From a virus (taxonomy: Duplodnaviria; Heunggongvirae; Uroviricota; Caudoviricetes): a stretch of DNA of 64,000 nt. How positions within the stretch are numbered: the stretch's first letter is position 1; each line of letters opens with the position of its first letter. The stretch is from the IMG/VR virus record IMGVR_UViG_3300033062_002687. One strand, written 5' to 3'. Shown here one piece after another: positions 1-64,000 of the stretch. The notes under the pieces were generated by a model, which made no database searches, was not told the DNA's origin, and saw only the letters and a list, made by a program, of their open reading frames with translations. The translations under genes and the position numbers were made by a program.

Positions 1-59
1 AATCGCACCCAGGTCTGAAGTTTAGAAGACTTCTGTCCTGTCTCCTAGACGATATGCTC
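1..59 (-). tRNA. tRNA-Arg(TCT), 3' end runs off the window
   Basis: Anticodon arm GAAGT-CT-TCT-AA-ACTTC, D-arm and start of T-arm visible on the reverse strand. Confidence 0.85.
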
Positions 60-61
60 AA

Positions 62-132
62 TGGGATCACCGGTGATCGCAACCGGATCGCGTAGTCCCA
101 AGCTACGAAGGCGTCTATTACCCCATGACCCC
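62..132 (-). tRNA. tRNA-Pro(TGG)
   Basis: Acceptor GGGGTCA/TGATCCC; anticodon arm CGTAG-CT-TGG-GA-CTACG. Confidence 0.9.
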
Positions 133-140
133 ATATATTC

Positions 141-200
141 GAGGGAACAAACGACAAAGGTTTCATTTTTGCATCGAAGTAACCCTTGTCTACGCCACTC
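141..200 (-). ncRNA. Candidate small structured RNA between tRNAs
   Basis: 10-bp stem GACAAGGGTT/AACCTTTGTC plus terminal GAG/CTC pairing; no ORF. Confidence 0.4.
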
Positions 201-202
201 GA

Positions 203-276
203 TGGGCAAGGCACGATTCGAACATGCGGCATCATCCTTGTAAGGGGTGCGTTCTTCCTAGCTGAACTACTTGCCC
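203..276 (-). tRNA. tRNA-Val(TAC)
   Basis: Acceptor GGGCAAG/CTTGCCC; arm CACCC-CT-TAC-AA-GGATG; TTCGAAT T-loop. Confidence 0.92.
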
Positions 277-278
277 GA

Positions 279-370
279 TGAGCGTACCAGGAATTGAACC
301 CGGACTTCAGAGTCTCTGCTTTTTTTTCAAAACCGTAGCTCTGTGCGCTTATCCATTACGCGATACGCCC
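279..370 (-). tRNA. tRNA-Arg(ACG) with 19-nt intron at 37/38 (314-332)
   Basis: CAGAG-CT-ACG-G[intron]A-CTCTG; BHB-like central helix CTAC/GCAG with an A34:C mismatch. Confidence 0.85.
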
Positions 371-373
371 AAA

Positions 374-446
374 TGTCCCCAGCGAGATTCGCACTCACGT
401 CTACTGCTCGAAAGGCAGTTATGCTTGTCTTCTACACCATAGGGAC
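374..446 (-). tRNA. tRNA-Glu(TTC)
   Basis: ACTGC-CT-TTC-GA-GCAGT; acceptor GTCCCTA/TGGGGAC. Confidence 0.9.
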
Positions 447-448
447 GA

Positions 449-527
449 TGGGATTGAAGGGATTTGAACCCTCGGCCAACCGATTAAGAGTCGGTTGCTC
501 TTAATTACCATGCTGAGCTACAATCCC
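449..527 (-). tRNA. tRNA-Lys(CTT)
   Basis: ACCGA-CT-CTT-AA-TCGGT; acceptor GGGATTG/CAATCCC. Confidence 0.92.
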
Positions 528-530
528 ATT

Positions 531-635
531 GTGTCATAGCGGTGACAGATTTCTCTGCCACCTTAGACGACAACTCTACTTACCAACGGTGCATGTCCAT
601 TCCCGTTGTTTCCTCATTGTTACGCCGTGTGACAC
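531..635 (-). ncRNA. Candidate ~105-nt structured ncRNA
   Basis: Terminal stem GTGTCA/TGACAC enclosing a CAACGG/CCGTTG hairpin and a GGTGGCAGA-GAAA-TCTGTCACC GNRA hairpin. Confidence 0.5.
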
Positions 636-646
636 TATGACTATGA

Positions 647-761
647 TGGCTCGAGGGAGGATCGAACTCCCGTTCTCACGGATTCTTAGTTGAAATCCGC
701 AGGCATATAATTCACGGATACCAAGTATCAGCCGTGCGCCTTGCCACTTGGCCATCGAGCC
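647..761 (-). tRNA. tRNA-Ile, intron-containing, with GAT and TAT anticodon cassettes
   Basis: Acceptor GGCTCGA/TCGAGCC; CACGG/CCGTG stem; 43-nt insert 683-725; two BHB-like solutions. Confidence 0.85.
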
Positions 762-764
762 AAA

Positions 765-836
765 CGCCGATGCTGGAAATTGCATCCAGAGTTGAAGAGT
801 GACAATCTTCTATGTTTCTGCTTACACCACACCGGC
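765..836 (-). tRNA. tRNA-Asp(GTC)
   Basis: GAAGA-TT-GTC-AC-TCTTC; G73. Confidence 0.88.
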
Positions 837-838
837 AA

Positions 839-911
839 TCTGGGCTGTGAGATTTGAACTCACATAGCATGGTCTACAGCCACGAGCTCTTCCAAGTTAA
901 GCTAAGCCCAG
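839..911 (-). tRNA. tRNA-Tyr(GTA), archaeal type
   Basis: CGTGG-CT-GTA-GA-CCATG; C1:G72, A73 and short variable loop (archaeal/eukaryal identity set). Confidence 0.9.
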
Positions 912-943
912 GTATCTAACTACTAATTAACTACTAATTACTG

Positions 944-1450
944 TCAAATTAGTAGTTGATTCGTCTTTTCATGAATAATATAATGAACGTTTGATTTACA
1001 TGTATGATATTTCTTCGATATATAATTATATGACATCCCTGATAAACTATCAAGCCTCATATTTTTTATTTCTTCATCACTAAATTTTCTTAATTTGTTT
1101 GCAGCAATTTTTGCTGATCTCATACGAATATATGGAGACTTATCCATCATATTGTCAGATGCTGTACCTATTTTAATATTTTTAAAATCATTATCTAATG
1201 AATTACCGTTCACATGTCTGACACATATGCCTTTTTTAAATAAATATTCACCATACAATTGATAAGCCGCTAATCTATGAACATAGATCTGGGCAAATTC
1301 TCCATGAAATTGTACCGTGAATCTCCAATATTTGTATTTAGTATTCTGATAATTTAATTTTCTGAATTTTTTACCAAATTTTACTCTTCCATCTGACAAA
1401 ACTCTATATCCTTTTTCAAATGCCTTTTTGATTGCTTCCTTTTGATTCAT
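944..1450 (-). CDS. HNH homing endonuclease with C-terminal HTH
   Basis: YVHRLAA...VRHVNGNSLDNDFKNI...SDN motif; start moved to MNQKE because the listed ATG at 1483 lies inside the tRNA-Met intron. Confidence 0.85.
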   Translation of the reverse strand: MNQKEAIKKAFEKGYRVLSDGRVKFGKKFRKLNYQNTKYKYWRFTVQFHGEFAQIYVHRLAAYQLYGEYLFKKGICVRHVNGNSLDNDFKNIKIGTASDNMMDKSPYIRMRSAKIAANKLRKFSDEEIKNMRLDSLSGMSYNYISKKYHTCKSNVHYIIHEKTNQLLI

Positions 1451-1462
1451 GTTAAAATAAAG

Positions 1463-1568
1463 TAGCGGTACCAGGACTTTCATTCAGCAGCTTTATGCTA
1501 ACTGATTTTGAACCTGGGACCTATGGCTCATGAGGCCATCGGGAACGACCATACTCCCCCATACCGCT
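1463..1568 (-). tRNA. tRNA-Met(CAT), probably initiator, with 30-nt intron in the T-loop (59/60; 1477-1506)
   Basis: A1:U72 acceptor AGCGGTA/TACCGCT; ATGGC-CT-CAT-GA-GCCAT; BHB helix TTCA/TGAA restores the TTCAAAT loop. Confidence 0.85.
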
Positions 1569-2008
1569 ATAGAAACATCTGTTCCGCAATGGAACAAAGA
1601 ACCAAAGAAAAAAACGCACACAGCAGAACAGGACGTTCCTATAGTCGGATATGACAACCAACTTGCGTTGATTGTTGATCCATCGGAAACCCGACGATCT
1701 CTCCGCCTTGTGGACAACCAGCTATCTTGATTGACTGCTGATATTTCCTTTCCTGTTTTACTGCTGTTAAGCTCATTTTGTGTGAATTTATTATACCTCT
1801 ATAATCATGTGGGAGCAAAATGCTCCCGAGTTCTTATCCAGCGCCAGTGTCTAACGACCAATGCTCCAAAAATTGGTCGATCATCAACACACTATATGCC
1901 TAGCACCAATCTTGTTGCAAAATTGATGATCATCAGCATATCTTAACCAAATCCGATATTGTTGGACCCGATTGAAAGCCAACCTTAATGTTAGGAAAAT
2001 AAATGGAT

Positions 2009-2260
2009 TTATATATTTTTCTGTTTCTCAAGATACTCATTTTCAAGATTATCGAGAGCCTGTAAGACTGCCCGGATGTCTGGCTTTCCGACATTGGAGT
2101 ATGCATGAATTAACAGAACTAGTGTATCTCTTTTTAATCCAGAGCTTGCGAGCTTCTTAAATGCCCTGGAGATCATGCGAATCTCTCTAGCTAATTTCTC
2201 AGATGTGTCCTCTAATTTTTTAAGCTCGACTAATGTTACATTCTCCTTTTCTTTTTCCAT
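2009..2260 (-). CDS. Hypothetical protein
   Basis: 83-aa ORF with purine-rich RBS-like upstream sequence. Confidence 0.7.
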   Translation of the reverse strand: MEKEKENVTLVELKKLEDTSEKLAREIRMISRAFKKLASSGLKRDTLVLLIHAYSNVGKPDIRAVLQALDNLENEYLEKQKNI

Positions 2261-2281
2261 TGTTTCATCCCCATTTATTTT

Positions 2282-2659
2282 CTATTCAAAGGCAGAACCG
2301 AGATTTGAACTCGGAGTTCCTCGTCTGCAGCGAGGCGCCTTGCCGGATTTGACCATTCTGCCGTAAATGTAAAAGACAGCTCTTCCGTGCTTTTTGGCAA
2401 ATCTTACCTTGAGCATTCTCTTAAGCTTTCTGTTCCATCGATCAACCTGCCAATAATGCTTGAACCAATATGTTTCTGGCCGGAACTTTGTTTTATCTGG
2501 ATATCCACGACAACCGTCTCTCCGTTCTATCCACGAATCATAATAAGGTTCTATGAACAAATCATTCTCGATGATTAATTTCTGTGGAATTAATGGTTCT
2601 GGATAGACCCATCCACTTCCACGCCTATCTTTTTGAGTCATTCGCTTTCTGTTTCCCAA
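2282..2659 (-). CDS. Hypothetical basic protein whose C-terminus reads through tRNA-Cys
   Basis: 125-aa ORF overlapping the upstream gene end. Confidence 0.55.
   Translation of the reverse strand: MGNRKRMTQKDRRGSGWVYPEPLIPQKLIIENDLFIEPYYDSWIERRDGCRGYPDKTKFRPETYWFKHYWQVDRWNRKLKRMLKVRFAKKHGRAVFYIYGRMVKSGKAPRCRRGTPSSNLGSAFE
2290..2362 (-). tRNA. tRNA-Cys(GCA)
   Basis: CCTCG-CT-GCA-GA-CGAGG; U73; acceptor GGCAGAA/TTCTGCC. Confidence 0.92.
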
Positions 2660-2976
2660 GTACCATCACGTTTGTAATTAAAGACCTTGAATTTATCTTC
2701 ACGATCATAGCTTACATACTGTTTTATGATGAACTTTTTGTATCGCTTTTTAAAGGCAGCTAACAGATAATGAGGATGAGATACATTTGTTGAACATTGT
2801 ATCAGATACACATTACATTCATCATCAATTGCAAGCAAATCAAAAAGCGAATATGCATCTTTGGGTGATACGAACCTTCCTGTCCGCTCGACGATAGCTA
2901 CATTTAAACCTTTTTTTTCCAATAATTTTATAAGATTTGCGCGGTTTTTGTTACCCTTTCTCCTAGGATGTTTCAT
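2638..2976 (-). CDS. Hjc-like Holliday junction resolvase / PD-(D/E)XK nuclease
   Basis: KGN...LEKKG...FDLLAID...YLIQCST pattern. Confidence 0.7.
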   Translation of the reverse strand: MKHPRRKGNKNRANLIKLLEKKGLNVAIVERTGRFVSPKDAYSLFDLLAIDDECNVYLIQCSTNVSHPHYLLAAFKKRYKKFIIKQYVSYDREDKFKVFNYKRDGTWETESE

Positions 2977-2981
2977 TTATC

Positions 2982-3645
2982 TTAGCATGAAGCTTGGTTG
3001 TTTTTAAAGTTTTTGCCTTCGAGCTTGCTAATGAACTGATATATGCCGCAAAGATCAGTGTATTCTGTTGAATGTATCTCCTTTATCTTCGCCTGATTGT
3101 AGGTTGAAAGTGTGTCCAAAAATCTCTTAGAGTAAACTGAGGATATCCCAAGATAAAATTCCTCGGCGACTCCATGAAGCATCTGATCGATCTTCTTGAA
3201 CCAATGCGTAATCTCGACGTCGCGCGTACCTGCAAACCTTGCCGCAGACTGTCCTCCTTTTCGATGCTTATGCGGCACCAATGATTTTTCATGAAACACC
3301 TCCTCAATCTCACCATCTGAATAAACCTTAGCGAAAAAGCATTCGTCATAATCCATAACAAGGATTTGATACATCAATGTTTTTGTATCAGGAAACCTTA
3401 ACAGATCCTTACCACAAAAATAATGTTTTTGCTGCTTATCATATGGCTCAACTGTTAATTGTTCATCATTCCAATATAAAGATATGCCATCTGTTTTCTT
3501 GGCATTACTAAAGATAGTGAGCTATTTTGTTAAGGCCCGCAGTAGTGCTCTGCCTAGTTTGCCTGTCCTTAATGTTCTTTGCTGACATAATCTCTTGCCT
3601 TATGTTTGGTGCTTGTGCACCGACGGGGATATGAATACTTATCAT
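2982..3645 (-). CDS. aRF1/eRF1-like peptide chain release factor (N+M domains), expressed via a +1 frameshift at 3513-3508
   Basis: SD GGAGG + ATG 3645; NIKD (NIKS-like) in frame 0; YFCG (YxC) and KHRKGGQSAARF in the +1 frame; junction CTT TAG. Confidence 0.85.
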
Positions 3646-3664
3646 TTTCTTACCTCCATTTAAA

Positions 3665-3796
3665 CGCCCAAGGCCGGAGTTGAACCGACACGCCTTTTAC
3701 AGCCCCTGTTTTCCAGTCCTGGCTTCAAGTCCTGATATTCGATTCCTGGCTCGAATTAGCAGACAGGTGAATCAGGCCATAGATTCTATCTTGGGC
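3665..3796 (-). tRNA. tRNA-Ser with a 46-nt insert holding GCT, CGA, TGA and GGA anticodon cassettes
   Basis: Acceptor GCCCAAG/CTTGGGC, G73, long variable arm, CCTGT/ACAGG anticodon stem. Confidence 0.85.
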
Positions 3797-3800
3797 AAAA

Positions 3801-3891
3801 AGCCACCATCCAGAGTTGCACTGGAATTAGCTAGTCACCTGGATATATATTTCCTACAGGCTAGCTGAACTTTCTGTTGTTCTATGATGGC
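3801..3891 (-). tRNA. tRNA-Thr(TGT) with 19-nt intron (3836-3854); unusual C33
   Basis: GCTAG-CC-TGT-A[intron]A-CTAGC; clean BHB CCTG/CAGG with TAG and TGA bulges. Confidence 0.82.
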
Positions 3892-3936
3892 ATACTACTT
3901 TAAAGCTGCACTATCCTACTACTATACTACTTTCAA

Positions 3937-4085
3937 TGCGGGTGTAGGGAATCGAACCCTATCCGCCACCTTGTGGCATCAGATTTCTTCCGAATGGATT
4001 TAAGTTCCGTCTTGAGTGACGTCCTAAGTTCTAAGTTTCGTCTCATTGATCTTAGTCTGACGCTTCTCCATCCAGCTCCACCCGC
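3937..4085 (-). tRNA. tRNA-Leu with a 65-nt insert holding AAG, TAG, CAA and TAA anticodon cassettes
   Basis: Acceptor GCGGGTG/CACCCGC, A73, long variable arm GCCAC/GTGGC, TCAGA/TCTGA stem. Confidence 0.85.
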
Positions 4086-4090
4086 AAAAA

Positions 4091-4163
4091 TGGACTCAGC
4101 GGAATTTGAATCCGCAGCCTATTCCTTGCAAGGGAATTGCTCTGGCATTAGAGCTATGAGCCC
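4091..4163 (-). tRNA. tRNA-Ala(TGC)
   Basis: ATTCC-CT-TGC-AA-GGAAT; G3:U70. Confidence 0.92.
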
Positions 4164-4215
4164 GTTTGTTACTTATATTTTTCATATAACTATGCCATTT
4201 TACATAACTATTAAC

Positions 4216-4322
4216 TGGGACTGACCGGATTTGAACCGGTACCGACTGGTTCCTCCTTCCTTTCATCCTATAACTCTCTGAGACCTGGAGCCAGTAATTC
4301 TGCCTGATTAAAATACAATCCC
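4216..4322 (-). tRNA. tRNA-Trp(CCA) with 34-nt intron (4251-4284)
   Basis: ACTGG-CT-CCA-G[intron]A-CCAGT; central helix CTCC/GGAG. Confidence 0.88.
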
Positions 4323-4323
4323 G

Positions 4324-4478
4324 CGGGCATCGAAGGACTTGCACCTTCTTCCTCCTGTTCACTGTTATCTTCACCAAGCACAAGAGTGGTCCCTCGTGGA
4401 AATGACATCAATGGACTTTGGTTTCCATTGGTGAATGATGCTAACAGACAGGCGCTCATCTATATGAGCTTGATGCCC
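4324..4478 (-). tRNA. tRNA-Asn(GTT) with 82-nt intron (4360-4441)
   Basis: CCTGT-CT-GTT-A[intron]A-ACAGG; central helix CTGT/ACAG; intron stem TTCACCAA/TTGGTGAA. Confidence 0.88.
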
Positions 4479-4670
4479 ATTAGTGGGGTCTCCATGTTGA
4501 ATATTATTAGTTTAGCTTGCCACAGAATTCCCATCGGAGTTCAAGGCACAAAGAAAATCTATGGCAAGTTTTGTCAGCAGGATAGCTGACTATTTGCGAG
4601 CGACAATGCAGTGGCATTCAGCCATGATAATGTCGTGCATCTTACCATAATCTGATGAGAAAGTAAACAA

Positions 4671-4687
4671 GTTTATATATTTTTCGG
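4671..4687 (-). promoter_or_regulatory. Archaeal BRE/TATA promoter upstream of the tRNA array
   Basis: CCGAAAAATATATAAAC on the minus strand. Confidence 0.6.
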
Positions 4688-4721
4688 AAATCAGAAATCA
4701 AAAACCTACAGTTTTCGATTA

Positions 4722-4943
4722 TTAGTGATTCGGATGAAAGGCCTTCTCAGCTCGATGACTCAACCAATATCCTATCCATAGGCATATGTCAGCGATGAGA
4801 ATATAGTTCAGGTATACATACTGTTTGAAATAATAGACGCCATATGTCAGCAACAAAAAGACAAATAACGTCCTCGATATCGTATGTTCAAGCCTTCCAA
4901 ATCGAAATGCCCAACGATATCGGAAATTAGTGAAAAATCCCAT
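4722..4943 (-). CDS. Small membrane protein (2 TM)
   Basis: Two hydrophobic stretches. Confidence 0.65.
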   Translation of the reverse strand: MGFFTNFRYRWAFRFGRLEHTISRTLFVFLLLTYGVYYFKQYVYLNYILIADICLWIGYWLSHRAEKAFHPNH

Positions 4944-4945
4944 GG

Positions 4946-5470
4946 TTATATTAGCATCTCCTTGTTGATTTCTGAATGAAAACTCATCAATTGATCGTGC
5001 TCTTTCTTCTTAAGCTCACCAAGCTCGAGCTCCTTTAATGTAGGCTTTCTTGGACCAGGAATTACTTTAAAGAAAGATATGTCATGCTCTTTGTACTTGC
5101 CAGCAACTCTTATTGTCTTATGATCATAGAAGCGCGATATGTGCCGATACATTGGATCAACATATTTCGCGAAGTTAATCATCATCTTCACACGAGTATA
5201 TGGCATCTGATCAAAGTAGAAGAACACGTGAAAACCTTTCTTTGACTTGTAGACAAATGCATCTGAAAGATTCCAATATATCTGCAGCTCATGCACACTC
5301 TCGTTGACCTTTTCGAAATCTGTTATGTCGTAGTCTAATGGCAAAATATGGATATCATTCTCGAGATCGATCGAGCTGTTGACTCCTAATGCAAAACCAT
5401 GGAGATCAATGTCATGAGAATATCGCACATATGATTTCAGGACTTTGAAGAAAAGCTTAAACCTGTTCAT
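4946..5470 (-). CDS. AEP primase-like protein
   Basis: LDYD (DxD) and SKKGFHVFF motifs; likely start MNRFK. Confidence 0.5.
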   Translation of the reverse strand: MNRFKLFFKVLKSYVRYSHDIDLHGFALGVNSSIDLENDIHILPLDYDITDFEKVNESVHELQIYWNLSDAFVYKSKKGFHVFFYFDQMPYTRVKMMINFAKYVDPMYRHISRFYDHKTIRVAGKYKEHDISFFKVIPGPRKPTLKELELGELKKKEHDQLMSFHSEINKEMLI

Positions 5471-5822
5471 GGAGATAATACCTCCATCCTTGCGAAGGAA
5501 CAAGCTGCTCACCATTTCCTATCTCGACCCAGCTTTCAGAATGAAAAATTATCCTGCAAACATGTGGTTCATCACCATTGCTCAAAGATTCAATGATAAA
5601 ATAGCCTTTCACTTGACCATTCACTGCCATATAAATTCGGCGTTCATCCCTATGATTTGCAAGCTGCACAGGAAATCTCCTTGTATCCCAGAAACAATAG
5701 TTATCGTTCTTCAGCATTCCATCCCGCTTCTTATGTTCAAGAATCTCAGCTGTAGTGAAAACAAGTATTCCTTTTGAGCTTGGATTCAAAAATTCCCTTG
5801 TAATTATTTGACTTGTTGTCAT
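5457..5822 (-). CDS. ASCH/EVE (PUA-like) domain protein, tentative
   Basis: CFW...RIYMAVNGQVKGYF...SQGWRYY pattern. Confidence 0.4.
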   Translation of the reverse strand: MTTSQIITREFLNPSSKGILVFTTAEILEHKKRDGMLKNDNYCFWDTRRFPVQLANHRDERRIYMAVNGQVKGYFIIESLSNGDEPHVCRIIFHSESWVEIGNGEQLVPSQGWRYYLHEQV

Positions 5823-6232
5823 TGATCATGCCTCACACCGTAGAGAGTTATTGATGAAAAGATACCTGCCATGAATAGCATTGATGATAACAAAATCATG
5901 TATAATGATCGCGGCATAGATTTTGCTGCTGTAAGATAAAATGTAGGATAACTTGCCGTCTTGTTAAAATCATATTGATCATATAAATTCCTGTAATTAA
6001 TTAATGTGTTGTTGAGATTTATGTTTACATCATTTGACAAAACAGCAATGTTATATGCAAGATCCATGTTATGAAAGCCAATCATATATGTATAGGCTGA
6101 ATACGTCATTCCAAGCGCACCAGCTATAATGAATATGATTGATATGAAGAACATGATTGGATGCAAGATTCCTGATATATTTAGCTTCTTCTTTCTCTTT
6201 CGCTTTCGTTTCCTTTCTCTCTTCTTAACCAT
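5819..6232 (-). CDS. Membrane protein (2 TM, basic N-terminus)
   Basis: Hydrophobicity pattern. Confidence 0.7.
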   Translation of the reverse strand: MVKKRERKRKRKRKKKLNISGILHPIMFFISIIFIIAGALGMTYSAYTYMIGFHNMDLAYNIAVLSNDVNINLNNTLINYRNLYDQYDFNKTASYPTFYLTAAKSMPRSLYMILLSSMLFMAGIFSSITLYGVRHDQ

Positions 6233-6240
6233 TGCCCGAC

Positions 6241-6744
6241 CTACATTGAATAACGCTTTTTAATTGTACCAACATTTCTTTTGTACATATCTCCAGCTGA
6301 CCTAAGCTGGTAATCTCTCTGCTGAATCATAGACATCCTTTTAAATTCTTTGCTTCCATAATAGAAAAGCTCATCTTCAGTGATTCCTTCATCTCCTTTC
6401 GGAATGATAAGGTTGGGAACAAAGACTTCATCCAGAGTAAGACCTGGATATTTCTTCTGGAAGTCATTAAGGATCTGCTGCCTTATCGCAGCAATAGCCT
6501 GATTAAATGTATCCTGGCCGTAGCGAACATAGATAGTATATCGCTGTTTGACCTCAAGCATATTTCCTTGCCTGTCAACATAATGCCCAGATACATAGCA
6601 ATCAACTGATGTAGAAACATTGTTTTTTACTGTGGATGAATAATCAAGAACATGAGCTTTTTCAACTTCTATAGCCTCAGCAAACCTATGCCGTTTTCCC
6701 CCAGATACTTTTGCCCTTTCAAAGATTGATGCTAAATCAACAAT
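6241..6744 (-). CDS. Hypothetical protein with probable ATT start
   Basis: Frame is open for 61 codons upstream of ATG 6561, up to ATT 6744, which lies 6 nt after GGGGAGGGG. Confidence 0.6.
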   Translation of the reverse strand: MVDLASIFERAKVSGGKRHRFAEAIEVEKAHVLDYSSTVKNNVSTSVDCYVSGHYVDRQGNMLEVKQRYTIYVRYGQDTFNQAIAAIRQQILNDFQKKYPGLTLDEVFVPNLIIPKGDEGITEDELFYYGSKEFKRMSMIQQRDYQLRSAGDMYKRNVGTIKKRYSM

Positions 6745-6781
6745 CTAAATCCCCTCCCCTTGATGTGTAAATAATCATGTA

Positions 6782-6797
6782 CTTTATATATCTTTCT
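6782..6797 (-). promoter_or_regulatory. Archaeal BRE/TATA promoter
   Basis: AGAAAGATATATAAAG. Confidence 0.55.
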
Positions 6798-6858
6798 AAA
6801 GACCTAGGGACCAGCTCCTACTGGCCCCGAGGGGGTAAACAAACCAACTCTTTAGAAG

Positions 6859-7374
6859 TTAGGAGCATTTTTTTCTCATCATAAATTTATTTGCAAGATA
6901 CTCCTCATCATCTTGCGAAAAGCCCTTTCGCATCTTCATATGGTCCAAAACATGATGATGCCCAACTTCATGAGGAATAACGTATTCATCCATATATTTT
7001 TGGAGCTCATGCCTCTCGTCAAGCTCAGGTATCATCTTTTTGTATCTCATACCTTTCTTTGTTTTGATCACTGGTTCTGAATAAACATTGATGCGATCAG
7101 CCTTATCAGAATATTGAGCAAATGCCTTAGTTTGCTCAGTAAAAGAAAGCTTTGAAGGAGGCCTGAATGAAACCTCCTTTAAGCCTGTTAGCTGCTCTTC
7201 CGGCAGTGTTTCTAATACCCTCTTTGCCTCTTGAGGAGAGATCGGGTAAACATGATTCTTATATGTAGACTTAACTGTGATTGGAATTTTCACCTTACCT
7301 TTCTTCACGAATGCTGCTGTCCTGATGCCTTTTCTCGCCATTCTATGTCTCCAAGATTCCCATTTCCATGTCAT
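6859..7374 (-). CDS. Tag-family protein, zincin-like metallopeptidase
   Basis: WESWRHRMARKGIRT tag; HEVGH with downstream EE. Confidence 0.75.
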   Translation of the reverse strand: MTWKWESWRHRMARKGIRTAAFVKKGKVKIPITVKSTYKNHVYPISPQEAKRVLETLPEEQLTGLKEVSFRPPSKLSFTEQTKAFAQYSDKADRINVYSEPVIKTKKGMRYKKMIPELDERHELQKYMDEYVIPHEVGHHHVLDHMKMRKGFSQDDEEYLANKFMMRKKCS

Positions 7375-8330
7375 TGTTTATCAACTCCTTCAATCTTCAT
7401 CCAAGCAGCTTTTACTGCAGGCTTCTTATCAGGATATACATGCTTAAGATCTTTATATGATGCACCTTGATCCTTTAACCATGAAACATCATCTAGGAAT
7501 TCACGAGAGACTGTCGGCAAAGGATCATATTGCTTACGTCGACCAACAAGCTGAGGACCAATTGAAGGTTCTGACCAGGTTGAAGTTGGTTTCTTTGCAT
7601 CATATTTATTATCTTTTTTTATAAATTCTTCTATTTCTTCATCAGAATAATCCAATAATTTACCTATTTTTTTATGAAACACAGGATTATGTTTGATCTC
7701 TTTTGTTGGGATTGATTCATAAATATTTTTCAATTCACGAGCAACATGTTCTTTTTCAGGTTGAAAATACAGGAAATCGTGATAAAGTGGTGGAATATCA
7801 TGCTCAACAGTCAACATCGGCAAATTTGTTTTAAGCGAATGCCCTGACATAACAACCGCTTTGTTTCCTGATTCGACTTCTTTAAGCTGTTCTTCATCTG
7901 ACATCTCGGAAAATTTTTTAGCTTGAAAAAGCTTAATACGCCTTTTTCTATCAATCTCATCCTGATACTTCATTTTTGCAAGAATTTCATCAGGATTTTG
8001 TTCAATAAGATTTTTGAATTCCTCATTTGAATAAGAAGAATCAATTGCCTTAAACCTAGTTCTTGCAAATTTTCTCTTTGCTAATTCATCCTTCCCCTCC
8101 TCAAATAATCGCTTCATATTACTTAAAATCTGCTCAGGTGATTCTCCATGTATGGAGGTTACTGGAACTGAATCATCCATAACTCTTATGAATTCCTTTC
8201 TTGCCAAATACCTACTGTTCGCTTTATCATATTTTGTTTTTATGCCACGAGCTGCTAGAGCATGCTGCCAACTATGCAGAAACCATCCTTTTCCAAACGA
8301 CTGCTTGTATTTTTGCTGTAGATTCATCAT
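7371..8330 (-). CDS. Tag-family multi-module protein
   Basis: GWFLHSWQHALAARGIKT tag. Confidence 0.75.
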   Translation of the reverse strand: MMNLQQKYKQSFGKGWFLHSWQHALAARGIKTKYDKANSRYLARKEFIRVMDDSVPVTSIHGESPEQILSNMKRLFEEGKDELAKRKFARTRFKAIDSSYSNEEFKNLIEQNPDEILAKMKYQDEIDRKRRIKLFQAKKFSEMSDEEQLKEVESGNKAVVMSGHSLKTNLPMLTVEHDIPPLYHDFLYFQPEKEHVARELKNIYESIPTKEIKHNPVFHKKIGKLLDYSDEEIEEFIKKDNKYDAKKPTSTWSEPSIGPQLVGRRKQYDPLPTVSREFLDDVSWLKDQGASYKDLKHVYPDKKPAVKAAWMKIEGVDKQ

Positions 8331-9196
8331 AGACCCCACTGATGCCTTTTTCTTGGACTAATCCATTTATCACCAGATGGCTCATCATCTTGATAATCAT
8401 CTTCATTGCGTATTTTCTTTTTGACTTGATATTTCATTGCCTTAAAAACATCCTTTTCTTCCTTAGACATATTTTCTGTTGCTTTTTGTAATTTTTCTTT
8501 CTGTAATTCCTTCGATAACTTCATCGCACCTGTAGATCCAACAGCCTCGGTGACAGGAACACCACGCTTATATATTTGTTTTTTCATTCTTTCTGTAAAA
8601 TGTACAGCTCTTTTTTCTGCACCAAGCGGCTCATGTTTTGTGATAAGATCATCCCATGTCCACTCTTTTGAATCAGAAGGCTTTCCTTCAATCTCTTTCC
8701 AATTACCAGTAGATTCATCAAAAATACTTGGCAAACCTTTCTTTCTTCTAGCTTCATCCTCTCTGAAATGAGCATATTCATGAAAAAATGAACTTTCTGA
8801 ACCAGGCATATGAGCATATTTCAAACTAATAAATGGAATTTGACTTTTATTTGTGCGTCCATATTGCGCACTAGTTTCAAATTCAGAAGCACCAGATTCA
8901 TCATGCTCATATGCAACTTTTTTATCAGCCATTTCTTTAATTATACCTGGTCTGATTTTCTCATAGGTTTCTAAAGCATGGATCACAGCATCACGATCTT
9001 TTGGTGAAATATTTTTATTAATTTCTATCTTTTCTCTCTTACCTTCTAAAGAATAAGGAACATGAACTAAATCTGGATATATTTTTCCTTCATGTTTAAA
9101 GACAAAATGTCTAGTTTTGATGCCTTTGGCTGCTAACATGTGTCGCCAACTATCTTTAAACCAACCCTTCATGTTGAACTTGTATTTTGGGTTCAT
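8327..9196 (-). CDS. Tag-family protein, zincin-like
   Basis: Tag; HEYAH...EKRA. Confidence 0.75.
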   Translation of the reverse strand: MNPKYKFNMKGWFKDSWRHMLAAKGIKTRHFVFKHEGKIYPDLVHVPYSLEGKREKIEINKNISPKDRDAVIHALETYEKIRPGIIKEMADKKVAYEHDESGASEFETSAQYGRTNKSQIPFISLKYAHMPGSESSFFHEYAHFREDEARRKKGLPSIFDESTGNWKEIEGKPSDSKEWTWDDLITKHEPLGAEKRAVHFTERMKKQIYKRGVPVTEAVGSTGAMKLSKELQKEKLQKATENMSKEEKDVFKAMKYQVKKKIRNEDDYQDDEPSGDKWISPRKRHQWGL

Positions 9197-9954
9197 ATAT
9201 TCTCACGTTGAAATTTTTCTCTTTCGATTCGTTCTTTTTGTTTTAAAAATTCTTCATTAAACTTTTGTACTTTTTCACCATCTAATAAAATATTTTTCAA
9301 ACTATGCGGCTCCGAATATCTTGTAACATAATTTAATTCTTCCGGTAAGCCCATTCGTTTTCTGAATCGCTGAGCAAATTTTTCTGCCTCTTCCTCAGAT
9401 TGTGCATGAGGAATATTCTTTCTCGTTGATTTATAACCAAGAACTTCATGTCCAATCTCATGCGGCAAAACATCATAAAGATATTCTTTTCGAGCTTCTT
9501 CAGGAGTCAATTCCATACCAGCAATAACAAAAGTTGATGGTTTAGTCTTTCTTGACCTAAATGGTTTTGTAAATAGAACAATTCTTCCTTCAGTAAAAGC
9601 CTGTCCATAAGTTCCTGAAGCGCCGAGAAGCATTGACGACGGAGCTTTTATCTCAACTTTTTTGACTGAAGCTTTTAATTCCTCTGGAGTCATCATTTCA
9701 ATCATTCCTTTTATCTCTTTTTCGGTAACAGGAGACCTATGAGTCTTTGGAAGATTTGACTGAATAACATCAATAGATGTTGGCTCGAGCTCGAACTTTT
9801 TGCCTCTTAAAAGCTTTATCCTGGTCTGATCTTCACCATAAGGCCAGGCTTTCTCAAGCAAAAATTTTCTTGTTTTGATACCTTTAGCCGCAAGCATATG
9901 TCTCCAACTATCTTTAAACCAACCTTTCATATTGAATTTGTATTTTGAAGTCAT
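9193..9954 (-). CDS. Tag-family protein, zincin-like
   Basis: Tag; LPHEIGH...EEEAEKFA. Confidence 0.75.
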   Translation of the reverse strand: MTSKYKFNMKGWFKDSWRHMLAAKGIKTRKFLLEKAWPYGEDQTRIKLLRGKKFELEPTSIDVIQSNLPKTHRSPVTEKEIKGMIEMMTPEELKASVKKVEIKAPSSMLLGASGTYGQAFTEGRIVLFTKPFRSRKTKPSTFVIAGMELTPEEARKEYLYDVLPHEIGHEVLGYKSTRKNIPHAQSEEEAEKFAQRFRKRMGLPEELNYVTRYSEPHSLKNILLDGEKVQKFNEEFLKQKERIEREKFQRENI

Positions 9955-9963
9955 CTCATATCC

Positions 9964-10644
9964 TTATCTATCTTCAGCTAAATCTTCAGCTAATATTTTC
10001 TCCGATAGCTTTTTGCTTTTATCTAATCTGGCCTGCCGTACAATTTTTAAAGCCTGAGGATTTAACCAGGCTGTTGACTCAGCATCCCATGAGTAAACGC
10101 TTTCAAAAGGATCTTGTTTATCTAAGCGACGATGAAAATTATGTCCTTCCATAGCCGTTTCCTTTGGCACTCTAATAGCATCCCAGTCCTTGCTCATAGC
10201 CTTCCAATCGACATTATGCAAACCTGTATGATGTAGTAAAGGAGTTTTAGCTGGATAATTTTTTGTTAAATAATCAAAATCCTCTTCTGTATCGACCTGA
10301 AATATTCGTGCATCTGATTTTGGTTTAAGCAAAGTTCCTTTTTTATCATGCTTGAAATCTGCATTTATTGCCCAATCCTGCCAATCACTTTCAACTTCTC
10401 CTTCAGGAGTATATGTTGAAGTCCACAACACACCACCAGGCTTACCTATACCCCGATGTATATTAGTTACTTCGGCAGGAATGAGTCTTTTTTTTATTCT
10501 CCTACCTGAGTGAAGCTGAAGACCGATTGACTCTGGAGAAACTTTAGGCATTTGATACTTTCTTGTTTTTATTCCCTTAGCTGCTAGCATATGTCGCCAG
10601 CTATCTTTGAACCATCCTTTCGTATTGAACTTGTATTTATTCAT
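9964..10644 (-). CDS. Tag-family protein, possible ADP-ribosyltransferase-like fold
   Basis: Tag; H...LWTST...WDAES pattern (fold assignment is inference). Confidence 0.55.
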   Translation of the reverse strand: MNKYKFNTKGWFKDSWRHMLAAKGIKTRKYQMPKVSPESIGLQLHSGRRIKKRLIPAEVTNIHRGIGKPGGVLWTSTYTPEGEVESDWQDWAINADFKHDKKGTLLKPKSDARIFQVDTEEDFDYLTKNYPAKTPLLHHTGLHNVDWKAMSKDWDAIRVPKETAMEGHNFHRRLDKQDPFESVYSWDAESTAWLNPQALKIVRQARLDKSKKLSEKILAEDLAEDR

Positions 10645-11657
10645 GGTGTATATCTCCAATCCTTTTCAGTCTTTTTCTTTGACCTTAGAGGCAACTCTTG
10701 CCTCTTAACATACTTATCATAATATCTTTCAGGTAGCGATAGATCCATGAATTCAGGTAATCTTTTTTGCTTTCTAGCTTCCCATTCAATATCAAATTCA
10801 CTTGGTGCAGGCTTAAACGAAACTTTTCTTCCTTTTCTAAATTGAGCTGCTCTTCTATCTGCAAATTTCTCACCAACGTCAGGAGATTCGATATGAGCAA
10901 GTTCATGGGGCAAAACATGATAAAATATTTCCTTCTTTACTTTTTGTTCTGATTTTGGATTGAATAACTGAAAATGAGCCCCACCTACCTTTTCTTCACC
11001 CGTATCTACTTCTCTGTATATGGGCGATCCAGGAATATGAATCTGCTGTCTATATCCCCAAGCTGTACCGCGCGGCCCTGGATCAAAACCTCCCAAATCA
11101 ATTATCTTTACTGGAGCAAGTTCCTTTGGTTTCATTCTTTCTATAAAATCCTTCATTTCCTTTTCAGAAATAAGATTCTTGAATCTTACTGGTTTAAACT
11201 TTCCCTCTTCAATCATTATTTGCTCAGGATAGGTTAAAATAGGCTTTTCTTTTAATTCTTCAGGTGTTACTTCCTTTATTTCAATCTCCGTTGATTCTAA
11301 AAGAGGTTTATCATCGTGATCATATTTATGTTTAGGTATAAATCTTGTCTGACCTTTTCCGAGAGGCCAAGCTTTTTCAAGCTGATATTTTCTTGATTTT
11401 CTCTCGTTAATGATCTTATTAATTTCTCCTGACAAATATTCACCAGTTTGTAACCCCTGATGACAACAAACACACATGCCATTAACTATTATGTGTTTAT
11501 CCTTCTCATTACAAGTAATACAACCATCTTGTAGATGAGCCTCTGGAATTATTTTCTTTGGTTTACTTAATAAAAATTTCTTTGTTTTAATGCCTTTGGC
11601 TGCTAACATATGCCTCCATGATTCTTTCCACCAACCTCTCATGCTGAACTTATTCAT
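10641..11657 (-). CDS. Tag-family protein, Zn-finger plus zincin-like
   Basis: Tag; CxxC...CxxC; LPHELAH...EKFAD; paralog of 9193-9954. Confidence 0.75.
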   Translation of the reverse strand: MNKFSMRGWWKESWRHMLAAKGIKTKKFLLSKPKKIIPEAHLQDGCITCNEKDKHIIVNGMCVCCHQGLQTGEYLSGEINKIINERKSRKYQLEKAWPLGKGQTRFIPKHKYDHDDKPLLESTEIEIKEVTPEELKEKPILTYPEQIMIEEGKFKPVRFKNLISEKEMKDFIERMKPKELAPVKIIDLGGFDPGPRGTAWGYRQQIHIPGSPIYREVDTGEEKVGGAHFQLFNPKSEQKVKKEIFYHVLPHELAHIESPDVGEKFADRRAAQFRKGRKVSFKPAPSEFDIEWEARKQKRLPEFMDLSLPERYYDKYVKRQELPLRSKKKTEKDWRYTP

Positions 11658-12325
11658 TATTTCACTTCTTTTCGAAGAAGCATATCACGAATCCTGTCTA
11701 AATCCTCATGCTTCTTAAATGATTCCCCATATTTATGAGCTTCCTTTTCAATATCATGTGAATCCCATTGTTTTGCTAATTCTTCTTTTAATTTTGACAA
11801 ATCCTTATGTTCCTTTACTTGTTTAACATGCATAAACTCATGACCTAATGACTCAGTGAGATGAAGAGGCTGTGATATAAAGATACCTCCTTTATCAAGC
11901 AAAGGCCCTAGATGTTTTTCTTGTGGAGCAACTATTCCTTCAGTAAAATGTTCTTTTGCAATCCCAATAGACATTTTATCGCCTAATTCGGTCTGGGAAA
12001 TTAGCCGTCCAGCAGCTGGAATCCTTAATAATCGTCCAGATTTATGAATCAATGGCATACCTATATCATAAGCAGGCTGAACACCAATTGTTAAATTTTT
12101 ACCTTTTTTCATATCAAGCCATTCAGGATGTTTTGCGATTTGTTTAACTATAATTTTACGTTCTCTTGGAGTAACTTCAGAAGAAAAAAATATTCCTTTA
12201 GAAGGTAATTGTTCCCTAAATAACTTACCGCCAAAATATTTCCTTGTCTTGATGCCTCTAGCTGATAGCATATGCCTCCATGATTCTTTCCACCAGCCGC
12301 GCATATCGAACTTGTATTTATTCAT
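11657..12325 (-). CDS. Tag-family protein, zincin-like
   Basis: Tag; LGHEFMHVKQ...EKEA. Confidence 0.75.
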   Translation of the reverse strand: MNKYKFDMRGWWKESWRHMLSARGIKTRKYFGGKLFREQLPSKGIFFSSEVTPRERKIIVKQIAKHPEWLDMKKGKNLTIGVQPAYDIGMPLIHKSGRLLRIPAAGRLISQTELGDKMSIGIAKEHFTEGIVAPQEKHLGPLLDKGGIFISQPLHLTESLGHEFMHVKQVKEHKDLSKLKEELAKQWDSHDIEKEAHKYGESFKKHEDLDRIRDMLLRKEVK

Positions 12326-12339
12326 GGCTTTTCGATTCC

Positions 12340-12468
12340 TTATTTCTTTTTTCTTTTGCTCAATACACTTTTACCCGCTGTATAGCCAATCTTTGGTGAC
12401 TTTACAGTGAAGTCAAATACCTTGACTCCAAAATTTGCCACACCTTTAACTATTTTTTCTGCGCTCAT
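12340..12468 (-). CDS. Small basic protein (42 aa)
   Basis: MSAEKIVKGVANFGVKVF...; AGGTGAG RBS; paralog of the adjacent ORF. Confidence 0.6.
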   Translation of the reverse strand: MSAEKIVKGVANFGVKVFDFTVKSPKIGYTAGKSVLSKRKKK

Positions 12469-12602
12469 TTTCTCACCTTTTTTCCTCGTCCGATATTATA
12501 TCCTAGACTTGAAGGTGCTTTCAGCACTTTCCATCCGAAATTCGCACCTGCCTTAATGATCTTGCTCGCTCCTTTCTTGACTTTTGTTTTGAATTTTACC
12601 AT
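12465..12602 (-). CDS. Small basic protein (45 aa)
   Basis: MVKFKTKVKKGASKIIKAGANFGWKVL...; ATGA overlap with the next gene. Confidence 0.6.
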   Translation of the reverse strand: MVKFKTKVKKGASKIIKAGANFGWKVLKAPSSLGYNIGRGKKVRK

Positions 12603-12603
12603 T

Positions 12604-12786
12604 TTAGATCCACGGTGTAAGCATCCTGTTGATAATATCCTTCTCAGTGCGCTTGACAGCTTTCTTGCTAACCCTCTTATGCTTATATGCTGTTGGAGTT
12701 AGCAATTCATTAGCGATATTATTCATATCATAGCCGTACTGCCTTGCTTTCTTTCTTTGATATTTTTTTATGCTATAATATCTCAT
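12604..12786 (-). CDS. Small basic protein (60 aa)
   Basis: ORF track; K/R-rich. Confidence 0.55.
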   Translation of the reverse strand: MRYYSIKKYQRKKARQYGYDMNNIANELLTPTAYKHKRVSKKAVKRTEKDIINRMLTPWI

Positions 12787-12864
12787 CTTACCACCAACTC
12801 CAGTGTTCTTCCTGTAATTTGCATGTACAATCTTCCCTTAGCAACTCGCAGATTGGGCATGGCA

Positions 12865-14388
12865 TCAGTTATTCACCTGAATCTCCCATGGCATTATTGA
12901 ATTATATGCTTGAGCTGATTGATTTTGAGGAACCGATGCCCAAAAATAAAGATTGATATATGAATTATTATTTGCAGAAATAATTGATGATGAATTCATC
13001 TGAACTGAAATATTGTTTGACAAATTCACAGCAGTTGAAGTGTCATTTATTGGACTCACCATTGTAAAGTTCGCTGATAAGATTGAGGACCATCCTATGA
13101 GATCGTACGCCTTAACAGAAATATTTGTCAGATTTTCATTTCCCGTATTGTTGATAATGATAGGATTCTGGCTTGGAGTATTATTCAGGCCAGGAACCAT
13201 ATTAAAATATAAATACTGAGGATAGAACTGGGCTGACAACAAAGAATATACTTCACAACCATGATTCAATGAAGCATTAATTATCTGATTGAATGTTGAA
13301 TCAAATATGCTAACATTTAGATCATACAATCCAGCAGGATACCAATACCAGATTGTAATATTGCAATCATATGATTTTAATGTTGACATATTACTCCAAG
13401 AGCATGTAGCATTACGATAAGGCGAATTAATCGAAACATCTTTTATATCCGTAGAGTTCAAACCAAATGACTGATTCACATTGAATTTAATATTCATCAT
13501 CGCAAAATCTCCTGAATTAGGAAGAACAGCCGAGCAACTTAGTCCTGATAGGCTCGCTGAACCTGCTATTGTAAAATTCAACTCATAAGATAAGCTTGAC
13601 GCGTTGATTACTGTAAATGAATGAACCCTTAGCTTATATGTCCCTGATTGCAATCCTGTCATTGACCAGATATATGATACATTTGATGTATTTGTCAAAT
13701 TCATCCAGTCTGAACTATTAAAATACTCAAGAAAATATATCATCGTGGTTTTATTGCCAATTGATGCATTCCAGTTCATCAAAATAGATGAATTAATTGG
13801 AATTAGCTGATTCTGAACAGGACTTATAAAGATTGGAGTTGATAAATTTTCAGAAAATATTTGCTGAGTACAATTATCTGATGGACTGGTTGTGTTAAAA
13901 AAATAACCATATGTTGAATTCTCCTGAGTACCTTTTAACTGCCAATTAATTGCTGTACAATTTCCTTCAGAAAATCCAACATAATATTCTGGAGCAAAAA
14001 CTGACCCTATAGTGCAATTAGACCAAATCCCGCAGTAAACTGCTGCATTTGGATTAGTATCATTGCCGTTTATGCATACAGAACCCTGATTTACCAGAAC
14101 AGAATATGACTGATTATTGCAGGATCCTGTACCATTACAATAACCATTACCAGAACAAGCTTTCAAATTATTTGCAAGACAAAATGTACAGGTCATATTA
14201 GAGCATTCGCTCTTCAAATCTTCACTAGCATCCTGATAAATGCATTGGTTGGTTAGATTCATATCACATTTCTCACATTTGGAACAGTTTAAATCTGATG
14301 TACAGTTCTGCCCAATAGCTGAAACATTGATTGCAAATAATATTGCAATCAAAACTACTAGTCCAACCAACTTTATGTTACCCATCAC
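12865..14388 (-). CDS. Secreted Cys-rich glycoprotein-like protein
   Basis: Signal peptide; many N-x-S/T sequons; C-terminal domain shared with 21556-26877. Confidence 0.85.
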   Translation of the reverse strand: MMGNIKLVGLVVLIAILFAINVSAIGQNCTSDLNCSKCEKCDMNLTNQCIYQDASEDLKSECSNMTCTFCLANNLKACSGNGYCNGTGSCNNQSYSVLVNQGSVCINGNDTNPNAAVYCGIWSNCTIGSVFAPEYYVGFSEGNCTAINWQLKGTQENSTYGYFFNTTSPSDNCTQQIFSENLSTPIFISPVQNQLIPINSSILMNWNASIGNKTTMIYFLEYFNSSDWMNLTNTSNVSYIWSMTGLQSGTYKLRVHSFTVINASSLSYELNFTIAGSASLSGLSCSAVLPNSGDFAMMNIKFNVNQSFGLNSTDIKDVSINSPYRNATCSWSNMSTLKSYDCNITIWYWYPAGLYDLNVSIFDSTFNQIINASLNHGCEVYSLLSAQFYPQYLYFNMVPGLNNTPSQNPIIINNTGNENLTNISVKAYDLIGWSSILSANFTMVSPINDTSTAVNLSNNISVQMNSSSIISANNNSYINLYFWASVPQNQSAQAYNSIMPWEIQVNN

Positions 14389-14423
14389 TATCTTCTGAAC
14401 TTTAATGTGCTTATAAAGTTTTC

Positions 14424-15344
14424 TTATTTGTGCCTGGTAAATGCATAAATTAATCCGACTATTACGGATAAAACGAAGGCAATTACAATCAAATCAAGCA
14501 CATTAACAAACTCAGCTCCTGCTGTCCCTAATCCATCTGCAACTATTTTTTCCATGTCACCTTTATCATAGGTATTTGCATAACCTAGCGTTGCGCATGA
14601 ATCTACATGCTCTGTATTTCTCCATCTTAGACCAGCTGTAGCTGTCTGCGTTGTTCCGGCAGCAACCCATGACGTATCGACACAGCTTGTTCCTGAAGCT
14701 GCATATCCAACAAAATACTCGTTAGCTGTACTAGCTCCCTCAATACAATTTGACCATGTTCCGCACTTCAGAGTTGCGTTCGGAGCCTGATTCGCACCAC
14801 TAGCACAAACTTTTCCTGCAGCAACATGCAAAGATGCATCATTCGTATCTAAAATACCTCCTCCATCACAATAGCCATCAGGACCCTGCCTTGTGTATGC
14901 GTTTGTACAGGCATTATATGTGGCAGTCTCTCCGGTATTCGTCACATATTCACCGCTTATTAATCCATTTACTGTCGTATTTATTATGTAATCTGCAGCA
15001 ATAAAAACATTAGCTGTTCTTACAACCCATCCTGTTGCAACACATGTTGCTGTTCCATCACCAGCGTATCCTACATAGAATCTCGTATAAGCACACCATC
15101 CGTCAGTATAATTTGCCCAGCTATCTGAACAATATACTGCCGCTGTCGGATCAACATCATAATCTGTTGCATTAATACAGACATTTCCTGCTGTCACATT
15201 CTTTATAACACCTGTGTCGTTGTATTTGTATGCACTAGGAGCACTTGTCTCATCCATGCATCCTGTCACTGCCGCGTTAACATACATCGCGAGTATTGTC
15301 ATTAACAAAACTCCAATTCCGATCATTCCTATTTTCTTATTCAT
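14424..15344 (-). CDS. Secreted Cys-rich protein with C-terminal coat-like anchor (candidate minor coat protein)
   Basis: Signal peptide; C-terminus YDKGDMEKIVADGLGTAGAEFVNVLDLIV matches the 57860-58582 family. Confidence 0.8.
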   Translation of the reverse strand: MNKKIGMIGIGVLLMTILAMYVNAAVTGCMDETSAPSAYKYNDTGVIKNVTAGNVCINATDYDVDPTAAVYCSDSWANYTDGWCAYTRFYVGYAGDGTATCVATGWVVRTANVFIAADYIINTTVNGLISGEYVTNTGETATYNACTNAYTRQGPDGYCDGGGILDTNDASLHVAAGKVCASGANQAPNATLKCGTWSNCIEGASTANEYFVGYAASGTSCVDTSWVAAGTTQTATAGLRWRNTEHVDSCATLGYANTYDKGDMEKIVADGLGTAGAEFVNVLDLIVIAFVLSVIVGLIYAFTRHK

Positions 15345-15350
15345 TTTTCC

Positions 15351-16313
15351 TCACCTTGGTTTTTCGAAGCTCTGGATTGCCAGATCCCCTTTTTTTGATA
15401 ATTTTCCTGATTTTCCGAAACCAATAGAAACACCCTCTTTAAGTGTTCCGACCTTAACCTTTGTTCCGGATAATTTAGGAATATGCGTTAGCTCTTTATA
15501 ATTTACGATATGCTTCTTTCGCTTCTTCACCCATTGCACGGGCTCGGTGTAGATTGCCTGGAATTTTTCAGGCTGTAAAATTCTTGGACCATGTATGAAT
15601 TTATCTCCTTCCCATGTTGAAAGATATGCTTCTGGTTTTTTACCAAGATATTTTGGTTTTCTTCCTGGCTTTAGACGCAAGACTTCAAGAGTCAATGGTT
15701 TTTCCTCTTCTTCAGCAGCTTCTTCCTCAGCAAGTTCAGAAATTCTTGGAATAGAACGCTTGAATGCTATATCGCTTCTGGTTCTCTTGACCTGAACATC
15801 ATGCCTCAGATTCTTGATACCTTCACGCAATGCCTTCTCAGAATCATTTTTTTCTCCAGAAACTATCTTTTTAGTCAAAGCCTCTAATTCAAGCTCTTTA
15901 ACAAACTCAGGCCTTTTAGTTGATTTCTCATGATATCTGTCAAGAACACCTTCTATTAATTTGCTTTTTGTTTCTCCACGAACATCTTCTGAAGGTGGCA
16001 TACCAGTAATTCTCTTAAGCTTATTCTGAATCTGATCTATCTTTTCGTCAATCTCTTCCTTGTTAATCGCTTCATCTTTTTTAGCAAGAGATCTCAGTGA
16101 CTGCCAATAATCCAATTCCTGGAGCAACATTGTTTTTTTACCTGACTTACGAAGAACAGGTTTAATCTCGTATAGGCTTTGCGCACCTTGCGGTTCATAT
16201 TTAGGAGCCTGAAAATGAATCTTAGTCTTTACTCCTTTAGCTGCAAGCATATGACGCCAACTATCATTGAACCAACCTTGCATATTGAACTTATATTTTG
16301 AATTAAGATTCAT
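15351..16313 (-). CDS. Tag-family protein
   Basis: MNLNSKYKFNMQGWFNDSWRHMLAAKGVKT. Confidence 0.8.
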   Translation of the reverse strand: MNLNSKYKFNMQGWFNDSWRHMLAAKGVKTKIHFQAPKYEPQGAQSLYEIKPVLRKSGKKTMLLQELDYWQSLRSLAKKDEAINKEEIDEKIDQIQNKLKRITGMPPSEDVRGETKSKLIEGVLDRYHEKSTKRPEFVKELELEALTKKIVSGEKNDSEKALREGIKNLRHDVQVKRTRSDIAFKRSIPRISELAEEEAAEEEEKPLTLEVLRLKPGRKPKYLGKKPEAYLSTWEGDKFIHGPRILQPEKFQAIYTEPVQWVKKRKKHIVNYKELTHIPKLSGTKVKVGTLKEGVSIGFGKSGKLSKKGDLAIQSFEKPR

Positions 16314-16840
16314 TTATTTTCCTCTTGATATTCTTCTCTTAAATTCTTCACCATTTGTTTCTTAAACCACAAATCCCTCGCTTTCTGAGGATCAATCAGC
16401 TTTCTTTCCTGCGCTTCGGTTGATAAAGCATACAATGGAAGCATTGGAAGATGCTTTTTTATAGCTTCAGCCTCAATCTCCGTTTTTGCAGGAATAATTA
16501 CCTCATTAGCATCCAGTTCTTCCACAGTTTCCGGCTTAATCTTCCCATGACCATACGCAACCCACCAATTCTCAGAAGCATTTGACCATATAAATCTGTA
16601 AGATGGCTTTTCCACTATTTCATGTCTTATCCCATACCCTGTTCTTTCCAAAACCTTTCGCTTAGCTTCTTCTATTTGACTTTCGGTTAGGTTCTTTTCA
16701 GCATCATCAATCCTATCATCACGTTTCGTCATCATGAATCTGACAGGCTTTGTTTTTATTCCTTTGGCTGCTAACATATGACGCCAAGATTCGTTAAACC
16801 ATCCTTTCATGTTGAATTTGTATTTTGAATTGATGTTCAT
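16310..16840 (-). CDS. Tag-family protein
   Basis: Tag. Confidence 0.8.
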   Translation of the reverse strand: MNINSKYKFNMKGWFNESWRHMLAAKGIKTKPVRFMMTKRDDRIDDAEKNLTESQIEEAKRKVLERTGYGIRHEIVEKPSYRFIWSNASENWWVAYGHGKIKPETVEELDANEVIIPAKTEIEAEAIKKHLPMLPLYALSTEAQERKLIDPQKARDLWFKKQMVKNLREEYQEENK

Positions 16841-17391
16841 TTTGGAAGACCTCGTTCTTCTGGCTGCCTATAACTTATGTCAAGCTTCCTGTAAACATCC
16901 TGCTCGGAATGAACCGGTATTCTTTTACCTGCCTTGTCATAAAGACCATGCTGAGATAACTTCCAGCCTTTTTTCTTTGCCGCAACTCTAAGTCCGATGT
17001 TGCCAGAAAAAGGACCACTATATGTAAGCAATTGTGTTGGCCATTCTTCTTTGGATGAATATCTTATGTCGACTTTTACTCCTTTAACATTAGCCGCGAT
17101 CGATTCTGCGCCACTTGTTGTAATTTTTCCTTTCTTTTCGAGAACTTCAGCTATCTTGAGCTTATCTTTAGGTACCATCACGATATCAACATCGATCGGA
17201 TCAGGACGCTTTCTTCTTATTGAACCAGCAATCTCGATTTTTTCGGCATAGGGCTTTAGAGAAGCTTTCATTTGCCTGGCAAGAGCTATGACTTCTGCTG
17301 GAGAGCGAGTCTTATATGACTTTCCCTTCTTGAAGACCGTCCTTATGCCCTTTCTCGCGAGCATATGCCGATGAGATTCGTATTTCCACAT
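16837..17391 (-). CDS. polX: Minimal family X DNA polymerase (palm+thumb) with tag
   Basis: AGSIRR..DVDIV, VDI, TYSG, KGWKLSQHGLY, PEER motifs. Confidence 0.88.
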   Translation of the reverse strand: MWKYESHRHMLARKGIRTVFKKGKSYKTRSPAEVIALARQMKASLKPYAEKIEIAGSIRRKRPDPIDVDIVMVPKDKLKIAEVLEKKGKITTSGAESIAANVKGVKVDIRYSSKEEWPTQLLTYSGPFSGNIGLRVAAKKKGWKLSQHGLYDKAGKRIPVHSEQDVYRKLDISYRQPEERGLPK

Positions 17392-17402
17392 AAGTTCTCC
17401 TT

Positions 17403-18233
17403 TTATTCATCCGAATACAAATATTTGACTTTTTCTTTTAATCTCTTCGCTTTTTCTTCTGGAGTTTCAACCCATATTCCCTTTGATACCGGTTCTGTTT
17501 TGATTTTAGTTCTTATAGTACCTACTCCCAATGATTTTGCATGTTGTTCACTAGATCCTTTCTTGACAGGAACCACAACTGGCTTGAAATCCTTCGGAGG
17601 TAATGGCAAAAAAGCACCACCTACTAGCTTTTCATCTCTTGCCATATCTTGCTCAGATATAGGCTTTGTATGGAGTAGTTTTTCTTTTAGTTCAGGATTA
17701 CCCAATTGAGATAATTTGAGATCAGCTTTCTTGATTAACTCCTTATCATCACCAGCTTTTTCTTTAACAAGATGCCAATATGCCCTATCCTTTGCCCGTT
17801 CAGCTTCATTAGTCTCAGCTGCCATACGCCGTTGCTTTATTCTTGAACCTTTTAATCCTCCTCCTCCTCCTCTTTTTTCTTCATATCCCTTTTCACTCCA
17901 ATCATTTTCTTTTGCTGACATAAAATGTTTAGATTTATGTTCGGTTTCTTCTTTCCATTTCTTATATTGTTCAGCAACCTTTCTTCCTTCTGCATCATTA
18001 GGAACAACAAATTCAGTTCCGGGTATTTGCAAAGGACCATATTTCCTTATCTTATCTAACTTAACCCATTGTCTAAGGATATCTGCTTCTACGAGCTCAA
18101 GTTTATGGGGTTTCTCAGCCATATATGCTCGTTTCTTGAATGTCGACTTTATACCTTTTGCTGCAAGCATGTGTCGCCATGACTCATTAAACCATCCTTT
18201 CATATTAAATTTATATTTTGTATTTATATTCAT
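17403..18233 (-). CDS. Tag-family protein
   Basis: Tag. Confidence 0.8.
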   Translation of the reverse strand: MNINTKYKFNMKGWFNESWRHMLAAKGIKSTFKKRAYMAEKPHKLELVEADILRQWVKLDKIRKYGPLQIPGTEFVVPNDAEGRKVAEQYKKWKEETEHKSKHFMSAKENDWSEKGYEEKRGGGGGLKGSRIKQRRMAAETNEAERAKDRAYWHLVKEKAGDDKELIKKADLKLSQLGNPELKEKLLHTKPISEQDMARDEKLVGGAFLPLPPKDFKPVVVPVKKGSSEQHAKSLGVGTIRTKIKTEPVSKGIWVETPEEKAKRLKEKVKYLYSDE

Positions 18234-18235
18234 TT

Positions 18236-19153
18236 TTATCCCTCCTGAGATAGCTTTTGAAGCTTTTTCTTTGCTGCTTGTTGTTCAGGACCACTTGCCC
18301 TGAGATTGCTAAGAATATATGCTATTTGATCTGATACTCCTCTAGTTCCATACATCGCTTCTGAATCTTCCAATGCATCAACATATGTCTGAGCGTACGG
18401 ATTCAGCTTGAAGTTTGCATCCCTGATTATCTTCCTCACATTACTTGATGTAAGATCGCCTTCTCCCTTGAATGCAGTACCTTCCTCGCGCATTTTCTGA
18501 GCCTGAGCAATTTCTGCCTTTTCAACTGATATAAATGGAACTTCCTTTTTCTTGAACTCAACTACACCAGGAACATCAGTAGCTTCAGGCTCTTCACCAG
18601 CAAATGCCTTAATATCACGAGATTTCTCTTCCTGCCTTATTTCAGCAAGTGCCTTTTCTATATCTGCCTTTGAAACATCATCCCTGTCAGAAAACTCGAG
18701 CTCTTTGAATTCTTCTGCACTAATGGAACCGAGAAGGTTTCTTGCCTTCTTCATTTTTTCGATCTCTTCAGGCTTAAGAGCCATGTATTTCCTAAGAGCA
18801 TGAGTTACATCTTGTTTTTGTTCTGCAGATAACTCACGCCAGGATTTGCTAAACATTTCAACTGCCATATCATCATAATTTTTCTCTTTTAGAGCCATGT
18901 ATTTTCTAAGAGCAAGTTCGACAGCATCAGCATCTACACCACCAAGCTGCTTAGTGTATTTTGAACCTTTTAATCGTTTCGCATAATCTTTTGCGATATC
19001 TTCCCTACAATGCTTATGCATCAAAATTGATTTTGTCTTGATTCCCTTGAAGACCATATGCTTTGTCTTGACGCCTTTAGCTGCAAGCATATGACGCCAT
19101 GAATCATTGAACCAACCTTTCATGTTGAATTTGTATTTTGTGTTTATATTCAT
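18236..19153 (-). CDS. Tag-family multi-module protein
   Basis: Tag; duplicated ALRKYMALK. Confidence 0.8.
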   Translation of the reverse strand: MNINTKYKFNMKGWFNDSWRHMLAAKGVKTKHMVFKGIKTKSILMHKHCREDIAKDYAKRLKGSKYTKQLGGVDADAVELALRKYMALKEKNYDDMAVEMFSKSWRELSAEQKQDVTHALRKYMALKPEEIEKMKKARNLLGSISAEEFKELEFSDRDDVSKADIEKALAEIRQEEKSRDIKAFAGEEPEATDVPGVVEFKKKEVPFISVEKAEIAQAQKMREEGTAFKGEGDLTSSNVRKIIRDANFKLNPYAQTYVDALEDSEAMYGTRGVSDQIAYILSNLRASGPEQQAAKKKLQKLSQEG

Positions 19154-19159
19154 TTTTAT

Positions 19160-20071
19160 TCACCATTCCTCACCAGGTTTTAATGGCCCTGATAAACCAT
19201 ATTTCTTTTTAAGAACTGAAAAAGGAGCTGTCCTAATAAATTTATCTTCCTTGAATCTTCTTTCACGCTCATCAATACCGCCATGCCAATCATTGTCCGG
19301 ACTTAAAACATATGTTTTGCCTCCTTCCCTGAACTGGACCCAGTCATGAGCGCTTTCGATTCTCCTGACAGGCTTACCATAATTTTTATATGATTCAACC
19401 TTTTTTTTCTTAACTGGCTGAGTCAACCAACTAAACATTGATTCAGGTTTTTCTGCCTGATATTTCTTCGGTTTTTTAGCATCTTCCAATGCTTTCTCAA
19501 ATGAAAGATCTTTCTCAAATCCCGGCTCTCCGCCAAATAAACCACCAGTCATCTTGTAACCACCATCAACTTTCCTAAATTTCAATATCTGCATACCGGG
19601 AAAAGGATACTCAGTAAATGCTTCAAGCTCATCTTTCGACAAAGGATCACCACGCTCCATTTTTTGTCTGGCTTGTTCACGAACAGCATCTAAATCAGAT
19701 TTAGTCACCTGAAATTTTTTACTATCATATTTTTTCTTTTTCATAAGTTCGACCTTATCTTGAACTTCTTTTCGTTTATCCCATGGTAGATTATTGAAGC
19801 TACTTCCATATTGTGCATATGAATAAGCGTCAAGATCAGATAACTTAGGCCCGATTGTAATTGGTGTCTCCACTGCAAGTTGACGAGCCTTTTTATCTCT
19901 TTCCATCATCTGAAGATAAAATTCAGCTTTAGCTTTATGATGTTTTTCCAATTGCTCCTTTGAAGCCGCATAATGAACTTTTGTTTTTATGCCTTTAGCT
20001 GCTAGCATATGTCGCCAACTATCTTTAAACCATCCTTTCGTATTGAATTTGTATTTTGAATTGATGTTCAT
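19160..20071 (-). CDS. Tag-family multi-module protein
   Basis: Tag. Confidence 0.8.
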   Translation of the reverse strand: MNINSKYKFNTKGWFKDSWRHMLAAKGIKTKVHYAASKEQLEKHHKAKAEFYLQMMERDKKARQLAVETPITIGPKLSDLDAYSYAQYGSSFNNLPWDKRKEVQDKVELMKKKKYDSKKFQVTKSDLDAVREQARQKMERGDPLSKDELEAFTEYPFPGMQILKFRKVDGGYKMTGGLFGGEPGFEKDLSFEKALEDAKKPKKYQAEKPESMFSWLTQPVKKKKVESYKNYGKPVRRIESAHDWVQFREGGKTYVLSPDNDWHGGIDERERRFKEDKFIRTAPFSVLKKKYGLSGPLKPGEEW

Positions 20072-20082
20072 TTTTATTCACC

Positions 20083-21546
20083 TCAAAATCCATAATCCCT
20101 TCGTATCTGTTTACCAAGCCTTTCCATTTTTTCTTTTTCTGTTTCTTCAACTTCATGTATTGGAACAACTGGTACGAAAATTACATCTTCATCATAATCT
20201 TCATCTTCGAATTCATCATATTTTGGACGTTTCGCCTCTTCAGCCTTTCGTTCTGCTTCCATCTTAAGAAACCGATCATTAGAATCTTTCATTGCCTGTA
20301 TATGCATCTTTGTAATTGCAATCCTTTGCTCAGGAGTCTTAAATATACCAGTTGCATATAATGCATTTTCTAAAAATCCTCTTTTCTTTTCTTTATTTTC
20401 TTCAGGCTTTTCTTCAGGCTTTTCTGCTTTGTACTTCCTCTTGCTTTTTTTTACCTGTTTCTTAATTGTTTTTGCACCAATATATACTGCACCAGCTGCA
20501 ACTCCGATTGGAATCAGCGGCACTACAGCAGCACCTGCAGTTCCGACTGCATCACCTGCAATAACAGGCAAGTCTCCAGCCACATAGGTCGGAATATATG
20601 ACATGTATTTCCTTGGTTTTTTCTTCTCGTATTTCTTTTCCATTGCGAGAAGATGAGTGTAGTAAAATTTGTCCTCAACAAGATGATCTTGAGCAATTTC
20701 GCGAGCAATCTTTGGATTAGTTGTATGCTCCATCTCAACTTTTATTCCTTTCTTTAGCTGATCCTGATTGAAATCCTTTGGAGATTTTCCTGAAGAGAGG
20801 CCTCCTTTTATGAACTCATGAGGCTTTCTTGCTGCAAAATAATATCTCCAACTAATTTTACCAGATTTTCTATTTTCAGTTGAAATATCAACATCAGTTT
20901 TTTCATGCTTATTTAAATTAGCATAAGGCTTACCATATAATTCTGAAGACATTTGCTCTAACTCATCAATTGAAGGTTTTCTAGCAAGCAAAGGCTTTTT
21001 TGCCATAAAGCCATATTCTCTTTCCTGAATCTCAATCTCATGCTTACTTTTTAATGGCTTTACATGCTGCTCAGCATCTTCTTTCCTTGCCATATTTGGC
21101 TCACCATAGCTTATTCTTTTTAGCTGAGCATCAATATCTTCCTTTTCCCGCCGATCTAATTCTCCATAGTACTTTCCATAAATCATTCTTGACAAGACCT
21201 GTTTTCGAGGAAGATCTTTCTCTGCCAGGTATTCCAATCTCGAAGATTTCTTATGTTGTTTTTTTCCCATGATCCAATCTTTGTTTAATCCTTCCTTTTC
21301 TAGCTTATCAAGCTCCTCATTAAGTTTTTTTTCGTTCCTGATACGCATCTCTTCATGATATCTTCGCTCACCCTCTGCAAATGCAGTTGGCTTTGATTTT
21401 TCAAGCAATTTCCTGTAACCGGGATGAAGCCTGGCTGTTTTTGAAGCAAAATGAGCTGTTTTGATCCCCTTTGCCGCAAGCATATGCCTCCAACTATCTT
21501 TGAACCAACCTTGCATATTGAACCTGTATTTTGTGTTGATGTTCAT
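20083..21546 (-). CDS. Tag-family multi-module protein (DUF5661-like module plus coat-like module)
   Basis: Tag; GIKVEMEHT...IAQDHLVED..YYTHL; YVAGDLPVIAGDAVGTAGAAVV. Confidence 0.8.
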   Translation of the reverse strand: MNINTKYRFNMQGWFKDSWRHMLAAKGIKTAHFASKTARLHPGYRKLLEKSKPTAFAEGERRYHEEMRIRNEKKLNEELDKLEKEGLNKDWIMGKKQHKKSSRLEYLAEKDLPRKQVLSRMIYGKYYGELDRREKEDIDAQLKRISYGEPNMARKEDAEQHVKPLKSKHEIEIQEREYGFMAKKPLLARKPSIDELEQMSSELYGKPYANLNKHEKTDVDISTENRKSGKISWRYYFAARKPHEFIKGGLSSGKSPKDFNQDQLKKGIKVEMEHTTNPKIAREIAQDHLVEDKFYYTHLLAMEKKYEKKKPRKYMSYIPTYVAGDLPVIAGDAVGTAGAAVVPLIPIGVAAGAVYIGAKTIKKQVKKSKRKYKAEKPEEKPEENKEKKRGFLENALYATGIFKTPEQRIAITKMHIQAMKDSNDRFLKMEAERKAEEAKRPKYDEFEDEDYDEDVIFVPVVPIHEVEETEKEKMERLGKQIRRDYGF

Positions 21547-21555
21547 CTTCTTGTC

Positions 21556-24500
21556 TCATGAAGTGGTAATTGACCATGGTAGTAATGAATAATACATCTG
21601 AGGATAAATATCCCTTGGAATTGTTGCAAAAAAATACAAGTTTACAGTATTGCCTCCTGAAATATTGTAATTCAAGCTTCTTTGTGTATTATTCTCCAAT
21701 ACGATTGATGAAACTGCATCATTAACTGTATTGACCCTGAAATTGCTTGCTGGCAACGAATAGCCGCTCAAAACTGAACCTGTAAGATCATAAGCAATAA
21801 TTCCAACCTGCAGAAGAGTATTTCCTGTATTATTTATCATCAAAGGCAATTGCGCGCTGACATTTACCATACCTGGAGTCATTATAGCAAAGCTAACTGA
21901 ATCCAAAGATACTTTTGATGAAAGTAGCTGATAATATTCACAATAGCTCGTATTCAATAAATATGTTGTGTTATGAAAAAATCCATCATAGATACTTACA
22001 TTCAGATCATATAATCCTGCTGGATAATAATACTGCATTGTTATATTACAATCAGCCCTGCTATCAACATCTCCTGTTGGAGTTATTGTGCATGTTCCCT
22101 GGAATATATTTGAATCCAATTTTATCTGAGCAGCTGCAGCTGACAAATTATTATTCCCACCAACTGCCTTTATACTGAAACTTATTGGCATGTTTACAGT
22201 TGAAGCTTGAACTGGCATTGTCGCATTGCATGATGAATTCAAGATTTGTGCTATAGCCTCATGATATAGATCCTCGAAATTAAAAGTAACCGAATCATTA
22301 CCAAGCATTCCAACTGAATTATTGGCATATATCGTCACTGAATAATTACCATCAGTTAATGCAGTATTATTTATGAAAGAGAACTCACTTATATCATAAG
22401 GATTCTTTGTATAGCAACCTGAATTATTTCCTTCACAGATAAAAATATCCTCAATTCTCGTATCTACACTGCAACCATCACACTGATAATTCAATGATAC
22501 TATATTCACCCTGTCGAGACTTGTAGTTGAAACCAAGAAACTATATCCATTTCCACTATTATCATAAAGAACTCCATCTATTGTATAATAGCATTTATCT
22601 GTCGAACTGTTAGCAAAAATTGATAAGTTATACATCTGTCCTGTATTATATGCAACAAGTTGTGTTTGAATTGAAGGAGAAATATAATTAATTGTTGCTG
22701 ATGTATAAAAATAATTCGAGTTAGCTTCAAGCCCACATGTATCCCAGATTGCTCCATGCTTTCCGACAGTAAACCTTGTCCCGCCATCAGAACTAAAATT
22801 TGCTCTTAGTGAAATTGTTATCGAATCAGAAGATGTAATATTTAGATACGTACTACCAGACCTAAAAAAGCCATCTGATATAATTCCCCATCCAGCAAAC
22901 CAGACATATTGGTTCCAATAAGCGCCCATATATTCTGAGTTTCCAATATCTCCACTACTTGTTCTTGAGAAAGTATCGAAGTCGATATATGATAATATTA
23001 GCCTGAACCGACTATCATTTATCCAGATTTTATCAATATTATCAATGCTTGATATGGTTCCATTTATCTCAACAGGATAATCTGAAGTCCCATTTATTAG
23101 CTGAAGATTCTCCGGATATGTTATATTAACATATACTGAATAATCAGATTCTGAACAATTCTCAACCTTTTCTGTAGTATCTATTAGATAACCTTCTAAA
23201 GAAACATTCCAGAAACTTCCCGTTGACTGCCAGTCTATATCGACACAGGTTGATGTTCCGTCACCTGCATAACCAATATAATATTGGTCTGCCGAGGCTG
23301 CATATTGAACGCAGTTACTCCATATCCCACAATTAACCTCTGAGGTTGGGTTTGTATCTGAAACAGAAGCCCAGTTGAAACCAAAGAATTCTGTGCTGTT
23401 TCCTGTAATAAAATACCAAGTCCCATCTTTTTCAAAAACTGAAAGTGCCACTCCATCCCAAGCACTTAGACCGCCAACTATTCCATCATCCTGTTGCCAT
23501 GTAGAACCAGTCCAGTTAAATCCATAGAAATCACCCTCTGCTCCTGCAATAAGATACCAAGTTCCGTCTTTTTCAAATATTGATGGAGCATTATACTGAC
23601 CTATATATCCAAGACCATTCACTATTCCATCATCTTCTTGCCATGTTGTTCCTGTCCAGTTGAATCCATAAAAAGTTCCATTATTCACTCCCGTAATTAA
23701 ATGCCATGTTGAGTCCTTGTAGAATACTGAAGGAATTAGGGAAGAACCTGTAATATCTAATCCAAGAATTATTCCATCATCCTGTTGCCATGCAGAACCA
23801 GTCCAGTTGAATCCGAAAAAATGGTATGGTGCAGGTTGATTATAATAACTTCCTGAAATCAAATACCATGTTGAGTCTTTATAGAAAACAGAAGGACTCG
23901 AAGCTTGACCAACATCAGTTAATCCTATGATACTCCCATTATCCTGTTGCCATCCTGCTTCTGTCCAATTGAAACCAAGGAAAACTCCATCTTCATTTCC
24001 TGAAATCAAATACCAAGTTGAGTCCTTGTAGAATACTGAAGGAGTTAAATAAGTATCTTCTGTAACCAAGCCATTCGATATTCTTTCATCAATATTCCAT
24101 TTATTAACAGATGATTCAATACAAACATTACCTACGGAAACATTCCAGATTCCTGTATCTGCATCACAAACTCCTGCACCGTCGCAGAGACCATTATCTC
24201 CATGCATAGTATAATTATTCACGCAACCAAGATATGACTGGGAACAATCATCCTTCAAATCCTCAGATGATAATTCATTTGCACAAGAACCTGCACTGCA
24301 AACCTGACAGGTTGGGCAATCAGTTATTGCTGAAGTGTTGCAAGCTCCTGCTCCGTTACAGAGACCATTGTATTCCTGAACAGCATATCCACTGCAAGTT
24401 GTAGAAACATTGCATTCGCTCTTTGCATCTTCATTTGAAAGTTCATTCACGCAACTTCCACCACTACACTTCATACAAAGTGAGCAATTTTCATCATCTG

Positions 24501-26877
24501 TGCATTCTGCTGGTGGAGCTTCTTCAATATTCATTTCTACATACATATTATAGATAGTCAATTCCTCTGCAGTATAAAAACCTATTGTTGGTCTTAAATT
24601 TGATTGCATCTCTGAACCTTTAACCATAGTGACATTTAAGGCGTTAATACCTTGTTTCCACGCCCTAATTTGCCTATGTGTTGTATTAAAATCAGAAATA
24701 TTAACTTCATAAACTGCTATTCCTCCAACATCGGGACACAAACTTTCCGCAACTGTCTGATATCCTAATATTCCAGCGTCATTATAAATATCAAAAGAAC
24801 ATTCCAGAGAATCTTTATTATCACTAAACATAAGATAGTCACCAGGATAATTATAATAATGGTCATTTCTTGGATTTCCGCCAGGATAATCATTATACCC
24901 TATAAAAGCATACATAGTGCTTATATCTGTTGTGCCATTCCATTTAAAATAAAGATAACTCATATTCACCCCCCAATAAGAAGTGAGATTTAAAAAAGCT
25001 TCATCAGCAGCGGTTGTTGTCATTAAAGAATTATCCTCAATTCTCCATGAAGTTCCCATCACTTCTGTCCAATTCTTGTCTAATATTGTGTTGTTAGGTC
25101 TTATGAATGTATCTTCGTATGTTACTATTGATGGAGCTTCTTCAACAGGATTCCATAAGAAATATGGATATGAAGCTCCCTCATTTATGCCCCAGATGTT
25201 TGTGAAGTCGAAGCCAGTATAACTGGATTCTTGTTTAGCTTGAACTATAGACAGATTAGTAGCAGTTCCAGAAGAACAACCATCTCCAGAGATTCCAGTT
25301 GATTCAATGTAATATACATTGTTGCAAATTACAGTTCCACCACCAGCTATGTTATAAACTGGAACTGTCCCATTTGTCGTTATTATATTTATAAATCCTG
25401 CATAATAAACATCATTCACGTTCACAGTGTATGATTTGGAAAATCCGATTAAACCACCGATACCTCTCAAAGTATTATCAGAATATTCAACCTGAACATC
25501 CATCTGTGAATATGAATCAGTTATAGTCGCATCTGCCTGAACTTCTCCGAATAATCCCCCTATTTCTGTTTCAGTATCTATTGATGTAGCATTAATTTTT
25601 CCTTTTGTGTAAGAATCGTTAAGATAAGTTCCATAAAACTCTCCTGAAAATCCACCAATGTGCATATCCGCAGAAATATTTCCTTCAAAACTTGAATTGT
25701 ATATATTTCCACCAGACAAATAACCATAAAATCCACCAACATACTTCAATGTTGGAACATCAATCCTTCCTGTAACGTGAACATTTTGTGTTATTGATAC
25801 CTCACCATCAACTGCTCCAGCAAGAGTTCCAACACAACATTCACCATATCCACCTGTTTCATCCGTTCTTTGTATGTAAAGATTTTCAAAATTTACATTT
25901 TTAATGAAAGCTGAAGAATCGATTGAACCAAAAAATCCCCATCCACCTATCTCTCCATTATCAAAGACAGGAATGTAGAGATTGCTTATAGTATGACCAC
26001 GACCATCGAATGTTCCTTCAAAATAATTTGTCCAATCTCCGACAGGTGTCCAGTTGCCCCAGGAACCCATATCAATGTCATTGCCAAGAGCATAACTTAC
26101 AGTAAGATTATCTCTCATAGCATCGAGTTCAGCAGGTGTTGTTATGATGAAAGGATTTTCTGGTGTTCCGATTTCGACTAGTGGCGTTTGAGGAATTTCC
26201 CCTGTATTTGTTATGAATATCTCATCGAACCAACTACCTAAATCACCACTATATAATTTTATATTATCTAACCCTCCTGCATCTTTTGATGCTGAAGCAA
26301 TGTCAATCCCATTAACCTTACAAGCTATATCTGAACCTGAAAAATTAAAAGTGATATTAAGCCATGTTCCTGCGAGTCTTGTTATGCCTGAATCATACCA
26401 ACTGGAATTAGCATAATAATAGTAATTAGTTGGGGAAAAATCTGATGTATAAATAAATGACATTCTTATAGCTGTTCCATATACATAAAAACCTGAAGTT
26501 TGTGAACCTCCATTATCATACCATCTCAAACTTACTATTCCAGCAAATGTGCTATTTTGGATTATTATGGAAGCAATAGAATTAGGAGCATCTAATTTCA
26601 AGCTGTAAGTTCCCAATGAACTCCGAGTTGAATCATATACTGCTGTTCCCATAGCATCTGCGTCACTCCACCCATAATCAAATGCAGAGCTTCCATTGAT
26701 AGTTATGGGAGTTCCGTTAAATGCAATATCTGTGCTTTCCAAGCCATCTGTAAAATAATAAGTTCCGTTGTAATAATAGTCAGTCCTGTCTGTAGATTGT
26801 GTTGCAGAAACAGACATAGCAGAAGCTAAAGATAAAATAAAAATAAAAAATAATAAATTAATTTTTTTTATATCCAT
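21556..26877 (-). CDS. Large secreted adhesin-like protein (GLUG-like repeats, beta-propeller repeats, Cys-rich modules)
   Basis: Signal peptide; VGG/IGG GLUG-like repeats; 5x PSVFYKDSTWYLISG..FNWTG repeats. Confidence 0.85.
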   Translation of the reverse strand: MDIKKINLLFFIFILSLASAMSVSATQSTDRTDYYYNGTYYFTDGLESTDIAFNGTPITINGSSAFDYGWSDADAMGTAVYDSTRSSLGTYSLKLDAPNSIASIIIQNSTFAGIVSLRWYDNGGSQTSGFYVYGTAIRMSFIYTSDFSPTNYYYYANSSWYDSGITRLAGTWLNITFNFSGSDIACKVNGIDIASASKDAGGLDNIKLYSGDLGSWFDEIFITNTGEIPQTPLVEIGTPENPFIITTPAELDAMRDNLTVSYALGNDIDMGSWGNWTPVGDWTNYFEGTFDGRGHTISNLYIPVFDNGEIGGWGFFGSIDSSAFIKNVNFENLYIQRTDETGGYGECCVGTLAGAVDGEVSITQNVHVTGRIDVPTLKYVGGFYGYLSGGNIYNSSFEGNISADMHIGGFSGEFYGTYLNDSYTKGKINATSIDTETEIGGLFGEVQADATITDSYSQMDVQVEYSDNTLRGIGGLIGFSKSYTVNVNDVYYAGFINIITTNGTVPVYNIAGGGTVICNNVYYIESTGISGDGCSSGTATNLSIVQAKQESSYTGFDFTNIWGINEGASYPYFLWNPVEEAPSIVTYEDTFIRPNNTILDKNWTEVMGTSWRIEDNSLMTTTAADEAFLNLTSYWGVNMSYLYFKWNGTTDISTMYAFIGYNDYPGGNPRNDHYYNYPGDYLMFSDNKDSLECSFDIYNDAGILGYQTVAESLCPDVGGIAVYEVNISDFNTTHRQIRAWKQGINALNVTMVKGSEMQSNLRPTIGFYTAEELTIYNMYVEMNIEEAPPAECTDDENCSLCMKCSGGSCVNELSNEDAKSECNVSTTCSGYAVQEYNGLCNGAGACNTSAITDCPTCQVCSAGSCANELSSEDLKDDCSQSYLGCVNNYTMHGDNGLCDGAGVCDADTGIWNVSVGNVCIESSVNKWNIDERISNGLVTEDTYLTPSVFYKDSTWYLISGNEDGVFLGFNWTEAGWQQDNGSIIGLTDVGQASSPSVFYKDSTWYLISGSYYNQPAPYHFFGFNWTGSAWQQDDGIILGLDITGSSLIPSVFYKDSTWHLITGVNNGTFYGFNWTGTTWQEDDGIVNGLGYIGQYNAPSIFEKDGTWYLIAGAEGDFYGFNWTGSTWQQDDGIVGGLSAWDGVALSVFEKDGTWYFITGNSTEFFGFNWASVSDTNPTSEVNCGIWSNCVQYAASADQYYIGYAGDGTSTCVDIDWQSTGSFWNVSLEGYLIDTTEKVENCSESDYSVYVNITYPENLQLINGTSDYPVEINGTISSIDNIDKIWINDSRFRLILSYIDFDTFSRTSSGDIGNSEYMGAYWNQYVWFAGWGIISDGFFRSGSTYLNITSSDSITISLRANFSSDGGTRFTVGKHGAIWDTCGLEANSNYFYTSATINYISPSIQTQLVAYNTGQMYNLSIFANSSTDKCYYTIDGVLYDNSGNGYSFLVSTTSLDRVNIVSLNYQCDGCSVDTRIEDIFICEGNNSGCYTKNPYDISEFSFINNTALTDGNYSVTIYANNSVGMLGNDSVTFNFEDLYHEAIAQILNSSCNATMPVQASTVNMPISFSIKAVGGNNNLSAAAAQIKLDSNIFQGTCTITPTGDVDSRADCNITMQYYYPAGLYDLNVSIYDGFFHNTTYLLNTSYCEYYQLLSSKVSLDSVSFAIMTPGMVNVSAQLPLMINNTGNTLLQVGIIAYDLTGSVLSGYSLPASNFRVNTVNDAVSSIVLENNTQRSLNYNISGGNTVNLYFFATIPRDIYPQMYYSLLPWSITTS
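23360..24060 (-). repeat. Five intragenic ~140-bp repeats (propeller blades)
   Basis: Recurrent ccagttgaa / tcctgttgccat / gagtccttgtag strings. Confidence 0.8.
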
Positions 26878-26881
26878 GTTT

Positions 26882-27067
26882 TCACCGTTTCAATGACTTT
26901 CTTAATCCTCCAAACACGTAGGCGCGAGGGTTTCTAATTACTTTTCCATGCGCTGTCATTCCCTTTTTACCCTTAAGCCGCCTGTCAATCTTAGTCACTG
27001 TACCTTTGAGATGCCTAAGAGTCTTCGCTGACACGACAAGCCGTCCGGTTTTAGTTATCCTTCCCAT
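26882..27067 (-). CDS. Small basic protein
   Basis: 61 aa, K/R-rich, GGAGG RBS. Confidence 0.7.
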   Translation of the reverse strand: MGRITKTGRLVVSAKTLRHLKGTVTKIDRRLKGKKGMTAHGKVIRNPRAYVFGGLRKSLKR

Positions 27068-27079
27068 TGTTTTGCCTCC

Positions 27080-28087
27080 TTATGCATGAGTCTGCGAGGG
27101 AGATAAGTCTGATCGCAATGATACAAACACTGGCTCGCGATATCTCCCTTTTGACCCTTGCTTAACATATTTGATTCTAGCCACCATCCTCGGCTGAACC
27201 CATCTAATATTTTTCTCTGGAAAATGATCTGAAACATTTGGTCTTTTTGAAGTTTCTATTGATTTAAGCCTCTTGCTTACATCTGTAAGCTTCGACTCAT
27301 CAAATCCTGTCCCTACATTACCGGTATACTTGTAACCTTCTTTCGATTTAATGCCTGTTACCAGTGAACCAAACTTTCCTTTTCTCTTACCTTCACCAGC
27401 AGTATATCCTAAAATTGCAACATCATTCTCATTCTGGAACTTCAGCTTGAGCCAGTCCTTGCCCTGATGCCCGTGATATTTACTATCTTCCTTCTTGAAA
27501 ATCACACCTTCTGCCCCAATATTTTTCATCTCTTTTGTAAATTTTTGAACATTTTCAGTAGTTTTTATCTCTTTTATCTGTTTCAGGTCATCAGGAATAA
27601 CCTTATCCAAGATTTTCTTCCGTTCTATCAATGGTAGATCTCTAACACATTTTCCATCAACTTCAAGCACATCAAATGCCATGTAGGTCAATGGATCTTC
27701 CTTTGCCTTCTTCATAATAATTTCCCTATTCTCAAGGTGTTCTCTGGAAGCAAGATCCTTAAAGCTGTCTTTTGCGCCTTTAAGACTGACCACTTCTCCG
27801 TCTAAAATCACTGAAGACTTAAAGTTAAGCCTTTCCTTAAGCCCATCGAATTCCGGATACTGCCCAGTCTTGTCAACTCCACGACGATTGACAAAAACCT
27901 GGTCATGTTTGTCCATATATGCCAAAACCCTGCTTCCATCGAACTTACGCTCAGCAAGATATCCTTGCTTCGGAGGTGTTTTTGCCTGTGAAGGCCTCAT
28001 AATTTTGATGGAACGTAGTTTTTTCCTTCCTGAAGCAATACCCTTTCCTGCAAGGTAATGACGATATGATTCATAGGGCCAGCTCAT
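27080..28087 (-). CDS. lig: ATP-dependent DNA ligase (LigD/LigC-like) with tag
   Basis: ERKFDGSR, LDGEVV, AFDVL, EGVIFK, WLKLK, VGTGF, REPVF..LRSD. Confidence 0.92.
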   Translation of the reverse strand: MSWPYESYRHYLAGKGIASGRKKLRSIKIMRPSQAKTPPKQGYLAERKFDGSRVLAYMDKHDQVFVNRRGVDKTGQYPEFDGLKERLNFKSSVILDGEVVSLKGAKDSFKDLASREHLENREIIMKKAKEDPLTYMAFDVLEVDGKCVRDLPLIERKKILDKVIPDDLKQIKEIKTTENVQKFTKEMKNIGAEGVIFKKEDSKYHGHQGKDWLKLKFQNENDVAILGYTAGEGKRKGKFGSLVTGIKSKEGYKYTGNVGTGFDESKLTDVSKRLKSIETSKRPNVSDHFPEKNIRWVQPRMVARIKYVKQGSKGRYREPVFVSLRSDLSPSQTHA

Positions 28088-28644
28088 TACTCTTTCCTCC
28101 CTACTTGCACTTTCTTTAAGATCTTCTCGTATTCTTTAGTTTCCCATTTTTGTCTCTTCTGCTCCCTTGTTTTTATTGATTTTTCACGTGCTTTTTGCCC
28201 TCTTTCTGATTCTTTTTTAGCAAGAGCCTCTGCTTTCTTCAATTTCCTTCTTTCAGTCTTAGTCGGCTTGAAAGAAGGAACCCATCCTGAATAATGATAT
28301 TTTTTAATCCTATCAAAATCCTTTGAGGCTTGCCTAACTAAGACAACATCACCAGTTGCCATTAATGTCTTGTAAGCTTTCTCAGCATCATCAAATGTAT
28401 ACATTGAACCTGCACCACGACCAGTCCTTTGAAATTTAAGATATTGCGATAACACATCAAGATATGTGCTATGTTTAGCCCTGAGATCCTTTGTCGCTCT
28501 CTGCCGCTCCCTAGCAGCCATTATTTCTCTCTGAAGATCGAACTGAGATTTTTTCTTTGTCTCAATACCTCTGGCTGCAAGAGCATGTCGCTGACTTTCA
28601 AAACGCCACCCTTTCAGATATTTTTTGTTGAATTGCGTTGTCAT
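28087..28644 (-). CDS. Tag-family basic protein
   Basis: KGWRFESQRHALAARGIET. Confidence 0.75.
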   Translation of the reverse strand: MTTQFNKKYLKGWRFESQRHALAARGIETKKKSQFDLQREIMAARERQRATKDLRAKHSTYLDVLSQYLKFQRTGRGAGSMYTFDDAEKAYKTLMATGDVVLVRQASKDFDRIKKYHYSGWVPSFKPTKTERRKLKKAEALAKKESERGQKAREKSIKTREQKRQKWETKEYEKILKKVQVGRKE

Positions 28645-29162
28645 CTTAATCTCTTAAAATAATTTATCTGCCTTTCACGTTTAATCGCTTTCTTCTTTGA
28701 AGGAAATGTTCCTAAAATCCTTCGTTTCTTCTGCCCATGGACAACATGAGTTGCCTTACTATAGAGCCTCCATTTCTTCGGACCTAATCTGCGAAGAACC
28801 ATTATGGTTCCTCACAAACCCAGCCTTTTGCCATATTTTTTCTTAAGCCCTTCCTTAAGGTGCTTTGGCGTCTTTGGTGACATTATTGCTCCCCTAATCG
28901 CATTCAAGTTTACTCCGCGTTTCTTAGCCATTTTTACTTCCTCCTTTTAACTTTTGTAAAGCTTCCCATAGTCGGATACGCACCATGACCTGCCTTACAA
29001 GCTTTCTCTGCTAGCGGAAAGCTAGGTAACTTTTTTCCGTATTTTTTCATTTTATTTGCCTCCATTATTTTTTCTCTTTACCCGCATGCTCTGATAGCCT
29101 AAAACGCCCATCTTATATGCGAGGTTTACAATTCCTTTGTTATATGAGATTTTTTTGCTCAT
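28641..29162 (-). CDS. Four tandem tiny basic ORFs (28641-28802, 28812-28931, 28934-29050, 29052-29162)
   Basis: Hand-translated 53, 39, 38 and 36 aa; GAGG-type RBSs; closely packed. Confidence 0.6.
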
Positions 29163-29238
29163 TTTTTTAACCCCTCTAAGCCTTAAAGATGAGAAGTTTT
29201 CACTTCTCATCCCAAGGAATTTAGCTCACCTTTCATGA

Positions 29239-31743
29239 TTATGCCGTAATGTAAGCCCTCATCTTGCCACTCCTATTAACCAGGATATTAACATTATTAT
29301 CTATGTTATTGACTGTGTTATTTATCTGCAATGTTGTCTCTTCGATACCAAGCAGCTTGTTCCAAATATCAACTGTAAGGAATGTATAGGTATTGTTGAC
29401 TGTCGGATATAGGGTTGTCTCAAGATACAGCTGCGTGTAGGTCACATTGGTCAGGATATAATTTGCACTTTGGTTTATCTCAACCATCAGATTGTAATTT
29501 CTATCCAGCAATGTTGCCATATAGGTGAAATTTGCATTCATTGAAAGCTCAAAATCATTTATCAATGAATTGGTATATGTGAAATTATTTGCCATGGCAT
29601 TATTCACAACATCTATCTGATTCTGCACATATGTCAGGTTGTTATCGATTGCTGTCAATCTTGTGAATACATCAGCAAAATTAGTCACCAAAGTCTGATT
29701 GACAACATTAATCATTGATTCCACGTTATCAAACCTGAAATTCATTGTATAATTCAGATCGCTCAATAATGAATTTATGCTTAAGAAACTCGAATTCACA
29801 TCTGTCTGGAATGCCAATAATGATAAATCCAGAGCATTAAACCTTGCAACCATCGTATTATTCATATTTACAAGATATGTATTAAGATTGCTGAACTCAT
29901 TCATGATCGACGCATTCATAGCAAGAGTTATGTTGGTCAGATTCCTCATTAGATCAACACAGACACCACTTGAACAGCTAACATTAGCCAGGGAAGACAT
30001 GACTTCATCAAATCTTTCATCCCAATGACAGCTGTACTTCATAATTAACCCGTCATCTCCAACTGTATACCCCTGCTTTTCATTAAACATATTAATGTCA
30101 TTTACGTTCATTGCAAGAGACACATTAGTGAATCCTATGACAATTGAAACAAGGCTGCTATAAGGATATTCTGCAAACTGCCATTGCTTGCCATCATACT
30201 TGTAAAATACGCCAGGTGTTGTTGTAACTACCCATATATCAAACTGATTATGCGCATATATTGCTGATGGGGTAGAAGTTGAACCTGTCGCTTCAAACTC
30301 AACTGTAAATACAGATCCGTCAAATGAATATACCTTCAATGGAGCTTCAGCACTGACAAGATATATCTCGTCATAGTAAACTGAAGAAACATCAACAAAA
30401 CTTGCTCCTGGCTGATTATATGTTGTCACTACATTTGTTGCGACATCAACAACAGCAAGAGTATCTCCCTGGACAATATAAGCTTTTGAATTATCATTAA
30501 GCATGCTTATCTTCCCTGTTCCTGTCTCGCCGGTACTTCCGATATTATTCCAGGTCCCGTTATAATACATTATATCACCGTTATCTGCGATCACGTATGC
30601 CGCAATCAATGTTGGGGAGTAGTATCCTATTATATCCTCACAAGAAGTTGCTGCAGTTGCAGTTAATTCAACAGGCGCCACACCATTAACTGAATAAAAG
30701 CAAGATGATCCATTTGTACCGACAACCCACGCATAGTTCGTGTTTGCTTCAATTGCTGATACACCTTTCCAATCATAGCCAGAATAAGACATTGCTGTAT
30801 ATCCTGTACCATTATAGAATATCATGTCTCCAGCATCGGTTACAAACCAGGCATTGTCCTCAGATGACATATCTATTGCTGAAAAATCATATGTATTAGA
30901 CAATCCTGTATAATATGGATCATTTATATCTAAAGTCCAGTAACAGTAATCAATTGAATGAACCAGATCATAAACTGCCGCGGACTGCTTTGTATTCATA
31001 GACCCTGCAGCAACTGAGACATTCAAATCATTGATCAGATTAATTGCAGTTGTGAAGTTGGCCTGAACTTCTGCCTGGAAGTTATTTATCTGAGTTGTAA
31101 GATTACCATATTGCACAGTTGTTAAATTTTTAAGATCACTAATTGCTGTAAGAATAGTGGTTGTCTGATTATTTATCTGGATCTGAATATTGCTTACAGT
31201 ATCATAAATCAGGGTTGTTGTCCCATTAATCTGGGTAACATAATCATCAATGGTCTTGATTCTTCCAACCCAGTCCGGATTCTGCCATTCTCCGAATGCC
31301 ATTGCGGTATCTCCTGCATAATAACAGGTGATTTGTGTCAGATAGGTTCCTTTTGTCGTGCTCATATTAACATGGATCATAAACCTTCCTGAACCCGAAA
31401 TTGAATCCATTGAAACATTATCCTGCCATTGAACTCCTGTTGAATACCAGGAATCAAATGTAGCTGTTGAGCCTGGAATAAGATAGCCATCACCATCGAA
31501 GCATGCACCATAAACAGTCATTTCTTCTCCTGTCTCATAGATTGAACCCTTGACCATCGCTTTGAGTTTTGAAGGATTAGAGCTCGAGCTACCTAATTCA
31601 GTGTAAGCAACAGGTTTTTCAGAATTAAAGCCAATTGCAATGGCTTTCTCAATTGTAGTGGTTTGATTCATCAAAACCCCCATTGTTGCAGTAAGCGTAA
31701 CTAGCACACCGAATACAATCAACAAAAATTTTCCTAGTTTCAT
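29239..31743 (-). CDS. Membrane-anchored fibre/spike-like protein (coiled coils plus propeller)
   Basis: N-terminal TM; GSIYETG..GEWQNP.WV domain shared with 51140-52348; Asn-rich heptads. Confidence 0.8.
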   Translation of the reverse strand: MKLGKFLLIVFGVLVTLTATMGVLMNQTTTIEKAIAIGFNSEKPVAYTELGSSSSNPSKLKAMVKGSIYETGEEMTVYGACFDGDGYLIPGSTATFDSWYSTGVQWQDNVSMDSISGSGRFMIHVNMSTTKGTYLTQITCYYAGDTAMAFGEWQNPDWVGRIKTIDDYVTQINGTTTLIYDTVSNIQIQINNQTTTILTAISDLKNLTTVQYGNLTTQINNFQAEVQANFTTAINLINDLNVSVAAGSMNTKQSAAVYDLVHSIDYCYWTLDINDPYYTGLSNTYDFSAIDMSSEDNAWFVTDAGDMIFYNGTGYTAMSYSGYDWKGVSAIEANTNYAWVVGTNGSSCFYSVNGVAPVELTATAATSCEDIIGYYSPTLIAAYVIADNGDIMYYNGTWNNIGSTGETGTGKISMLNDNSKAYIVQGDTLAVVDVATNVVTTYNQPGASFVDVSSVYYDEIYLVSAEAPLKVYSFDGSVFTVEFEATGSTSTPSAIYAHNQFDIWVVTTTPGVFYKYDGKQWQFAEYPYSSLVSIVIGFTNVSLAMNVNDINMFNEKQGYTVGDDGLIMKYSCHWDERFDEVMSSLANVSCSSGVCVDLMRNLTNITLAMNASIMNEFSNLNTYLVNMNNTMVARFNALDLSLLAFQTDVNSSFLSINSLLSDLNYTMNFRFDNVESMINVVNQTLVTNFADVFTRLTAIDNNLTYVQNQIDVVNNAMANNFTYTNSLINDFELSMNANFTYMATLLDRNYNLMVEINQSANYILTNVTYTQLYLETTLYPTVNNTYTFLTVDIWNKLLGIEETTLQINNTVNNIDNNVNILVNRSGKMRAYITA

Positions 31744-33416
31744 TATTTCGCCTCCCTGATCGGGTTTTCGTTCATATTTTCAATCTTAGCTGAACCATAT
31801 TTGATATGTGGTTCAAATAACAAATAACTAACTGTATCATTTCTTAAAATTGGTCCTGGCCTTTTTTTACTTAATAAAGGATTATCAATACCTGTAAATA
31901 CAGCACCACCTGCGACACCACTGAATGGCACTATGTCGCTTGATTCTGGAGTCACTGGCTCATATCTTCCAGGATTCATCCTAGCGTCAAGCCTTGCTAG
32001 CTTGTCTGTTAAATTGTGCATCCTGATCTCGTTCTTATTAACTTCCTTCCAAACATCTGACTTTGCTGCGGTTAATTTCTTTGAGAGTTCGGCAAGCTTT
32101 CTTGTCCCGCTTCCTCCAAATCCAAAGTTAAATAAACCTGAACCTGATCCTTCCATATCAATAAATGACTGCTTGGTTTCTTCCTTCATGAGCCTTGCTC
32201 TTGACTGATCGAGCCAGACATTACGATCAATAAGCTTTCTTTTCTCTGCCTGAAGCTCATTAACTGATTCCACGAGCTTCTCACGATTACCTTTGGAAAA
32301 TGCGGAGACGCCCTTATCATAGCTAGATTTCGAGGAGTTATCTTTTAGAGCGCCCCTGCCCTGATAGAGATCGTTAATTTCTTTTTCTAAATGAACTGCT
32401 TCTGGATGAATTTCCTGCTTAGTTGGTTCACGTCTTTCAGGAGCAGCACCAAATCCCATTTGATCTTTTAAAGGCTGTTGTGTCTGGAACAGTGAACCAA
32501 AAGATATATTTTTCAATGGATTAAAAGGATTAATTGGTCCTCCACCACCCATAGCTTCTCCAAAAGCTCTTTCTTCCTGCCGCTTCCTAGATGCTTCAAG
32601 TGCTCTTATGGTTGCCTCATCTCGTAATTTTGCCAATTTCTGAGCTGGTGTCAACATTTGTGGTAGAATCGGAGATAATCCGACACCAACACTTTTAAGG
32701 ATAGGTTCAAGATGCTTTTCCCTAAATTCTTGTAGTTTAACTGCCTGAGTTTGTTTAGCTATTAATGCAAGTGATTTTTCCTCAGGAGCATAAAGATCTC
32801 TTGCACCCCATTTAACTATTTTACCTGTTTCATCTTTAACTGATTCTAACGGAAATCCGCGTCTCGCATATTGTTTCATAGCTTCGGTTCTTGCCTCTTT
32901 AAGACTTCCACCTCTCCTAAGCACTTCTATTGCTGCTACATTAGCTTCAGTAGTCGCAGTTGGAGCTGCCTCAATAAATTTAGTTCGTTCTCTCATAGGC
33001 CTCATTGATTTTTGTATAGCTTCAAGCCTTCCTACAGCTTCTCCCATTTTTTCAGCAGCAATCAGAGCGGATTCTTTTAATTCTTCTTTTGTTTTTTTAA
33101 TCGATTTGGCTCTCTTTTCCTCGATTTCTTCCGCTACAGGAGTTATTCTTACAGTTCCTTTTAGCAGTTCTTCTTTCAATTTCACTCTCGATCTGCCAAT
33201 TGGAACAACAGTTTTGATATCAACGGATGGTTCACCTTTTTCAATTTTTACTATCTCAGGTTTATCCGGTGCTTTAGAACTTATTCTAACTATATTTTCC
33301 CTTTTTGCAAAATGATATTTACCACCAGCTTTTCCAAAACGAGCTGCATTAGAGTGACGTATCTGCTCATTAAACCATCCTCCAACTTTTCTCCATTTTG
33401 ATGTCCAGTCTGTCAT
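31743..33416 (-). CDS. Tag-family coiled-coil protein
   Basis: GGWFNEQIRHSNAARFG variant tag. Confidence 0.75.
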   Translation of the reverse strand: MTDWTSKWRKVGGWFNEQIRHSNAARFGKAGGKYHFAKRENIVRISSKAPDKPEIVKIEKGEPSVDIKTVVPIGRSRVKLKEELLKGTVRITPVAEEIEEKRAKSIKKTKEELKESALIAAEKMGEAVGRLEAIQKSMRPMRERTKFIEAAPTATTEANVAAIEVLRRGGSLKEARTEAMKQYARRGFPLESVKDETGKIVKWGARDLYAPEEKSLALIAKQTQAVKLQEFREKHLEPILKSVGVGLSPILPQMLTPAQKLAKLRDEATIRALEASRKRQEERAFGEAMGGGGPINPFNPLKNISFGSLFQTQQPLKDQMGFGAAPERREPTKQEIHPEAVHLEKEINDLYQGRGALKDNSSKSSYDKGVSAFSKGNREKLVESVNELQAEKRKLIDRNVWLDQSRARLMKEETKQSFIDMEGSGSGLFNFGFGGSGTRKLAELSKKLTAAKSDVWKEVNKNEIRMHNLTDKLARLDARMNPGRYEPVTPESSDIVPFSGVAGGAVFTGIDNPLLSKKRPGPILRNDTVSYLLFEPHIKYGSAKIENMNENPIREAK

Positions 33417-34595
33417 TTAACGTCTCCAATACTCATATTCCTTGAGCTCTTTTGCACGCTGCTTTGTGAGGCGATCTTCCTCAACATCTTTCCAGCGCTG
33501 CTTTACAACTTCTTCCTGTTCCTTGAAAAATTCACCAGCTTCTGAACCAAATTCCTTAGCTTTTGACCCGAATTCCTTAGCCTTTACGCCAAAATCCTTA
33601 GCTCCTTCTTTCACTCTCTTCCAATCCTTAGATACTACAGATTCTGGCAAGCTCTCGTCAAATTCCTTTTTCGGAAATTTTGACTTTATCTTTTCTCTGA
33701 ATTCTGATACTTTTTCTCCAACTGCTCCACTAACATCTTCAGCCTTTCCTTTTACAGCACCCCAATCTTTCTTATAAATTGGCTCTGGTAGACCCTCTTC
33801 TGTTGGATCCTTATATGCAAAATTTCTTGCCTGGAATTTTTTCTTGTGATGAATCTCTCTCCTATCCCGAATAGCCTCTACAGCCTCATATCTTGGTATT
33901 TCCTCAGGTTCCATTCCAAATGTTTTCCTGAGATAATTTAATTCATCTTCAGATATATTACCTAGCTCTGAATCCTTATCACCTTTTGCATGCACAAATG
34001 GATGACGATCTTCCATATGGCTCCATACTTGATCCTGCTCATCAGAAGTCAATTCATTCCAATTTTTTTTAAATACCTCTTGAGCTCCTTCATTCCAATC
34101 GAGCCATTTTGCCTTGTTAATAGATTTGGTTGCTTGAAATTTTCGATCATCTTTTTCAGAATCCCTCACTTTTTTTGCTTGAAACTTTTCATTTTCAGCA
34201 GAAGTCAACCTTGCCTTAGAAAATTTCAGCTCTTTTGTAACTTCTGGCATTAATTTTTCAAGAAGCTTGTTAGCTCCTTCCGATGTACCTCCTGTGGATT
34301 TAAATTCCTCTGGAGTAACTTCTACATAAACAGCCTTTGTCACAGACTGCACACCTTCTTCCCCTGGCCAAGCAGTTTCCCTATCTGTCTCTGGACTCAT
34401 GATTATCATTGTTGGCTCTCTCACCATAAAACCTAGAACTTTACTTCCTTTCGGAATCTGTGATGGATCCATATACATTTTTCTATCTTGAAATTTCCTT
34501 ATTTTGGTTTTGATACCTTTCGCAGCGAGCATATGTCTCCAGGATTCGTTAAACCAACCTTTCATGTTGAATTTGTATTTTGTGTTTGTGTTCAT
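33417..34595 (-). CDS. Tag-family multi-module protein
   Basis: Tag; KFQA repeats; KAKEFGS repeats. Confidence 0.8.
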   Translation of the reverse strand: MNTNTKYKFNMKGWFNESWRHMLAAKGIKTKIRKFQDRKMYMDPSQIPKGSKVLGFMVREPTMIIMSPETDRETAWPGEEGVQSVTKAVYVEVTPEEFKSTGGTSEGANKLLEKLMPEVTKELKFSKARLTSAENEKFQAKKVRDSEKDDRKFQATKSINKAKWLDWNEGAQEVFKKNWNELTSDEQDQVWSHMEDRHPFVHAKGDKDSELGNISEDELNYLRKTFGMEPEEIPRYEAVEAIRDRREIHHKKKFQARNFAYKDPTEEGLPEPIYKKDWGAVKGKAEDVSGAVGEKVSEFREKIKSKFPKKEFDESLPESVVSKDWKRVKEGAKDFGVKAKEFGSKAKEFGSEAGEFFKEQEEVVKQRWKDVEEDRLTKQRAKELKEYEYWRR

Positions 34596-34596
34596 G

Positions 34597-34989
34597 TTAA
34601 ATTAATATTCCCTCCTCGTAAGATAACAGAGCAGGAGGATAGCTTACTTCTGTCCCCCTCTCCTCAATTGGTCGGGCTTCTGTTTCAGAAGATCGTGATT
34701 CCTGTGGCAATTCCTGGATTTCTGGTAAAGCTTCTGCAGGTGCAAGCTGCTCTGGCTGAGGTATTGTCGGCATAATCGGAGCGGTTGATGAAGGTATAAT
34801 CATTTCAGATAATGTCTGTGATTCTGGAACGACAGGAGCTGATGCCCTCATCGACGCTATCATCGACTCGTTTGCGAGCAATGGACGCCTACGCCGTTTA
34901 GGAGCATATTGCTTCCAAGATCTGCCTTGCGCAGCTAAAGAATGTAGTTCCGGATGGCCTCTAAAGCCTTTCAAATAGTTACGTACCAT
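34597..34989 (-). CDS. Protein with degenerate tag; first gene after a promoter
   Basis: KGFRGHPELHSLAAQGR; TATTTAAA ~25 nt upstream. Confidence 0.65.
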   Translation of the reverse strand: MVRNYLKGFRGHPELHSLAAQGRSWKQYAPKRRRRPLLANESMIASMRASAPVVPESQTLSEMIIPSSTAPIMPTIPQPEQLAPAEALPEIQELPQESRSSETEARPIEERGTEVSYPPALLSYEEGILI

Positions 34990-35110
34990 GTTATAGCTAA
35001 ATATTATCTACTTTGTTTAAATAGATTTCGTTTTTTTTATAATCTGCAGCAGAGAATACCTAAAAGGATTTTTGTTTTTTTTGTTATTTTTACCGAGGAG
35101 AATTTCGAAT

Positions 35111-35851
35111 TTAAGTGTGTTTAATGCTCTTTCTCTCCTTTGAAAAACTGCTGCCACTACAAACTTCACCACCTTTTGTCCGTGCAAGACCTTCTTTCCA
35201 GCATGTTTTATAAAATCTGCAGCGCCCTGTTTTCCATTTGCAGGGATAAGCATCTGATGTGTAGAAGATTGGAGGAAGTTCCCTCCTTTCGACATATCCT
35301 TTTAATGTCTGAAAAAACTTGAAGACATTTGCGACCATTACAGGATCATAATTCACCTCGAACTCATAGACTTCCTGAGTCTGTTTTGATTCATAAATCA
35401 AAAAGCCTTTCTTTTTTTTGAGCTGATGCATGTAAAAGTTTATCTGGCCAAGATGCTCGTACTTCGGTTTTTTCACAGGATCCATGCTAATGGACTTGAA
35501 CTCGAGAATATCACTTTCGCCTTCTCCTATGAGAGCATCTACACGACCATGAATATTTATATCCTCTGGAATAGGAACATTTACCTCTGTCTGCACTACA
35601 AGACCTTTATGCTTCAGATAACTAACTAACCTGTCGTGCACAAAATTGCCATTGTGAAAAATCCTTATCTGCGCCGGGATGAATTTGTCCATGCAGATTG
35701 TCTTATCTTTCTCCATATGAAATTCATACCAGATCTTTCTCATGCACTGAAATACATCGGAAGCATAATAATATTCCCGCTTCTTCTTGTTGCTTTCTTC
35801 CTGCATCTTCAACGCTTCCTCATCAATAATTTCTTTGTAAATCTTTACCAC
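35111..35851 (-). CDS. Solo Cas4-like PD-(D/E)XK exonuclease (no CRISPR array in window)
   Basis: QCMRK, GNFVH, GRVD, EFKS, QINFY and three C-terminal Cys. Confidence 0.85.
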   Translation of the reverse strand: MVKIYKEIIDEEALKMQEESNKKKREYYYASDVFQCMRKIWYEFHMEKDKTICMDKFIPAQIRIFHNGNFVHDRLVSYLKHKGLVVQTEVNVPIPEDINIHGRVDALIGEGESDILEFKSISMDPVKKPKYEHLGQINFYMHQLKKKKGFLIYESKQTQEVYEFEVNYDPVMVANVFKFFQTLKGYVERRELPPIFYTSDAYPCKWKTGRCRFYKTCWKEGLARTKGGEVCSGSSFSKERKSIKHT

Positions 35852-36807
35852 TTCCTTTTTTCTGGCCGATAATTGACCATTCTCCTGTCATCTCCTTGTT
35901 CAACTTGACTCTCGACGCTATCTCCATAGCCATCACGTTAGCCTTGAACTCAGGATAAATCTTGTTTATGAGCTGAATAAGCATTTGTGTCGGAATATAA
36001 CCCCTAACACTTTTGTAGAGTTTTTCAGCTGATATAAATAATGGATGCTGCGTAATCCTTTTTGCAGCCTCCTCTATCTCATCTATCTGAATCTTTCCTG
36101 TCAACTGATCGAGATGTAAATCCTTTTTTTCCTCATATGCTGCTAGAAGATCTTTGGAGATAAATTGCAGCGGATGAGGAATTTCGACATAACCTAAAGT
36201 CAACAAATCACGAGTTTTATATGCAGCATAACAGGTATTAGTTTTGTGATCAATAAACATAGTTTCGAAAATATACATTGAACTATCATGTTCGGGCTTT
36301 AATGTCGGAGAACAGAAAAAGAAATGAACTGATTTTTTTCTCAGTTGCTCTTTTAACGCCTTCAAAATTATGCTGACTCTCATCGAGTCAATGCCATAAG
36401 CTTCAGCCTGCTCGTCAACAAGAATAGCTGAATGAGGCTTTAAACTACGGCGGTCATAAACAAGCTGTGAATAATCAAAATATATCTTGTCGATTGAAAA
36501 TTTTTGATCAAGAAAACCACATAAAGATAGAGCACTGTAGCTTTTTCCAGATCCTTGTGTACCAAAAATACTACTAATATACGAATGTTGTACATCAACT
36601 GATCTTCTTGTCTCAAGAGTTTCAAATAATTCATCAGTGAAATTTTCCTCTAAACATCTGAAAAAGGTTGGTTCTGTATCAGATTTCATCTCTAATAAAT
36701 CCCATTTAACAGGTGATAGCTCCCTACTAGCAGTTTCAAAAAAAATTCACGTTCAGGAGCTATCACCGGATTTCTCTGGGCAATGATTGTACATCTATCA
36801 TATCCAT
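35823..36807 (-). CDS. Zot-like P-loop ATPase (morphogenesis/extrusion candidate) with probable 76-nt BHB intron (36699-36774)
   Basis: GTQGSGKS, ILVDE, QLRK; SD GGAGGTGA + ATG 36807 joins the frame after intron removal. Confidence 0.75.
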
Positions 36808-36959
36808 TTTCACCTCCTTCAAAATACTATTTAAATCACCTAAAAAAGACCCATTGCCAAGATTCTGCAAAATCCTGGTTGGGAAAAAGAGGTTGAACAA
36901 GCTCATAAAGAAGTTGTTCAACATATGGAAATTCTCTATTGTATTTAAACCTTTCGTAA

Positions 36960-37406
36960 TCATCGGAATCTTGCAAACCTCCTTTGTTGTGCCTTCATCC
37001 TTACCCTTTCAAAGATCCATACTTTTATCCTGTTTAAATGCCGCTCGACGTCAAATTTTGAAACGACCTGCCCGTTATCTTCTCTTTCGAAATATGAATA
37101 ATAATCCGGATTCGATTCAATGGCCATCTCGAGATCATATAATGAAAGACCTGATGCTATCTGTTCACCTGTAAAAACTATTTCTTCAACTCCCTTGATC
37201 ATGAATTTCAGTTCCGTAAGCTCGTCGTCTTCAAATAGCTGAAGGGAAAGAGTAAATAATTCACTCCAATAATGCGGCATGAGTGAATTCTGAGCTCATC
37301 AAAGGCTCGACCTTAAATGATTAACTCAAGGATACGAAGCAATATCATTTGAAGGAAACAAACATTGTTTGCTTCTCTCTTCCCAGGAATATCTTGTGAA
37401 TGCCAT
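36960..37406 (-). CDS. Hypothetical protein; 5' part probably intron-interrupted
   Basis: Coupled TAATG start at 37406 is in frame with ORF 36960-37280 but three TGA codons lie in a hairpin-rich insert. Confidence 0.55.
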
Positions 37407-38284
37407 TAGACAACCACTTCCTGTTGCTTCATATCTACACTCATCTCCAACAGCTTATTTAATTCCATAATTAATTCATTCACATTGTACCCCTCCTCGA
37501 CTACATGTATCTTATAGCCTCTTTTTTCATAAAAATCAATTGTTCCTTGTTTCGTTCGATGATAAGGAACATTAAATTTAGTTTGATTATGAAACACACC
37601 ATGATATTCAACAATTAACCTACTATCTGATGAAATAAAATCAGGATTTTTTCCATCAATCCATAATGAAAAATCACCAACATATTTCAATGGCAAATTA
37701 TATTTTTCAAATAAATTAATTAAATTTCTTTCAGGAATATTTGGACTTGCATTTATTTTTTCACTCCATCGTTTAACCCATTCCGGATCTTTATACAATC
37801 TTTTTTTAGATAATGATAGATTAGGAAATTTTCTTCCTATTCTCGAATCTGATATTTTTTTCCTTACTTTAGCATTCATTGCTAATTTTATTGCCAACCT
37901 AATCTTATTTCGTTCGTCAACTGATCTTACTTTGCCTTTTAGAGGAGAAATCCATCCATTCTTAACTCGCAGTTTAACTGCATTTCTTATTTTATCTTTA
38001 GTTTCACTATTATGACTTCTTCCAAACATCGGATTTTTACATCCTGCATTAGACTTTAATGAACCTCTATTACGCCTAAAAATTCCAAATTTTTTTAATG
38101 CATAATAAACAGTCGAATCATTAACTCCATACTTTTTCGCAATATGAGTACCAGATGTTGTTAAATATTCATTAATTAAATCCTCTTTCGATATCCAATC
38201 TAACAGAATCTTACCTTTTCTATTACATTGTGAAGATTTTCTCAACTTCCAGAGATCATTATTTTTTGCAAATACCATTACCAA
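37406..38284 (-). CDS. Putative homing endonuclease (HTH, NUMOD3 repeats, Vsr/DUF559-like nuclease)
   Basis: NPMFGRSHNSETKDKI; PNIPE...PDF...IVEYHGVFH. Confidence 0.8.
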   Translation of the reverse strand: MVMVFAKNNDLWKLRKSSQCNRKGKILLDWISKEDLINEYLTTSGTHIAKKYGVNDSTVYYALKKFGIFRRNRGSLKSNAGCKNPMFGRSHNSETKDKIRNAVKLRVKNGWISPLKGKVRSVDERNKIRLAIKLAMNAKVRKKISDSRIGRKFPNLSLSKKRLYKDPEWVKRWSEKINASPNIPERNLINLFEKYNLPLKYVGDFSLWIDGKNPDFISSDSRLIVEYHGVFHNQTKFNVPYHRTKQGTIDFYEKRGYKIHVVEEGYNVNELIMELNKLLEMSVDMKQQEVVV

Positions 38285-38387
38285 TTCTCCTCATAATTAT
38301 CGTCGATCCATTTGACTTTATCTTTATCAGACATTTTTGACCAATGCTCAGGAAGCTTGCAATTTCTCTTCTTAAAAAACATCAGTG

Positions 38388-38636
38388 TCACCTCTGAAAT
38401 GCTGTTATTAGATTCCCTAAAATATTGTAGTGATGAAAATACCATACTGTCCAGATGCCAAACATCAGTATCAGAAACATAATTATTGAGAACACCATTA
38501 ATATCTTTTTGTAATCAGCTAAATGTCGATTATTTATCTCGATGTTCCTGTTCAATGTATCCAAATCAACCTGACTAAATCCATGAAGCACAGTGCCTGA
38601 GGCTTTATCTTTGTACGTCAATGTCAATCTTTTCAC
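38388..38636 (-). CDS. Small membrane protein
   Basis: One TM helix. Confidence 0.6.
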   Translation of the reverse strand: MKRLTLTYKDKASGTVLHGFSQVDLDTLNRNIEINNRHLADYKKILMVFSIIMFLILMFGIWTVWYFHHYNILGNLITAFQR

Positions 38637-38893
38637 CCCTACATTTATGATTTCCGATCACATCATAGATCCATAGGATCTCGTTATATGGCCTATTATC
38701 CTTAACCTGAACAATTACTTCCTTGCAAACCTTGCATTTATATGTTTTCATATTACAAGAGCATAACCTAGTAGGATGATTCCTACCAGCATGCCAATTA
38801 AAAAAGCTCTTTGCCTATTTTGATATACTATCTGAGCTTCGATATCCGGATTCCTTACTAGATTCCCTGTTATGATATCAACAGCTTCTTCCA

Positions 38894-39232
38894 TCATTTA
38901 CTCCTAGTTATGATGTAAGATATTGGAACTCCTTTTATATCAAAGTCACATTCTATGTTCTTTGGTATTGGACAATTATATCTGCCAAAATCACCATAAC
39001 ATTCTCCTGGCGATACATCTTCCAGCTTAATGTCATTCATCGTACAGTGCCCTTTTACATCCATGGTTCCACCAGCTAGAACAACTATTATCACACAAAT
39101 CATTGCCAGAACACCAAGGCACACTAAAGTCTCACCTAAATCTTCATGCCAAGTCGACTGACGATCCTTTCTTGAGACTAATCTCTTCAGGAGACTTGTT
39201 CTTTTATTTTTTTCTTCTTTCTTTTCAGCCAT
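38894..39232 (-). CDS. Small membrane protein with Cys-containing ectodomain
   Basis: TM helix followed by several Cys; AGGTGAG RBS. Confidence 0.7.
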   Translation of the reverse strand: MAEKKEEKNKRTSLLKRLVSRKDRQSTWHEDLGETLVCLGVLAMICVIIVVLAGGTMDVKGHCTMNDIKLEDVSPGECYGDFGRYNCPIPKNIECDFDIKGVPISYIITRSK

Positions 39233-39404
39233 TTTCTCACCTTTTTATTTTATCCTCTTCCTCTAATCGAAAAATTAGCATTAAGCTCTCTGGCCTGATC
39301 TACCCTTTTACAAAAAGGACACACGATCTGCTCACCATTAAATAAACGAAATTCTTTTCTGCAGTTCGAATTCATGCATTTGAATCGACGCGTATTATCC
39401 ATCT

Positions 39405-40244
39405 TTATCCTCCTCTACTTTCCGTCTCTCCCATTGGACTTGGGATCTTGAGCAACTTTCTTTCTTCCAAAGCTTTCTGATGCTGTGCATCCATACCGAC
39501 GGCGCGCCTTGTAATTGCAACTTCATCTTTTAAAAATTCATGAATATGAGCCCTCCAAGCTTCCTTAACAACTGAGTGGTCGATTCGTGCAATATCTAAA
39601 AATGCCCTATTTGGAAAATACATTGAAAATTTCTTAATCATAGACACAGCATAAACCTTCACATCACCGACAAGTTGAGAATGTTCATCATCAAATACCC
39701 TAAGTATCTTTGGTTGTTCGAATAATGAAAAAGGCCACATCATTTTTTTCCAAATGAAACAATCTTCAGGAATAATGACCATTGAAGGATCCCATTCCTC
39801 TCCCCTAACCCTAGCATCTTTTTGCAATTTAGTAATTTGATCAGGAGTGAGTGCTGCAATCTTATTCAGATCCTTATATGATTGAATTTGACAATATCCT
39901 ATAATTTTTCCAACCTTGAATTCTCCATGTTCCTTGTCTCCTGTAAAGTAAAGATCTTTCAGCATTGGCGGCTTTGAATATGTTCCAGCATCAATAATAT
40001 CCTGCATAACTGTTGCAACCAGATCAACTTTGGGCCGTTGCATTATCTTAAAAACAAGATAAACTATACCACCAAAAATCGCAAGAACAATCATCCATGT
40101 AAAAATTCGTGAGATAAAATCCTTAAACCCTAAGAAACCGTATCTTGCATAAGTATAGATACAAATACCTACAAATAACACGATAATTACTAGGATTATT
40201 GCCTTTTTCTTATCTGCACCGCTTTCTGGCTGTCCTTCTGCCAT
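39405..40244 (-). CDS. Membrane protein (2 N-terminal TM)
   Basis: 279-aa ORF. Confidence 0.8.
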   Translation of the reverse strand: MAEGQPESGADKKKAIILVIIVLFVGICIYTYARYGFLGFKDFISRIFTWMIVLAIFGGIVYLVFKIMQRPKVDLVATVMQDIIDAGTYSKPPMLKDLYFTGDKEHGEFKVGKIIGYCQIQSYKDLNKIAALTPDQITKLQKDARVRGEEWDPSMVIIPEDCFIWKKMMWPFSLFEQPKILRVFDDEHSQLVGDVKVYAVSMIKKFSMYFPNRAFLDIARIDHSVVKEAWRAHIHEFLKDEVAITRRAVGMDAQHQKALEERKLLKIPSPMGETESRGG

Positions 40245-40251
40245 TGTTTAC

Positions 40252-40587
40252 CTACTTATTTATTACATATTTTGTGAGGAAGATTATGAAGCTTGTCAAA
40301 AAGATTGCAAACACAATTATAATAAAGGCTAATAGACCATACAGCATGGATTTGCCTTTAGTAAGCCCTGGCACTCCTTGTGGTTGCATTGGAGGCTGTT
40401 GTGGATATGGCTGTTGCTGGGGATATTGCGGCTGCATTGGTGGCTGCTGTGGCGGATATGCAGGATATCTTTGTGGTGGCTGCATTGGTGGCCTCTGGGG
40501 AAGAGGATAACCTCTTGGCGGATAATTCTGCTGCTGTTGCGGCGGATAACCTCCTTGTTGTGGTAAAGGACGTCTATATGATTCCAT
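40252..40587 (-). CDS. Pro/Gln/Tyr-rich membrane protein
   Basis: YPPQQ repeats plus C-terminal TM; GAGGTGA RBS. Confidence 0.75.
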   Translation of the reverse strand: MESYRRPLPQQGGYPPQQQQNYPPRGYPLPQRPPMQPPQRYPAYPPQQPPMQPQYPQQQPYPQQPPMQPQGVPGLTKGKSMLYGLLAFIIIVFAIFLTSFIIFLTKYVINK

Positions 40588-40598
40588 TTTTGTTCACC

Positions 40599-41126
40599 TC
40601 ATATTTGTTCCTGAGGAAATTGCTCCTGAGGATACTGCTGATCTTGATAACCTGGATATTGAGGTTCCTGATAAGGTTCTTGATATTGAGGCTGTTGAAC
40701 TTCCTGGAAATTAGCTTCAACAGGCTTAGATGGCACGTGCTGATAAATTGTAGGGGCAGCTGGAAATCGCTTTTGTAATTGCCGTTCATATTCAGTTAAT
40801 GAATATTTTTTATTTATCCTGTTAAGAAGATATGCCATTAGCGAATTAATGAATATGCTCAGACCAAGAACACCAATAATAATCCTCTTTTCTGTCTTAG
40901 CCATATACTGATTTGTCCTTTCATCAAGAGCAGCGGTATTAGCGTCTTCATTCGTAATCATCTGCTCTTTCAGAGATTTGAATTGGTCGTCAAAATCCTT
41001 AAGAATCTGAGCCCTGAAGTTCTCAAGCTGCTTGGCATCAAGCGCTGCACTGCTTATCTCTTCAGCAAGAACAATATAATTAATCAAGAACAATGCTATG
41101 ATTAAGATTACAACTGTTTTATTCAT
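40599..41126 (-). CDS. Membrane protein with coiled coil and Q/P/Y tail
   Basis: Signal peptide, TM helix, QEPY repeats. Confidence 0.75.
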   Translation of the reverse strand: MNKTVVILIIALFLINYIVLAEEISSAALDAKQLENFRAQILKDFDDQFKSLKEQMITNEDANTAALDERTNQYMAKTEKRIIIGVLGLSIFINSLMAYLLNRINKKYSLTEYERQLQKRFPAAPTIYQHVPSKPVEANFQEVQQPQYQEPYQEPQYPGYQDQQYPQEQFPQEQI

Positions 41127-41178
41127 TAAGCCCGACCTAGTTATCTTCTGTAAAATTTTAAAGTTTATAAAGTTTTCC

Positions 41179-42522
41179 TTAGCTATGCTTAGCTATGTAT
41201 CCTACAAATGTGAATAACAAAAACACTACAAAAGCGCCAACAAATGTTGACCATGTAAAGACATTACGTATTCCGAATACTTGAATGCCCAAGCTATAAC
41301 CTGCATCTGGATTTTTTACATAATTCAAATCACATGAAAGACCAATAGCATCACCAATCACTTTTTTTTGAATCACACCATCTAAACTACTCGAATGTGT
41401 AATTGCAAAAACTGAGGTGTCCATCGTAGGATTATTTGCTACCACTGAATCAAAAATGAAACTTGAATATAATATATTTCCTTTAAGATCATCAGTCGGC
41501 CTAAAGGATGTATCGATCCTATCTGCTATAAAGGTAAGATAATCATACTTTGTCGAATCAAATATCCAAATTTTATTCGTCCCATCAGTTAACTCTAACC
41601 AACTACCACTTTCATCATTCTGAATAGTTGGAACTACTGGACATGCCTTTTGGATCATGTCTAGCTCACTTTTATCAATTGTCGTTAGACCCATCTTATC
41701 TTCATTCAGATTAGTATAACTTAATAATAATAATGATGGAGTTGCTGTTGGAGTTACCCAATATTGCAATGCATCAACTACATCATCTTTTATTGTACAA
41801 TCTGAGCCAAACCATGGAATTGTAGCACCTAATATAGTCAAAGTATTTTTAATGCAGCTATTACAAGATGATGAAGAAAATTTTCGTGGAAGAACAGAAC
41901 CCATGCTCATTGATTCAAAATGTATTGACCCAATATTAAATCCTGAATTTTGTGGATTCTTATCAAGATCTCCAAGTTTCATATAACATTGGCCATTTGT
42001 ACTATCTGTCCTTACTTTTTTGCAAATAAAAAAATCTTGAACGCATCCAACATTATATGCACCACGATTCAACCAGTAACATGTATCATTATTAACCAAA
42101 AATATATCTTGTTTCTTAACACCGTTCGGCACAATTATATAATCATGAGAAAAATATTTTGCATAATATTTTTGATCATCAGCTGCTAAATCCTTTAAAC
42201 TACTAGCTCCTGCTACTATTTCCTGAAAAATTCCTACAATTGGATCACGAGTTGTTAGAACACCTTCAGAACTACAAGAATTTCCAACACCCATTGTAAA
42301 ATTAACTCCTGGAATCAATATAACTGATGCTAATAAAACTCCAAAAATCATTTTCATTGGAACTGGCAAAGCTTGAAATGTTACACTTATCATGCTCCAT
42401 ATCGAGCTAACAATTATTGAAATTACTGACCAAATTGCGTTTAATACTCCCGGCGCAAAAATAGCTAATAAAACTCCACCTATTATCACACTCGCTCCGA
42501 CTAAAATGCTCGCTAATCCCAT
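41179..42522 (-). CDS. Multi-TM protein with large ectodomain
   Basis: N- and C-terminal hydrophobic helices. Confidence 0.8.
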   Translation of the reverse strand: MGLASILVGASVIIGGVLLAIFAPGVLNAIWSVISIIVSSIWSMISVTFQALPVPMKMIFGVLLASVILIPGVNFTMGVGNSCSSEGVLTTRDPIVGIFQEIVAGASSLKDLAADDQKYYAKYFSHDYIIVPNGVKKQDIFLVNNDTCYWLNRGAYNVGCVQDFFICKKVRTDSTNGQCYMKLGDLDKNPQNSGFNIGSIHFESMSMGSVLPRKFSSSSCNSCIKNTLTILGATIPWFGSDCTIKDDVVDALQYWVTPTATPSLLLLSYTNLNEDKMGLTTIDKSELDMIQKACPVVPTIQNDESGSWLELTDGTNKIWIFDSTKYDYLTFIADRIDTSFRPTDDLKGNILYSSFIFDSVVANNPTMDTSVFAITHSSSLDGVIQKKVIGDAIGLSCDLNYVKNPDAGYSLGIQVFGIRNVFTWSTFVGAFVVFLLFTFVGYIAKHS

Positions 42523-42531
42523 TTTATGCCC

Positions 42532-45500
42532 TTATGATTTTTTTATTGCTTTAAGTATTGGAATGCATAATACCATTATTACAAAAATAACAAGCAACAC
42601 CAGCTTATTTGACCATAATATGCTCCAGACTCCTGTTAAAAACGGCCCTGCGACCTTGCCTGTTGTTTCGGTGAATGATAATATCATTGCGCAATATGTC
42701 GCTGCAGCCTGATTCACTCCCTCATCTTTGCTAAAATCAAATGCTCCACTAACTTTCTTACCATTCTGATCAATTTCCTGACCGGCTACATCTGTATTGA
42801 ATGTCATCCTATATGTATAATTGACGCAATAATGCAACAACTCATTAAAACAGCCTCCGCTATATTGCACAGGAATACTTCTTGCCATCTGTTTCAAATC
42901 TTTTTCAGTGCAAAATTTTGGAGATCCTGTAGCTGATACTGTTCCTGGCGGAAACCCTTCTCCATATGTTGTACACCAGGAATTTATGTTACAGCTTCTT
43001 AGTAAGTCAACTCCGGCATGTTCAGCTACAACTGAAACAGTCTCTGCATAGTGCAATCCATATATTTTTATGAAGCGTATCTTAATACTGCCTCTTTTCA
43101 AGTTAATTCTGACTCTATTGTAATTATTCACATTGGTATAATCCGGCTTTCCTAAAAATGTCATGACCCATGGAGTAGCTGATATGCCTATTGTATCTGT
43201 TTCAGCATCCCATGTCAAATGATCAAGATCAGGATTTGACATATCAGAATTTCGCAATGCCATCCACTTCTGATCCCCGGCTGTAAATGACATTTGCACT
43301 TTATATTTTTTCGATGCATTCCAGTTATGACCAAGATCCCCTTCTGTAAGATCAACCTTGCTTAATGTTGATCCAGAACTACCATCAAGCATACTTCCTG
43401 ATTGCATCCTTAAATAGCCTATTGCATAATTCTGGCCAATCTTTGTCGAAAAGCTTTCAGCCCAAGCGTCAACTCCGAATGTCACATCTGCATCTGCTGA
43501 CAGCTCATACCCAATTTCAACAAAAAGATCTGAAGTTGGACACTTCAAGCCATCTAACACCAAAGAAGCTTGGGTCAAGCTTGAGCTTGTGGTTGACATT
43601 CCAAAATAACCTGTTCCTGTTGTAGGGGTTGATCCTATATAAGACCATCCATGCTGACGAGGATCATCCCCAGCGAAGAAATCCTCTACATAAGAACAGG
43701 CACTTGCAGTTGGAATCGATGACTCTAAAACAGTACCTGAACATGTTCCTGAAGCAAGTTCTGTTCCCTGAGCATCATACATATGAATTACGACCTTGGT
43801 CATTCCTGAAGATATCATAACTATTGGATCAAAAATTAACATCATTCCAGACATCTTATAATTTATAGCTTGATATGTCGCGCTATCACCTAATGATGCT
43901 TTGAAGATTAATCCTGTTAAGTTAGGACTTGTATATGTTGCTGTTACCTGAATCACATTTGATGACACGGTGCAGGTCGGAGTAATTGATGCTGGACCAA
44001 CTAACAAACTGGATTGAGGAGGACGACTTATATATGCGCCAGAACCACTTGATCCAATAATCAAAATATCAAGATAATCATCATTATTCAGATTTGCCGG
44101 AATTGCCTCAGCAGTATCCAACGAACTATTCTGAAGCCTAACAATTGACGATGGATTTAGATAAATGATTGCTTTCGGAGAAACCAATTCAGAATAATCA
44201 TCTTTGGTAACATCAACAGCAAAAATTGATTGAGTTCTTACTGAAGATACAAAAGAGTCTACTGAACTTTGAAAATTGTTTCCAGTTTTGAATTTTTTCA
44301 CGTTCAATGATTGTCCCAACGAATATGAAAAAGCCGGATAGAAATTAGAACCATCTTTAAAAAATACAGCTCCTGATACCAATGGATTAGAAATATTAGT
44401 GCAAAAATCATATTCATACACATTTTCAGTTTGAACTGCATTAAAATATGTATATCTTGTTAAATTTGTTCCTTCTATTGCAAATATCCCTATATCATCA
44501 TGCATAATCATATTCATGCGTGTCCTATATGTATCTTCTTGAGATGTAATATTTGACCAGGATAATCCTGACCAAAAGCCGTATAGATTAATCTTTTTAA
44601 TTCCGATTCCGATTCCATCCATGTAACCTGAGAGATAATAATAACTTCCTTTGATAGCAGCCACAGAAACCTGATCATGATATTCATCTCCGGAGGTAAA
44701 TTTTTCAATAAATGAACCATAATTAGCATCACCAACTATCATTGTTTCCCGCGGAAGACTCATATCCCTTACAGTAAGCAATGACCAAAAAGATCCAGCA
44801 GTTGCAAACGTACCATATATAGTTGCATAATTTGCTCCTGATTTAGAATATACTGAAGTCCATGCTGATGTTGCAAAATTATATTTTTTTATCTGAACAG
44901 AGCTTGGATTACCTGCGGTATAAACCAAAAACAAATCACCACCATCATAAGATACTGATCTGAGTAAAACTGCATTAGCTATATCATGTGATATTGTTAC
45001 CCATGTTGTAGACCCAGAATTTAAATTGCTCACAACACTCAGATTATTATAATTGCCCGAGATTGCATAACAAATTCCTTCATCACAATCTATCCATTTT
45101 CCTGGTGTACCAGTCATATAACCATTTGCTGGTGAAAACCAGTCTCCGCAACCACCTTTGTCACCAACCATTTGACTTCCAATAAAATAAGTTAAAGTTA
45201 TTCCATCAGTTGTCTTAAAATATTTGCGAGTAGTTAAATCAACACCATAGTAATATTCTCCATCTTCATCCATAATTACAAATTTACCAACAGTATTGCG
45301 TTTTCTCCATCCCCAACCATCCCAATAAATAATCTGACCCGAAATATTTCTGCAATTAGCTTCAGTATGACCAGGATCAACACATGATGATCCATCATTG
45401 AACTCGTCAAATGGTGCAACACAATCATCATATACTGTTCCCAAGCAATCTATTGAACTTTTACATTGTATCCAACCCATATTAGCAGCGTGTAAACCCG

Positions 45501-48500
45501 TAACATTACCAATTATATTCCCTTCGCTATTATCCAACAAGCTGCTGCATCCAGGATCCGATGGAAAATCAATAAATCCATCAGCATCGTTATCAATACC
45601 ATCATTACATTGAGGATTTGTTTCGTCATCATCTATTGCACTTGTACATCCTGGATCAGCTGGATAGTCTATCTTGCCATCACCATCATTATCAATACCA
45701 TCATTACATTGCGAAGCTTCTGTGATGTCTGATGGATCTGAACATCCCGGATCAGCTGGATAATCTATCAAACCATCAGCATCATTATCAATACCATCGC
45801 TGCACTGCGGAGGGGGGGGTTGTATTAATGTAACATTAAATAAACAGGTGACTATGCTATCTGAAGCAGTGGTATCACACATTTTTGAAATATCATCAAA
45901 TCTACCAAGTGGATCATGAACTGATACACTCCATGTTCCTTGAGGAATATTAAATTTTCCACCACCATTAACAGTTATTTCCCAGATCCTTGGTTCTCCT
46001 CCTCTTGTGAAATTTTCAACTGAAATCCTTACTCCTGTAACGAGATTAGTGAGTACTCCATCAAATATAAGATAACGTATTTTTTCAATAGTCGTTCCAT
46101 TATGCCAAATTAAATTTCCTTCGTAAGTATTTGTTTGGTTAAATTTATAATAATGAGAATTAGTCACATAAATTTTCCAGTGTGCTCCTTTCTGCACAGA
46201 AGAAATTATGCCAAAATTAGCGAATTCATTCGTAAGATTGTGATAGCATGATAGATATTGTGAATCATCTATTGTACCACCAAAGGATTCATGAGAAGGT
46301 ATCCAATCAGCATCCAGACAAATACTCATAACATCTCCACCAGGATCATAACCCTGAGTCTGAAACATCACTCTAGTACCCGGTACTGAAACATTAGCTG
46401 ACGGGACTAAATTCAACAAAGAAAGCTCTGGTTTTCCACTTGCTTCAAGATAAACAAGACCAGAGTTATCATAAAAAAGCAGATCAAGTACATTACGAGT
46501 ATTTCCAAGTCTTACTGGAATAACGTGATACGGATAATAATAATACCATAATCTTGATAATGACTCAGAAGCCTCTACTTGATAAAATGATCGGGTATTA
46601 TTTAAAGGAAGAGTTTCATCAACATAAGAAACAGCATAGTTTATTTGATAATATCCTCCCCCCATATGATCCATGCATGTGAATAAAATTTCCTTATCAG
46701 GATGACTTGAATCCAATTCAACAGCAAGCAGATATTCTTGAAGCCCGCCAGAAATATCATATTCCCAATTAGGAACATCGCATGCTGGAGCTTGAAAAGT
46801 ATTATCCGTCATCGTTGAATCTACACGATAAGTATATTTATCCCAACATAAAAGATGCCGACTAAAATAAGCTTCTTTATAAGCCGCACAAATATCATTA
46901 TTCATTTCGACAGGATTTGTACAAGTGCCAAACGCAATAGTTCCTGCACCTTCCGGATGGCCAGAATATGGTGTATATGTTCCTGTAAGGGTATTTTTAA
47001 TAGTTCCATTATCCGCATTAAAAACATAATAAGTAACACTACCAAAAATCAGATCCCCCGAACCTGAACAACCACTAACAAATATATCTCCTGTTGAAGT
47101 AATCATTGGTGCTGGTCTTCGCCAGTTCCCTGTAGACTGACTTACCCAATCTTGATTTCCTAATTCATCGACACATACCACTGCAAAATTAGAGTTATAA
47201 AAAAGAGCTTCAATGTCATTTTCTCCTCTAATATCTCCGACTGAAGGAATAATATCACCACTATAACCAGCAACATTAGTATTATTGAATTGATTACAAT
47301 TAAATATCCCATTAGTTAAATCACATGAAGCATATCCTGCCGCTGTTCTCCAAAAACAAATTGGAGTATTAGACTCATCATATTCACATCCGATTCCATC
47401 CTGCCTTTTTAAAAGACCTGATACTACACTATCTCTCAAATATAGCGACCCATCATAACAATAAGACTGTGAATGATTGTTCATGTTATTTAGCAAAAGT
47501 ATCGTCAGAGTTTTGTAATTGCTACTGCATGGTTCAGGAATAACAGTCAGCGTTGCATTATCTCCTATGTCAAGCGATGCTTTCACATTAAAAGAAGTGT
47601 CTCTGATATAAAGATGATTATTCCAAGTATGTGCAATTTCTATTTGCCCATCTCCATTGAAATCTCCGGTGACAACATTTTCAACTCCACTATAAATATA
47701 AGATTGGTTTAAAGAAAGATTAATCTGAGCTTTGACTTTCATATCTCCAAAATAAACTTGTTTTACTTCAGGTTTATAATCCCTGCTCATATTTGCTGTT
47801 GGACTCCACCACATATTCCACCAGTCATAATTATTTGCAGAAGGATATGTGTAAGAATAACTCATGTTCTGCGTCTCATTCAATTGCGGTGGCAATGGTG
47901 GTGATGGTGGAATTATCGAACTTCTATTTGTTTCAAAAAAGTTAGTTCCAAGATTAGAACTGAAAAAAATATCTGGAAATTGACTCCCACCCCATTCTCC
48001 AAGAAACATACTATTTGTACTATTCAAAGGAATACCTACCATATTTAAATTAGAACTATTGGAGGAAAAAATTATATATCCTGCACCGGTTATTGCCTCA
48101 TCTCCATTTTTCGAATTCAATAGTTCAGTTCCAATAAAATCATAAGAAGACCAATCATGCCCACCTTCATAACTTCCAGATATGTAACTAGAAATGTCCT
48201 TTTTATACCAGCATCCGCAAGTTGGACATCTTTGATCAATGTCAGCTTGCTGTTCAACAGCACCAGTATCTATATTTTGGCAGGTTATTGTATCTGTTTT
48301 TCTTCCAGAAGTGCTGTGCCAACCTCTACTGTGATATATGTAGAAACACATCTGCTCATTAACATTGTCCCCATCTGAATCTCTTTCCCAAATGTTACTA
48401 ATGTATCTTTTTCCATCTGTGCAATCAGCAGGATTGTTGCATAGAGCCGCATCATTCTCACAATGCTTTGCATAATACTGAAAAATTCCACCTGAATTGA

Positions 48501-49398
48501 ACACCTTTATATCATCTATATCAGATGATGTTTTTTCTTCACCAACAATGAAATTATTTGAAAGAATTGTTGGAAAATTTCTTTGTCTTGCCCATGATAA
48601 GCTAAAAATTCCAAGATTTTCACTCATACTCGTGAAATCTGTTCCATCGTCTTTTATAATTTCAAATCCGACATTATTACTAACAGGATTTCTTGCATAA
48701 AAAACAGCTTCAAGATGTCCATCTGAATCCAAATCCTTGACTGCTGGTCGCTGAGTCAGATTATATGATACAATATAATCGTTTGAAGTTGAATGATCTG
48801 TACATGAAACATAAGTTGGAGACATCTGACAATAGACTATTCCAAACTGCATAACTGCAAAACATCCATAGGTTGTTCCACTTATCTGTGCACATGTAAT
48901 AAAATCACTCAATGGACTTGGTCTCATACCAACATAATTCGCAGATTCTTGCGTAATTGTTGAGCCATCAAAACAATATGTACTGATTTCTTCACTTCCA
49001 CCAACAACAACAATCCTTAAACGATTCACATTACTGGTAGGAACACTACATCCAGTAGAAAGAAGAGTTATTGTGCTATGTCTTCCTATATCTTTAAAAG
49101 CTTTAAGATTAAATGATGAATCAAAAATATATAAATTAGTTTCACTAACAGTTGCATATTCAACATTGCCATCATAATCTATATCACCCAAAGCAAAAGA
49201 ATCACTACTTCCAAACTGAATTTGTTTAGTAACAGAGATATTAGTAAAATCAACATCTCCACCAAAATATCCTGTGTAATGCTGCCAATTAAATGCAGGA
49301 TTATCTCCATATTGATACCAACTTTTAAGCTCTGAATATGCAACAACAGATGTCATGCAGACAAACAACATCATAATAAATATTAAAATTTTTTTCAT
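42532..49398 (-). CDS. Giant secreted, C-terminally anchored surface/virion protein
   Basis: Signal peptide; FG-GAP-like GD.D.DG motifs; 3x QC.DGIDND.DG.ID.P.DPGC; C-terminal TM. Confidence 0.88.
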   Translation of the reverse strand: MKKILIFIMMLFVCMTSVVAYSELKSWYQYGDNPAFNWQHYTGYFGGDVDFTNISVTKQIQFGSSDSFALGDIDYDGNVEYATVSETNLYIFDSSFNLKAFKDIGRHSTITLLSTGCSVPTSNVNRLRIVVVGGSEEISTYCFDGSTITQESANYVGMRPSPLSDFITCAQISGTTYGCFAVMQFGIVYCQMSPTYVSCTDHSTSNDYIVSYNLTQRPAVKDLDSDGHLEAVFYARNPVSNNVGFEIIKDDGTDFTSMSENLGIFSLSWARQRNFPTILSNNFIVGEEKTSSDIDDIKVFNSGGIFQYYAKHCENDAALCNNPADCTDGKRYISNIWERDSDGDNVNEQMCFYIYHSRGWHSTSGRKTDTITCQNIDTGAVEQQADIDQRCPTCGCWYKKDISSYISGSYEGGHDWSSYDFIGTELLNSKNGDEAITGAGYIIFSSNSSNLNMVGIPLNSTNSMFLGEWGGSQFPDIFFSSNLGTNFFETNRSSIIPPSPPLPPQLNETQNMSYSYTYPSANNYDWWNMWWSPTANMSRDYKPEVKQVYFGDMKVKAQINLSLNQSYIYSGVENVVTGDFNGDGQIEIAHTWNNHLYIRDTSFNVKASLDIGDNATLTVIPEPCSSNYKTLTILLLNNMNNHSQSYCYDGSLYLRDSVVSGLLKRQDGIGCEYDESNTPICFWRTAAGYASCDLTNGIFNCNQFNNTNVAGYSGDIIPSVGDIRGENDIEALFYNSNFAVVCVDELGNQDWVSQSTGNWRRPAPMITSTGDIFVSGCSGSGDLIFGSVTYYVFNADNGTIKNTLTGTYTPYSGHPEGAGTIAFGTCTNPVEMNNDICAAYKEAYFSRHLLCWDKYTYRVDSTMTDNTFQAPACDVPNWEYDISGGLQEYLLAVELDSSHPDKEILFTCMDHMGGGYYQINYAVSYVDETLPLNNTRSFYQVEASESLSRLWYYYYPYHVIPVRLGNTRNVLDLLFYDNSGLVYLEASGKPELSLLNLVPSANVSVPGTRVMFQTQGYDPGGDVMSICLDADWIPSHESFGGTIDDSQYLSCYHNLTNEFANFGIISSVQKGAHWKIYVTNSHYYKFNQTNTYEGNLIWHNGTTIEKIRYLIFDGVLTNLVTGVRISVENFTRGGEPRIWEITVNGGGKFNIPQGTWSVSVHDPLGRFDDISKMCDTTASDSIVTCLFNVTLIQPPPPQCSDGIDNDADGLIDYPADPGCSDPSDITEASQCNDGIDNDGDGKIDYPADPGCTSAIDDDETNPQCNDGIDNDADGFIDFPSDPGCSSLLDNSEGNIIGNVTGLHAANMGWIQCKSSIDCLGTVYDDCVAPFDEFNDGSSCVDPGHTEANCRNISGQIIYWDGWGWRKRNTVGKFVIMDEDGEYYYGVDLTTRKYFKTTDGITLTYFIGSQMVGDKGGCGDWFSPANGYMTGTPGKWIDCDEGICYAISGNYNNLSVVSNLNSGSTTWVTISHDIANAVLLRSVSYDGGDLFLVYTAGNPSSVQIKKYNFATSAWTSVYSKSGANYATIYGTFATAGSFWSLLTVRDMSLPRETMIVGDANYGSFIEKFTSGDEYHDQVSVAAIKGSYYYLSGYMDGIGIGIKKINLYGFWSGLSWSNITSQEDTYRTRMNMIMHDDIGIFAIEGTNLTRYTYFNAVQTENVYEYDFCTNISNPLVSGAVFFKDGSNFYPAFSYSLGQSLNVKKFKTGNNFQSSVDSFVSSVRTQSIFAVDVTKDDYSELVSPKAIIYLNPSSIVRLQNSSLDTAEAIPANLNNDDYLDILIIGSSGSGAYISRPPQSSLLVGPASITPTCTVSSNVIQVTATYTSPNLTGLIFKASLGDSATYQAINYKMSGMMLIFDPIVMISSGMTKVVIHMYDAQGTELASGTCSGTVLESSIPTASACSYVEDFFAGDDPRQHGWSYIGSTPTTGTGYFGMSTTSSSLTQASLVLDGLKCPTSDLFVEIGYELSADADVTFGVDAWAESFSTKIGQNYAIGYLRMQSGSMLDGSSGSTLSKVDLTEGDLGHNWNASKKYKVQMSFTAGDQKWMALRNSDMSNPDLDHLTWDAETDTIGISATPWVMTFLGKPDYTNVNNYNRVRINLKRGSIKIRFIKIYGLHYAETVSVVAEHAGVDLLRSCNINSWCTTYGEGFPPGTVSATGSPKFCTEKDLKQMARSIPVQYSGGCFNELLHYCVNYTYRMTFNTDVAGQEIDQNGKKVSGAFDFSKDEGVNQAAATYCAMILSFTETTGKVAGPFLTGVWSILWSNKLVLLVIFVIMVLCIPILKAIKKS
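45520..45810 (-). repeat. Three QCxDGIDNDxDGxIDxPxDPGC repeats
   Basis: Repeated ttatcaataccatc DNA strings. Confidence 0.85.
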
Positions 49399-49429
49399 TC
49401 AAATCACCCTTGATTGTATCTTTTTTTTA

Positions 49430-51100
49430 TCATTGTATTGAAGCCGTATCCCATGCATTATATATGTTAGGCACACCAGTTGCAGAATATCTGAGTTGTG
49501 CAAAGCTTACCGAATTTGAACATGATATTGATGGTGCTATGCAATAATCCACAGATTCATAAACATCTATGTCATTATCAGTGATGTAAGAAATTGGATT
49601 TTTTATTGCAGGATTCAGACATCCCTGCAGACTTGCATTAAGCATTATGTTTAGATTCATATCAGTTGCTGCATATGTGAAAAGAGGACTTCCGCTATTA
49701 TTTACAGCAATCTGCCATAATAAATAATCACGTTGGCTACTAACATCTTTTATTTTAGTTGGAGTATTGAAAAAATCTACATCATATCCTGGCAAATTAC
49801 CATTAATATTCACCGATTTAATGTCAAACGATCCTGTTTCATAAGCAATATAATTTTGACTGGTTTTTGTCATTATAAAACATCCGAATGCTTTTTCACA
49901 ATAAAAACCTGACTGATTCACATCACCTGTTAACGTAAAAGAATTAATGAAGGTTCCTGTATATTCATAAATCTGAATCGAAGATGTTGTGGAATTTCTC
50001 ACAGGAATCAAAAGATTCGCGTAATATACTCCCGGCTGGCCAACAATTGTTCCTCCAGGAATAGGTAAGTTCAATATTTTTGACCATCCATTAGCAAAAC
50101 GATAAATAGTCATAGATGTCGAATTAAACACAACAACCTCTTGTCGCCCATCCAGGTCAAAATCCTTAACTACAGGCTGCCATCCCTGCTGATAACTTCC
50201 ATTCAGCGGAAAATAATCCATTATATCCGATATTAAAGAACTTTGCGAATTAGCAACTAATACTGATGGATTAGAGATTGAATGAACATAAGGTGCAAAT
50301 CCAGTGCATCCTGTACACATACATGATTTATTATTGCTTCCGCTACTTGGTACATTACAATCTGAAGCTGCCCCGGTAGCTGCACAACACGAAGGATTAG
50401 CTGAATAATAAGATAAACTCATTTGATTATTTAAACAGGCTGTATATTGCGTAGTCCATTGCGGATCACAATAATCGCATGGCACAGTAAATGATGGAAT
50501 ATATTGACATGATGGATCTGCCTGAATAAAATATGTAGTCTGATATCCTCCTCCAACACTTGTACTATTTGGAGTACAATTACCAGATATTTTACTCGGA
50601 GAAGTACAACTGCATGCAGGATAAATTTCAATTCCATCGTATGGAGTAAAATCGATTATACAACCCGGGACATGATGATCTGTACCTGCTGGCGTTGAAT
50701 CTTTATTACTGCATAAAATAAGAGGAGAATAACCTACAATAGGTACACCTACCTTATAAGGAACAACAGTTATTCTATTGAACATATAATATAATGGATC
50801 ACCTATTTGAGGAGTTATATCCCATATCCAGCTTCCGACTGTCCTATTGCCTGTTGTAGGAGCTGTATGCATACTTATTTCATTATTAAGCCATATATTG
50901 ACATAACTTATTCCTTCACCCCACGGATCAGGAAAAATTATGCTGCAGTTTATTCTGGCAGTCTGCCTACAACTTGGTGCAGTATTATTCACTGAACATG
51001 CTACATGCATTTCAGCTGTCGCTATAGCAAAAACCTGGCTGCTAGAAACAATTAATAATGCAAATATTAGCGCTAATAATATCAATTTATTCATGTTCAA
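49430..51100 (-). CDS. Secreted Cys-rich protein with FG-GAP-like motif
   Basis: Signal peptide; DFDLDGRQE. Confidence 0.82.
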   Translation of the reverse strand: MNMNKLILLALIFALLIVSSSQVFAIATAEMHVACSVNNTAPSCRQTARINCSIIFPDPWGEGISYVNIWLNNEISMHTAPTTGNRTVGSWIWDITPQIGDPLYYMFNRITVVPYKVGVPIVGYSPLILCSNKDSTPAGTDHHVPGCIIDFTPYDGIEIYPACSCTSPSKISGNCTPNSTSVGGGYQTTYFIQADPSCQYIPSFTVPCDYCDPQWTTQYTACLNNQMSLSYYSANPSCCAATGAASDCNVPSSGSNNKSCMCTGCTGFAPYVHSISNPSVLVANSQSSLISDIMDYFPLNGSYQQGWQPVVKDFDLDGRQEVVVFNSTSMTIYRFANGWSKILNLPIPGGTIVGQPGVYYANLLIPVRNSTTSSIQIYEYTGTFINSFTLTGDVNQSGFYCEKAFGCFIMTKTSQNYIAYETGSFDIKSVNINGNLPGYDVDFFNTPTKIKDVSSQRDYLLWQIAVNNSGSPLFTYAATDMNLNIMLNASLQGCLNPAIKNPISYITDNDIDVYESVDYCIAPSISCSNSVSFAQLRYSATGVPNIYNAWDTASIQ

Positions 51101-51139
51101 TCACCTGTATATCCTCTGTGTTTAAATAATTTTCCATTT

Positions 51140-52348
51140 TTAGCATGGAGGGTAATCATAGGTTGCCCTCCCCTCGTAATAGCATGCTGTTGAATAATCG
51201 AAATCATCTGTGGTGATCATCTGCTCATAATAAAAAAATCCATTACTTTCCATATCATTTGTGCAATGCGGCCAATCATAGATTCCTAAACAATGATCTG
51301 AACCAACCCAATCCATTGACGCTGTAATATTCACTCCTGAGTTATCTGTCGTAATATTGCATCTTATACCATTATCGTATCTGCCCCAATATCCATACTC
51401 ATCCTCTACATAAGTTTTAACTGACCATCTACTATGCTTATATGGAAATGTAGCTGCATTAACTATTGTAAGTCCATAAGTTATAGGAGCCTTGACTGAC
51501 CTGGCGACATTCTGAATTATTCCTGCAAGATATGAATCATTCCTATCAACAGAACGATTTGCAACACATATACTATATCCTACACTTCCTGAGATATTCA
51601 GGTTGTTGATCAGAGTATTAGTTGTATTAAATTCCTGAAGAATAGTCGTGTTGATATTATCAAGTTTCGAAAAAGTAATATTGAAATCCTGATCAAATTG
51701 AGCTGCATAAGCAAGAAGTTGATTTGTCATATTCAACAATTGCTCAATCCCTGAAATTGTAATGTTGAAACTAGTGTTAGTCAAGTTCATAAGCTGTGAG
51801 AGCTTATCGCAGATTGAAGTACCATCAGGACATATTAAGGTTACATTCATACTGAGGTTGTTGAGCTGAGCCTTTATGTCCTGAGTCGTATTATCAATCA
51901 CAGCAAGCCTGTTAACCCATATCGGATTCTGCCATTCTCCGTAAGATATTGCCTGTTGTCCATCCAGACTACAGACAAATTCTGTCAGATATGTACCCTG
52001 GATTGCTTCCATAACTCCAGTCCAATACCAATAACCTGTCTCAAAGTGGGTCATATTGGTTGTGTTGATGAATAAGATGCCGTTAGGATAAAATACCCTG
52101 AGATTGACATCAGTATCAATTGGCTGATCATCCCCTGTTAGACAAGTACCGAATACGGTAATCATGTCTCCTGTTTCATAAATTGAACCTGTAAGCTTTG
52201 AAACGAGCTTTGTCTCTTTTGTAACTGTGCTGCTCTTGAAGAACTCATTTATTGCAATCCTGTTTCCATTCTCGTCCATTACAGCTCCTATTCCACAACC
52301 TGAGATAAACAACATTGCAATTATCGCTAAGATTATTTCGAGCTTCAT
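51140..52348 (-). CDS. Lipoprotein-like fibre protein
   Basis: ISGC lipobox-like motif; domain shared with 29239-31743. Confidence 0.8.
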   Translation of the reverse strand: MKLEIILAIIAMLFISGCGIGAVMDENGNRIAINEFFKSSTVTKETKLVSKLTGSIYETGDMITVFGTCLTGDDQPIDTDVNLRVFYPNGILFINTTNMTHFETGYWYWTGVMEAIQGTYLTEFVCSLDGQQAISYGEWQNPIWVNRLAVIDNTTQDIKAQLNNLSMNVTLICPDGTSICDKLSQLMNLTNTSFNITISGIEQLLNMTNQLLAYAAQFDQDFNITFSKLDNINTTILQEFNTTNTLINNLNISGSVGYSICVANRSVDRNDSYLAGIIQNVARSVKAPITYGLTIVNAATFPYKHSRWSVKTYVEDEYGYWGRYDNGIRCNITTDNSGVNITASMDWVGSDHCLGIYDWPHCTNDMESNGFFYYEQMITTDDFDYSTACYYEGRATYDYPPC

Positions 52349-55300
52349 TTTGCTATCATCGCCTTTAACCCTTTGTTAACGTGAAAGGTATGAGAAGCAT
52401 AATATGTCTGTCCACCTTCTGTAACTTGAGCTGATGCTGTATAAACTCCAAGAACCGAAGGAATTGTAAAGTTATAATAATAAATTCCGTCTTCCTTGAA
52501 AATCATCGGAGTCGATGCAAGATAAGTCGACATGTCAGGATAAAATACCTTTACTGTAACTGATTTATTATTCAGAGGATTCATCCCCTTGAAAAATTGA
52601 ATGACAAGCAAACCATCATTTCCTGAATAATATTCTGTACCTCCTGAAAAATAAAATCTTGTCAAAAGATTCTCAACTGCTGACGAATTTGGATTAAGAC
52701 TTACTGTAAGGTTATTTATCTGATTTTTTATTACAGATGTGTCATTCAATATAACATTCTGATTATTTTTTATGTTGTATGTCTGAATCAAATCGTGATG
52801 CTCTCTCAGTTTTGGATAATACCATTGAGCTTCCGAAAGAAAGGATTCATATTCTCCAGTAACCGTTACACTTTGTGATTCATCATAGAAATAATAGAAC
52901 CAATACAAGTCATCCAATGCCCTGTCGCAACCCGTCAGGATTGTTTCCTGAGTTGGAAAGGTAGCTAAAGGGATGGTGTAAGTGTGATTGAATGAAATTC
53001 CAAGAGGGATGCAGTAATTATAGATGGTTAGATTGTATAAGGCAACAAGATTCTTGTAATATTCAATTTCCCATTTCAGGTAGTTGTCAAACTTCAGCTC
53101 GTAAACAACAGAAGGTTCAGAACTTGTGAAATAAATAGGAAGGGATAAAATGCAGTTATCTTTCAGACCAGACCTGAAAGTTGTCTGGTTATAAACATCA
53201 GTTATAGTTCCGTTTGAATTCCTTAAAATAGAAAGAACTCCTGTGCAGTCAAGACCGAGAGCTGTTTCATATTCGTAAACTGCATTAGTGTCAATCCCAT
53301 AATCATTTGTGATGGTGATATTATCCAAAATCATTCCCTGAGGTTCACCTAAGTCAGATTCATTTGTGAAAATTGCACATTCTGGGTTGATATCACCGCA
53401 TAAAGTCTCAATACAATACAATCTTCCTGTTGGTGAGCTGACGTGTATCTCTGAAGAACCTTTTATTTCAGATATGATTCCAGTTCCAAGAGTGACAAAT
53501 TTTATCAGCACTTGGTCATTCTGGATGTTGTCTTTTATCACGTCTGCCATTGCTGTATCGTTGAATTTTAAAATGATAATCCCGTTCTGAATCAAACCCA
53601 TAGCAGTCAGGTTATAATTTGGGATTGTGATTGAATTTGACAATGTGTATCGTGTTGTTCCATGCTGTTCAATCAGAGAAGGCAATGCCAACCATGACGA
53701 AGAAGAATAGTTCCAGACACGAATAGTTACATCATCTCCTGCATTGCCATTCCATCTTCCGCTCCATTCAACAATCATCTGGGATGTAAAATTCGGAACA
53801 ATAACATTTGCAAATGTCATGTTAAAATTCAGTCTATAAATAGTTCCGATTGTTCCATTTGTCAAATTAAGTGATTCATCGATTCTCCATTCTACATTAT
53901 CATATAGCCACGTTGCTGTATAATTCTGAACTAAATACTGAGTTCCGATAGTTATCTGACCATTTGTTGCATTAAAACTAACCATTCCTGTCTGATAAGC
54001 ACAAGTAGCAGCTACTGGATAAACTCCGACAATACTAGGAATTATCAAATCATAATAATAGATTCCCTGAGAAAGATAATTCATTAGTTGAGCAGTATAT
54101 AAATAAGTTCCGTCTGGTTTATGAATATCAACAAAACAGGTTGCATTTGAGACATATTCATTCCCTGAAGTCAAGAGTTGTAACCATGTTTTTCCAATAT
54201 CTCCAATAGTGTATTCTGTTCCTTGAATCAACATTTTAGGCGATTCGAGAGTTTTCGCGGCATCAAGCTTTTCATTTAGAATAATTGTATCATTCCTTAT
54301 ATTATTCACTGCCATCTCAATTCCAAGAAGCTTTTCCCATATATCAAAAGTCACAAAATCCCAGATATCATTCAAAAAAGCCATGACAGATGAATCACCA
54401 TCTTCTGTCAAAAAAGATAATGTGCTTATTTGATAAATATTTCCATCATTACCTCCAACATAAACATAATTTTTGGCAATAGCAGGTGATGAAAAAGAAG
54501 CTCCTATTGAAAATTTTGTGATCAAATCGCTAATATTGGCAGAATCCAATTTATATAAAATATCATCCTCGCTTGCAATATAAACATATCCATCAGAAAC
54601 AGCTGGTGATGATCCTATCATACCTCCGGTTACAAAAATAGATATGAGCTGACTAACATTATTTGCATTTAGCTGATAAACATTATTATCATGGCTGCCA
54701 AAATAAACATAGCCGTTGGCAATGGCAGGAGATGACTGGATAGCCTCTGCGTTTCCAGTAGAATATATTGATACGAGCTTGCTGATATTTGTGGCATTCA
54801 GCTGATAAAGATTTCCATCTCCGCCACCAAAATACAAATAACCATCAGCAACAGCAGGAGATGATGTCACTGCCCCCATATCAGGAAAAACAGCTATTAA
54901 TTTGCTAATATCTGTAGCATTCAACTGATAAACCTGGCTCCAGGCAGTGATATAAACATAGCCATTGGCAAAAGCTGGAGAAGAATCAATATAATCATAT
55001 GTTGGATAAACCGCTACAAGCTTGCTGATATTGGTTGCATTCAGCTGATAAACATCGCCATTGAAATAATCCGAGATATAGACATATCCATTAACAATGG
55101 CAGGAGATGAAAGTGTAGCACCAATAAAATAGGTTGAAATCAATTTGCTGACATCGGTTGAGTTCAACTGATAAAGATAACCATCCTGATTCGCAATATA
55201 AACATAACCATTGGCAATGGCAGGTGAGGAATCAATTGCGGAAGATGTTGCAAATTTCGATATAAACTGATTGATGTTTGTTGCATTCAGCTGATAAACA

Positions 55301-55575
55301 TAGCTATCATAGCTTCCGACATACACATAGCCATTGGCTATTGAAGGAGAGGAATATACTAAATTATTTGTATGATAGGCCGCTGTAAGCAGTTCATCAA
55401 CCACAGGAAAATCAATACCATCCCAACGAGAATGATTCAGATATCTCCCAAACATAAACCATTCATTCAAACCACCTTCAGAATCCTGTGCAGACACATA
55501 TATAGACCCGATAACTAGGAAAATCAGTATACTAAATAAAATATTTATTAATTTCTTCATATTTTTCATTTTCAT
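52345..55575 (-). CDS. Secreted PQQ-type beta-propeller repeat protein
   Basis: 8x SSPAIANGYVY..YQLNA repeats; start placed at MKMKNMKK. Confidence 0.85.
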   Translation of the reverse strand: MKMKNMKKLINILFSILIFLVIGSIYVSAQDSEGGLNEWFMFGRYLNHSRWDGIDFPVVDELLTAAYHTNNLVYSSPSIANGYVYVGSYDSYVYQLNATNINQFISKFATSSAIDSSPAIANGYVYIANQDGYLYQLNSTDVSKLISTYFIGATLSSPAIVNGYVYISDYFNGDVYQLNATNISKLVAVYPTYDYIDSSPAFANGYVYITAWSQVYQLNATDISKLIAVFPDMGAVTSSPAVADGYLYFGGGDGNLYQLNATNISKLVSIYSTGNAEAIQSSPAIANGYVYFGSHDNNVYQLNANNVSQLISIFVTGGMIGSSPAVSDGYVYIASEDDILYKLDSANISDLITKFSIGASFSSPAIAKNYVYVGGNDGNIYQISTLSFLTEDGDSSVMAFLNDIWDFVTFDIWEKLLGIEMAVNNIRNDTIILNEKLDAAKTLESPKMLIQGTEYTIGDIGKTWLQLLTSGNEYVSNATCFVDIHKPDGTYLYTAQLMNYLSQGIYYYDLIIPSIVGVYPVAATCAYQTGMVSFNATNGQITIGTQYLVQNYTATWLYDNVEWRIDESLNLTNGTIGTIYRLNFNMTFANVIVPNFTSQMIVEWSGRWNGNAGDDVTIRVWNYSSSSWLALPSLIEQHGTTRYTLSNSITIPNYNLTAMGLIQNGIIILKFNDTAMADVIKDNIQNDQVLIKFVTLGTGIISEIKGSSEIHVSSPTGRLYCIETLCGDINPECAIFTNESDLGEPQGMILDNITITNDYGIDTNAVYEYETALGLDCTGVLSILRNSNGTITDVYNQTTFRSGLKDNCILSLPIYFTSSEPSVVYELKFDNYLKWEIEYYKNLVALYNLTIYNYCIPLGISFNHTYTIPLATFPTQETILTGCDRALDDLYWFYYFYDESQSVTVTGEYESFLSEAQWYYPKLREHHDLIQTYNIKNNQNVILNDTSVIKNQINNLTVSLNPNSSAVENLLTRFYFSGGTEYYSGNDGLLVIQFFKGMNPLNNKSVTVKVFYPDMSTYLASTPMIFKEDGIYYYNFTIPSVLGVYTASAQVTEGGQTYYASHTFHVNKGLKAMIAK

Positions 55576-56555
55576 GTAAACAATTTTTTTAATGTAAAAT
55601 ACAATATCGCTGTTGCAAAGATTCCGCCAATTATAATTATTGCAAGCATACTTGCATTTTGCACAACCCAAACTCCCCTCGAAGGAGCTGATCCAAACGC
55701 CTCCTTATATTGAGGAGTTATAAGCTCTTCATAAATAAGCTCTGTTGAATTAGAATTGCATTTGATCACTTTAATGAATGTGTTGTATCCAACAAGATCA
55801 GCATCCCTATAATAAACATTTCCGACACTGTTTTCTATCTTGAAATAGCCAAGGATCTCTGGCAGATTCTCATCGCTTGAAGATGAAGATCCAAATAAGC
55901 CTCCCCCTGCTTTCTTTTTTTCAGGATTTGTCTGAATCAACCTTTTTTCATTTGTATCAAAGATCATGACTATGCATTTGAATTCTTGATTTAAATATAC
56001 TGAACCAAGATCAACTGCATCATAGACTCTTCCATGCAAATACGCCTCTGTATCTGAATAAACAGAAAAATCCTGCCTTCCTGTAACTGAATAATTTGAA
56101 AAACCCGATACTGTAAATCGAAGCTGGCCTATATTACGAGTATATGTAACAGATGTGCAATTTGAAGAACAATCCACCCCATCCTTCTTTAATGTAGGCT
56201 GATAAGCATAAGTGAGATTTTTAAGGGTAATTATAGCCTGCTCATCCAGATCAGGCCTTCCGATGCTATTTACATATGCCCACCCTCTTCCTATTTTAAC
56301 CTCACTAGCTAACACCTGCCCTAAAAGAGTCAGATTTAGATCTGTACCAGTCCAATCTATTCTGCCATAATTTGAACAGTTTTCTTCTATTACCAGATCA
56401 GGAACATAGCCATCACTTGCAGCAATTGTGACAGGATCATAGCAGTCTCCTAGATCAAAGCTTGGAGCTGCCGCTAATGCCCCTTTCATTGTAAATGCAA
56501 ACGCCAATATCAAAATTATTACTTGAGTCAACTTAGACATTTTTTTCTTTCTCAT
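55572..56555 (-). CDS. Secreted, C-terminally anchored protein
   Basis: Signal peptide, C-terminal TM; FTVSGFS.Y domain shared with the next gene. Confidence 0.8.
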   Translation of the reverse strand: MRKKKMSKLTQVIILILAFAFTMKGALAAAPSFDLGDCYDPVTIAASDGYVPDLVIEENCSNYGRIDWTGTDLNLTLLGQVLASEVKIGRGWAYVNSIGRPDLDEQAIITLKNLTYAYQPTLKKDGVDCSSNCTSVTYTRNIGQLRFTVSGFSNYSVTGRQDFSVYSDTEAYLHGRVYDAVDLGSVYLNQEFKCIVMIFDTNEKRLIQTNPEKKKAGGGLFGSSSSSDENLPEILGYFKIENSVGNVYYRDADLVGYNTFIKVIKCNSNSTELIYEELITPQYKEAFGSAPSRGVWVVQNASMLAIIIIGGIFATAILYFTLKKLFT

Positions 56556-57727
56556 GATGACACCCCTGTTTGTTCAGACCCTAATTTATTGTTAACATAC
56601 ATGTATAATGTTATAACAGACATAAGAAGCGTGATAAAACCCCAGGCCATGGTTGAAATTAACTGCCTTGCACCATCTTTAAGCTCAGAATCTGCAGCAG
56701 ACTCTGGATTATTTGCAGCTGCCAGTGCATTAGCCTGCTGCTGTTTTAACAACTCCTGAGCAGATGCTGGTGTATTTGTATCTGAAGGATTTGAAACAGG
56801 AGAAGTTGATGGTGAGCTAGTATCCCCGGGATTTGTTCCAGGCACTTCTCCTGTTACTGGTGTTTGACTTACGGTTGAAGACGTTGCTGAACTTGTAGTG
56901 ACAACATCTTTTGAAATTGTTGTATATGTTGAAAAATTAGCGACTGTAAAGACCAGAACACCATCATAATATGAATCAATTATACAGCCCATCGATTGGG
57001 TGCAATTTTGGCCATTCTTCAAAATCTGAGGCGTATTTGAATAATTTAATCCCTTAAAGGTAATTCTTGCATGCTTGTTCAAAGCAGGATAAGCATCTGT
57101 ATTTATCCTGACATAGTTAAAGGAGATATTCACATAATCTTCCCTGAACGAATAAGAATACAGGTCAACTTCCTCTAAAAATTCAACTTTTGTCGTATCA
57201 TTCTTATCGAACAACACAAGATCAGTTATATGCCTTGGATTTTCATCATACGTCATTAATGAGAAAGCGCCATAATCAAGAGGAATTCCAATACCGCTCC
57301 AGAGGCAGCTTACGCATTCCCCGACATTCACATACATCACATGATCTGTTTCCGATATAATCCTTATCATACCAGTTGAAGATCCCAAAACACTATATCC
57401 ATATTTGACCGGAAATTCTGCGTTGAAATTAGGTGCCCTGAAGGTCACTGAAACCTCCTGATTAGTTTTTGCAGGAAGATAATAGGCCTGCTGAAATGAT
57501 TGAGCTCCATTTATCCTGAATGGCATTATTGTCGATATCTTAAATATAACATCGCGAGAAACATCATCATTGTTCTGGATAATGAATCTGAAGCTTTTCT
57601 CCTGATTTTTCTGCATGATAAGCTTTCCGTTCTTGAAATCAGCGACAGAATGAGCAACACCAACTGCGCTAACAGCGTCTATCATGATTAAGAATAACAG
57701 TGCGCTTATTAATGATTTAGCCTGCAT
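56552..57727 (-). CDS. Secreted, C-terminally anchored protein with S/T/P linker
   Basis: Signal peptide; FTVANFSTY; C-terminal TM. Confidence 0.8.
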   Translation of the reverse strand: MQAKSLISALLFLIMIDAVSAVGVAHSVADFKNGKLIMQKNQEKSFRFIIQNNDDVSRDVIFKISTIMPFRINGAQSFQQAYYLPAKTNQEVSVTFRAPNFNAEFPVKYGYSVLGSSTGMIRIISETDHVMYVNVGECVSCLWSGIGIPLDYGAFSLMTYDENPRHITDLVLFDKNDTTKVEFLEEVDLYSYSFREDYVNISFNYVRINTDAYPALNKHARITFKGLNYSNTPQILKNGQNCTQSMGCIIDSYYDGVLVFTVANFSTYTTISKDVVTTSSATSSTVSQTPVTGEVPGTNPGDTSSPSTSPVSNPSDTNTPASAQELLKQQQANALAAANNPESAADSELKDGARQLISTMAWGFITLLMSVITLYMYVNNKLGSEQTGVSS

Positions 57728-57859
57728 CTTGACTCCATAATACCTTCATAGTTTATAAATATTACTATTTCTTAGAAAGAGTGAGCTGTCTTCCTCAGGT
57801 TACAAAATAAAAATAATTTTATTGAAAACAAAAAAATTTTTGTTCTGTTCTATCTGACC

Positions 57860-58081
57860 TTATTTGAATAGGTTGCCGAGCTTTATAAAAATCCCAATTA
57901 TAAAACCAAGAACAACTAACAAAACTATAAGATCAAGCCATTCGACAACTGCGGCTCCGGTAGTGCCAAGCCCATCCACAACAACATCCTTGAAGTCATT
58001 TTTGCTATATGCATTATTAACTATGCAGACATGTGTTGTTTGGTTCATTGTTCCGCCAACGCCGCAATATCCATATGCCAT
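57860..58081 (-). CDS. Small coat/pilin-like protein, copy 3 (73 aa, with Cys loop)
   Basis: DFK..VVDG.G..GAA.VEWLDLIVLL.VLGFIIGIF.KLGNLFK; GGAGG RBS. Confidence 0.8.
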   Translation of the reverse strand: MAYGYCGVGGTMNQTTHVCIVNNAYSKNDFKDVVVDGLGTTGAAVVEWLDLIVLLVVLGFIIGIFIKLGNLFK

Positions 58082-58173
58082 TGATTTTCCTCCCTGTTTA
58101 AAATATATTGAGAGAATAAAAATTCTCTCGAAAAATAAATAAAAAAAATTTTCTTCCTTATTTCAGCACAAGC

Positions 58174-58341
58174 TTACTTAAAGAGATTGCCTAGCTTTAC
58201 GAAGATTCCGATTATAAAGCCAAGGACGATTAGCAGGACTATCAGGTCAAGCCATTCGACGATTGCCGCCCCGACCGTTCCCATTCCGTCCACAACGATC
58301 AGCTTAAAATCGCTCTTATCGTAACTTTTTGCATATGCCAT
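58174..58341 (-). CDS. Small coat/pilin-like protein, copy 2 (55 aa)
   Basis: Hand-translated MAYAKSYDKSDFKLIVVDGMGTVGAAIVEWLDLIVLLIVLGFIIGIFVKLGNLFK; AAGGAGG RBS. Confidence 0.85.
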   Translation of the reverse strand: MAYAKSYDKSDFKLIVVDGMGTVGAAIVEWLDLIVLLIVLGFIIGIFVKLGNLFK

Positions 58342-58411
58342 TTGTTTTTTCCTCCTTGATGTTTTTTAACTATGAGCCCTATAAAGAGCAAAAAAATATT
58401 TTTTATCTGTC

Positions 58412-58582
58412 TTACTTAAACAGATTGCCTAGCTTTACAAAGATTCCGATTATGAATCCAAGTACAACCAGTAAGACGATCAAATCAAGCCACTCAACAA
58501 TTGCGGCGCCGCTGACGCCCATTGCGTCAACAATTATGTTTTTGAAATCGCCTTTTGTATAGTTGTTTCCCAAATACACCAT
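58412..58582 (-). CDS. Small coat/pilin-like protein, copy 1 (56 aa)
   Basis: Hand-translated MVYLGNNYTKGDFKNIIVDAMGVSGAAIVEWLDLIVLLVVLGFIIGIFVKLGNLFK; AAGGAGG RBS. Confidence 0.85.
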   Translation of the reverse strand: MVYLGNNYTKGDFKNIIVDAMGVSGAAIVEWLDLIVLLVVLGFIIGIFVKLGNLFK

Positions 58583-58655
58583 GGTTTTTTCCTCCTTTGT
58601 ATTTTTATTTTTAAAGTATCGGCAACAACGCCTATGAGTATAGATCGCAAAGTTG

Positions 58656-58716
58656 CTTTAAAAGCTTTTGGGCATCATAACAAAAAATTAAAAAAAACCA
58701 AAAGATTTTTATATTA
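58656..58716. promoter_or_regulatory. Divergent BRE/TATA promoter pair
   Basis: CCAAAAGCTTTTAAAG (minus) and CCAAAAGATTTTTATA (plus). Confidence 0.55.
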
Positions 58717-58739
58717 GATAAATTACCTTCGTATCCCAG

Positions 58740-58979
58740 ATGATAAAGAAGCAATTGGTCAGGATATCTATGTCGAAACATCTGGTTTCTCAAATAGAGA
58801 ATATACACGCTGAATTAGAAAAAAAATTCTCTGTCACAAGAAGCGATCTTTACAATGAAGTCCTAGCATATGGACTTGAGGTATACAGAATAAAGAAACA
58901 GGTTGGAGACCAAAAAATTGACGATGTGTTTAAGCTTATGAGAAAAGAATCAGGCATTGAAAATGACAAAAAAATATGA
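58740..58979 (+). CDS. RHH-like transcription regulator
   Basis: VRISM strand followed by TRSDLYNEVLAYGLE helix. Confidence 0.65.
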   Translation: MIKKQLVRISMSKHLVSQIENIHAELEKKFSVTRSDLYNEVLAYGLEVYRIKKQVGDQKIDDVFKLMRKESGIENDKKI

Positions 58980-59328
58980 TTTTGGGACAGTTAAAAGAGG
59001 AAAATTTTACTTAACGAATAAGATAGATGCATTTAGAAACAAAAAAATGATGGGAGATTTGGAAAATGAAATTGCAAAAATAATGCCTGAAGAAATAATA
59101 ATACCGAAACGACTTAGTCCTGAAATGCAGGAGTTCTTGAAGGATACTCTGGTATTTTTTCTGACATACTGGTCTCCAAAGTACAACAATTATAAAATAA
59201 TATCTTTAGGAGAATTTTTACATAGCAGATCTGAATTATATAGAGGACAACTTGGTTATGAGGGTACTCCTGAAAGAGGATATTATTATAAAATTCGAGA
59301 TGGAGGAAAAATAGATGACAAAGAATGA
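58957..59328 (+). CDS. Hypothetical protein
   Basis: 123-aa ORF in the plus-strand operon. Confidence 0.7.
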   Translation: MKMTKKYDFGTVKRGKFYLTNKIDAFRNKKMMGDLENEIAKIMPEEIIIPKRLSPEMQEFLKDTLVFFLTYWSPKYNNYKIISLGEFLHSRSELYRGQLGYEGTPERGYYYKIRDGGKIDDKE

Positions 59329-59590
59329 TGATTATGAACCAGAGAGGACTTCACGAAATGTGATGATAGATACGAATAAAGATACATTCCTTGAAGAGAT
59401 GCGCATAATAAACAAAGGTATGTCAACAGAATGCAGGCGTGGCAGAAGTGATGTTTACAATGAAGTTATATCATATGGCATCGAAATCATTAAGCTCAAG
59501 AGAGATATCGGAGACAAAGACTTCGAAAAAACCTGGAGTCTTTTGCATAAGATCAATCTTCAGAAGGTTGATATATCTAAATTAATCTGA
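59315..59590 (+). CDS. RHH-like regulator, paralog of 58740-58979
   Basis: RSDVYNEVISYGIE. Confidence 0.65.
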   Translation: MTKNDDYEPERTSRNVMIDTNKDTFLEEMRIINKGMSTECRRGRSDVYNEVISYGIEIIKLKRDIGDKDFEKTWSLLHKINLQKVDISKLI

Positions 59591-61168
59591 TTTTTTTTCT
59601 AACTTTGGATATGGTAAAATCTTATCGGCAAGAAGATTTTTAATTCTATTCTTTTCATCTTCTCCCTTTCCAACAATTAAAAAATATTTATGTTTTCCGC
59701 TAACACTTATTTTACATTTTGAGAGATCTTCATTTTTCAATTGATCAGCCAGATGCCTTCCGGCAGGCAACTTAATACCATCAGGCTTGATCACAGAGAT
59801 AGTATTAGCACAGCCAAGATATAATGCACCAACAGCCTGATAGATTATTCCCAAATGTCCTTGTTCCGGATCTGCAAAGGATATTAATCCCCAAACATCC
59901 TTAAAATCAACCCGAATCATTTTAATTACACCCGATAAAAATTCAGAAGCTGTATTTTTTTCCAAACCTGGAACAAGAGCAAATCTTCTTAACTCCATAA
60001 CTTGCTTAATTTTATCTTCTCCAAAAATTGACCCTGCTACACCTGGATTCGAAGGCGACCCAATCGCAGCCACACCAACAAGATTTCCATTTTTAATCAA
60101 ACCATAATTTGTTGTTCCAATAGGAAGAGTCTTAAGATAATGATTTTTCAGTAAAAATTCCTCTACAAATTCGTTTTTTAATCTACGAATTCCATCATCC
60201 CAACCTCTGAATTTTTTCATCGCCAAAGCATATTTTCTATCTAAATAAATTCGAGCATCATGATATAACAAATTAATCAACTTATCAGCAATTTTTCCTT
60301 CTGAACCAACAAAATAATTATTTCCATCTTTAAAAATAGTCCCAATCGAACCAAAAATTCTTTCAGCAAAATTTTTAAACTCTATACAAACTTCATATGT
60401 ACCACATAATTGAATAAGACTTCTTCTATAAGATTGACAAGTCATAACTGGAATAGTACCATCACCATCAATCATTCCTCTCCAAAAATGATGTTCTAAA
60501 TTTTCTGAAACTTTTGGCGGAATTAGATTCTTTGATTTTTCAGGAAGAATTCCTTTTGCAGTTAATGATTCCCACATAATTTTGCTTTTAAAACATATTT
60601 GACATTCCTTTGATATCTTTCCTTCTTCTCTTTTTCGTTCCCTATCTAAAATTTTTCCTGTAAGCTTTATTGCTCTCGCAAATTTTTCAAGATGTGCACG
60701 ATCATCATATTTTAATGTAATCTGAATTTGATAATTTTTCTTTCCCAGATTCCCATCTGCAGCGAAAAATCCGAGCCAATATGCTTTTTCCTCAGTATCA
60801 ATCACATCAAAATAATGCTCGTCGACATGACCAAATGCTGTCATTCCCCTTAATTCAACCCCTGCCTGTTTAAGCCATTTCTCGATCATGTGATGCTGAA
60901 TCCCTTCAAATGATTTTGAAATCTCCATTGCTGATTCGCCGGCAAGGTATCTTTGTTTCAAAACATTGATATCACAAGGCAACTCCATTAGTTTAGGGCC
61001 ACTTTTTCTTAATTTAATATTATTTTTTTTCAAAATCCCAAGGATAGCCGTTATGCTAATCCCAAACTCTTTAGCGAGCAGTTTAGATGAACTTCCTGCT
61101 ATATACATCTCAATTACTTTCTGTTCATCAACTTGTTTTCTTGGACGCCCAGTTCTCAAATAAATCAC
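59582..61168 (-). CDS. HTH-LAGLIDADG endonuclease fused to a Mom-like DNA modification (acyltransferase) domain
   Basis: YWLGFFAADG and FWRGMIDGDG; then NHYL, ELRRF, NTASEFL, ISFADPEQGHLGIIYQA. Confidence 0.8.
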   Translation of the reverse strand: MIYLRTGRPRKQVDEQKVIEMYIAGSSSKLLAKEFGISITAILGILKKNNIKLRKSGPKLMELPCDINVLKQRYLAGESAMEISKSFEGIQHHMIEKWLKQAGVELRGMTAFGHVDEHYFDVIDTEEKAYWLGFFAADGNLGKKNYQIQITLKYDDRAHLEKFARAIKLTGKILDRERKREEGKISKECQICFKSKIMWESLTAKGILPEKSKNLIPPKVSENLEHHFWRGMIDGDGTIPVMTCQSYRRSLIQLCGTYEVCIEFKNFAERIFGSIGTIFKDGNNYFVGSEGKIADKLINLLYHDARIYLDRKYALAMKKFRGWDDGIRRLKNEFVEEFLLKNHYLKTLPIGTTNYGLIKNGNLVGVAAIGSPSNPGVAGSIFGEDKIKQVMELRRFALVPGLEKNTASEFLSGVIKMIRVDFKDVWGLISFADPEQGHLGIIYQAVGALYLGCANTISVIKPDGIKLPAGRHLADQLKNEDLSKCKISVSGKHKYFLIVGKGEDEKNRIKNLLADKILPYPKLEKKSD

Positions 61169-61409
61169 TCCGATAATTTCTTAGTTCAAGACCTTCTTCT
61201 ATTGTCTTTGGGCAGCATCTTGTGCAAAGCTTTGAGTCGTGCTTAGGACGCTTACTGTAGTTATAATGGATAACTAATGTCTCCTGCCCGCATCTGTCAC
61301 ACTTGTCAAAGTGCACAAAAATGTCATGCTGCGTCTTTGTTGAGAAAGGAAAAAAACCTTTCTCCTCATTGCTCTTCAACATAGCTCTTACATACTTCGC
61401 GCGGATCAT
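61128..61409 (-). CDS. Small Zn-finger protein
   Basis: CDRC...CTRC. Confidence 0.55.
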   Translation of the reverse strand: MIRAKYVRAMLKSNEEKGFFPFSTKTQHDIFVHFDKCDRCGQETLVIHYNYSKRPKHDSKLCTRCCPKTIEEGLELRNYRSDLFENWASKKTS

Positions 61410-61740
61410 TAATGATCAACAACACTGATGCTGACACATTTGCATTCAGAGTTATGTTACCAGGATATTTACAATAACAATTCAATTGCACTACATCCTG
61501 CTCGTATGCATCGAATCCCAATCCTGCTGTAACACACTGCGCCCTACAACACTCATTTTTGTCATAGTTCGGTTTCATAAACTTCTCCGGACTTAGCACT
61601 CCAAAATACGCTAATGCTCCTATTGCTGCTAAAACAATAAGTATGGCCCACCCATTTTGGCGACTGAAAATAACAAATCTGTTACTTTACAGTAATGTCA
61701 TGAGGAATTCCATACTTTCTTGACTTTTTTTGTTTTTCAT
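61366..61740 (-). CDS. Class III signal (type IV) pilin-like protein split by a 39-nt BHB intron (61656-61694)
   Basis: Spliced product MKNKKSQESMEFLMTYGWAILIVLAAIGALAYFGVLSPEKF; GGAGGGG RBS. Confidence 0.85.
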
Positions 61741-61807
61741 ATTTCTCCCCTCCTTACTTCTATAAAATTTACACATGAATCCTCCAATGAAGCAAAATAT
61801 CATCAGC

Positions 61808-61840
<33 letters not shown>

Positions 61841-61861
61841 CAACAATAAAATAAAAAAAAA

Positions 61862-62995
61862 TCATACCTTACACTTGCCAATCGCAATCTCGCACCTGTG
61901 GCTCAGAGGGCAGTAGATTGATGTTACTGTCTTCTGGCAATAGCCAAGCCAGCACGCTGTATCTGTCCCTGAGTCAACCTTGCACTTTCCCGTGTAGTCT
62001 GTGAACCTTGAGAAATAAGTCCCATAGCAAACATAAGTGTCTACATTGGTCGTGCAGTCTTCTGTAGGTCTGGATGTGCATGCTCCATCCGTGCATCCCC
62101 ATTTGCAACTGTCACTAATTGAGGTATAGGTACAGCCTCCGACCAGGCACATCGTGTCTGCTCCAAAGCCAGGCTTGCACCTGTAGTCCTTGCCAAAAAC
62201 AGAATTGCCACTGCACGATTGGAAGTCTTTTGAGTTGCAGTTCTCAAATGCCTGTCCGCATTCATTCATGCAAATGCCGTCCTTGCCGTCTTTACCATCA
62301 GCTCCTGGTGGTCCAACTATTGAGTCGCCTTTATCTCCTTTGATTCCCTTGGCACCATTTGTTCCATTTATGCCGTCGAAGTAATCAACTCCCTTGACTG
62401 GCATGGTTCCATTTATTCCATTTGTCCCATTGATGCCGTCAAAGTAATTAACCCCCTTGACTGGCGTATATCCTGCTACACCTGGTGCGCCGTCTTTACC
62501 ATCTGCTCCAGTTGCTCCTGTATCTCCTGTGTCGCCCTTTGGTCCTGGTGTAGGCGTTATGACAAAAGCATTGTAATTCAGGTTGATGCCACCCAGTTCA
62601 GTATTCACGCCAAACATGCTTCCGCTAACTTGCACTTCACCATCACACTCGAGAATAAAGTGACCACTGTTTTGTCCTTGGTTCACATTTGCCCCCGAAT
62701 ATGTTCCTATGCAGTCACCAAGCGTGTCGAAGTGTGCTGTCACTTTGGCATCGGTCACTCCTACTGCGGTGCATACCGTATCGTAATAGGTGTTGCTAAC
62801 CAGAGATATTGTTCCAGACAAATTCCCAGCAATTGTTCCGTTGAAGTTCTGAGGTCGGTCTGGATAGTTTGTCCAGCTTAAAACTCCTGTCCCTTCAACA
62901 CTTTCCATATCGGCGAATGCTGCTGGCAACAAACACACCATCAGCACAATAGCCAAAATTAATATCTTTCTATTTTTCATTGTTTTTACCTCCAC
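61862..62995 (-). CDS. Secreted collagen-like protein with Cys-rich C-terminus
   Basis: G-X-Y triplets; PVKGV.YFDG repeats. Confidence 0.85.
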   Translation of the reverse strand: MEVKTMKNRKILILAIVLMVCLLPAAFADMESVEGTGVLSWTNYPDRPQNFNGTIAGNLSGTISLVSNTYYDTVCTAVGVTDAKVTAHFDTLGDCIGTYSGANVNQGQNSGHFILECDGEVQVSGSMFGVNTELGGINLNYNAFVITPTPGPKGDTGDTGATGADGKDGAPGVAGYTPVKGVNYFDGINGTNGINGTMPVKGVDYFDGINGTNGAKGIKGDKGDSIVGPPGADGKDGKDGICMNECGQAFENCNSKDFQSCSGNSVFGKDYRCKPGFGADTMCLVGGCTYTSISDSCKWGCTDGACTSRPTEDCTTNVDTYVCYGTYFSRFTDYTGKCKVDSGTDTACWLGYCQKTVTSIYCPLSHRCEIAIGKCKV

Positions 62996-62997
62996 AT

Positions 62998-63273
62998 TTA
63001 TTTCTTCTCGAGCAAACTCTGCAGATGAGCAAGCTTTTCCTTTTTTATTTCCTCAAAGACCTGAGTTGACAATCCAAACAAAATCATCATTTGAGAAAGC
63101 ATAACCCATGCGTCGACGATACATTCATGCACCTTTTGTTCAGTCACCTGTCCACGATTATATTTACTCAATGCCTGAAGCAGTTCTCCACATTCCTCAC
63201 AAGTCATCAAAATCTGAGATTGTGCGCCCCATTTTTGGATGGCTTTTTTATATAAATCCCGCTCATTCACCAT
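62998..63273 (-). CDS. MazG-like nucleotide pyrophosphohydrolase
   Basis: EECGEL.QALSK...ECIVD. Confidence 0.75.
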   Translation of the reverse strand: MVNERDLYKKAIQKWGAQSQILMTCEECGELLQALSKYNRGQVTEQKVHECIVDAWVMLSQMMILFGLSTQVFEEIKKEKLAHLQSLLEKK

Positions 63274-63278
63274 TTTAA

Positions 63279-63473
63279 TTACCTCACCTTCATTTTATCT
63301 CCTTCATATCTCCATTTATATGCCATAAATAATATCAATCCTGCAGCGAGATATGAAAATCCAACTGCCATCCTGACATTTTTTAGCAGAGAAATTAAAT
63401 AACCGCTTCCAAAAATTGCTGCGATTGTAAGTGGATATGAGACCCGCTCTGTAACAACCCATGTTTTTACCAT
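63279..63473 (-). CDS. Small membrane protein
   Basis: Two TM helices. Confidence 0.6.
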   Translation of the reverse strand: MVKTWVVTERVSYPLTIAAIFGSGYLISLLKNVRMAVGFSYLAAGLILFMAYKWRYEGDKMKVR

Positions 63474-63947
63474 TCAACTACCCCCAAACCGCTTGTTCAA
63501 TTCATCTAACTTATCACTCATGCTATTTAATTTGTTCAATAGTACCCCAAATCTCCAGAGAAAAATAATCGCAACCATTGCTATAAGCCTTCCTATACCA
63601 AAATGATTATAAATCCCGCCAAACAACCAGTAGAATAATGCGGCAAATAAGACATAACCTATCTGAACAGGCATAACTGTACAAGCTCCTTTCCATATGA
63701 TGACATCTGACTTTGTCCAAGGATGCCTATTCTTGAAGTATCTATTCTTGATCCACTGGTATACCTTGCCCCATAGACCTGATACTGGCTTTTCATCAAA
63801 AGGAAAGTTTTCTGGCCAGCCTAAAGCTTTGTGCAATTTTTCTTCTGGGATTCTGAAAATCTTTTCTCTGTCTCGCTTAACCAATCTTTTTTCCTCCGAC
63901 CGAATTGAATCGTTCCCACGATCATTAAAAACAAATATGTCAAGCAT
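63474..63947 (-). CDS. Membrane protein (true start may lie beyond the window)
   Basis: Two C-terminal TM helices. Confidence 0.65.
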   Translation of the reverse strand: MLDIFVFNDRGNDSIRSEEKRLVKRDREKIFRIPEEKLHKALGWPENFPFDEKPVSGLWGKVYQWIKNRYFKNRHPWTKSDVIIWKGACTVMPVQIGYVLFAALFYWLFGGIYNHFGIGRLIAMVAIIFLWRFGVLLNKLNSMSDKLDELNKRFGGS

Positions 63948-64000
63948 GATGCTATAAAAAATAGGTATTTCCAGTAATTGCTCATTACTAGCGATGCAAT

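Follow-up and report, generated by a model that had tools for sequence, protein, structure and literature searches.

A single tRNA-Ile gene of 115 nt (761-647, minus strand), carried by a virus-like element, probably yields both tRNA-Ile(UAU) and tRNA-Ile(GAU) by way of two mutually exclusive folds of its precursor, a reading drawn from the sequence, from its conservation and covariation among relatives, and from predicted structures. All coordinates count along the window, the whole 64,000-nt stretch of DNA that was analysed, and the papers cited are represented throughout by excerpts of their text. In the proposed mechanism, two Ile cassettes would share one front half and one back half, and a splicing endonuclease, presumably that of the archaeal host, would act on either fold. 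In fold B, the 5' strand of the anticodon stem would pair with a duplicate of its partner that lies in intron 1; the loss of 20 nt at 32/33 would be followed by refolding of the RNA and then by excision of 23 nt at 37/38 to give UAU, the order being obligatory. Fold A would be the normal cloverleaf, with the first acceptor covered by a helix of the two intronic strand copies, and a single 43-nt intron would be removed at 37/38 across a G·A mismatch to give GAU.

On a wider view that we favour only slightly, the gene would be a strand-swap RNA switch within a widespread class in archaeal viruses, in which a single gene holds every anticodon of an amino acid, alternative splicing in cis selects among them, and the GAU:UAU ratio could be tuned through folding or through the level of the endonuclease. 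The likely purpose is to supply the several anticodons that Ile, Leu, and Ser need in elements with roughly a single tRNA gene for each amino acid. As to its origin, a tandem duplication of positions 33-45 with their intron may have created the 32/33 motif at one stroke; intron 1 aligns to these positions and their intron, and TAAG is still found inside intron 1 of two relatives.

Layout of the Isoleucine Gene

The gene, to which the Rfam tRNA model gives a score of 53.9 bits and over which Rfam returned tRNA matches only, was missed by ARAGORN without the intron search and labelled Ser with it. Its shared 5' exon (731..761, minus strand; tRNA positions 1-32, from the sequence and Rfam) comprises the acceptor strand, the D arm, the 5' anticodon-stem strand (736-732), and C32 (731). 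There follow U-GAU-A, a hairpin, a copy of the 3' anticodon-stem strand, and AA, and then U-UAU-A, the second intron, and the acceptor TAAG-AA|T. Cassette 1 (726..730, minus strand) holds U33, the anticodon GAU (729-727), and A37, and would serve as exon on the GAU route and as the first letters of intron 1 on the UAU route; cassette 2 (706..710, minus strand) is a 5-nt micro-exon of U33, the anticodon UAU (709-707), and A37, both cassettes being delimited by the sequence, the in-silico products, and the relatives. The shared 3' exon (647..682, minus strand; positions 38-73, from the sequence and Rfam) carries U38, the 3' stem strand, the T arm, the acceptor strand, and the discriminator A73, with CCA not encoded.

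Intron 1 (711..730, minus strand; 20 nt at 32/33) is assigned from the sequence, the predicted fold, and covariation, and consists of a central helix of CACG (736-733) with CGTG (716-713), a bulge GC|T, an intron stem GATAC/GTATC, and an acceptor AA|T. An earlier note on this DNA had given these letters and coordinates, along with the swap of GAT (729-727) for TAT (709-707), and all of them match the sequence; the good BHB-type motif that it described is present, but its type is the relaxed HBh', with a 4-bp helix, one 3-nt bulge, and an intron stem, rather than the strict BHB, whose 4-bp central helix lies between two 3-nt bulges. The 3' cut of this motif falls within a 7-nt bulge of the predicted fold. 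A cut at 33/34 (18 nt) was ruled out, as it would leave a 9-nt anticodon loop and require the opening of a 5-bp helix.

Intron 2 (683..705, minus strand; 23 nt at 37/38, from in-silico splicing) belongs to the UAU route, and the predicted single 43-nt intron at 37/38 of the GAU route (683..725, minus strand; one G34·A mismatch) encloses cassette 2. Both would use the same 37/38 acceptor (682..693, minus strand; from sequence and pairing), which is made up of an arm (693-690), the helix partner TAAG (688-685), and the bulge AA|T. The helix had been described as perfect with UAU (CTTA/TAAG) and mismatched at G34:A with GAU, and the counts agree, TAAG-AA|T (688-682) making 4/4 pairs with CTTA and 3/4 with CTGA. 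Two intronic strand copies complete the layout. The copy of the 3' anticodon-stem strand (713..719, minus strand; from predicted folds and pairing across relatives) is predicted to pair with the 5' stem strand in the UAU-ready fold or with 701-695 in the GAU-ready fold, and the copy of the 5' anticodon-stem strand (695..701, minus strand; from pairing across nine genes) is predicted to cover the first acceptor in the GAU-ready fold and to pair with the 3' exon in the UAU-ready fold.

Splicing in silico by the removal of 730-711 and then of 705-683 gives tRNA-Ile(UAU), and the removal of 725-683 alone gives tRNA-Ile(GAU); each is 72 nt long and is assigned to Ile by ARAGORN, as were 14 of the 16 in-silico products from eight genes. 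With regard to charging, the predicted products possess A73 and C29-G41 and have U38 in place of A38, where A73, C29-G41, and A38 are the bacterial Ile determinants in a table whose archaeal entries are blank (PMC9976931, in excerpt). U38 (window 682) is found in all the dual-anticodon Ile genes (the nine related ones and L066) and A38 in two chromosomal GAU genes; U38 may affect t6A37 or codon discrimination. When the 43-nt intron was shuffled, 19 of 200,000 sequences contained a cassette of the Ile type whose central helix was Watson-Crick and whose intron stem had at least 4 pairs; 1,040 had the helix without the stem condition, and 5,204 did with G·U pairs permitted. Split or tri-split tRNA, with separate genes, complementary leaders, and joining in trans, was ruled out by the contiguous 115 nt of the gene, and self-splicing group I or II introns by the intron lengths of 20-43 nt, set against a ribozyme core of some hundred bases.

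The Two Predicted Routes

The route to tRNA-Ile(UAU) is well supported by comparison of the related sequences, and that product is very likely. As the anticodon stem changes, so does the intronic strand that pairs with it in the 32/33 helix, with three states in all (CGTG, CGAG, and CGGG), and 71 of the 72 cells of the motif are paired in nine distinct genes, four cells being altered on both sides. Only 3 of 500 shuffles scored as high, a count that overstates independence since the nine genes share ancestry, and slid controls gave 13-49%. The lone unpaired cell is that of L092, in which, by eye, an extra intron at 27/28 supplies the missing base. At 37/38, the UAU route has 4/4 pairs in 9/9 genes, with a weak intron-side stem (1 pair) in the window. 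CTTA would arise solely once C32 joins cassette 2, and the second motif would thus need intron 1 to be gone; the impression that the splicing looks ordered is in line with this comparison. The fold ready for 32/33 cleavage (fold B) is the predicted minimum in 8/8 genes (ViennaRNA), and the intronic 5'-strand copy (695-701) is predicted to draw the UAU-route intermediate into a non-productive hairpin, favoured by 5-10 kcal/mol. Relaxed HBh' motifs are cut by some endonuclease types only (PMC5829648, in excerpt).

For the GAU route, the copies 719-713 and 701-695 form 61 of the 63 pairs possible over nine genes in fold A; the copy 695-701 likewise makes 61 pairs with the 3' exon, so the 7-bp copy alone does not discriminate between the folds. 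Fold B leaves the intron-1 loop unpaired, yet across the nine genes this loop forms 38 contiguous pairs with the arm that precedes the 37/38 acceptor; shuffling of its letters gives 15 (0 of 20,000 as high). In the window, this arm (693-690) is predicted to pair with 724-721 on the GAU route; across genes it is conserved more than covarying (permutation p = 0.20) and it is absent in L085, and in the window and L099 it makes 4 pairs with cassette 1 and 1-2 with cassette 2. The 37/38 helix of this route has 3/4 pairs, with G34·A, in 9/9 genes, and an intron-side stem of 3-6 pairs in 8/9 and none in L085; its bulge in the window has one extra base opposite. Fold A attains a covariation score of 0.217, which none of 500 shuffles equalled, a score to be read in the light of related sequences, a contribution from the ordinary anticodon stem, and two rows off by one base. 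Its energy lies 7-11 kcal/mol above the ensemble with the BHB enforced and 1-5 kcal/mol with the stem alone, as computed by ViennaRNA in a model without tertiary contacts or enzyme.

Taken from the sequences, the support for the GAU route is separate from, but weaker than, that for the UAU route. The earlier claim that the gene can yield either anticodon is supported at the level of comparison among relatives. The same note had named the removal of the single 43-nt intron (GAU) only as the outcome that would speak against it, which points in the wrong direction, UAU being the better supported and GAU the uncertain product.

Relatives of the Isoleucine Gene

In the pattern used against metagenomes, the two wobble bases and the base facing position 34 were free and the other anticodon letters fixed, which is why the latter and A37 are invariant in the matches. 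The layout of GAU followed by UAU was found in 11 of 17 matches (8 distinct cores, with the stem check applied); the six left uncounted comprised five that failed the stem check and L095, which passed it and had no 32/33 partner. In all 11 genes, the wobble base of cassette 1 is G (A, G, or T being permitted), that of cassette 2 is T (any base being permitted), and TAAG stands at the acceptor. The base opposite position 34 is A in 9/9 genes, and C or T in two chromosomal GAU-only genes. Identity to the window is 67-82% in the intron as against 38-75% in the acceptor stem and T arm, with the intron higher in 7 of 8 cores. Most of the 11 genes lie inside tRNA clusters, in the neighbourhood of PCNA, ligase, HNH, TROVE, eRF1-like, or integrase genes. 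A close relative (two runs, one study) spans the Ile gene with a single listed change at 700, which turns a G·U into an A-U pair within the 695-701 copy. Two relatives of the Ile gene, L092:529-669 and L100:611-751, possess a third intron at 27/28, the removal of which is needed before the 32/33 motif forms.

The same pattern, a narrow one that the L066 design would escape, gave 11 matches in GTDB genomes and none with the dual design, two being single-intron archaeal tRNA-Ile(GAU) genes and nine failing the stem check. In viral contigs, the exact-style Ile pattern had no match and the reverse order (UAU before GAU) had three, none of them a tRNA by eye; the cassette-2 motif alone had four, none within a tRNA. 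INPHARED phages gave no match, and the eRF1-like protein used as bait led to no useful loci.

A looser pattern run against viral contigs returned 82 matches, of which 81 failed the stem check and one (L066) was kept. It sits in G001, a complete virus of 79,464 bases with terminal repeats and a terminase, where tRNA genes number 18 by Rfam matches and 22 by ARAGORN over the 16 kb spanning them. The sole Ile gene among these has GAU and then UAU, with a 20-nt intron at 29/30; G001 and the window share the anticodon pair but differ in the junction. The GAU route of the G001 gene has two mismatches. A splicing endonuclease is absent from G001, and no EndA was found among the 50 window ORFs scanned, so that a host enzyme is assumed. 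The ligase of the window had no match in G001, and the two are hence linked by tRNA design only.

Sister Genes for Serine and Leucine

Ile, Leu, and Ser are the amino acids beyond the reach of one anticodon, and the suggestion that the Ile gene is the third with the same logic agrees with what was found at the other two. The first (3665..3796, minus strand) has a tRNA-Ser body with the cassettes GCT, CGA, TGA, and GGA and three 32/33 acceptors, and the second (3937..4085, minus strand) a tRNA-Leu body with AAG, TAG, CAA, and TAA and with three 30/31 acceptors and one at 37/38, both as assigned from the sequence. Read by eye, the Ser cassettes elsewhere are GCT/TGA/GGA (L084) and GCT/GGA/TGA (G001), and those of Leu are TAG/TAA/CAA (L084), TAA/TAG/CAA (L099), and TAG/CAA (G001). 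Every cassette read in the Ser and Leu genes is synonymous, and the final cassette varies among elements.

The non-terminal cassettes of the Ser gene have a weak route (2-3 of 4 pairs by eye), both products of the G001 Leu gene mismatch at position 34, and four of the six multi-cassette genes have no product free of a mismatch in the 37/38 helix, so one mismatch must be tolerated if those genes work. A mismatch is nonetheless unusual: among 16 single-anticodon introns, 14 pair 4/4 at 37/38, one does not fit 37/38, and one (Arg ACG) has a mismatch, A34·C, which could be an I·C pair. Non-canonical introns also occur in the T loop of iMet and at 30/31 of Leu within the cluster, and a broad-specificity enzyme would be required if those genes work.

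Is UAU the Only Product?

The alternative that survives best, though we consider it unlikely, is an ordinary nested two-intron gene that makes UAU only, its GAU cassette being a duplication remnant kept as an intron stem or a handle for an enzyme that acts on the precursor. Intron 1 does look like a truncated copy of positions 33-45 and their intron, yet any letters could make an intron stem, and the wobble base is G in 11/11 genes where it was free. The predicted minimum (fold B in 8/8 genes) and the acceptor's match to UAU (4/4 in 9/9) suit such a gene well, and so do the nested, ordered introns known from archaea; moreover, a red alga removes multiple BHB introns by stability with 37/38 last, an order that would give UAU only if applied to the Ile gene (both PMC3978253, in excerpt). 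It offers no account, however, of the intron-1 loop pairing beside the 37/38 acceptor, of the strictly synonymous Ser and Leu cassettes, or of the recurrence of GAU with UAU at another junction in G001. Nor does it account for the strand copy that persists although step two is predicted to be slowed by it: one would expect a gene making UAU alone to have lost the 695-701 copy, the cause of the non-productive hairpin, and its retention would fit a role in fold A. The production of both tRNAs from alternative folds remains the preferred reading.

The Element, Its Codon Use, and Its Host

The start of the window lies in a dense minus-strand tRNA cluster (1-4480), in which ARAGORN found nine genes without the intron search and 13 with it, and further ones were recognised by eye. 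The 50 ORFs scanned are all on the minus strand and mostly of no known family; the matches recognised are HNH, Mom, Cas4-like, ATP-dependent ligase, collagen-like, and eRF1-like. These 50 include no recognisable capsid or terminase, and the element is therefore called virus-like. BHB-type introns, missing CCA ends, and the eRF1-like gene indicate that the host is probably archaeal. The check on AUA usage that had been proposed was run on the same ORFs and showed the codon to be used, with AUU 595, AUA 479 (37%), and AUC 218 among 1,292 Ile codons.

It has been reported that haloarchaea use agmatidine, and that a U34 tRNA-Ile there binds AUA, AUG, and AUU but little or no AUC, is charged poorly, and slows growth (PMC3895270, in excerpt). 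The anticodon UAU is rare in archaea, being listed in 2 of 167 genomes (PMC6000648, in excerpt), and ARMAN (DPANN) has no TiaS and a native UAU, with A34 tRNAs in ARMAN-4 and -5 (PMC3239211, in excerpt). DPANN endonucleases with an L3 loop accompany many disrupted tRNAs (PMC5829648, in excerpt). The window cluster also has A34 anticodons, namely Arg ACG and Leu AAG, and a neighbouring PCNA (L084) has just one named match, which comes from a Nanoarchaeota archaeon (34% identity) and offers a weak lead. By analogy, the host likely reads AUA with a UAU of its own in the DPANN-like manner, although the support for this is weak.

A second alternative, which we hold to be improbable, accepts both tRNAs and places their purpose in decoding AUA free of the TiaS/agmatidine of the host, or in replacing host tRNAs cut by nucleases. 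The rarity of UAU in archaeal genomes and the 37% share of AUA would be consistent with it, as would the translation helpers that the elements carry, such as the eRF1-like protein and Pth2. Nevertheless, a CAU cassette would suit a TiaS host and occurs in none of the 11 genes where the pattern permitted it; the haloarchaeal U34 tRNA-Ile binds AUG and is poorly charged (PMC3895270, in excerpt), and the weak PCNA lead points to Nanoarchaeota. The suggestion in the earlier note that UAU would bypass host TiaS accordingly found no support, and matching a UAU-using host is the simpler reading.

Lastly, removal of just the 43-nt intron, with GAU the only product and the UAU cassette a silent part of the intron, is very improbable: every archaeal endonuclease can cut at 37/38 and only some types cut relaxed non-canonical motifs (PMC5829648, in excerpt), U34 tRNA-Ile is harmful in haloarchaea (PMC3895270, in excerpt), and the UAU-route intermediate is predicted to misfold, yet the 32/33 partner takes on three letter states in step with the anticodon stem, the acceptor suits U34 and not G34, and the other non-canonical introns of the cluster imply a broad-specificity enzyme if those genes work.

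Relation to Known Systems

The nearest likeness to the proposed choice between two folds is found in Caldivirga maquilingensis, whose tri-split tRNA-Gly and split tRNA-Ala, described by Fujishima in 2009, likewise exchange synonymous anticodon pieces via BHB motifs while the 5' and 3' parts stay in common (summaries in PMC4390854 and PMC4033280, in excerpt). There, separate transcripts are joined in trans through leaders, whereas the Ile gene is one locus with a predicted choice in cis by exclusive folds. The nested pre-tRNAs of Thermoproteales, ARMAN-2, and Asgard archaea also combine a relaxed non-canonical intron with a canonical one at 37/38, and their second motif forms after the first splice, as is predicted for the Ile gene (PMC3978253, PMC3239211, and PMC11291895, in excerpt). 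One product is described for them in these excerpts, whereas intron 1 of the Ile gene opens with a complete second anticodon and its sequence is conserved for a fold that would bypass the first splice. Reading of AUA via UAU, as proposed here, is known from the tRNA-Ile(UAU) of ARMAN/DPANN, Nanoarchaeum, and Korarchaeum (PMC3239211 and PMC6000648, in excerpt); the UAU tRNA of ARMAN-2 has a 37/38 intron like that of the Ile gene, and ARMAN-4 and -5 have A34 tRNAs alongside (PMC3239211, in excerpt). These UAU tRNAs are described as having their own genes, with a separate GAU gene in Korarchaeum, whereas the virus-like element studied here would produce both from a single locus.

Alternative splicing of a tRNA gene in cis was not found described in the excerpts of the literature searched. 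Predictions of tRNAs that overlap at a single locus are said to feature in the papers on SPLITS, and this could make the finding less new. Should both products arise, a single tRNA gene would alter decoding by alternative splicing in cis, which was found described only in trans; tRNA introns would gain a direct function, a long-standing question, and anticodons would be missed or mislabelled by gene finders in archaea and their viruses. The Ile gene would be the cleanest substrate for a test, with its 115 nt, predicted products one base apart, and nine natural variants.

Other Features of the Cluster and Its Relatives

The eRF1-like gene of the window (3644-2982, minus strand) consists of two frames joined by CTT TAG, with a slip site near 3513-3508; the first frame stops at CTT TAG and the +1 frame runs into the eRF1 domain. 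The same break is seen in the eRF1-like gene of L089 near 1060, and it resembles the autoregulatory +1 frameshift of bacterial RF2. An initiator-type tRNA-Met(CAU) at about 1568-1463 (minus strand), undetected by ARAGORN and Rfam, bears a BHB intron at about 59/60, inside its T loop.

A34 is rare in archaea; the tRNA-Arg at 370-279 (minus strand) has the anticodon ACG, and its intron keeps a C opposite position 34, which fits a former G34 or inosine. The tRNA-Arg introns of L066:6086-6193, L085:1623-1733, L088:2858-2963, and L094:1505-1610 have a common internal GG-CT-A motif that resembles a copy of positions 30-33, the next triplets not being Arg anticodons. Canonical introns of 82 nt and 34 nt occur in tRNA-Asn(GUU) (4478-4324, minus strand) and tRNA-Trp(CCA) (4322-4216, minus strand), respectively; the Asn intron region is swapped for a few letters in contigs of three runs, and the Trp intron stretch is missing in two.

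Between tRNA genes at 641-528 (minus strand) lies a structured RNA of 110 nt with an 8-9-bp terminal stem and a long 3' hairpin, which has no Rfam match and is nearly unchanged in a close relative. A paralogous ORF family with a common N-terminal motif (W..SWRH...A.GI.T), for which no Pfam or PHROG match above the cut-off was obtained, occupies 6859-9954 and 33417-34595 (minus strand). A long non-coding stretch at 1975-1780 (minus strand) has a rod-like fold of -57.9 kcal/mol, a value without shuffle control, and is present in relatives.

Follow-up and report, generated by a model that had tools for sequence, protein, structure and literature searches.

What is to be made of a gene that lies inside a tRNA array, closes after 45 codons and appears to go on in another reading frame? 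The question is raised by a small release-factor locus on the minus strand of the window, that is, the whole stretch of 64,000 nucleotides analysed here, with the following elements.

Positions 3652..3657, minus strand: Shine-Dalgarno sequence GGAGGT, recognised from the sequence and its anti-Shine-Dalgarno pairing energy.
Positions 3511..3645, minus strand: ORF1, 45 codons, with the first strand of the N domain, the E55 equivalent and a NIKS-like motif (NIKD).
Positions 3507..3516, minus strand: predicted +1 shift site TAT CTT TAG T, of the form NTT, stop and pyrimidine that is found in 22/22 distinct loci.
Positions 2982..3509, minus strand: +1 frame, 175 aa, which completes the N domain (YxCGxxL) and holds all of the M domain.

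ORF1 opens at ATG 3645, 6 nt downstream of the GGAGGT at 3657-3652 (pairing energy -10.7 kcal/mol), begins 3' of the GTS-loop position in the alignment, and closes with CTT TAG TAA (3513-3505). UAG would thus stand in the A site, and the codon after the shift is AGU (Ser). The +1 frame ends at TAA 2984-2982; with one base skipped, the joined product has 220 aa and its GGQ motif at residues 130-132. The original prediction had named the Shine-Dalgarno sequence, the start, the 45-aa frame with its CTT TAG TAA end, the continuation to 2982 for about 220 aa in total (45 codons plus 175 aa) and the location in a tRNA array, all of which were confirmed, the last by intron-aware tRNA calling. It had also held that the program-made ORF list contains only the 3' part; the list does give 2982-3377, but the 45-aa ORF is listed too, as a separate entry. 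As to the nature of the product, the joined protein matches Pfam eRF1_2 at 30.2 bits (cut-off 27.1), and residues 16-156 align across the junction to Halobacterium aRF1 (4af1) with E 3.9e-6, the NIKS-like, YxC and GGQ motifs being spread over both frames. The claim of an archaeal-type miniature factor is supported by both the match and the motif alignment, and that of a missing C domain by the coverage of alignment and profile.

A break of this kind could reflect an assembly error or a pseudogene, and in four DNA runs no read or contig covered the window site. The homologues bear directly on this point. Among the best 80 of 92 related loci from a metagenome scan, 29 (L002-L030) are close family members, while the other 51 are distant and represent full-length a/eRF1 or fragments where inspected. 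The same break splits 25 of the 29; one (L030) is continuous and three begin downstream of the site, so that the same kind of site is present in 25/26 informative loci. An identical site is found in an assembly that shares 89.7% DNA identity with the window (L002), the ORF1 peptide of the window recurs unchanged on three contigs, the largest of 140 kb, and five further database peptides (42-45 aa) terminate, at the peptide level, at the same residue as ORF1. The sole GTDB match (L082, 36% identity) also carries the site, on a 2.9-kb contig with 12 tRNAs that is probably misbinned in its Saccharibacteria bin. Once duplicates and near-duplicates (L002, L005, L015, L016, L021) were dropped, 22 distinct copies remained, with 34-72% identity; the presence of a CTT-stop site at the same position in homologues, set beforehand as a test, was found in this NTT form in 22/22. 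With pS near saturation, pN is below pS in 230/231 pairs upstream of the site and in 231/231 downstream, and by this comparison ORF1 and the +1-frame half are both under purifying selection. The continuous homologue P0005 (212 aa) aligns without gaps over the junction, with the two halves in register. Given the conserved site, selection on both halves and in-register continuous homologues, the break is, at the family level and as far as sequence comparison goes, neither an indel error nor a pseudogene, and the private inactivating indel that had been named as a refutation does not fit a family in which nearly all informative loci are split. An assembly error would have to recur in copies down to 34% protein identity, and a pseudogene would have to accommodate selection on both sides of the break and two site positions; we regard both as extremely improbable. 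Searches of IMG/VR found no member of the family and a search of INPHARED gave no match, while 13/14 database matches are fragments, gene callers giving the halves as separate proteins.

The site itself varies within narrow limits. Among the 22 copies, which are kin so that their counts are not independent draws, it reads CTT TAG C in 10, CTT TAG T in 4, ATT TAG C in 3, ATT TAG T and TTT TAG C in 2 each, and CTT TAA C in 1. The P-site codon is accordingly CTT in 15, ATT in 5 and TTT in 2, with background use of 20% for CTT among Leu codons and 37% for ATT among Ile codons; re-pairing on AUU_U requires a first-position mismatch. The stop is TAG in 21/22, TAA in 1/22 and UGA in 0/22, and is always followed by a pyrimidine. 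The site lies at codon 45 in 18 copies (44 in one of them) and at codon 38 in 4. Position 38 is Leu in both classes, encoded by five different codons in the codon-45 class (CTT in 5/18) and by CTT in 4/4 of the codon-38 class; position 39 is Asn in 15/18 of the former and Ser in 4/4 of the latter, a contrast which indicates that UAG, and not the amino acid, appears to be selected. The codon-38 class takes three changes in 200/200 bootstrap trees; repeated independent origin is not claimed, as a single origin is unrejected (AU p 0.133).

Other signals around the site were sought as well, among them a putative stimulatory hairpin.

Positions 3483..3505, minus strand: 6-bp hairpin, present in the predicted fold, z -0.59 against shuffles.

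The hairpin that had been seen 3' of the site does form in the window fold, but at chance level and without conservation: downstream folding across the 22 copies has a mean z of 0.03, with 1/22 below -2, which leads us to reject it as a stimulator, and no conserved stimulator was found there. The absence of an internal Shine-Dalgarno sequence, on the other hand, was borne out, with a pairing energy of -0.3 kcal/mol before the window shift codon, and values of +1.1 to -3.5 kcal/mol over the 22 copies, none in the strong tail. Tyr UAU stands directly 5' of the site in 17/18 codon-45 copies, and the E-site codon of prfB is the same. The case for a special E-site codon is weak, though, since TAT fills this column in 20/20 against a background of 79%, column 57 has TAT in 15/16 and the codon-38 class has TAT at the E-site column too. 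Suppressor tRNAs or UAG recoding were rejected, as no CTA, TTA or TCA anticodon is listed and table 11 leaves long ORFs open; a scan for promoters and terminators remained at chance level. What is conserved is an NUU codon that can re-pair, followed by a stop of the form UAR (UAG in 21/22) and a pyrimidine.

The same data speak to whether the halves might be made separately through re-initiation, or whether a base might be removed in the RNA by polymerase slippage or splicing. Gene callers do report the halves as separate proteins, but 5/22 copies only have a start codon at or before codon 30 of the +1 frame, at differing positions, and the N domain would be split in two. The T run at the site is only 3 to 5 long, and the junction, compared with a continuous homologue, loses a single base net, less than an intron would remove. 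This group of explanations is thus very improbable.

The protein family, mini-aRF1 (about 215 aa), opens with the strand that directly follows the GT(S/E) loop and extends to the end of the M domain; in alignments it lacks the C domain, helix a1 and the GTS loop, and the same alignments are the basis for the predicted fold of its shortened N domain. With residue numbers taken from our own alignment together with the cited eRF1 papers, the equivalents of E55, I62, K63, R68, Y125, C127 and GGQ are invariant in 22/22 copies, while D128 is replaced by G and F131 by L in 22/22, D and F being found at these positions in 17/26 full-length aRF1/eRF1. The motifs accordingly take the forms NIKD or RIKD, and YxCGxxL instead of YxCxxxF. 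Like canonical aRF1 (TIGR03676), mini-aRF1 has N and M domains with E55, NIK, YxC and GGQ; it differs in falling below the TIGR03676 cut-off (P0005 covers positions 22-258 of 403 with a score of 67, cut-off 234.7), in having no C domain, GTS loop or helix a1, and in forming a separate clade. Indeed, an 81-row quick tree, which left out 14 fragmentary or divergent rows and did not have R726 among its rows, separates the short proteins from 33 full-length aRF1/eRF1 with an SH-aLRT of 99, and a distant match on a 530-kb viral contig (L001) forms a long branch outside the family. As to a donor or host lineage, the family nests in no full-length group and its named neighbours gave nothing decisive.

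Deeper members on the side of the short proteins are continuous, and some retain a short C-terminal part (P0073). Such a reduced part was seen in P0073, P0045, P0052, P0055, P0056, P0060 and P0061, which suggests that the C domain was lost stepwise. P0070 and P0076 are shorter continuous relatives (161-167 aa) that begin at the same strand and end soon after the GGQ helix, and continuous L030 ends (about 825-850) in TGG TAG where its relatives have one more helix, followed by ATG ATG, possibly through readthrough or error. Continuous P0005 groups as the sister of split L023 (100/99) in a 27-row tree, and continuous P0036 as that of split L082 (99/96), which implies more than one loss or gain of the switch. 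P0033 is another continuous member, and with at least three continuous proteins in the core clade the switch is also dispensable. Longer fused forms were looked for and none was seen, which is weak evidence.

We hold it reasonably probable that the gene encodes a miniature aRF1, likely viral, made through a predicted UAG-dependent +1 frameshift that is most likely under negative feedback by the factor itself. By analogy with prfB and mimivirus R726, the ribosome would pause with UAG in the A site, where termination and the +1 slip very probably compete, full-length output rising when termination is slow. With plentiful release activity, termination would follow and the 45-aa peptide would be dropped; with scarce activity, the peptidyl-tRNA would slip from CUU (or AUU, UUU) to UUU, AGY would be read as Ser and the 220-residue factor completed. 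The product would then hydrolyse peptidyl-tRNA at stops without contacting aEF1A through a C domain, and would supplement the termination capacity of the host much as the adjacent tRNAs would supplement decoding. The step by which the factor would feed back on its own site is a prediction by analogy. Since there is neither an internal Shine-Dalgarno sequence nor a conserved 3' structure, the efficiency of the shift may be low.

A close parallel is bacterial prfB (RF2) with its autoregulatory +1 frameshift at CUU UGA C, which slips at CUU_U, has UUU_U as a minority variant and is unshifted in a minority of genes (PMC5009743, in excerpt). The mini-aRF1 genes share the early in-frame stop, the bulk of the release factor in the +1 frame, the CUU_U slip, the UUU_U minority variant and a minority without the shift. 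They differ in an unrelated protein fold (of aRF1 type), in a stop that is UAG or UAA and never UGA, in the additional use of AUU, in the missing internal Shine-Dalgarno sequence, in two site positions and in a likely viral and archaeal setting. Another parallel is found in giant viruses: excerpts of PMC3521657 state that shifting at mimivirus CUU UAG C was demonstrated in E. coli and that R726 and Megavirus mg280 were proposed to compensate for a declining host factor. Here the likeness is a factor of a/eRF1 type, viral in those cases and likely so in ours, with +1 sites CUU UAG C and CUU UAA C, forms which account for 10 (CTT TAG C) and 1 (CTT TAA C) of our 22 sites, the window itself having CTT TAG T. 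The differences are that R726 and mg280 are genes of giant viruses of eukaryotes, contain a further stop that is read through and retain part of the C domain, whereas mini-aRF1, with about 215 aa, is encoded within archaeal tRNA arrays and has neither a1/GTS nor a C domain.

Loss of the C domain also recalls aVLRF-1, acVLRF-1 and the C-domain-less baeRF-1, which belong to the aeRF-1 superfamily but have no C-terminal Pelota domain, but mini-aRF1 has no N-terminal coiled coil and keeps the stop-reading domain, and the acVLRF1 score of the window protein (23.8) is below the cut-off (27.1). The C domain has a role in GTPase binding (excerpts of PMC2613156 and PMC3521657), and recycling involves ABCE1 (PMC10516650, in excerpt). 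A product without C domain and helix a1 might act in rescue, or might compete with host aRF1 by binding the A site and recycling poorly, the shift keeping a harmful protein low. Excerpts of PMC11277123 describe human eRF1 isoform 2 as binding pre-termination complexes, releasing weakly and lowering long-ORF translation, and a C domain is also missing from aVLRF-1 and from one baeRF-1 family (PMC6514570). Yet the stop-reading residues are invariant together with GGQ, continuous members exist, and a stop-dependent site ties output to termination whatever the product does; we consider this reading unlikely.

The missing GTS loop raises a different doubt about the favoured feedback by the factor itself, as the product may be inefficient at UAG and the host factor may be what the site senses. 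According to the same excerpts (PMC11277123), human eRF1 isoform 2 is without the first 33 residues, has far weaker release and prefers UGA; it begins at the same strand as mini-aRF1, helix a1 and the GTS loop being missing in both, but it is a splice isoform with a C domain, while the cut in mini-aRF1 is fixed family-wide. In human eRF1, reading of UAA/UAG has been linked to T32, D128 and F131, and that of UAG to E55 (PMC3632111, in part). By comparison with human eRF1, loss of the first 33 residues and the D128/F131 changes therefore count against reading of the own UAG, at which the product may not terminate. A factor biased towards UGA and poor at UAG would leave the site to gauge omnipotent host aRF1, switching the viral factor on when host termination falls. 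Such a bias would accord with the N-terminal cut shared with isoform 2, with the replacement of D128 and F131 in 22/22, and with UGA being absent from the shift site (0/22) while TGA closes 26/54 window ORFs. Against it, the equivalent of E55, the residue of greatest weight for UAG, is invariant, the human mutant data may not transfer to mini-aRF1, and the mimivirus also uses UAG C, so that no specificity argument is required for UAG. Three features would thus point to a UGA bias and one away. Stop usage settles the matter neither way: in a minus-strand count, 16/23 TGA stops of the window are ATGA, compatible with stop-start overlaps, and the final stops of the mini-aRF1 genes themselves (n=20) include 1 TGA and 4 TAG. 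For the UAG switch as such, it speaks that UAG closes only 3 of the 54 window ORFs, in no case with C or T as the next base; against it, UAG is not rare in the related loci, where it closes 16/95 mechanically called ORFs, 10 of them with C or T next, and the 4 TAG ends of the mini-aRF1 genes point the same way. Sensing of the host factor is a possibility that we rate as doubtful. Its broader form, in which widespread archaeal viruses would use a two-domain UGA-biased factor whose UAG site is a feed-forward sensor of host aRF1, not a prfB-style loop, and which would be a third convergent origin of shifty stops and the first archaeal termination-coupled frameshifting, is put forward tentatively.

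The setting of the gene bears on both host and carrier, and is defined by two further features.

Positions 3664..3797, minus strand: tRNA-Ser(GCU), interrupted at 37/38 by a BHB-type intron; its end lies 19 nt upstream of the ATG.
Positions 1..4478, minus strand: tRNA array of 15 genes with introns allowed, plus one cut by the window edge.

Seven tRNAs of the window array have introns, 5/7 with a BHB helix as found by script, and BHB helices (4/4) also occur in L005, L008, L010, L013, L016, L023 and L028; BHB tRNA introns at 37/38 point to an archaeal host. A tRNA ends within 100 nt upstream of the gene in 14/22 copies and lies on either side in 15/22. The tRNA-Ser(GCU) reads the AGY codon of the +1 frame; a fixed pairing with it was rejected, as the 5' neighbour varies among loci. 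An intron-bearing tRNA-Leu with a predicted AAG anticodon, which would read the CUU of the shift site, was seen in the window at 3936-4086 and in L023 at 1262-1406, its BHB helix being 4/4 in L023 and not found by script in the window; a tRNA-Arg with ACG lies at 277-371 of the window (helix 3/4). A34 tRNAs are unusual in archaea. In L010, L011, L012 and L018, the final codons of the gene run 9-14 nt into the 5' end of the tRNA that follows, so that tRNA processing would cut the mRNA.

The carrier is likely a large archaeal virus. Among 26 chosen ORFs scanned near the related loci, terminase was found in L013, L016 and L024, portal in L016, protein-primed polB in L020, polB in L008 and TROVE in L005. 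The window encodes HNH, ligase, Cas4-like and Mom proteins; 26 of its proteins were scanned without finding a virion hallmark gene, and the look-alikes of one ATPase are mostly viral clusters, which is a lead. The same cassette stands beside protein-primed polB in L020 and beside terminase or portal in L013, L016 and L024, which suggests exchange between unrelated virus groups. TROVE/Ro60 genes were seen beside tRNA arrays in L005 (3106-4928, by Pfam) and L025 (3201-5288, similar by eye), a short tRNA-like element after the former could be a Y-type RNA, and a DUF2828 gene lies beside the array of L019 (2176-3597). Elsewhere in the window, at least 19 otherwise dissimilar ORFs on the minus strand (6859-34989), PolX-like and ligase genes included, start with a common peptide of about 25 residues that contains W..[DE]S.RH.LAA.G, possibly a virion-packaging or targeting tag; predicted surface proteins of 1108-2288 aa with GLUG and beta-propeller matches occupy 21556-26877, 42532-49398 and 52345-55671.

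A literature search, with subscription journals mostly outside its scope, gave no account of an archaeal-virus release factor or its frameshift. Word searches for either were likewise negative in the accessible part of an archaeal recoding review (PMC8211752), an archaeal tailed-virus survey (PMC8651126), the release-factor classification with its one supplement (PMC6514570, whose main text has 0 mentions of frameshift), the HGTV-1 paper (PMC13532342) and the main text of the Borg preprint (10.1101/2024.11.05.622173). The same part of the recoding review lists few archaeal examples, namely fucA and haloviruses for -1 shifts and HSTV-2 as the one +1 case (PMC8211752). The control principle is thus known from bacteria and mimivirus, while no earlier description came to light for the host domain, the minimal protein or the second site position.

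Collectively, mini-aRF1 reveals a gene family hidden from annotation by the fragmentation of its database entries. Its conserved stop-dependent +1 site provides a ready reporter for the strength of archaeal termination, and the protein, as a natural minimal class-I factor of about 215 aa with neither GTS loop nor C domain, directly tests which parts are needed for stop choice, delivery by aEF1A and recycling.

Follow-up and report, generated by a model that had tools for sequence, protein, structure and literature searches.

The swapping of synonymous anticodons between shared tRNA parts has been described in trans only, in Caldivirga and Nanoarchaeum, as far as the accessible text of two reviews goes (PMC4390854, PMC4033280). 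According to the same text, the tri-split tRNA-Gly of Caldivirga maquilingensis and the split tRNA-Glu of Nanoarchaeum equitans exchange synonymous pieces between shared 5' and 3' parts via BHB motifs, and the pieces come from separate genes joined in trans. The other related family is that of the multi-intron genes of Thermoproteales and ARMAN, in which BHB motifs or their relaxed hBH and HBh' forms are found at 37/38 and also at non-canonical positions, among them 29/30, 30/31 and 59/60; the accessible parts of the sources report that one intron may need to be removed before the next motif forms, and that all introns are removed to leave one tRNA (PMC4090602, PMC8450103). Where these two papers and PMC3293823 treat multi-intron archaeal tRNA genes and BHB variants, the parts available to us mention no alternative products.

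Here we present a tRNA-Ser gene with four anticodons in a viral DNA window, the window being the whole stretch of 64,000 nucleotides that was analysed. Unlike the genes of C. maquilingensis and N. equitans, it is one contiguous gene on a viral carrier, of a design with up to four cassettes per gene, and the joining of split tRNAs in trans by leader sequences is absent, since every part lies inside 132 contiguous bases. The Ser gene would work like a tri-split tRNA but is not one. In contrast to the Thermoproteales and ARMAN genes, its acceptors are mutually exclusive, with one donor and another anticodon behind each of them. Methanopyrus kandleri is said to have a "composite" tRNA-Ile/Trp gene, proposed in silico around 2006, that gives two tRNAs from one gene by intron choice; the proposal reportedly concerned a single gene with non-synonymous products and came without comparative or RNA support. 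In the literature covered, mostly the main text of open-access papers, we came across no account of a tRNA spliced alternatively in cis, although such genes may figure in supplementary tRNA tables without comment. The logic is known in trans only, and as a gene type the cassette gene fits neither known family.

The tRNA-Ser gene

The Ser gene is located within a minus-strand tRNA array running from about 4480 to the window start. Its body is that of a type II tRNA, with a 7-bp acceptor stem, a long variable arm and G73, and a 46-nt insert lies within the anticodon loop. The parts are as follows.

3665..3796, minus strand: tRNA-Ser gene with four anticodon cassettes, GCT, CGA, TGA and GGA (from sequence, in silico splicing and shuffles)
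3762..3796, minus strand: shared 5' exon, positions 1-32; predicted cut after 3762
3757..3761, minus strand: cassette 1, U33, anticodon GCT (3760-3758) and A37
3738..3748, minus strand: acceptor 1 (CAGG, bulge) and cassette 2, anticodon CGA (3741-3739); predicted cut after 3743
3724..3734, minus strand: acceptor 2 and cassette 3, anticodon TGA (3727-3725); predicted cut after 3729
3711..3721, minus strand: acceptor 3 and terminal cassette 4, anticodon GGA (3714-3712); predicted cut after 3716
3665..3710, minus strand: shared 3' exon, positions 38-73, with the long variable arm and G73

The first-pass annotation, made from the letters alone, had placed four Ser anticodons on the minus strand, and all of them were re-read in place. 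In front of each downstream anticodon stand CAGG, a pair of nucleotides and U33, and directly behind it stands A37. The three CAGG copies (3748-3745, 3734-3731 and 3721-3718) form four of four Watson-Crick pairs with positions 27-30 (3767-3764), which bears out the earlier claim that this pairing sets U33, the anticodon and A37 in BHB register. In the 5' exon, positions 27-30 give the central helix and positions 22-26 (3772-3768) the outer BHB helix. The predicted 32/33 introns measure 19, 33 and 46 nt, while excision of the 37/38 intron (46 nt) alone would retain cassette 1. All upstream cassettes have one 37/38 3' site in common, and its partner strand, 3716-3713, also belongs to the element made up of acceptor 3 and cassette 4, with G3713 pairing C32. 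When the 46-nt insert was shuffled 20,000 times, a single synonymous cassette in register arose in 180 cases and two or more in none, compared with the three observed.

All four Ser forms spliced in silico are recognised by ARAGORN as tRNA-Ser, a test of the cloverleaf only, and 77 of 77 in silico spliced forms are recognised versus 3 of 37 unspliced genes. The unspliced Ser gene receives no call from ARAGORN or Rfam, the default settings miss both the Ser gene and the neighbouring Leu gene, and intron-aware ARAGORN reports one anticodon per gene.

Splice geometry and predicted folding

The 32/33 sites of the Ser gene have four Watson-Crick central pairs, an inner helix of 1-3 bp and an outer helix of 3-4 of 5 pairs, the resumed anticodon past the second bulge pairing D-stem positions 22-26 at 4, 4 and 3 of 5 positions. 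With this pairing to the 3' strand of the D-stem, these sites are close to full BHB motifs and less relaxed than the first-pass annotation had supposed. The weak site is the shared 37/38 one, where GCT, CGA and TGA each form 3 of 4 helix pairs and which overlaps the GGA cassette. In relatives, Ser cassettes that need the 37/38 helix pair at 1-3 of 4 positions, and this helix is often partial in cassette genes, compared with 4 of 4 pairs in 16 of 19 plain introns. The C32:intron pair is retained at the 37/38 junction of the window's Ser gene, and C32 or U32 pairs intron position -3 in 50 of 50 genes of the comparison below. Relaxed BHB motifs require a broad-specificity EndA, as stated in the accessible part of PMC5829648. 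A BHB-like fold in the D arm (14-nt excision) was rejected, as it would destroy that arm.

The GAA that follows position 34 in Ser also builds the outer helix with the D-stem. Because of this role, NGA cassettes could persist for structure alone, and therefore in the Ser gene taken alone only base 34 argues for decoding. Constrained folding, whose energy model takes no account of enzyme binding, gives the four Ser registers energies of 3.1, 3.1, 3.8 and 4.3 kcal/mol relative to the free ensemble, which lies below them all; no register therefore dominates.

One alternative, to which we give a small chance, is recursive splicing, where the middle cassettes would serve as stepping stones and the product would be GGA only, perhaps also GCT. 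Every 32/33 ligation restores the donor, NGAA pairs the D-stem regardless of base 34, and with a weak 37/38 helix onward splicing is predicted to be competitive in the window's intermediates: 1.2 versus 4.3 kcal/mol for onward 32/33 splicing and 37/38 exit from the CGA intermediate, and 5.2 versus 6.5 kcal/mol from the TGA intermediate. Since onward splicing is predicted as good or better in the window, the middle forms may be minor here. The relatives speak against recursion, however. By predicted energies, 37/38 exit after the first step is strongly favoured in the Ser genes of two related loci (L039 and L142) and favoured for the TGA form of a third (L014), and in L032 GCT stands downstream, at 30/31. 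In addition, two products would count as alternative splicing anyway.

Other tRNA genes in the array

The array also holds the following genes.

3937..4085, minus strand: tRNA-Leu with four anticodons, AAG (4053-4051), TAG (4033-4031), CAA (4014-4012) and TAA (4002-4000)
647..761, minus strand: two-anticodon tRNA-Ile, GAT at 729-727 and TAT at 709-707, with the cut predicted at 32/33
3801..3891, minus strand: tRNA-Thr(TGT), lying 4 nt upstream of the Ser gene; it has C33 and, at 37/38, a plain intron of 19 nt
4216..4322, minus strand: tRNA-Trp(CCA) with a plain 34-nt 37/38 BHB intron
4324..4478, minus strand: tRNA-Asn(GTT) with a plain 82-nt 37/38 BHB intron
1463..1568, minus strand: initiator-type tRNA-Met with A1-U72; a BHB-type intron of 30 nt interrupts its T-loop at 59/60
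279..370, minus strand: tRNA-Arg(ACG) with a plain 19-nt 37/38 intron

The four-anticodon Leu gene and the two-anticodon Ile gene had been overlooked in the first-pass annotation. In Leu, three GACG acceptors pair positions 25-28, with the cut predicted at 30/31; among 20,000 shuffles one gave two cassettes and none gave the observed three. For Ile, 57 of 20,000 shuffles gave one synonymous cassette, and a candidate third cassette was rejected because it fails the loop test. The 59/60 intron of the initiator-type tRNA-Met occupies a non-canonical site in an otherwise ordinary gene; given this intron and the plain 37/38 introns, non-canonical BHB sites are expected to be cut in the host.

Some further features of the array are recorded here. 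Position 8 is A in the Ser (3665-3796) and Asn (4324-4478) genes and G in the Leu gene (3937-4085) instead of U, and A8 is also found in the Ser genes of L014 and L039. Anticodons with A34, which are rare in archaea, recur in the virus group, for example Leu AAG (window 4053-4051) and Arg ACG (window 279-370), and further Ser ACT and Thr AGT cases occur among L147 61-171, L042 818-889 and L054 2330-2404. Between the Lys and Ile genes (528-646, minus strand) lies a tRNA-sized element with a 7-bp acceptor-like stem, without T-loop or anticodon arm. A free-standing HNH endonuclease is encoded between the iMet and Tyr tRNA genes (944-1483, minus strand).

Cassette genes in related loci

For comparison, 45 metagenome loci were fetched via alignment of the eRF1-like protein encoded near the Ser gene and picked regardless of tRNA, and IMG/VR loci were added through pattern scans. 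Among 243 tRNA candidates 57 bore inserts, and 37 were kept (two re-registered by hand) after dropping 8 of L098, a duplicate of L057, and 12 judged non-tRNA by eye. Another 13 distinct genes from L142, L147 and L150, one of them re-registered, bring the total to 50. Selection was by the Ile pattern for L057 and L072, the Ser pattern for L142 and the Arg pattern for L147 and L150, the other genes of these loci being unselected. In IMG/VR the Ile pattern had 55 matches, 3 of them in tRNA genes (two distinct), and in GTDB 30 matches with none in tRNA genes, the pattern being narrow and cellular cases still possible. The Ser pattern hit tRNA genes in 3 of 7 matches, two of which were the L057 gene again; 2 of 4 Arg matches parsed as Arg genes, with the L147 match unparsed; and the single Leu match was not in a tRNA gene. 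IMG/VR contained no match to an exact 23-nt pattern, 9 matches to a loose CAGG pattern, none of them in tRNA, and no relative of the eRF1-like neighbour; INPHARED phages gave no match. Two candidates were set aside, L035 AAG, with too little intron left, and an L017 Gly cassette, which fails the loop test.

The synonymy test took every downstream site with a fully paired 4-bp helix that restores the stem, Y32, position 33 and R37. Overall, 31 of 34 intron-bearing Ser, Leu, Ile and Arg genes have synonymous cassettes (Ser 8 of 9, Leu 8 of 8, Ile 9 of 10, Arg 6 of 7), versus 0 of 16 genes for other amino acids. The first-pass annotation had named non-synonymous triplets in homologs as grounds for refutation, and at the main registers the relatives did not bear this out: of the 47 products whose cut falls no later than 32/33, 41 carry an anticodon synonymous with the first one and six do not, compared with a null (300 shuffles) of 5.0 products, 0.39 synonymous and a maximum of 4, counts that are not independent events because the genes are related. 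None of the 41 cassettes repeats an anticodon of its own gene, which speaks against recursive splicing, as does the synonymy kept in Leu, Ile and Arg, whose cassettes do not use positions 35-37 for an outer helix of that kind. At 35/36, 9 of 9 products are synonymous (Arg TCT/TCG, Leu TAG/TAA; null 0.23) under a filter of at least three flanking pairs that was chosen after the first results were known. At 33/34, by comparison with a null of about 1.7 products, 0 of 9 are synonymous, and at 34/35, against a null of about 2.0, 2 of 8 are synonymous and 6 of 8 non-synonymous. Most products of these two registers are one-base shifts of the same long helices, and they constitute a mis-splicing risk that sequence alone cannot dismiss.

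The arrangement is retained while the letters change. The Ser order GCT, CGA, TGA, GGA is found again in L014, L039 and L142, with the helix CTGG/CCAG and different spacers, whereas in L032 the order is CGA, GCT, GGA, TGA and both 30/31 and 32/33 are used. The central helix follows the stem, being CCTG/CAGG in the window and CACC/GGTG and CCAG/CTGG in L032. The Ser genes of L057 and L150 have three cassettes and that of L147 two. Seven Ile genes combine GAT and TAT at 32/33; L150 does so at 29/30 and L147 at 27/28. The 32/33 helix of the seven genes is paired in 56 of 56 cells, with two pairs changed on both sides, and is matched by 2 of 500 shuffles, although the search pattern that yielded two of the seven itself specified part of the helix, and the 32/33 partner resembles positions 40-43.

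These layouts bear on two further readings. The cassettes could be a reservoir at the DNA level, from which deletion or recombination in the virus population switches the anticodon. Cassette number does vary from two to four among relatives, and slippage is possible because CAGG is a direct repeat of positions 40-43. Yet no repeat of the 5' exon precedes the resumed U33 to guide an in-register deletion, the acceptors at 30/31, 29/30 and 27/28 complement D-stem positions rather than copying the 3' stem, and one genome would have one anticodon and lose codon coverage; we regard such a reservoir as very improbable. Still less credible is neutral tandem duplication of the intron boundary in a decaying or single-product gene. 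The odd position-8 bases of the Ser, Leu and Asn genes and the apparently dead 30/31 acceptor of L020 Arg would suit it, but spacers diverge while acceptors and anticodons are retained, the anticodons are unrepeated and the layout occurs in 31 genes. The synonymy and no-repeat counts already largely refute it.

Relatives without cassettes (L028, L030, L037 and L042) have separate isoacceptor genes for the same sets. In L030, a plain-intron Ile(TAT) gene resembles the 3' part of the double Ile genes, which suggests the gain of an upstream anticodon-bearing intron. The L020 Arg gene (1623-1733) still has an acceptor at 30/31, with a cassette that does not pass the loop test, and L013 and L018 have CCT there; the L020 element is possibly a decayed cassette.

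Overall, the comparison supports the earlier proposal of alternative BHB splicing to synonymous isoacceptors, since the cassettes are conserved, never repeated, restricted to Ser, Leu, Ile and Arg, and in a complete relative stand in place of separate genes. Against alternative splicing count the six non-synonymous early-cut products, the weak 37/38 helix, shifted-register products above null, and an extra Leu(TAG) gene with C33 beside the cassette gene of L032.

A complete relative

A complete tailed virus of 79,464 bp, here G007, has terminal repeats, terminase, capsid, tail tube and PCNA. Just two proteins are common to it and the window, so it is a distant relative at best. Its tRNA set comprises 16 intronless genes, an intron-bearing Trp gene and a single cassette gene for every one of Ser, Leu, Ile and Arg, other intron-mode ARAGORN calls being set aside for very long inserts or odd anticodons. 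Under the general wobble rules, 812 of 1448 Ser codons are out of reach of the first Ser anticodon on its own, and 636 are out of reach of the last; for Ile, the first anticodon leaves ATA unread (705 of 1482 codons); and for Arg, the last anticodon by itself leaves 808 of 868 unread. By these counts, decoding in G007 requires first and later anticodons alike. Neither EndA nor RtcB is present among the G007 proteins, and host enzymes are therefore implied.

In or beside the G007 tRNA array (L150 1221-8155 and L154 3679-4401) are genes for Ro60/TROVE, RlaP, PTH2 and a CCA/poly(A) polymerase-type protein, a cluster that suggests an RNA repair module.

The first-pass annotation had also raised the alternative that the cassettes are decoys soaking up host anticodon nucleases, in the precursor or as excised introns. 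Phage tRNAs do counter tRNA-cleaving defences, as the accessible parts of PMC11555353 and PMC11464382 describe, and the Ro60, RlaP and CCA-type polymerase genes adjoin the G007 array. Decoys, however, would require neither BHB spacing nor synonymy with the tRNA body, whereas the cassettes stand exactly at splice geometry, are restricted to Ser, Leu, Ile and Arg genes and take the place of separate ones. This alternative is accordingly disfavoured, and we find it very unlikely.

The virus and its likely host

Among the 54 window proteins scanned are an HNH nuclease, an ATP-dependent ligase, a Cas4-like nuclease, Mom, a collagen-like tail fibre and an isolated eRF1 domain 2; none of the 54 matches a terminase or capsid protein. 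The same 54 proteins gave no EndA or RtcB family match, and neither did five related virus records in a scan that included three chance loci. Judged by its proteins, the BHB introns, and Tyr C1-G72 and iMet A1-U72, which we take to be archaeal tRNA identity features, the window likely belongs to a virus with an archaeal host.

The eRF1 domain 2 protein (2982-3377, minus strand) stands alone and has a GGQ motif; its relatives come from the 45 metagenome loci, many of them adjoining tRNA arrays. Seven tandem ORFs (6859-12325, minus strand) have in common an N-terminal motif of about 20 residues (W..SW.H.LA.KGIKT-like) and diverge downstream. Five of them have an HExxH motif, none has a Pfam match above cut-off, and the N-terminal motif is possibly a common packaging or targeting signal. 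In addition, three tandem paralogs at about 57860-58580 (minus strand), each a hydrophobic protein of 55-75 aa with a strong GGAGG site before it, look like small virion coat proteins.

Proposed mechanism

From the sequence and its comparison, we consider it highly probable that one Ser gene of a likely archaeal virus is processed by host endonuclease and ligase into up to four isoacceptors by alternative cis-splicing. The precursor would sample several folds, in which positions 27-30 pair any one of the three CAGG acceptors. A cut at 37/38 only would give GCT; a 32/33 cut to acceptor 1 or 2, then one at the shared 37/38 site, would give CGA or TGA; and a 32/33 cut to acceptor 3 would give GGA in one step. 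After a 32/33 cut and ligation, the anticodon arm would be regenerated with a shorter insert (27 or 13 nt), which may exit via 37/38 or splice onward. The ratio of the Ser forms would be set by competing folds of similar energy, the cutting and joining would be done by the host's tRNA splicing endonuclease and ligase, and the same scheme would apply to the Leu gene (four forms) and the Ile gene (two forms) nearby.

A wider proposal seems to us reasonably probable: that this whole group of archaeal viruses uses one gene per amino acid and makes its full set of isoacceptors by splicing anticodon micro-exons alternatively in cis, a design that arose repeatedly at six registers (27/28, 29/30, 30/31, 32/33, 34/35 and 35/36). 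The four Ser and the four Leu forms would then all be made here, in ratios tuned by competing folds.

Implications

The cassette design saves just a few hundred bases. It would allow one gene per amino acid and yet the reading of split codon families, and it may tune isoacceptor ratios or avoid paralogous tRNA genes. As standard tools call one anticodon or none per gene, the tRNA sets of such viruses are undercounted. Incomplete tRNA sets have been noted in DPANN and Asgard genomes, as the accessible part of PMC5829648 reports, and cassette-type genes could partly explain them. If true, the present case would give the first description known to us of a tRNA that is alternatively spliced in cis, with several decoding specificities in one gene, and it would show splice-site choice operating without a spliceosome.

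Follow-up and report, generated by a model that had tools for sequence, protein, structure and literature searches.

Separate transcripts, brought together by the pairing of their leaders and joined in trans, give rise to the tri-split tRNA-Gly of Caldivirga maquilingensis and the split tRNA-Glu of Nanoarchaeum equitans, according to the portions of two papers drawn on here (PMC4390854, PMC4033280). These genes combine a shared body with alternative anticodon pieces at bulge-helix-bulge (BHB) motifs to give synonymous isoforms, a likeness that extends, at sequence level, to the tRNA-Leu gene described below (same portions of PMC4390854, PMC4033280). Unlike the split and tri-split genes, as those portions present them, the Leu pieces are colinear within 149 nt, lie in tandem and share one predicted donor, and unused cassettes would be lost as introns; up to four anticodons are offered, and the genes are found in viruses. 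Multiple-intron archaeal tRNA genes (Thermoproteales, ARMAN-2) hold up to three separate introns and give one tRNA product, in the sections cited (PMC3239211, PMC4090602). They share with the viral genes non-canonical cis introns in addition to one at 37/38, relaxed hBH/HBh' motifs, short introns and a predicted broad-specificity EndA (same sections of PMC3239211, PMC4090602), whereas the Leu gene has one predicted donor, three predicted acceptors and four in-register Leu anticodons, its intron sequence holding alternative exons, an arrangement that differs from the genes in those sections. The tailed archaeal virus HGTV-1 carries a near-complete tRNA set with an intron in one tRNA gene; its isoacceptors are separate genes, and a multi-anticodon gene is not described in the part of that account used here (PMC13532342).

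Self-splicing group I and II introns have a core of several hundred nt, whereas the Leu insert is 65 nt long and 3937-4085 gave no Rfam match. Spliceosomal pre-mRNAs contain arrays of mutually exclusive exons, in which the choice is made through competing RNA pairings. The Leu gene may follow a similar logic, with one tandem cassette chosen, although machinery and substrate differ. Alternative cis-splicing giving isoacceptors from one tRNA gene had no description in the full-text literature searched (main texts, few of them from subscription journals), and supplementary tRNA tables could hold unrecognised examples. The SPLITS papers reportedly contain an in-silico proposal that single genes might encode two tRNAs, which could bear on novelty. 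BHB motifs, EndA and anticodon swapping in trans are already known; the cis array had no counterpart in the literature searched and apparently represents a conserved tRNA gene architecture that has not been described.

The window, meaning the whole stretch of DNA analysed, comprises 64,000 nt of the IMG/VR virus record IMGVR_UViG_3300033062_002687 (Caudoviricetes), and the gene studied occupies 4085-3937 on its minus strand (Table 1). Reading base by base reproduced every coordinate of the original prediction for this gene, including three GACG units carrying TAG, CAA and TAA, all of them Leu anticodons. A single CGTC strand (positions 25-28) faces three GACG partners, and behind each come two bulge bases and then a seven-base loop, A-CT-NNN-R, in exact tRNA register. 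This gives one predicted 30/31 donor and three predicted BHB acceptors. The last units measure 12 nt, and G37 of the CAA cassette doubles as the opening base of the acceptor that follows. Positions 38-41 are missing from the units, which are therefore no plain duplicates of the tRNA. The window gene has G8 and G14 in place of the usual U8/A14, and six relatives have T8. The gene is absent from the ARAGORN (9 tRNAs in the window) and Rfam (10) calls; once spliced in silico, all four 84-nt products were called tRNA-Leu at the ARAGORN default threshold, as part of 26 of 26 spliced products called tRNA at that threshold.

Table 1. Positions of the tRNA-Leu gene, its parts and related tRNA genes; positions without a locus prefix refer to the window.
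Feature	Position	Strand	Detail
tRNA-Leu gene, four anticodon cassettes	3937..4085	-	149 nt; predicted mature tRNA 84 nt, long variable arm, discriminator A73
Shared 5' exon, tRNA positions 1-30	4057..4085	-	AAG(22-24) 4065-4063; C25-G26-T27-C28 4062-4059; predicted donor after G30 (4057)
Cassette 1, A31-CT-AAG-A37	4050..4056	-	anticodon AAG 4053-4051; doubles as 5' strand of CAA-site intron helix
Insert	4049-3985	-	65 nt
Acceptor 1 (GACG-AA, 4042-4037) and cassette 2, A-CT-TAG-A (4036-4030)	4030..4042	-	GACG 4042-4039; TAG 4033-4031; predicted 30/31 intron 20 nt
Extra ACTTAG copy	4024..4029	-	pairs with CTAAG, giving a 5-bp intron helix
Acceptor 2 (GACG-TC) and cassette 3, A-CT-CAA-G	4011..4023	-	GACG 4023-4020; CAA 4014-4012; predicted intron 39 nt
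Acceptor 3 (GACG-GA) and cassette 4, A-CT-TAA-A	3999..4011	-	GACG 4011-4008; TAA 4002-4000; predicted intron 51 nt
Terminal 37/38 intron core	3985..3998	-	short hairpin, GAAG helix partner (3990-3987), bulge AA; shared predicted acceptor before A38
Shared 3' exon	3937..3984	-	A38 (3984), TCTGA, variable arm, T arm, acceptor strand
tRNA-Ser	3665..3796	-	GCT (3760-3758), CGA (3741-3739), TGA (3727-3725), GGA (3714-3712); 32/33 register, partner CAGG three times
tRNA-Ile	647..761	-	GAT (729-727), TAT (709-707); 32/33 register
tRNA-Leu, window and L024			three further anticodons each; 30/31
tRNA-Leu, L027			TAA, then TAG and CAA; 30/31
tRNA-Leu, L006			TAG, then TAA (35/36) and CAA (30/31)
tRNA-Leu, L025 and L047			TAG, then TAA; 34/35
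tRNA-Leu, L048			TAA, then TAG; 35/36
tRNA-Arg with 35/36 site	L005:3901-4017, L007:1929-2032, L010:7355-7472, L012:1623-1733, L049:295-400, L011:697-803, L022:2944-3047, L048:5503-5607		predicted site
tRNAs with A34 anticodons (Thr AGT, Arg ACG)	L034:818-889, L046:2330-2404, L043:395-468, 370-279

All three 30/31 sites have a central helix with 4/4 Watson-Crick pairs, 3-nt bulges and an outer helix of 2-3 bp. The CTAAG/CTTAG intron helix that had been proposed is present at the CAA site only; the TAG and TAA sites have a 3-bp outer helix and no intron helix (relaxed hBH). When the 65-nt insert was shuffled (20000 trials), at least one new Leu site arose in 112 trials, two in 1 and three in 0. 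Folds constrained to the TAG, CAA and TAA acceptors are nearly equal in energy (-46.6, -46.8 and -46.7 kcal/mol), and the minimum-energy fold of the precursor shows the CAA-site helix with an AGA bulge (z -3.75, 0/200 shuffles). The shared 37/38 site is weaker, as had been claimed, its helix having 3/4 pairs with TAG or TAA in place and 2/4 with CAA or AAG. Single-anticodon introns at 37/38 (n = 16) are paired 4/4 in 12 cases and 3/4 in 4, hence TAG and TAA fall inside that range and CAA and AAG below it; several non-terminal Ser and Ile cassettes are likewise 2/4. Folds at 37/38 carry a penalty of 3.6-7.2 kcal/mol relative to the free fold, and base 32 is paired with the base just before the 3' bulge in all 44 insert genes collected below. 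The 37/38 cut is thus the weak step of the multi-product reading, chiefly for CAA and AAG.

The layout suggests a two-step pathway. CGTC would first pair with one GACG or with none; a 30/31 cut by EndA, followed by rejoining by RtcB, would place TAG, CAA or TAA at positions 34-36, and no cut would leave AAG. A second cut at 37/38 would then discard all downstream insert and fix the anticodon. Further 12-nt units would stay removable until the 37/38 cut, so the mix of products would be set by competing rates. The cutting enzyme would be an EndA of broad specificity supplied by the host, probably one of DPANN type; neither EndA nor RtcB was matched among 49 window proteins or 120 proteins of relatives (120 of 132 listed ORFs), hence host enzymes are assumed. 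In the parts of the reports cited, the ARMAN-2 EndA cuts relaxed motifs and a 13-nt intron (PMC3239211), and the S. tokodaii EndA cuts a mismatched central helix (PMC4307357). From the arrangement of the sequence we infer isoacceptor switching by the Leu gene. It is probable that one Leu transcript is alternatively cis-spliced by the host endonuclease into at least two isoacceptors; that all four Leu tRNAs (AAG, UAG, CAA, UAA), and with them every Leu codon, come from the one gene in this way is a tentative proposal, somewhat short of an even chance. AAG is the least certain product, and may be real or simply the complement of the TAG cassette. CTT makes up 26.5% of the window's 1281 Leu codons, and the AAG helix at 37/38 is 4/4 paired in the related locus L024, both of which favour an AAG product. 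Leu(AAG) in ARMAN-4/5, present in the text cited (PMC3239211), favours it as well; against it, there was no plain Leu(AAG) gene among 12 plain Leu calls.

The main rival reading of the motifs is nested introns, the 30/31 introns being removed successively until only the last cassette (TAA) matures, with the upstream anticodons as leftovers of duplication or of fusion between neighbouring isoacceptor genes. After each 30/31 cut the next GACG would indeed re-form a relaxed motif around a 12-nt unit, and the poor 37/38 pairing of AAG and CAA fits this reading, as does the Ile 37/38 helix, which suits the last cassette better (3-4/4 vs 2-3/4). Furthermore, a 32/33 partner copies the 3' stem strand, hence duplication alone creates a partner. 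However, the Leu unit, without positions 38-41, is no plain duplicate. We consider successive removal unlikely, for this reason and for those that emerge from related genes below.

Related loci were collected from metagenomes by aligning 22 release-factor homologues, which gave 45 loci independently of tRNA sequence. Two DNA patterns added L047, L048/L051 and L049, with L051 excluded as a duplicate of L048. The analysis used 44 genes that carry an insert in the anticodon loop, of which 30 decode Leu, Ser, Ile or Arg and the remaining 14 a different amino acid; genes with inserts in the D-loop, T-loop or variable arm were excluded, and three stem anchors were set by hand. The window-type Leu pattern had 0 matches in viral contigs, another pattern scan returned only the L048/L051 records again, and protein searches of viral and genome contigs yielded no locus. 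A pattern match in L001 lay inside a protein gene without tRNA context and was set aside as chance, and L050 and 12 genome matches of the Ile pattern (L052-L063), which had no tRNA context, were dropped as chance.

The Leu gene of L024 has the window design with CAA and TAA exchanged, and one of its partners reads GGCG and still pairs. The two genes agree at 36/43 positions across the cassettes, at 12/20 and 27/42 in the outer exons and at 7/13 in the terminal intron; cassette 1 (A-CT-AAG-A) is identical, and the extra ACTTAG copy is missing from L024. Leftover triplets would be expected to drift, yet the cassette part is conserved above the exons, which argues against the nested reading. A further Leu anticodon is available in all seven Leu insert genes, via 30/31, 34/35 or 35/36 sites (Table 1), and the expectation, set beforehand, that the insert would be kept as anticodon units in relatives is therefore borne out in 7/7. 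The last cassette varies among relatives, being TAA, CAA or TAG in Leu genes and GGA or TGA in Ser genes. Terminal 'CT AAG' (L027) and 'T CAG' (L047) were considered as additional cassettes and rejected, because each leaves 1 nt over and serves as the partner at 37/38.

Comparable arrays occur in genes for Ser, Ile and Arg. The Ser order GCT-CGA-TGA-GGA is found in the window, L006, L031 and L047, GCT-GGA-TGA in L048, and CGA-GCT-GGA-TGA in L024, where all four anticodons are served by two 30/31 sites and one 32/33 site. The original prediction took the splice register to differ between Leu and Ser, and in the window it does (30/31 and 32/33, respectively), but register is not fixed per amino acid: Leu genes use 30/31, 34/35 and 35/36, the L024 Ser gene uses two, and five registers are in use across the cassette genes. 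The proposed restriction to six-codon families does not hold, as Ile genes, including the window's at 761-647, carry GAT and TAT.

A scan of the insert genes covered registers 28/29 to 35/36 and retained, for each helix, the best one. Across the 30 Leu, Ser, Ile and Arg genes it identified 60 sites, 50 with a valid loop, which offer 45 new synonymous anticodons in 27 genes, or 40 in 24 of 27 genes once the three pattern-retrieved genes are removed. Shuffled inserts gave 0.66+-0.75 new synonymous anticodons (maximum 3 in 300); since these are related genes (L031 and L047 have almost identical ones for Ser) and tandem duplication lies outside the shuffle model, the figure speaks for non-randomness and not for independent events. 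Valid non-synonymous sites numbered 4, all slipped registers, against 4.8 in shuffles, and this ratio of 45 to 4 is a second point against leftover anticodons. Most of the amino acids served by the other 14 insert genes leave hardly any room for a second anticodon; in these genes the scan gave 0 new synonymous anticodons and 3 valid sites that are non-synonymous.

Arg is the clearest candidate for a cassette gene. All eight Arg cassette genes (Table 1) have a predicted 35/36 site that would change base 36 only, and the swap is reciprocal, from TCT to TCG in five genes and from TCG to TCT in three, with two also offering CCT. Both Arg forms pair 4/4 at 37/38, and a one-base reciprocal swap with perfect 37/38 pairing for either form is difficult to reconcile with a single maturing cassette. 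The Arg motif covaries, with 98.8% of cells paired and compensatory changes (0/500 shuffles; slid controls 29-47%), and the Ile 32/33 motif covaries like it; the structures of both were drawn from these very sequences and are to that extent favoured over slid controls. For the Arg genes of L010 and L049 the best score goes to a slipped 34/35 register, whose product would carry a wrong anticodon; 35/36 alone is kept in all eight. A second Arg site at 33/34 or 34/35, with non-synonymous products, was rejected, since only 35/36 pairs in 8/8 genes and covaries.

The tRNA inventories bear on the same choice. A plain isoacceptor gene accompanies 1 of 28 cassette genes in its own locus (L024 Leu, plain TAG), a count taken over mostly partial loci; the window's own tRNA cluster extends past position 1, and a plain Leu gene may lie in that further part. 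The L048 record (linear, 18% complete by CheckV) holds 20 tRNA genes, one per amino acid, and 20 are also found jointly in L006 and L007, which are read as one virus because of shared genes. L029 and L034, without cassettes, have separate Leu genes with exactly TAA, CAA and TAG. If only last cassettes matured, L006/L007 would be left with Leu(CAA), Ser(GGA) and Arg(TCG) alone, missing anticodons that the plain-gene relatives encode. Under alternative splicing, one gene per amino acid would supply the isoacceptor set that sister viruses encode separately.

Other ways in which the cassettes could act are taken together as quite improbable: deletion at the DNA level from one 12-nt repeat to another, a decoy function against anticodon nucleases of the host, or decay of the gene. 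One run contig lacks 6 nt within 4030-4041, the duplicated ACTTAG region, the DNA of close relatives lacks the intron intervals of Trp and Asn, and the non-standard G8/G14 of the window gene could suit decay; against this, another run contig spans 3917-4163 with 5 differences and no gap, splicing would still be required after a DNA deletion, and cassettes without stems of their own would be poor anticodon mimics unless spliced. That all 65 nt leave as one long canonical 37/38 intron, with tRNA-Leu(AAG) as the sole product and the inner repeats inert, has the simplest geometry and is in keeping with the 4/4 helix of L024, the common CTT codon and the family's other A34 genes (Table 1), but is scarcely credible given the 2/4 helix in the window, a fold (-42.4 kcal/mol) about 4 kcal/mol above the 30/31 folds (about -46.7) and in-register, covarying inner motifs that it leaves unexplained.

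Ordinary 37/38 BHB introns are present in four further minus-strand tRNA genes of the window, Asn 4478-4324 (82 nt), Trp 4322-4216 (34 nt), Thr 3891-3801 (19 nt) and Arg-ACG 370-279 (19 nt). Run contigs skip 4250-4285 (Trp intron) and 4353-4442 (Asn intron), which suggests gain and loss of introns between closely related viruses. Two other tRNA-like genes on the minus strand are absent from the ARAGORN and Rfam calls: an initiator-type tRNA-Met with an apparent T-loop intron (1569-1463) and a second, heavily interrupted gene with a CAT anticodon (642-530).

The window is likely to derive from a virus of archaea. It encodes an ATP-dependent ligase, closest among named homologues to those of Aenigmatarchaeota (38-39% identity), along with an HNH nuclease, a release factor domain of eRF1 type and a collagen-like match to tail fibres. 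No capsid or portal gene was recognised among its 49 proteins; portal genes occur in the cassette-bearing IMG/VR relatives L047-L049, and two of these records have a Mu-F head gene as well. The family's Ile(TAT) and A34 tRNAs recall those of ARMAN archaea, as far as the cited text covers them (PMC3239211), and by this analogy suggest a DPANN-type host. Close to their tRNA clusters, relatives also carry an RNA ligase domain, Pth2 peptidyl-tRNA hydrolases (in L005 and L010) and a TatC-like gene (L010:614-1459, L010:1571-1918, L005:1712-2101, L022:10577-11284).

The window's eRF1-type gene is split (3645-2982, minus strand), its 5' ORF with a NIKD motif ending in CTT TAG (3513-3508) and the remainder, with the GGQ motif, lying open in the +1 frame. 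The 5' ORF was found in 35 of 43 loci tested (among L002-L046), with a TAG stop in 35/35 and NTT before the stop in 34/35, which suggests a conserved RF2-like autoregulatory +1 frameshift. Comparable recoding is described for Mimivirus eRF1 in the part of the literature consulted (PMC3521657). Several other features were recorded. A hairpin element with a GTTACTTCG motif occurs in the window (202-134, minus strand), L007 (4770-4928) and L016 (3363-3203), and adjoins Ro60/TROVE genes in the latter two loci, hence it may be Y-RNA-like, a label which is presumptive on our part and for which the window has no Rfam match. A non-coding-looking stretch with several hairpins and TGATGA motifs (2022-1568, minus strand) is covered by related contigs of runs X1-X4, and a run of ORFs at 6859-12325 (minus strand) mostly shares a common N-terminal motif (WFKDSWRHMLAAKGIKT-like), nearly all of them without a Pfam match.

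Taken jointly with the four-product reading, and just as tentatively, the data could describe an archaeal virus family with a tRNA set compressed to one gene per amino acid, in which anticodon-exon arrays were repeatedly invented in five registers, the smallest change being the exchange of one base, at position 36. If true, the rule of one tRNA gene, one anticodon would be broken, and a new class would stand beside multi-intron, split, tri-split and permuted tRNA genes. The arrays would also show, in nature, how an endonuclease made of protein alone chooses between splice sites, and could serve as a model for the origin of non-canonical tRNA introns. Standard annotation overlooks cassette genes or assigns them one anticodon, hence tRNA counts and decoding tables would fall short for archaeal viruses, and possibly for their hosts.

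Follow-up and report, generated by a model that had tools for sequence, protein, structure and literature searches.

The DNA stretch analysed here (64 kb, the window) encodes 19 proteins that share a portable basic peptide of about 20–30 residues, carried by many cytoplasmic-type proteins. The reading we favour, with a probability of roughly 0.6, is that this tag loads virions by docking cargo on the packaged nucleoprotein core. The initial annotation had proposed a virion-packaging or export signal. Packaging is supported indirectly by the family-wide linkage of tagged genes to a morphogenesis block encoding an ATPase and a membrane protein, by fusion of the tag to a coat-like helix, and by cytoplasmic cargo that includes a ligase and a PolX polymerase; on this sequence evidence, the tagged proteins would lie inside the particle.

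The tag and its copies in the window

The consensus GW-x-x-[ED]-S-x-R-H-x-L-A-[AS]-[KR]-G-[IV]-K-T opens 19 minus-strand ORFs. All 19 starts named by the initial annotation, which had counted about 19 proteins with a common N-terminal tag, are the ATG of a minus-strand ORF with the motif at its start. Tagged genes occupy 16,461 of the 28,131 bp (58%) from 6859 to 34989. Twelve tags are long, near-identical copies (mean column identity 76%, alignment A2), those of the ORFs starting at 8330 and 28644 have an intermediate form, those at 28087, 17391 and 7374 a short form, and those at 33416 and 34989 are divergent. No 20th copy above 12 bits was found in the 64 kb with a profile of the 19, which is circular for those 19, and with a broader profile built mostly from other genomes the reversed decoys, made from 13,387 ORFs and proteins, reached at best 8.7 bits. 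At the DNA level the repeat is a 12-copy family of 108 nt with 62–81% identity to its reference copy. The features of the window are as follows.

57860..58582, minus: three coat-like genes in tandem, encoding 73, 55 and 56 aa; every copy has its own GGAGG site and TATA-like box; probably the major coat proteins
39405..40244, minus: highly conserved membrane protein, 279 aa, ATPase module, 21 related loci; candidate tag reader
36960..37280, minus: 106-aa protein conserved at 34 related loci, encoded upstream of the ATPase
35823..36689, minus: 288-aa P-loop ATPase and probable morphogenesis motor, distantly homologous to the ATPase of lemon-shaped virus LSV-48N
34597..34989, minus: 130-aa tagged ORF that opens the tagged block; Pro/Glu-rich, tag divergent, preceded by an AT-rich TATA-like box
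33417..34595, minus: tagged ORF, 392 aa, modular, three K-F-Q-A junction motifs
31743..33416, minus: 557-aa tagged ORF with a variant tag, a conserved core protein that has homologues at 12 related loci
29239..31743, minus: untagged secreted-type protein, 834 aa; adjoins the tagged core gene, kept in 8 loci
28641..29210, minus: four untagged very basic ORFs, 53, 39, 43 and 52 aa (27–36% Lys+Arg); candidate genome-condensing proteins
28087..28644, minus: tagged ORF, 185 aa, basic
27080..28087, minus: tagged ATP-dependent DNA ligase, LigD type, 335 aa, short tag
26882..27067, minus: untagged basic ORF, 61 aa (31% Lys+Arg)
20083..21546, minus: tagged ORF, 487 aa, DUF5661 and internal coat-like helix
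20449..20604, minus: coat-like segment within the 487-aa tagged protein, directly after a basic-Tyr junction motif and in register with the starts of free coat-like proteins
19160..20071, minus: tagged ORF, 303 aa
18236..19153, minus: tagged ORF, 305 aa, two R-K-Y-M-A junction motifs
17403..18233, minus: tagged ORF, 276 aa
16837..17391, minus: 184-aa tagged nucleotidyltransferase of PolX type, consisting of palm and thumb only, with a short tag
16310..16840, minus: tagged ORF, 176 aa
15351..16313, minus: tagged ORF, 320 aa
14424..15344, minus: untagged secreted-type Cys-rich protein, 306 aa, C-terminal coat-like helix; candidate minor coat or spike
11657..12325, minus: tagged ORF, 222 aa, HExxH
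10641..11657, minus: tagged ORF, 338 aa, HExxH
9964..10644, minus: tagged ORF, 226 aa, phrog_8582; possible ADP-ribosyltransferase (lead only)
9193..9954, minus: tagged ORF, 253 aa, HExxH
8327..9196, minus: tagged ORF, 289 aa, HExxH
7371..8330, minus: tagged ORF, 319 aa
6859..7374, minus: tagged ORF, 171 aa, HExxH, short tag

Genes of the window reach 2,288 aa, and tRNAs, methylases and giant genes are present in the genome. A bacterial promoter scan gave no excess (63 versus 68).

The tag has no model in Pfam, PHROG, NCBIfam or PADLOC and no match among PDB sequences. Nothing in Pfam reached E≤0.05 over the tag in a scan that picked up NUMOD3 elsewhere in the window and so was able to see it, and profiles of known small DNA-binding modules (NUMOD3, HTH and the like) did not match the tag. 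In 50,697 records of isolated phages the best tag matches had E=5, and no paper on the motif or the virus group was found in a literature search of largely open-access main texts, which included a full-text search for spellings of the motif. The invariant Trp, His and acidic residue of the tag suit a protein pocket as well as DNA. Eighteen of the 19 tagged proteins in the window are net basic, and their first 35 residues carry a charge of +5 to +10. Sec and twin-arginine signal peptides consist of a basic stretch followed by a hydrophobic region. In the tagged proteins the basic residues come after the tag, a hydrophobic region does not follow them, and the tag therefore lacks the layout of such signals; any hydrophobic 19-mer occurs in 8 of 342 dereplicated tagged proteins, six of these eight belonging to a coat-like family.

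The tag is maintained as a peptide, not as DNA. Over 66 pairs in the window pN is 0.107 and pS 0.73, and the Ser and Arg of the tag change codon families. If the repeat instead worked at the level of DNA or RNA, as a recombination site or translation-start cassette with the peptide as by-product, it would account for fourfold-site identity above expectation in five of ten genomes (G001, the L097/L086 contigs, L017, L003 and L006) and for a signal-peptide gene of L086 that opens with the first seven tag residues. However, synonymous tag sites in the window are near saturation while the residues are fixed, DNA upstream of its tagged ORFs shows no conservation, and the peptide is kept across three deep ATPase lineages; as a primary role this action is largely refuted and we regard it as extremely unlikely. 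The initial annotation had also suggested that a coding repeat of ~90 bp drives cargo swapping by recombination. The five genomes above do show DNA-level homogenisation, whereas the window does not (fourfold-site identity 0.40 versus 0.37 expected, with 60 of 300 resamples as high). Genome-specific tag dialects exist: for 67% of 194 tags the closest other tag is found within the same genome, versus 7% after shuffling, while the best cargo match is found there in only 8 of 73 cases. Over all orthologue pairs the tag tracks the genome in 35 and the orthologue in 29, so homogenisation is partial. New cargo is likely recruited by copying of tag-coding DNA onto another gene.

A [KR][YF]xA junction, a pattern picked after viewing the data, is found in 43 of 342 post-tag linkers versus 9.3 ± 3.0 in shuffles and, with the same post hoc pattern, 12 times in 4,319 aa of window tagged proteins versus once in 2,924 aa of untagged controls. 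This junction may be a processing site. Its enrichment, and the start of the coat-like segment directly after such a junction in a tagged protein, would fit a tag that is mainly a removable pro-peptide or stability element, holding harmful cargo inactive or marking it for processing and cut at K/R-Y/F-x-A, perhaps by a tagged HExxH protein. A single peptide is unlikely, however, to inhibit dozens of unrelated folds, HExxH occurs in merely 5 of 205 tagged ORFs of relatives, and deeper in the cargo the enrichment is weak for most patterns (51 versus 44). As the main function a pro-peptide is highly unlikely; as a second step it is compatible with loading.

Cargo and spread in relatives

The ligase cargo is a LigD-type ATP-dependent DNA ligase (TIGR02779, 231 bits against a cut-off of 227.75), and family matches confirm palm and thumb of the PolX cargo. 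The initial annotation had described the downstream regions as unrelated and had listed zincins and an ART-like protein beside these enzymes. Both enzymes hold up, while three HExxH proteins (starting at 7374, 9954 and 11657) are homologous to one another, so that not all cargo is unrelated. HExxH is present in 5 of the 19 tagged proteins of the window, with a zincin match that is only weak (E 0.021). For the 226-aa ART-like protein the nearest named Atlas clusters are AcrIF11 and ART-PolyVal (scores 0.83–0.86), a lead only towards a possible ADP-ribosyltransferase. Pfam matches are scarce among the further tagged proteins scanned (9 of 141 and 12 of 150), no MuF domain was detected in the 19, 141 and 150 tagged proteins scanned, and 129 tagged ORFs fall into 72 cargo clusters. 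A payload of injected effectors, as first suggested, suits part of the cargo, most of which is unannotated and some of which is conserved core. Cys makes up 0.14% of the tagged proteins and N-glycosylation sequons number 0.36 per 100 aa, compared with 2.3% and 2.8 in the secreted proteins, and the cargo looks basic and cytoplasmic in make-up. These low values, the net basic charge and the tiny basic ORFs interleaved with the tagged genes argue for cargo inside rather than outside; the low values also disfavour the export half of the initial proposal.

A survey with an HMM of the tag, one of the checks that the initial annotation had put forward, returned 1,481 protein clusters at E≤1e-3. In 327 of the 342 dereplicated proteins the tag lies at most 45 aa from a Met; in 11 relatives' ORFs it lies internally or at the C-terminus, and it is sometimes repeated within one protein. 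Tagged ORFs occur in all 26 ATPase loci with at least 2 kb downstream (several of them near-duplicates), none lying upstream or on the other strand; L043, with 1,997 bp downstream and thus just under the threshold, has no tag. A complete 74-kb circular relative (G001), which has an integrase and is classed as a virus, carries 25 tagged genes, and G002 carries 14. In G001 they are interspersed with secreted-type genes, and the replication region has none. Tag arrays were also found on 14 contigs in 10 GTDB genomes. The bins disagree (Woesearchaeota, Methanosarcinales, Thermoplasmata, WOR-3 and other bacteria), and the contigs appear to be viral ones that were misbinned; such arrays mark viral contigs binned into microbial genomes.

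Scanning IMG/VR with the ATPase and with the close-tag and coat alignments yielded nothing real. Several candidate relatives were rejected: L002 is an unrelated phage, L001 from the IMG/VR scan has an 8-residue match only, and the single matches of L135, L142 and L143, large phage contigs found with a looser pattern, fall in one shared stretch with no in-frame tag and are due to chance. P0115 and P0230, among the top 150 profile matches, are unrelated repeats and were excluded from counts.

This distribution bears on whether the tag could instead serve DNA binding or localisation, as a small module that brings late proteins together within the infected cell, on viral DNA or at an assembly site, with most of them staying unpackaged. 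The tag is basic, short, position-independent and at times repeated, all of which would suit such a module, and ligase and PolX act on DNA anyway. However, these genomes carry no tag on their replication and modification genes, tagged genes lie in the structural block, and the tag is fused to a coat-like helix. Nor does any known DNA-binding family match it, which speaks against an ordinary standalone DNA-binding domain, the outcome that the initial annotation had named as counter to packaging. We consider a module of this kind unlikely.

A putative extrusion-type virus and the proposed loading of its particles

The profile of the window ATPase aligns with the LSV-48N ATPase (HHalign 95%, E 3e-8) and with that of G001 (96%), and the G001 ATPase matches LSV-48N (E 2e-26), a Halorubrum spindle-shaped virus and phrog_5484; direct tblastn with the window ATPase found nothing. 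The link of the window ATPase to LSV-48N is distant, and ATPases of this type are also annotated as replication proteins. The sequence has no hydrophobic helix, and the fold is a general RecA/AAA-type P-loop (best Z 9.0) in which no single family stands out, TcpA, VirB4 and Zot being among the neighbours that tie. An ATPase tree groups G001 with LSV-48N on long branches that were flagged, so we draw no ancestry from it. LSV-48N has the ATPase without the tag, and the tag is therefore dispensable for such assembly. For the 279-aa membrane protein, the predicted fold (pLDDT 61) matched nothing in a viral library.

The coat-like candidates (55–73 aa, single hydrophobic segment) match neither PDB nor PHROG; 207 relatives of the coat-like protein were found, 120 of them listed at 70–96% identity. 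Their assignment as coat is likely, judging by size, hydrophobicity, tandem copies and conservation. At E<0.01, beyond coat-like genes and secreted orthologues, all 13 further matches of the coat profile are tagged proteins (15–27 bits versus 11 for the best reversed decoy), which form one family and are not independent cases. This family aligns with the coat helix at 97.4% (HHalign, E 1.2e-11; reversed control 0.44%), and one 88-aa protein consists of the tag and a coat-like helix alone. The coat-like segment is less hydrophobic in tagged proteins. No HK97, portal or terminase match was found in the 80 larger proteins of the complete G001 genome or in 63 proteins of the window, which covers 64 kb of a probably 140-kb contig. 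The element resembles a tail-less archaeal virus of large size and extrusion type; presumably an ATPase drives its extrusion and 55-aa helices form its coat. No particle of the tag-bearing group has been seen.

The same module could serve a tag that signals export or translocation. The ATPase and the 279-aa membrane protein would then read it and move cargo across a membrane, either to the outside or into a cell in contact, and the element may build a secretion filament instead of or besides a virion. The mostly N-terminal position of the tag, its strict linkage to the ATPase module and the tie with TcpA, VirB4 and Zot are consistent with this; moreover, in the secreted 306-aa protein the stretch preceding the coat helix lies outside, so a tag there would need export if topology were kept. 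Against it stand the missing hydrophobic region, the C-terminal tag copies, the lower hydrophobicity of the tagged coat-like segment and the circular, integrase-bearing G001 genome; cargo without Cys or sequons disfavours an outside location, though not direct injection. Export is, in our judgement, distinctly unlikely.

In the virion-loading reading, the tag would dock cytoplasmic-type cargo on the nucleoprotein core. Membrane extrusion, the likely mode of assembly of this putative archaeal virus, would then enclose the docked cargo in the particle, and the cargo would be set free in the next host. The tag may bind the condensed genome itself, which we slightly prefer over a virus-encoded protein reader. 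Ligase and PolX could seal or repair the genome on entry, and HExxH and ART-like cargo might act on the host. We suggest only tentatively the wider picture of widespread large tail-less archaeal viruses in which an open-ended peptide label packs any tagged product with the genome during extrusion, each delivering 14–25 or more proteins such as repair enzymes, proteases and enzymes that modify the host, with tethering partly by the tagged coat helix and the tag kept uniform by inter-gene copying.

Only for tailed phages has the delivery of proteins by virions been studied well. If our reading is true, a strict, transplantable loading signal in viruses that are tail-less and membrane-extruded would show how particles without a preformed head select their contents, and the tag-bearing archaeal viruses would be an undescribed group. 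The tag is also a search handle that turns mostly unannotated clusters into candidate first-contact proteins, such as anti-defence and host-takeover factors.

Comparison with known systems

To our knowledge, inoviruses have no internal cargo system of this kind. The element shares with inoviruses, including archaeal ones, coat-like proteins of 30–90 aa with a single membrane helix and an ATPase with Zot/pI-like neighbours, as these are described in PMC6813254. It departs from the Tubulavirales described there in its far larger genome (at least 64 kb; 74 kb in G001) with tRNAs, methylases and giant genes, and in an ATPase that has no membrane helix, unlike the membrane-anchored pI ATPase (PMC6813254).

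The tag most likely works like the T4 capsid-targeting sequence (CTS), to which it is unrelated. A CTS of the T4/P1 type suffices to package a reporter and is removed by proteolysis; the tagged proteins show a candidate junction motif after the tag. The initial annotation had drawn an analogy in role. Both the tag and the CTS are short conserved N-terminal peptides on otherwise diverse proteins of one virus; the T-even internal proteins are described as diverse defence proteins in which only the CTS is conserved (PMC3012670). A CTS is also reported for DarB of P1, and the account of the P1 Dar proteins gives no consensus shared among them (PMC9024508), whereas the tag is a strict motif. The analogy is limited in that the tag matches neither the CTS nor any phage protein family, that the head-tail machinery of T4 and P1 has no counterpart among the window and G001 proteins scanned, and that the tag sits on 14–25 cargoes per genome, also internally and C-terminally, in genome-specific dialects.

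MuF-fused effectors and polyvalent proteins, as outlined in PMC5512222, likewise combine a constant loading module with variable cargo, and the cargo types they share with the tagged set are zincin-like HExxH proteins, Pol-beta nucleotidyltransferases and, as a lead, ADP-ribosyltransferases. Those systems mostly belong to portal-terminase heads (PMC5512222); here the constant part is a 20–30-aa peptide without a MuF domain, and the cargo is spread over many small genes.

Spindle-shaped archaeal viruses are characterised by lemon-shaped particles that are released without lysis. Those compared here (LSV-48N, PMC12714723; fuselloviruses, PMC9608457; wyrdviruses, 10.1101/2021.07.29.453957) differ in genome size, 25 kb in LSV-48N versus 74 to probably 140 kb in the tag viruses, and, as far as the coat-like candidates show, in coat proteins of about 80 aa with two hydrophobic segments (His1/SSV1 type) versus 55 aa with one. 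LSV-48N, as noted, has no tag. They resemble the tag viruses, as far as these papers describe them, in sequon-rich secreted proteins and in a related soluble ATPase without membrane anchor, the B251/pI-like type to which the HHalign match with LSV-48N assigns the window protein. SSV1 particles are described in the same papers as containing the host DNA-binding protein Sso7d and the dispensable VP2.

A short peptide motif and its conservation

Nearly all coding sequence of the window lies on the minus strand, and the claim of the initial annotation that 19 of its ORF starts bear a common tag was confirmed at 19/19. The core of this short basic peptide is GW-x-x-[ED]-S-x-R-H-x-L-A-[AS]-[KR]-G-[IV]-K-T. 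Comparison of 32 tags drawn from many genomes shows no variation at five of its residues, Gly, Trp, His, Leu and Gly. Tagged genes make up 58.5% of positions 6859-34989. The tag has no model in Pfam, PHROG, NCBIfam, PADLOC or PDB sequences. Among 12 close window copies, identity at codon positions 1, 2 and 3 is 87%, 93% and 53%, uncorrected pN is 0.107 and pS 0.73, both Ser codon families are used at the invariant Ser, and no conservation of the DNA 5' of the tag was found. Fourfold-site identity of the window tags (0.40 versus 0.37 predicted from codon usage) shows no excess. Judged by these sequence patterns, constraint acts on the peptide and not on the DNA, and the idea that the motif is a DNA-level element is extremely improbable.

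A profile of the 19 tags, the survey that had been suggested as a check, matched 1,481 clusters at E≤1e-3 (1.84 billion representatives searched); 2 of the best 150 clusters, the ones listed, are unrelated repeats. After duplicates, weak and unanchored rows were dropped from 398, 342 proteins remained, 327 of them with the tag at most 45 residues from a Met. It is internal or C-terminal in 11 ORFs of related loci, and several single proteins contain two or three copies. The tag is real, far beyond chance, and family-wide. One hit, P0133 (654 aa, 104-kb contig), has three tag-like repeats nested in longer repeats.

The virus group

Two features suggest what kind of element carries the tag:
35823-36689 (-): 288-aa P-loop ATPase
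57860-58582 (-): three tandem genes for coat-like proteins of 55-73 aa with a single hydrophobic helix; every gene has its own TATA-like box and GGAGG site

The ATPase has 86 relatives (45-66% identity) and a predicted RecA/AAA-type P-loop fold, whose weak neighbours include Zot and A32. Its profile matches the ATPase of G001, a circular relative, at 96% and that of LSV-48N, a lemon-shaped virus, at 95%; the G001 ATPase itself matches LSV-48N (E 2e-26) and a Halorubrum spindle-shaped virus (4e-3). Related ATPases are described as core genes in fuselloviruses (PMC9608457) and proposed as extrusion drivers in wyrdviruses (10.1101/2021.07.29.453957). The coat-like protein has 207 relatives, with 70-96% identity among the 120 matches listed. 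In inoviruses, short single-helix proteins of this sort are reported as the hallmark of the coat (PMC6813254); coats of the His1 type instead contain two hydrophobic segments. Head, portal and terminase families gave no match to 63 window proteins or to the 80 larger G001 proteins. We infer a large, tail-less archaeal virus put together at the membrane. Four features, no one of them decisive alone, underlie the archaeal assignment: the TATA-like boxes, secreted proteins rich in sequons, the ATPase, and the binning of homologues with Woesearchaeota. Since the contig of the window ATPase reaches up to 140,343 bp, more than half of the genome probably lies outside the window.

Tagged ORFs occur in 37 of 61 metagenome loci with the ATPase and in all 26 that reach at least 2 kb downstream of it, several of these being near-duplicates; L043, whose downstream stretch falls slightly short of that threshold, has none. 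In 43 loci checked, no tagged ORF lies upstream of the ATPase or on the opposite strand. A DNA pattern recovered two IMG/VR contigs, G001 (74,350 bp, with 25 tags and terminal repeats) and G002, on which there are 14 tags, as well as 14 GTDB contigs belonging to 10 taxonomically mixed genomes. Of seven GTDB loci examined, from four genomes, six contain genes of this virus group. The seventh has a solitary tagged 110-aa ORF (L085:9781-10110), which sits on a chromosome-like 176-kb Thermoplasmata contig in an otherwise tag-free genome.

Several other features accompany these genes. Large insertions split the ATPase in several relatives (L092:12393-15461, L061:7133-10276, P0024, P0027, P0075), the last three with intein domains. 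At 39405-40244 lies a membrane protein with a mean column identity of 65%, higher than that of the ATPase; its invariant residues include many Asp, Glu and His, and comparison of its predicted fold with the viral library gave no match. The window also encodes nine minus-strand tRNAs (61-911, 2290-2362, 4091-4163; one unassigned and another called as Gly(acc)), whose cluster encloses an HNH nuclease gene, a stand-alone eRF1 domain 2/acVLRF1-like protein (2982-3377), and a 528-aa ORF joining HTH, LAGLIDADG and Mom-family DNA-modification domains (59582-61168).

Cargo and tag dialects

Among the tagged cargo of the window are a LigD-type ligase, a PolX palm-thumb, DUF5661 and five HExxH proteins. 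The ligase and PolX assignments of the initial annotation stand; its zincins are candidates with the HExxH motif and a weak zincin match (E 0.021), and its ADP-ribosyltransferase is a possible one. In relatives, Pfam names just 9/141 and 12/150 scanned tagged proteins (sets of 150 and 204), as DUF5661, nucleotidyltransferases, ligase, cupin, SLOG, TRAM and LAGLIDADG. With 11 variant-tag rows left out, 129 tagged ORFs fall into 72 cargo clusters; most cargo is variable, and a 557-aa tagged protein with homologues in 12 loci belongs to a conserved core. Replication and modification genes are untagged. Net basic charge is found in 18/19 window tagged proteins, among whose genes five tiny untagged basic ORFs are interspersed. 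Because Cys (0.14% versus 2.3% in secreted proteins) and sequons (0.36 versus 2.8 per 100 aa) are scarce, the tagged proteins look cytoplasmic. An export or injection signal, which would send cargo out of the cell or into a new one, seems doubtful, and a signal for intracellular localisation without packaging is unlikely. Candidate adhesins are two giant proteins of secreted type, internally repetitive and rich in sequons (21556-26877, 1,773 aa; 42532-49398, 2,288 aa).

Every genome has its own tag dialect: of 194 tags, 67% have their closest counterpart in their own genome, versus 7% with shuffled labels. For cargo, the closest match shares the genome in only 8/73. Between G001 and L097/L086 (contigs treated as one virus), a diagnostic tag residue tracks genome in 11 of 12 reciprocal cargo orthologues, and tag DNA is nearer to own-genome tags in 18/24 comparisons. 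Fourfold-site identity exceeds expectation in 5/10 genomes tested (G001, 0.57 versus 0.39; L097/L086, 0.53 versus 0.37), the window not among them. Over all orthologue pairs the tag tracks genome in 35 and orthologue in 29, so core genes often retain their own tag. Some lineages have thus truly copied tag DNA between genes, and in the window such copying is either old or absent; the earlier suggestion of recombination through the coding repeat is supported in those lineages and not in the window.

Variants were also seen. A tag ending Asn-Ala-x-x-Phe-Gly-x-Ala-Gly-Gly accounts for 9/12 tags of L040 (3153-11727) and occurs once in the window (31743-33416). A signal-peptide protein (L086:7796-8758) whose first seven residues equal the tag start is a possible scar of copying. 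Small basic proteins of G002 (L118:6137-6529, 7024-7314; L117:12438-13841) share different N-terminal motifs with one another, so there may be further tags.

A probable coat link and comparison with known loading systems

Outside the coat-like genes and secreted orthologues, the coat profile has 13 matches at E<0.01, all 13 tagged and all above the best reversed decoy. The window example is:
20449-20604: coat-like segment in a tagged protein, found with the coat profile

Profile-profile comparison of coat and tagged segment gave 97.4% (E 1.2e-11), versus 0.44% for the reversed control, and an 88-aa L094 protein consists of tag plus coat-like helix. The start of the segment lies directly behind a basic-Tyr junction and lines up with the first residues of the free coat. 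This one family would tie the tag to the particle shell. The topology of the link is a loose end: in an untagged, Cys-rich, secreted 306-aa protein that ends in a coat-like helix (14424-15344; also in L003 and L004), the stretch before the helix is outside. After the tag, the same type of junction, [KR][YF]xA, occurs in 43/342 linkers versus 9.3 expected, for a pattern picked after inspection. It is a possible site of processing; that a removable pro-peptide is the tag's main role is very unlikely. Many tags of L114 (G001) and L097 (its relative) are longer by a further shared stretch of 15 residues ending Val-Ala-Arg-Gly, a form of the junction specific to this lineage.

We favour, at a probability of roughly 0.6, a loading tag for cargo. 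It would likely dock cargo on the condensed genome or genome core while the ATPase extrudes the genome under the coat. A DNA partner is slightly favoured by the tag's charge, its occurrence in repeats and its freedom of position; a protein reader is favoured by the genome dialects and by the invariance of Trp, His and an acidic residue.

In the main texts of openly available literature we found no description of the motif or the virus group; the accessible parts of PMC13700489 and PMC13612827 do not mention such a motif, and LSV-48N (PMC12714723) lacks the tag. T-even internal proteins (PMC3012670) and P1 DarB (PMC9024508) bear capsid-targeting sequences, and effectors are fused to MuF (PMC5512222). 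The tag would work much as both kinds of system do, but neither matches it in sequence, and no head-tail machinery was found with it. The tag thus belongs to neither, and the T4 analogy of the initial annotation would hold for mode of action only. The tag is apparently undescribed and would resemble known loading systems in kind.
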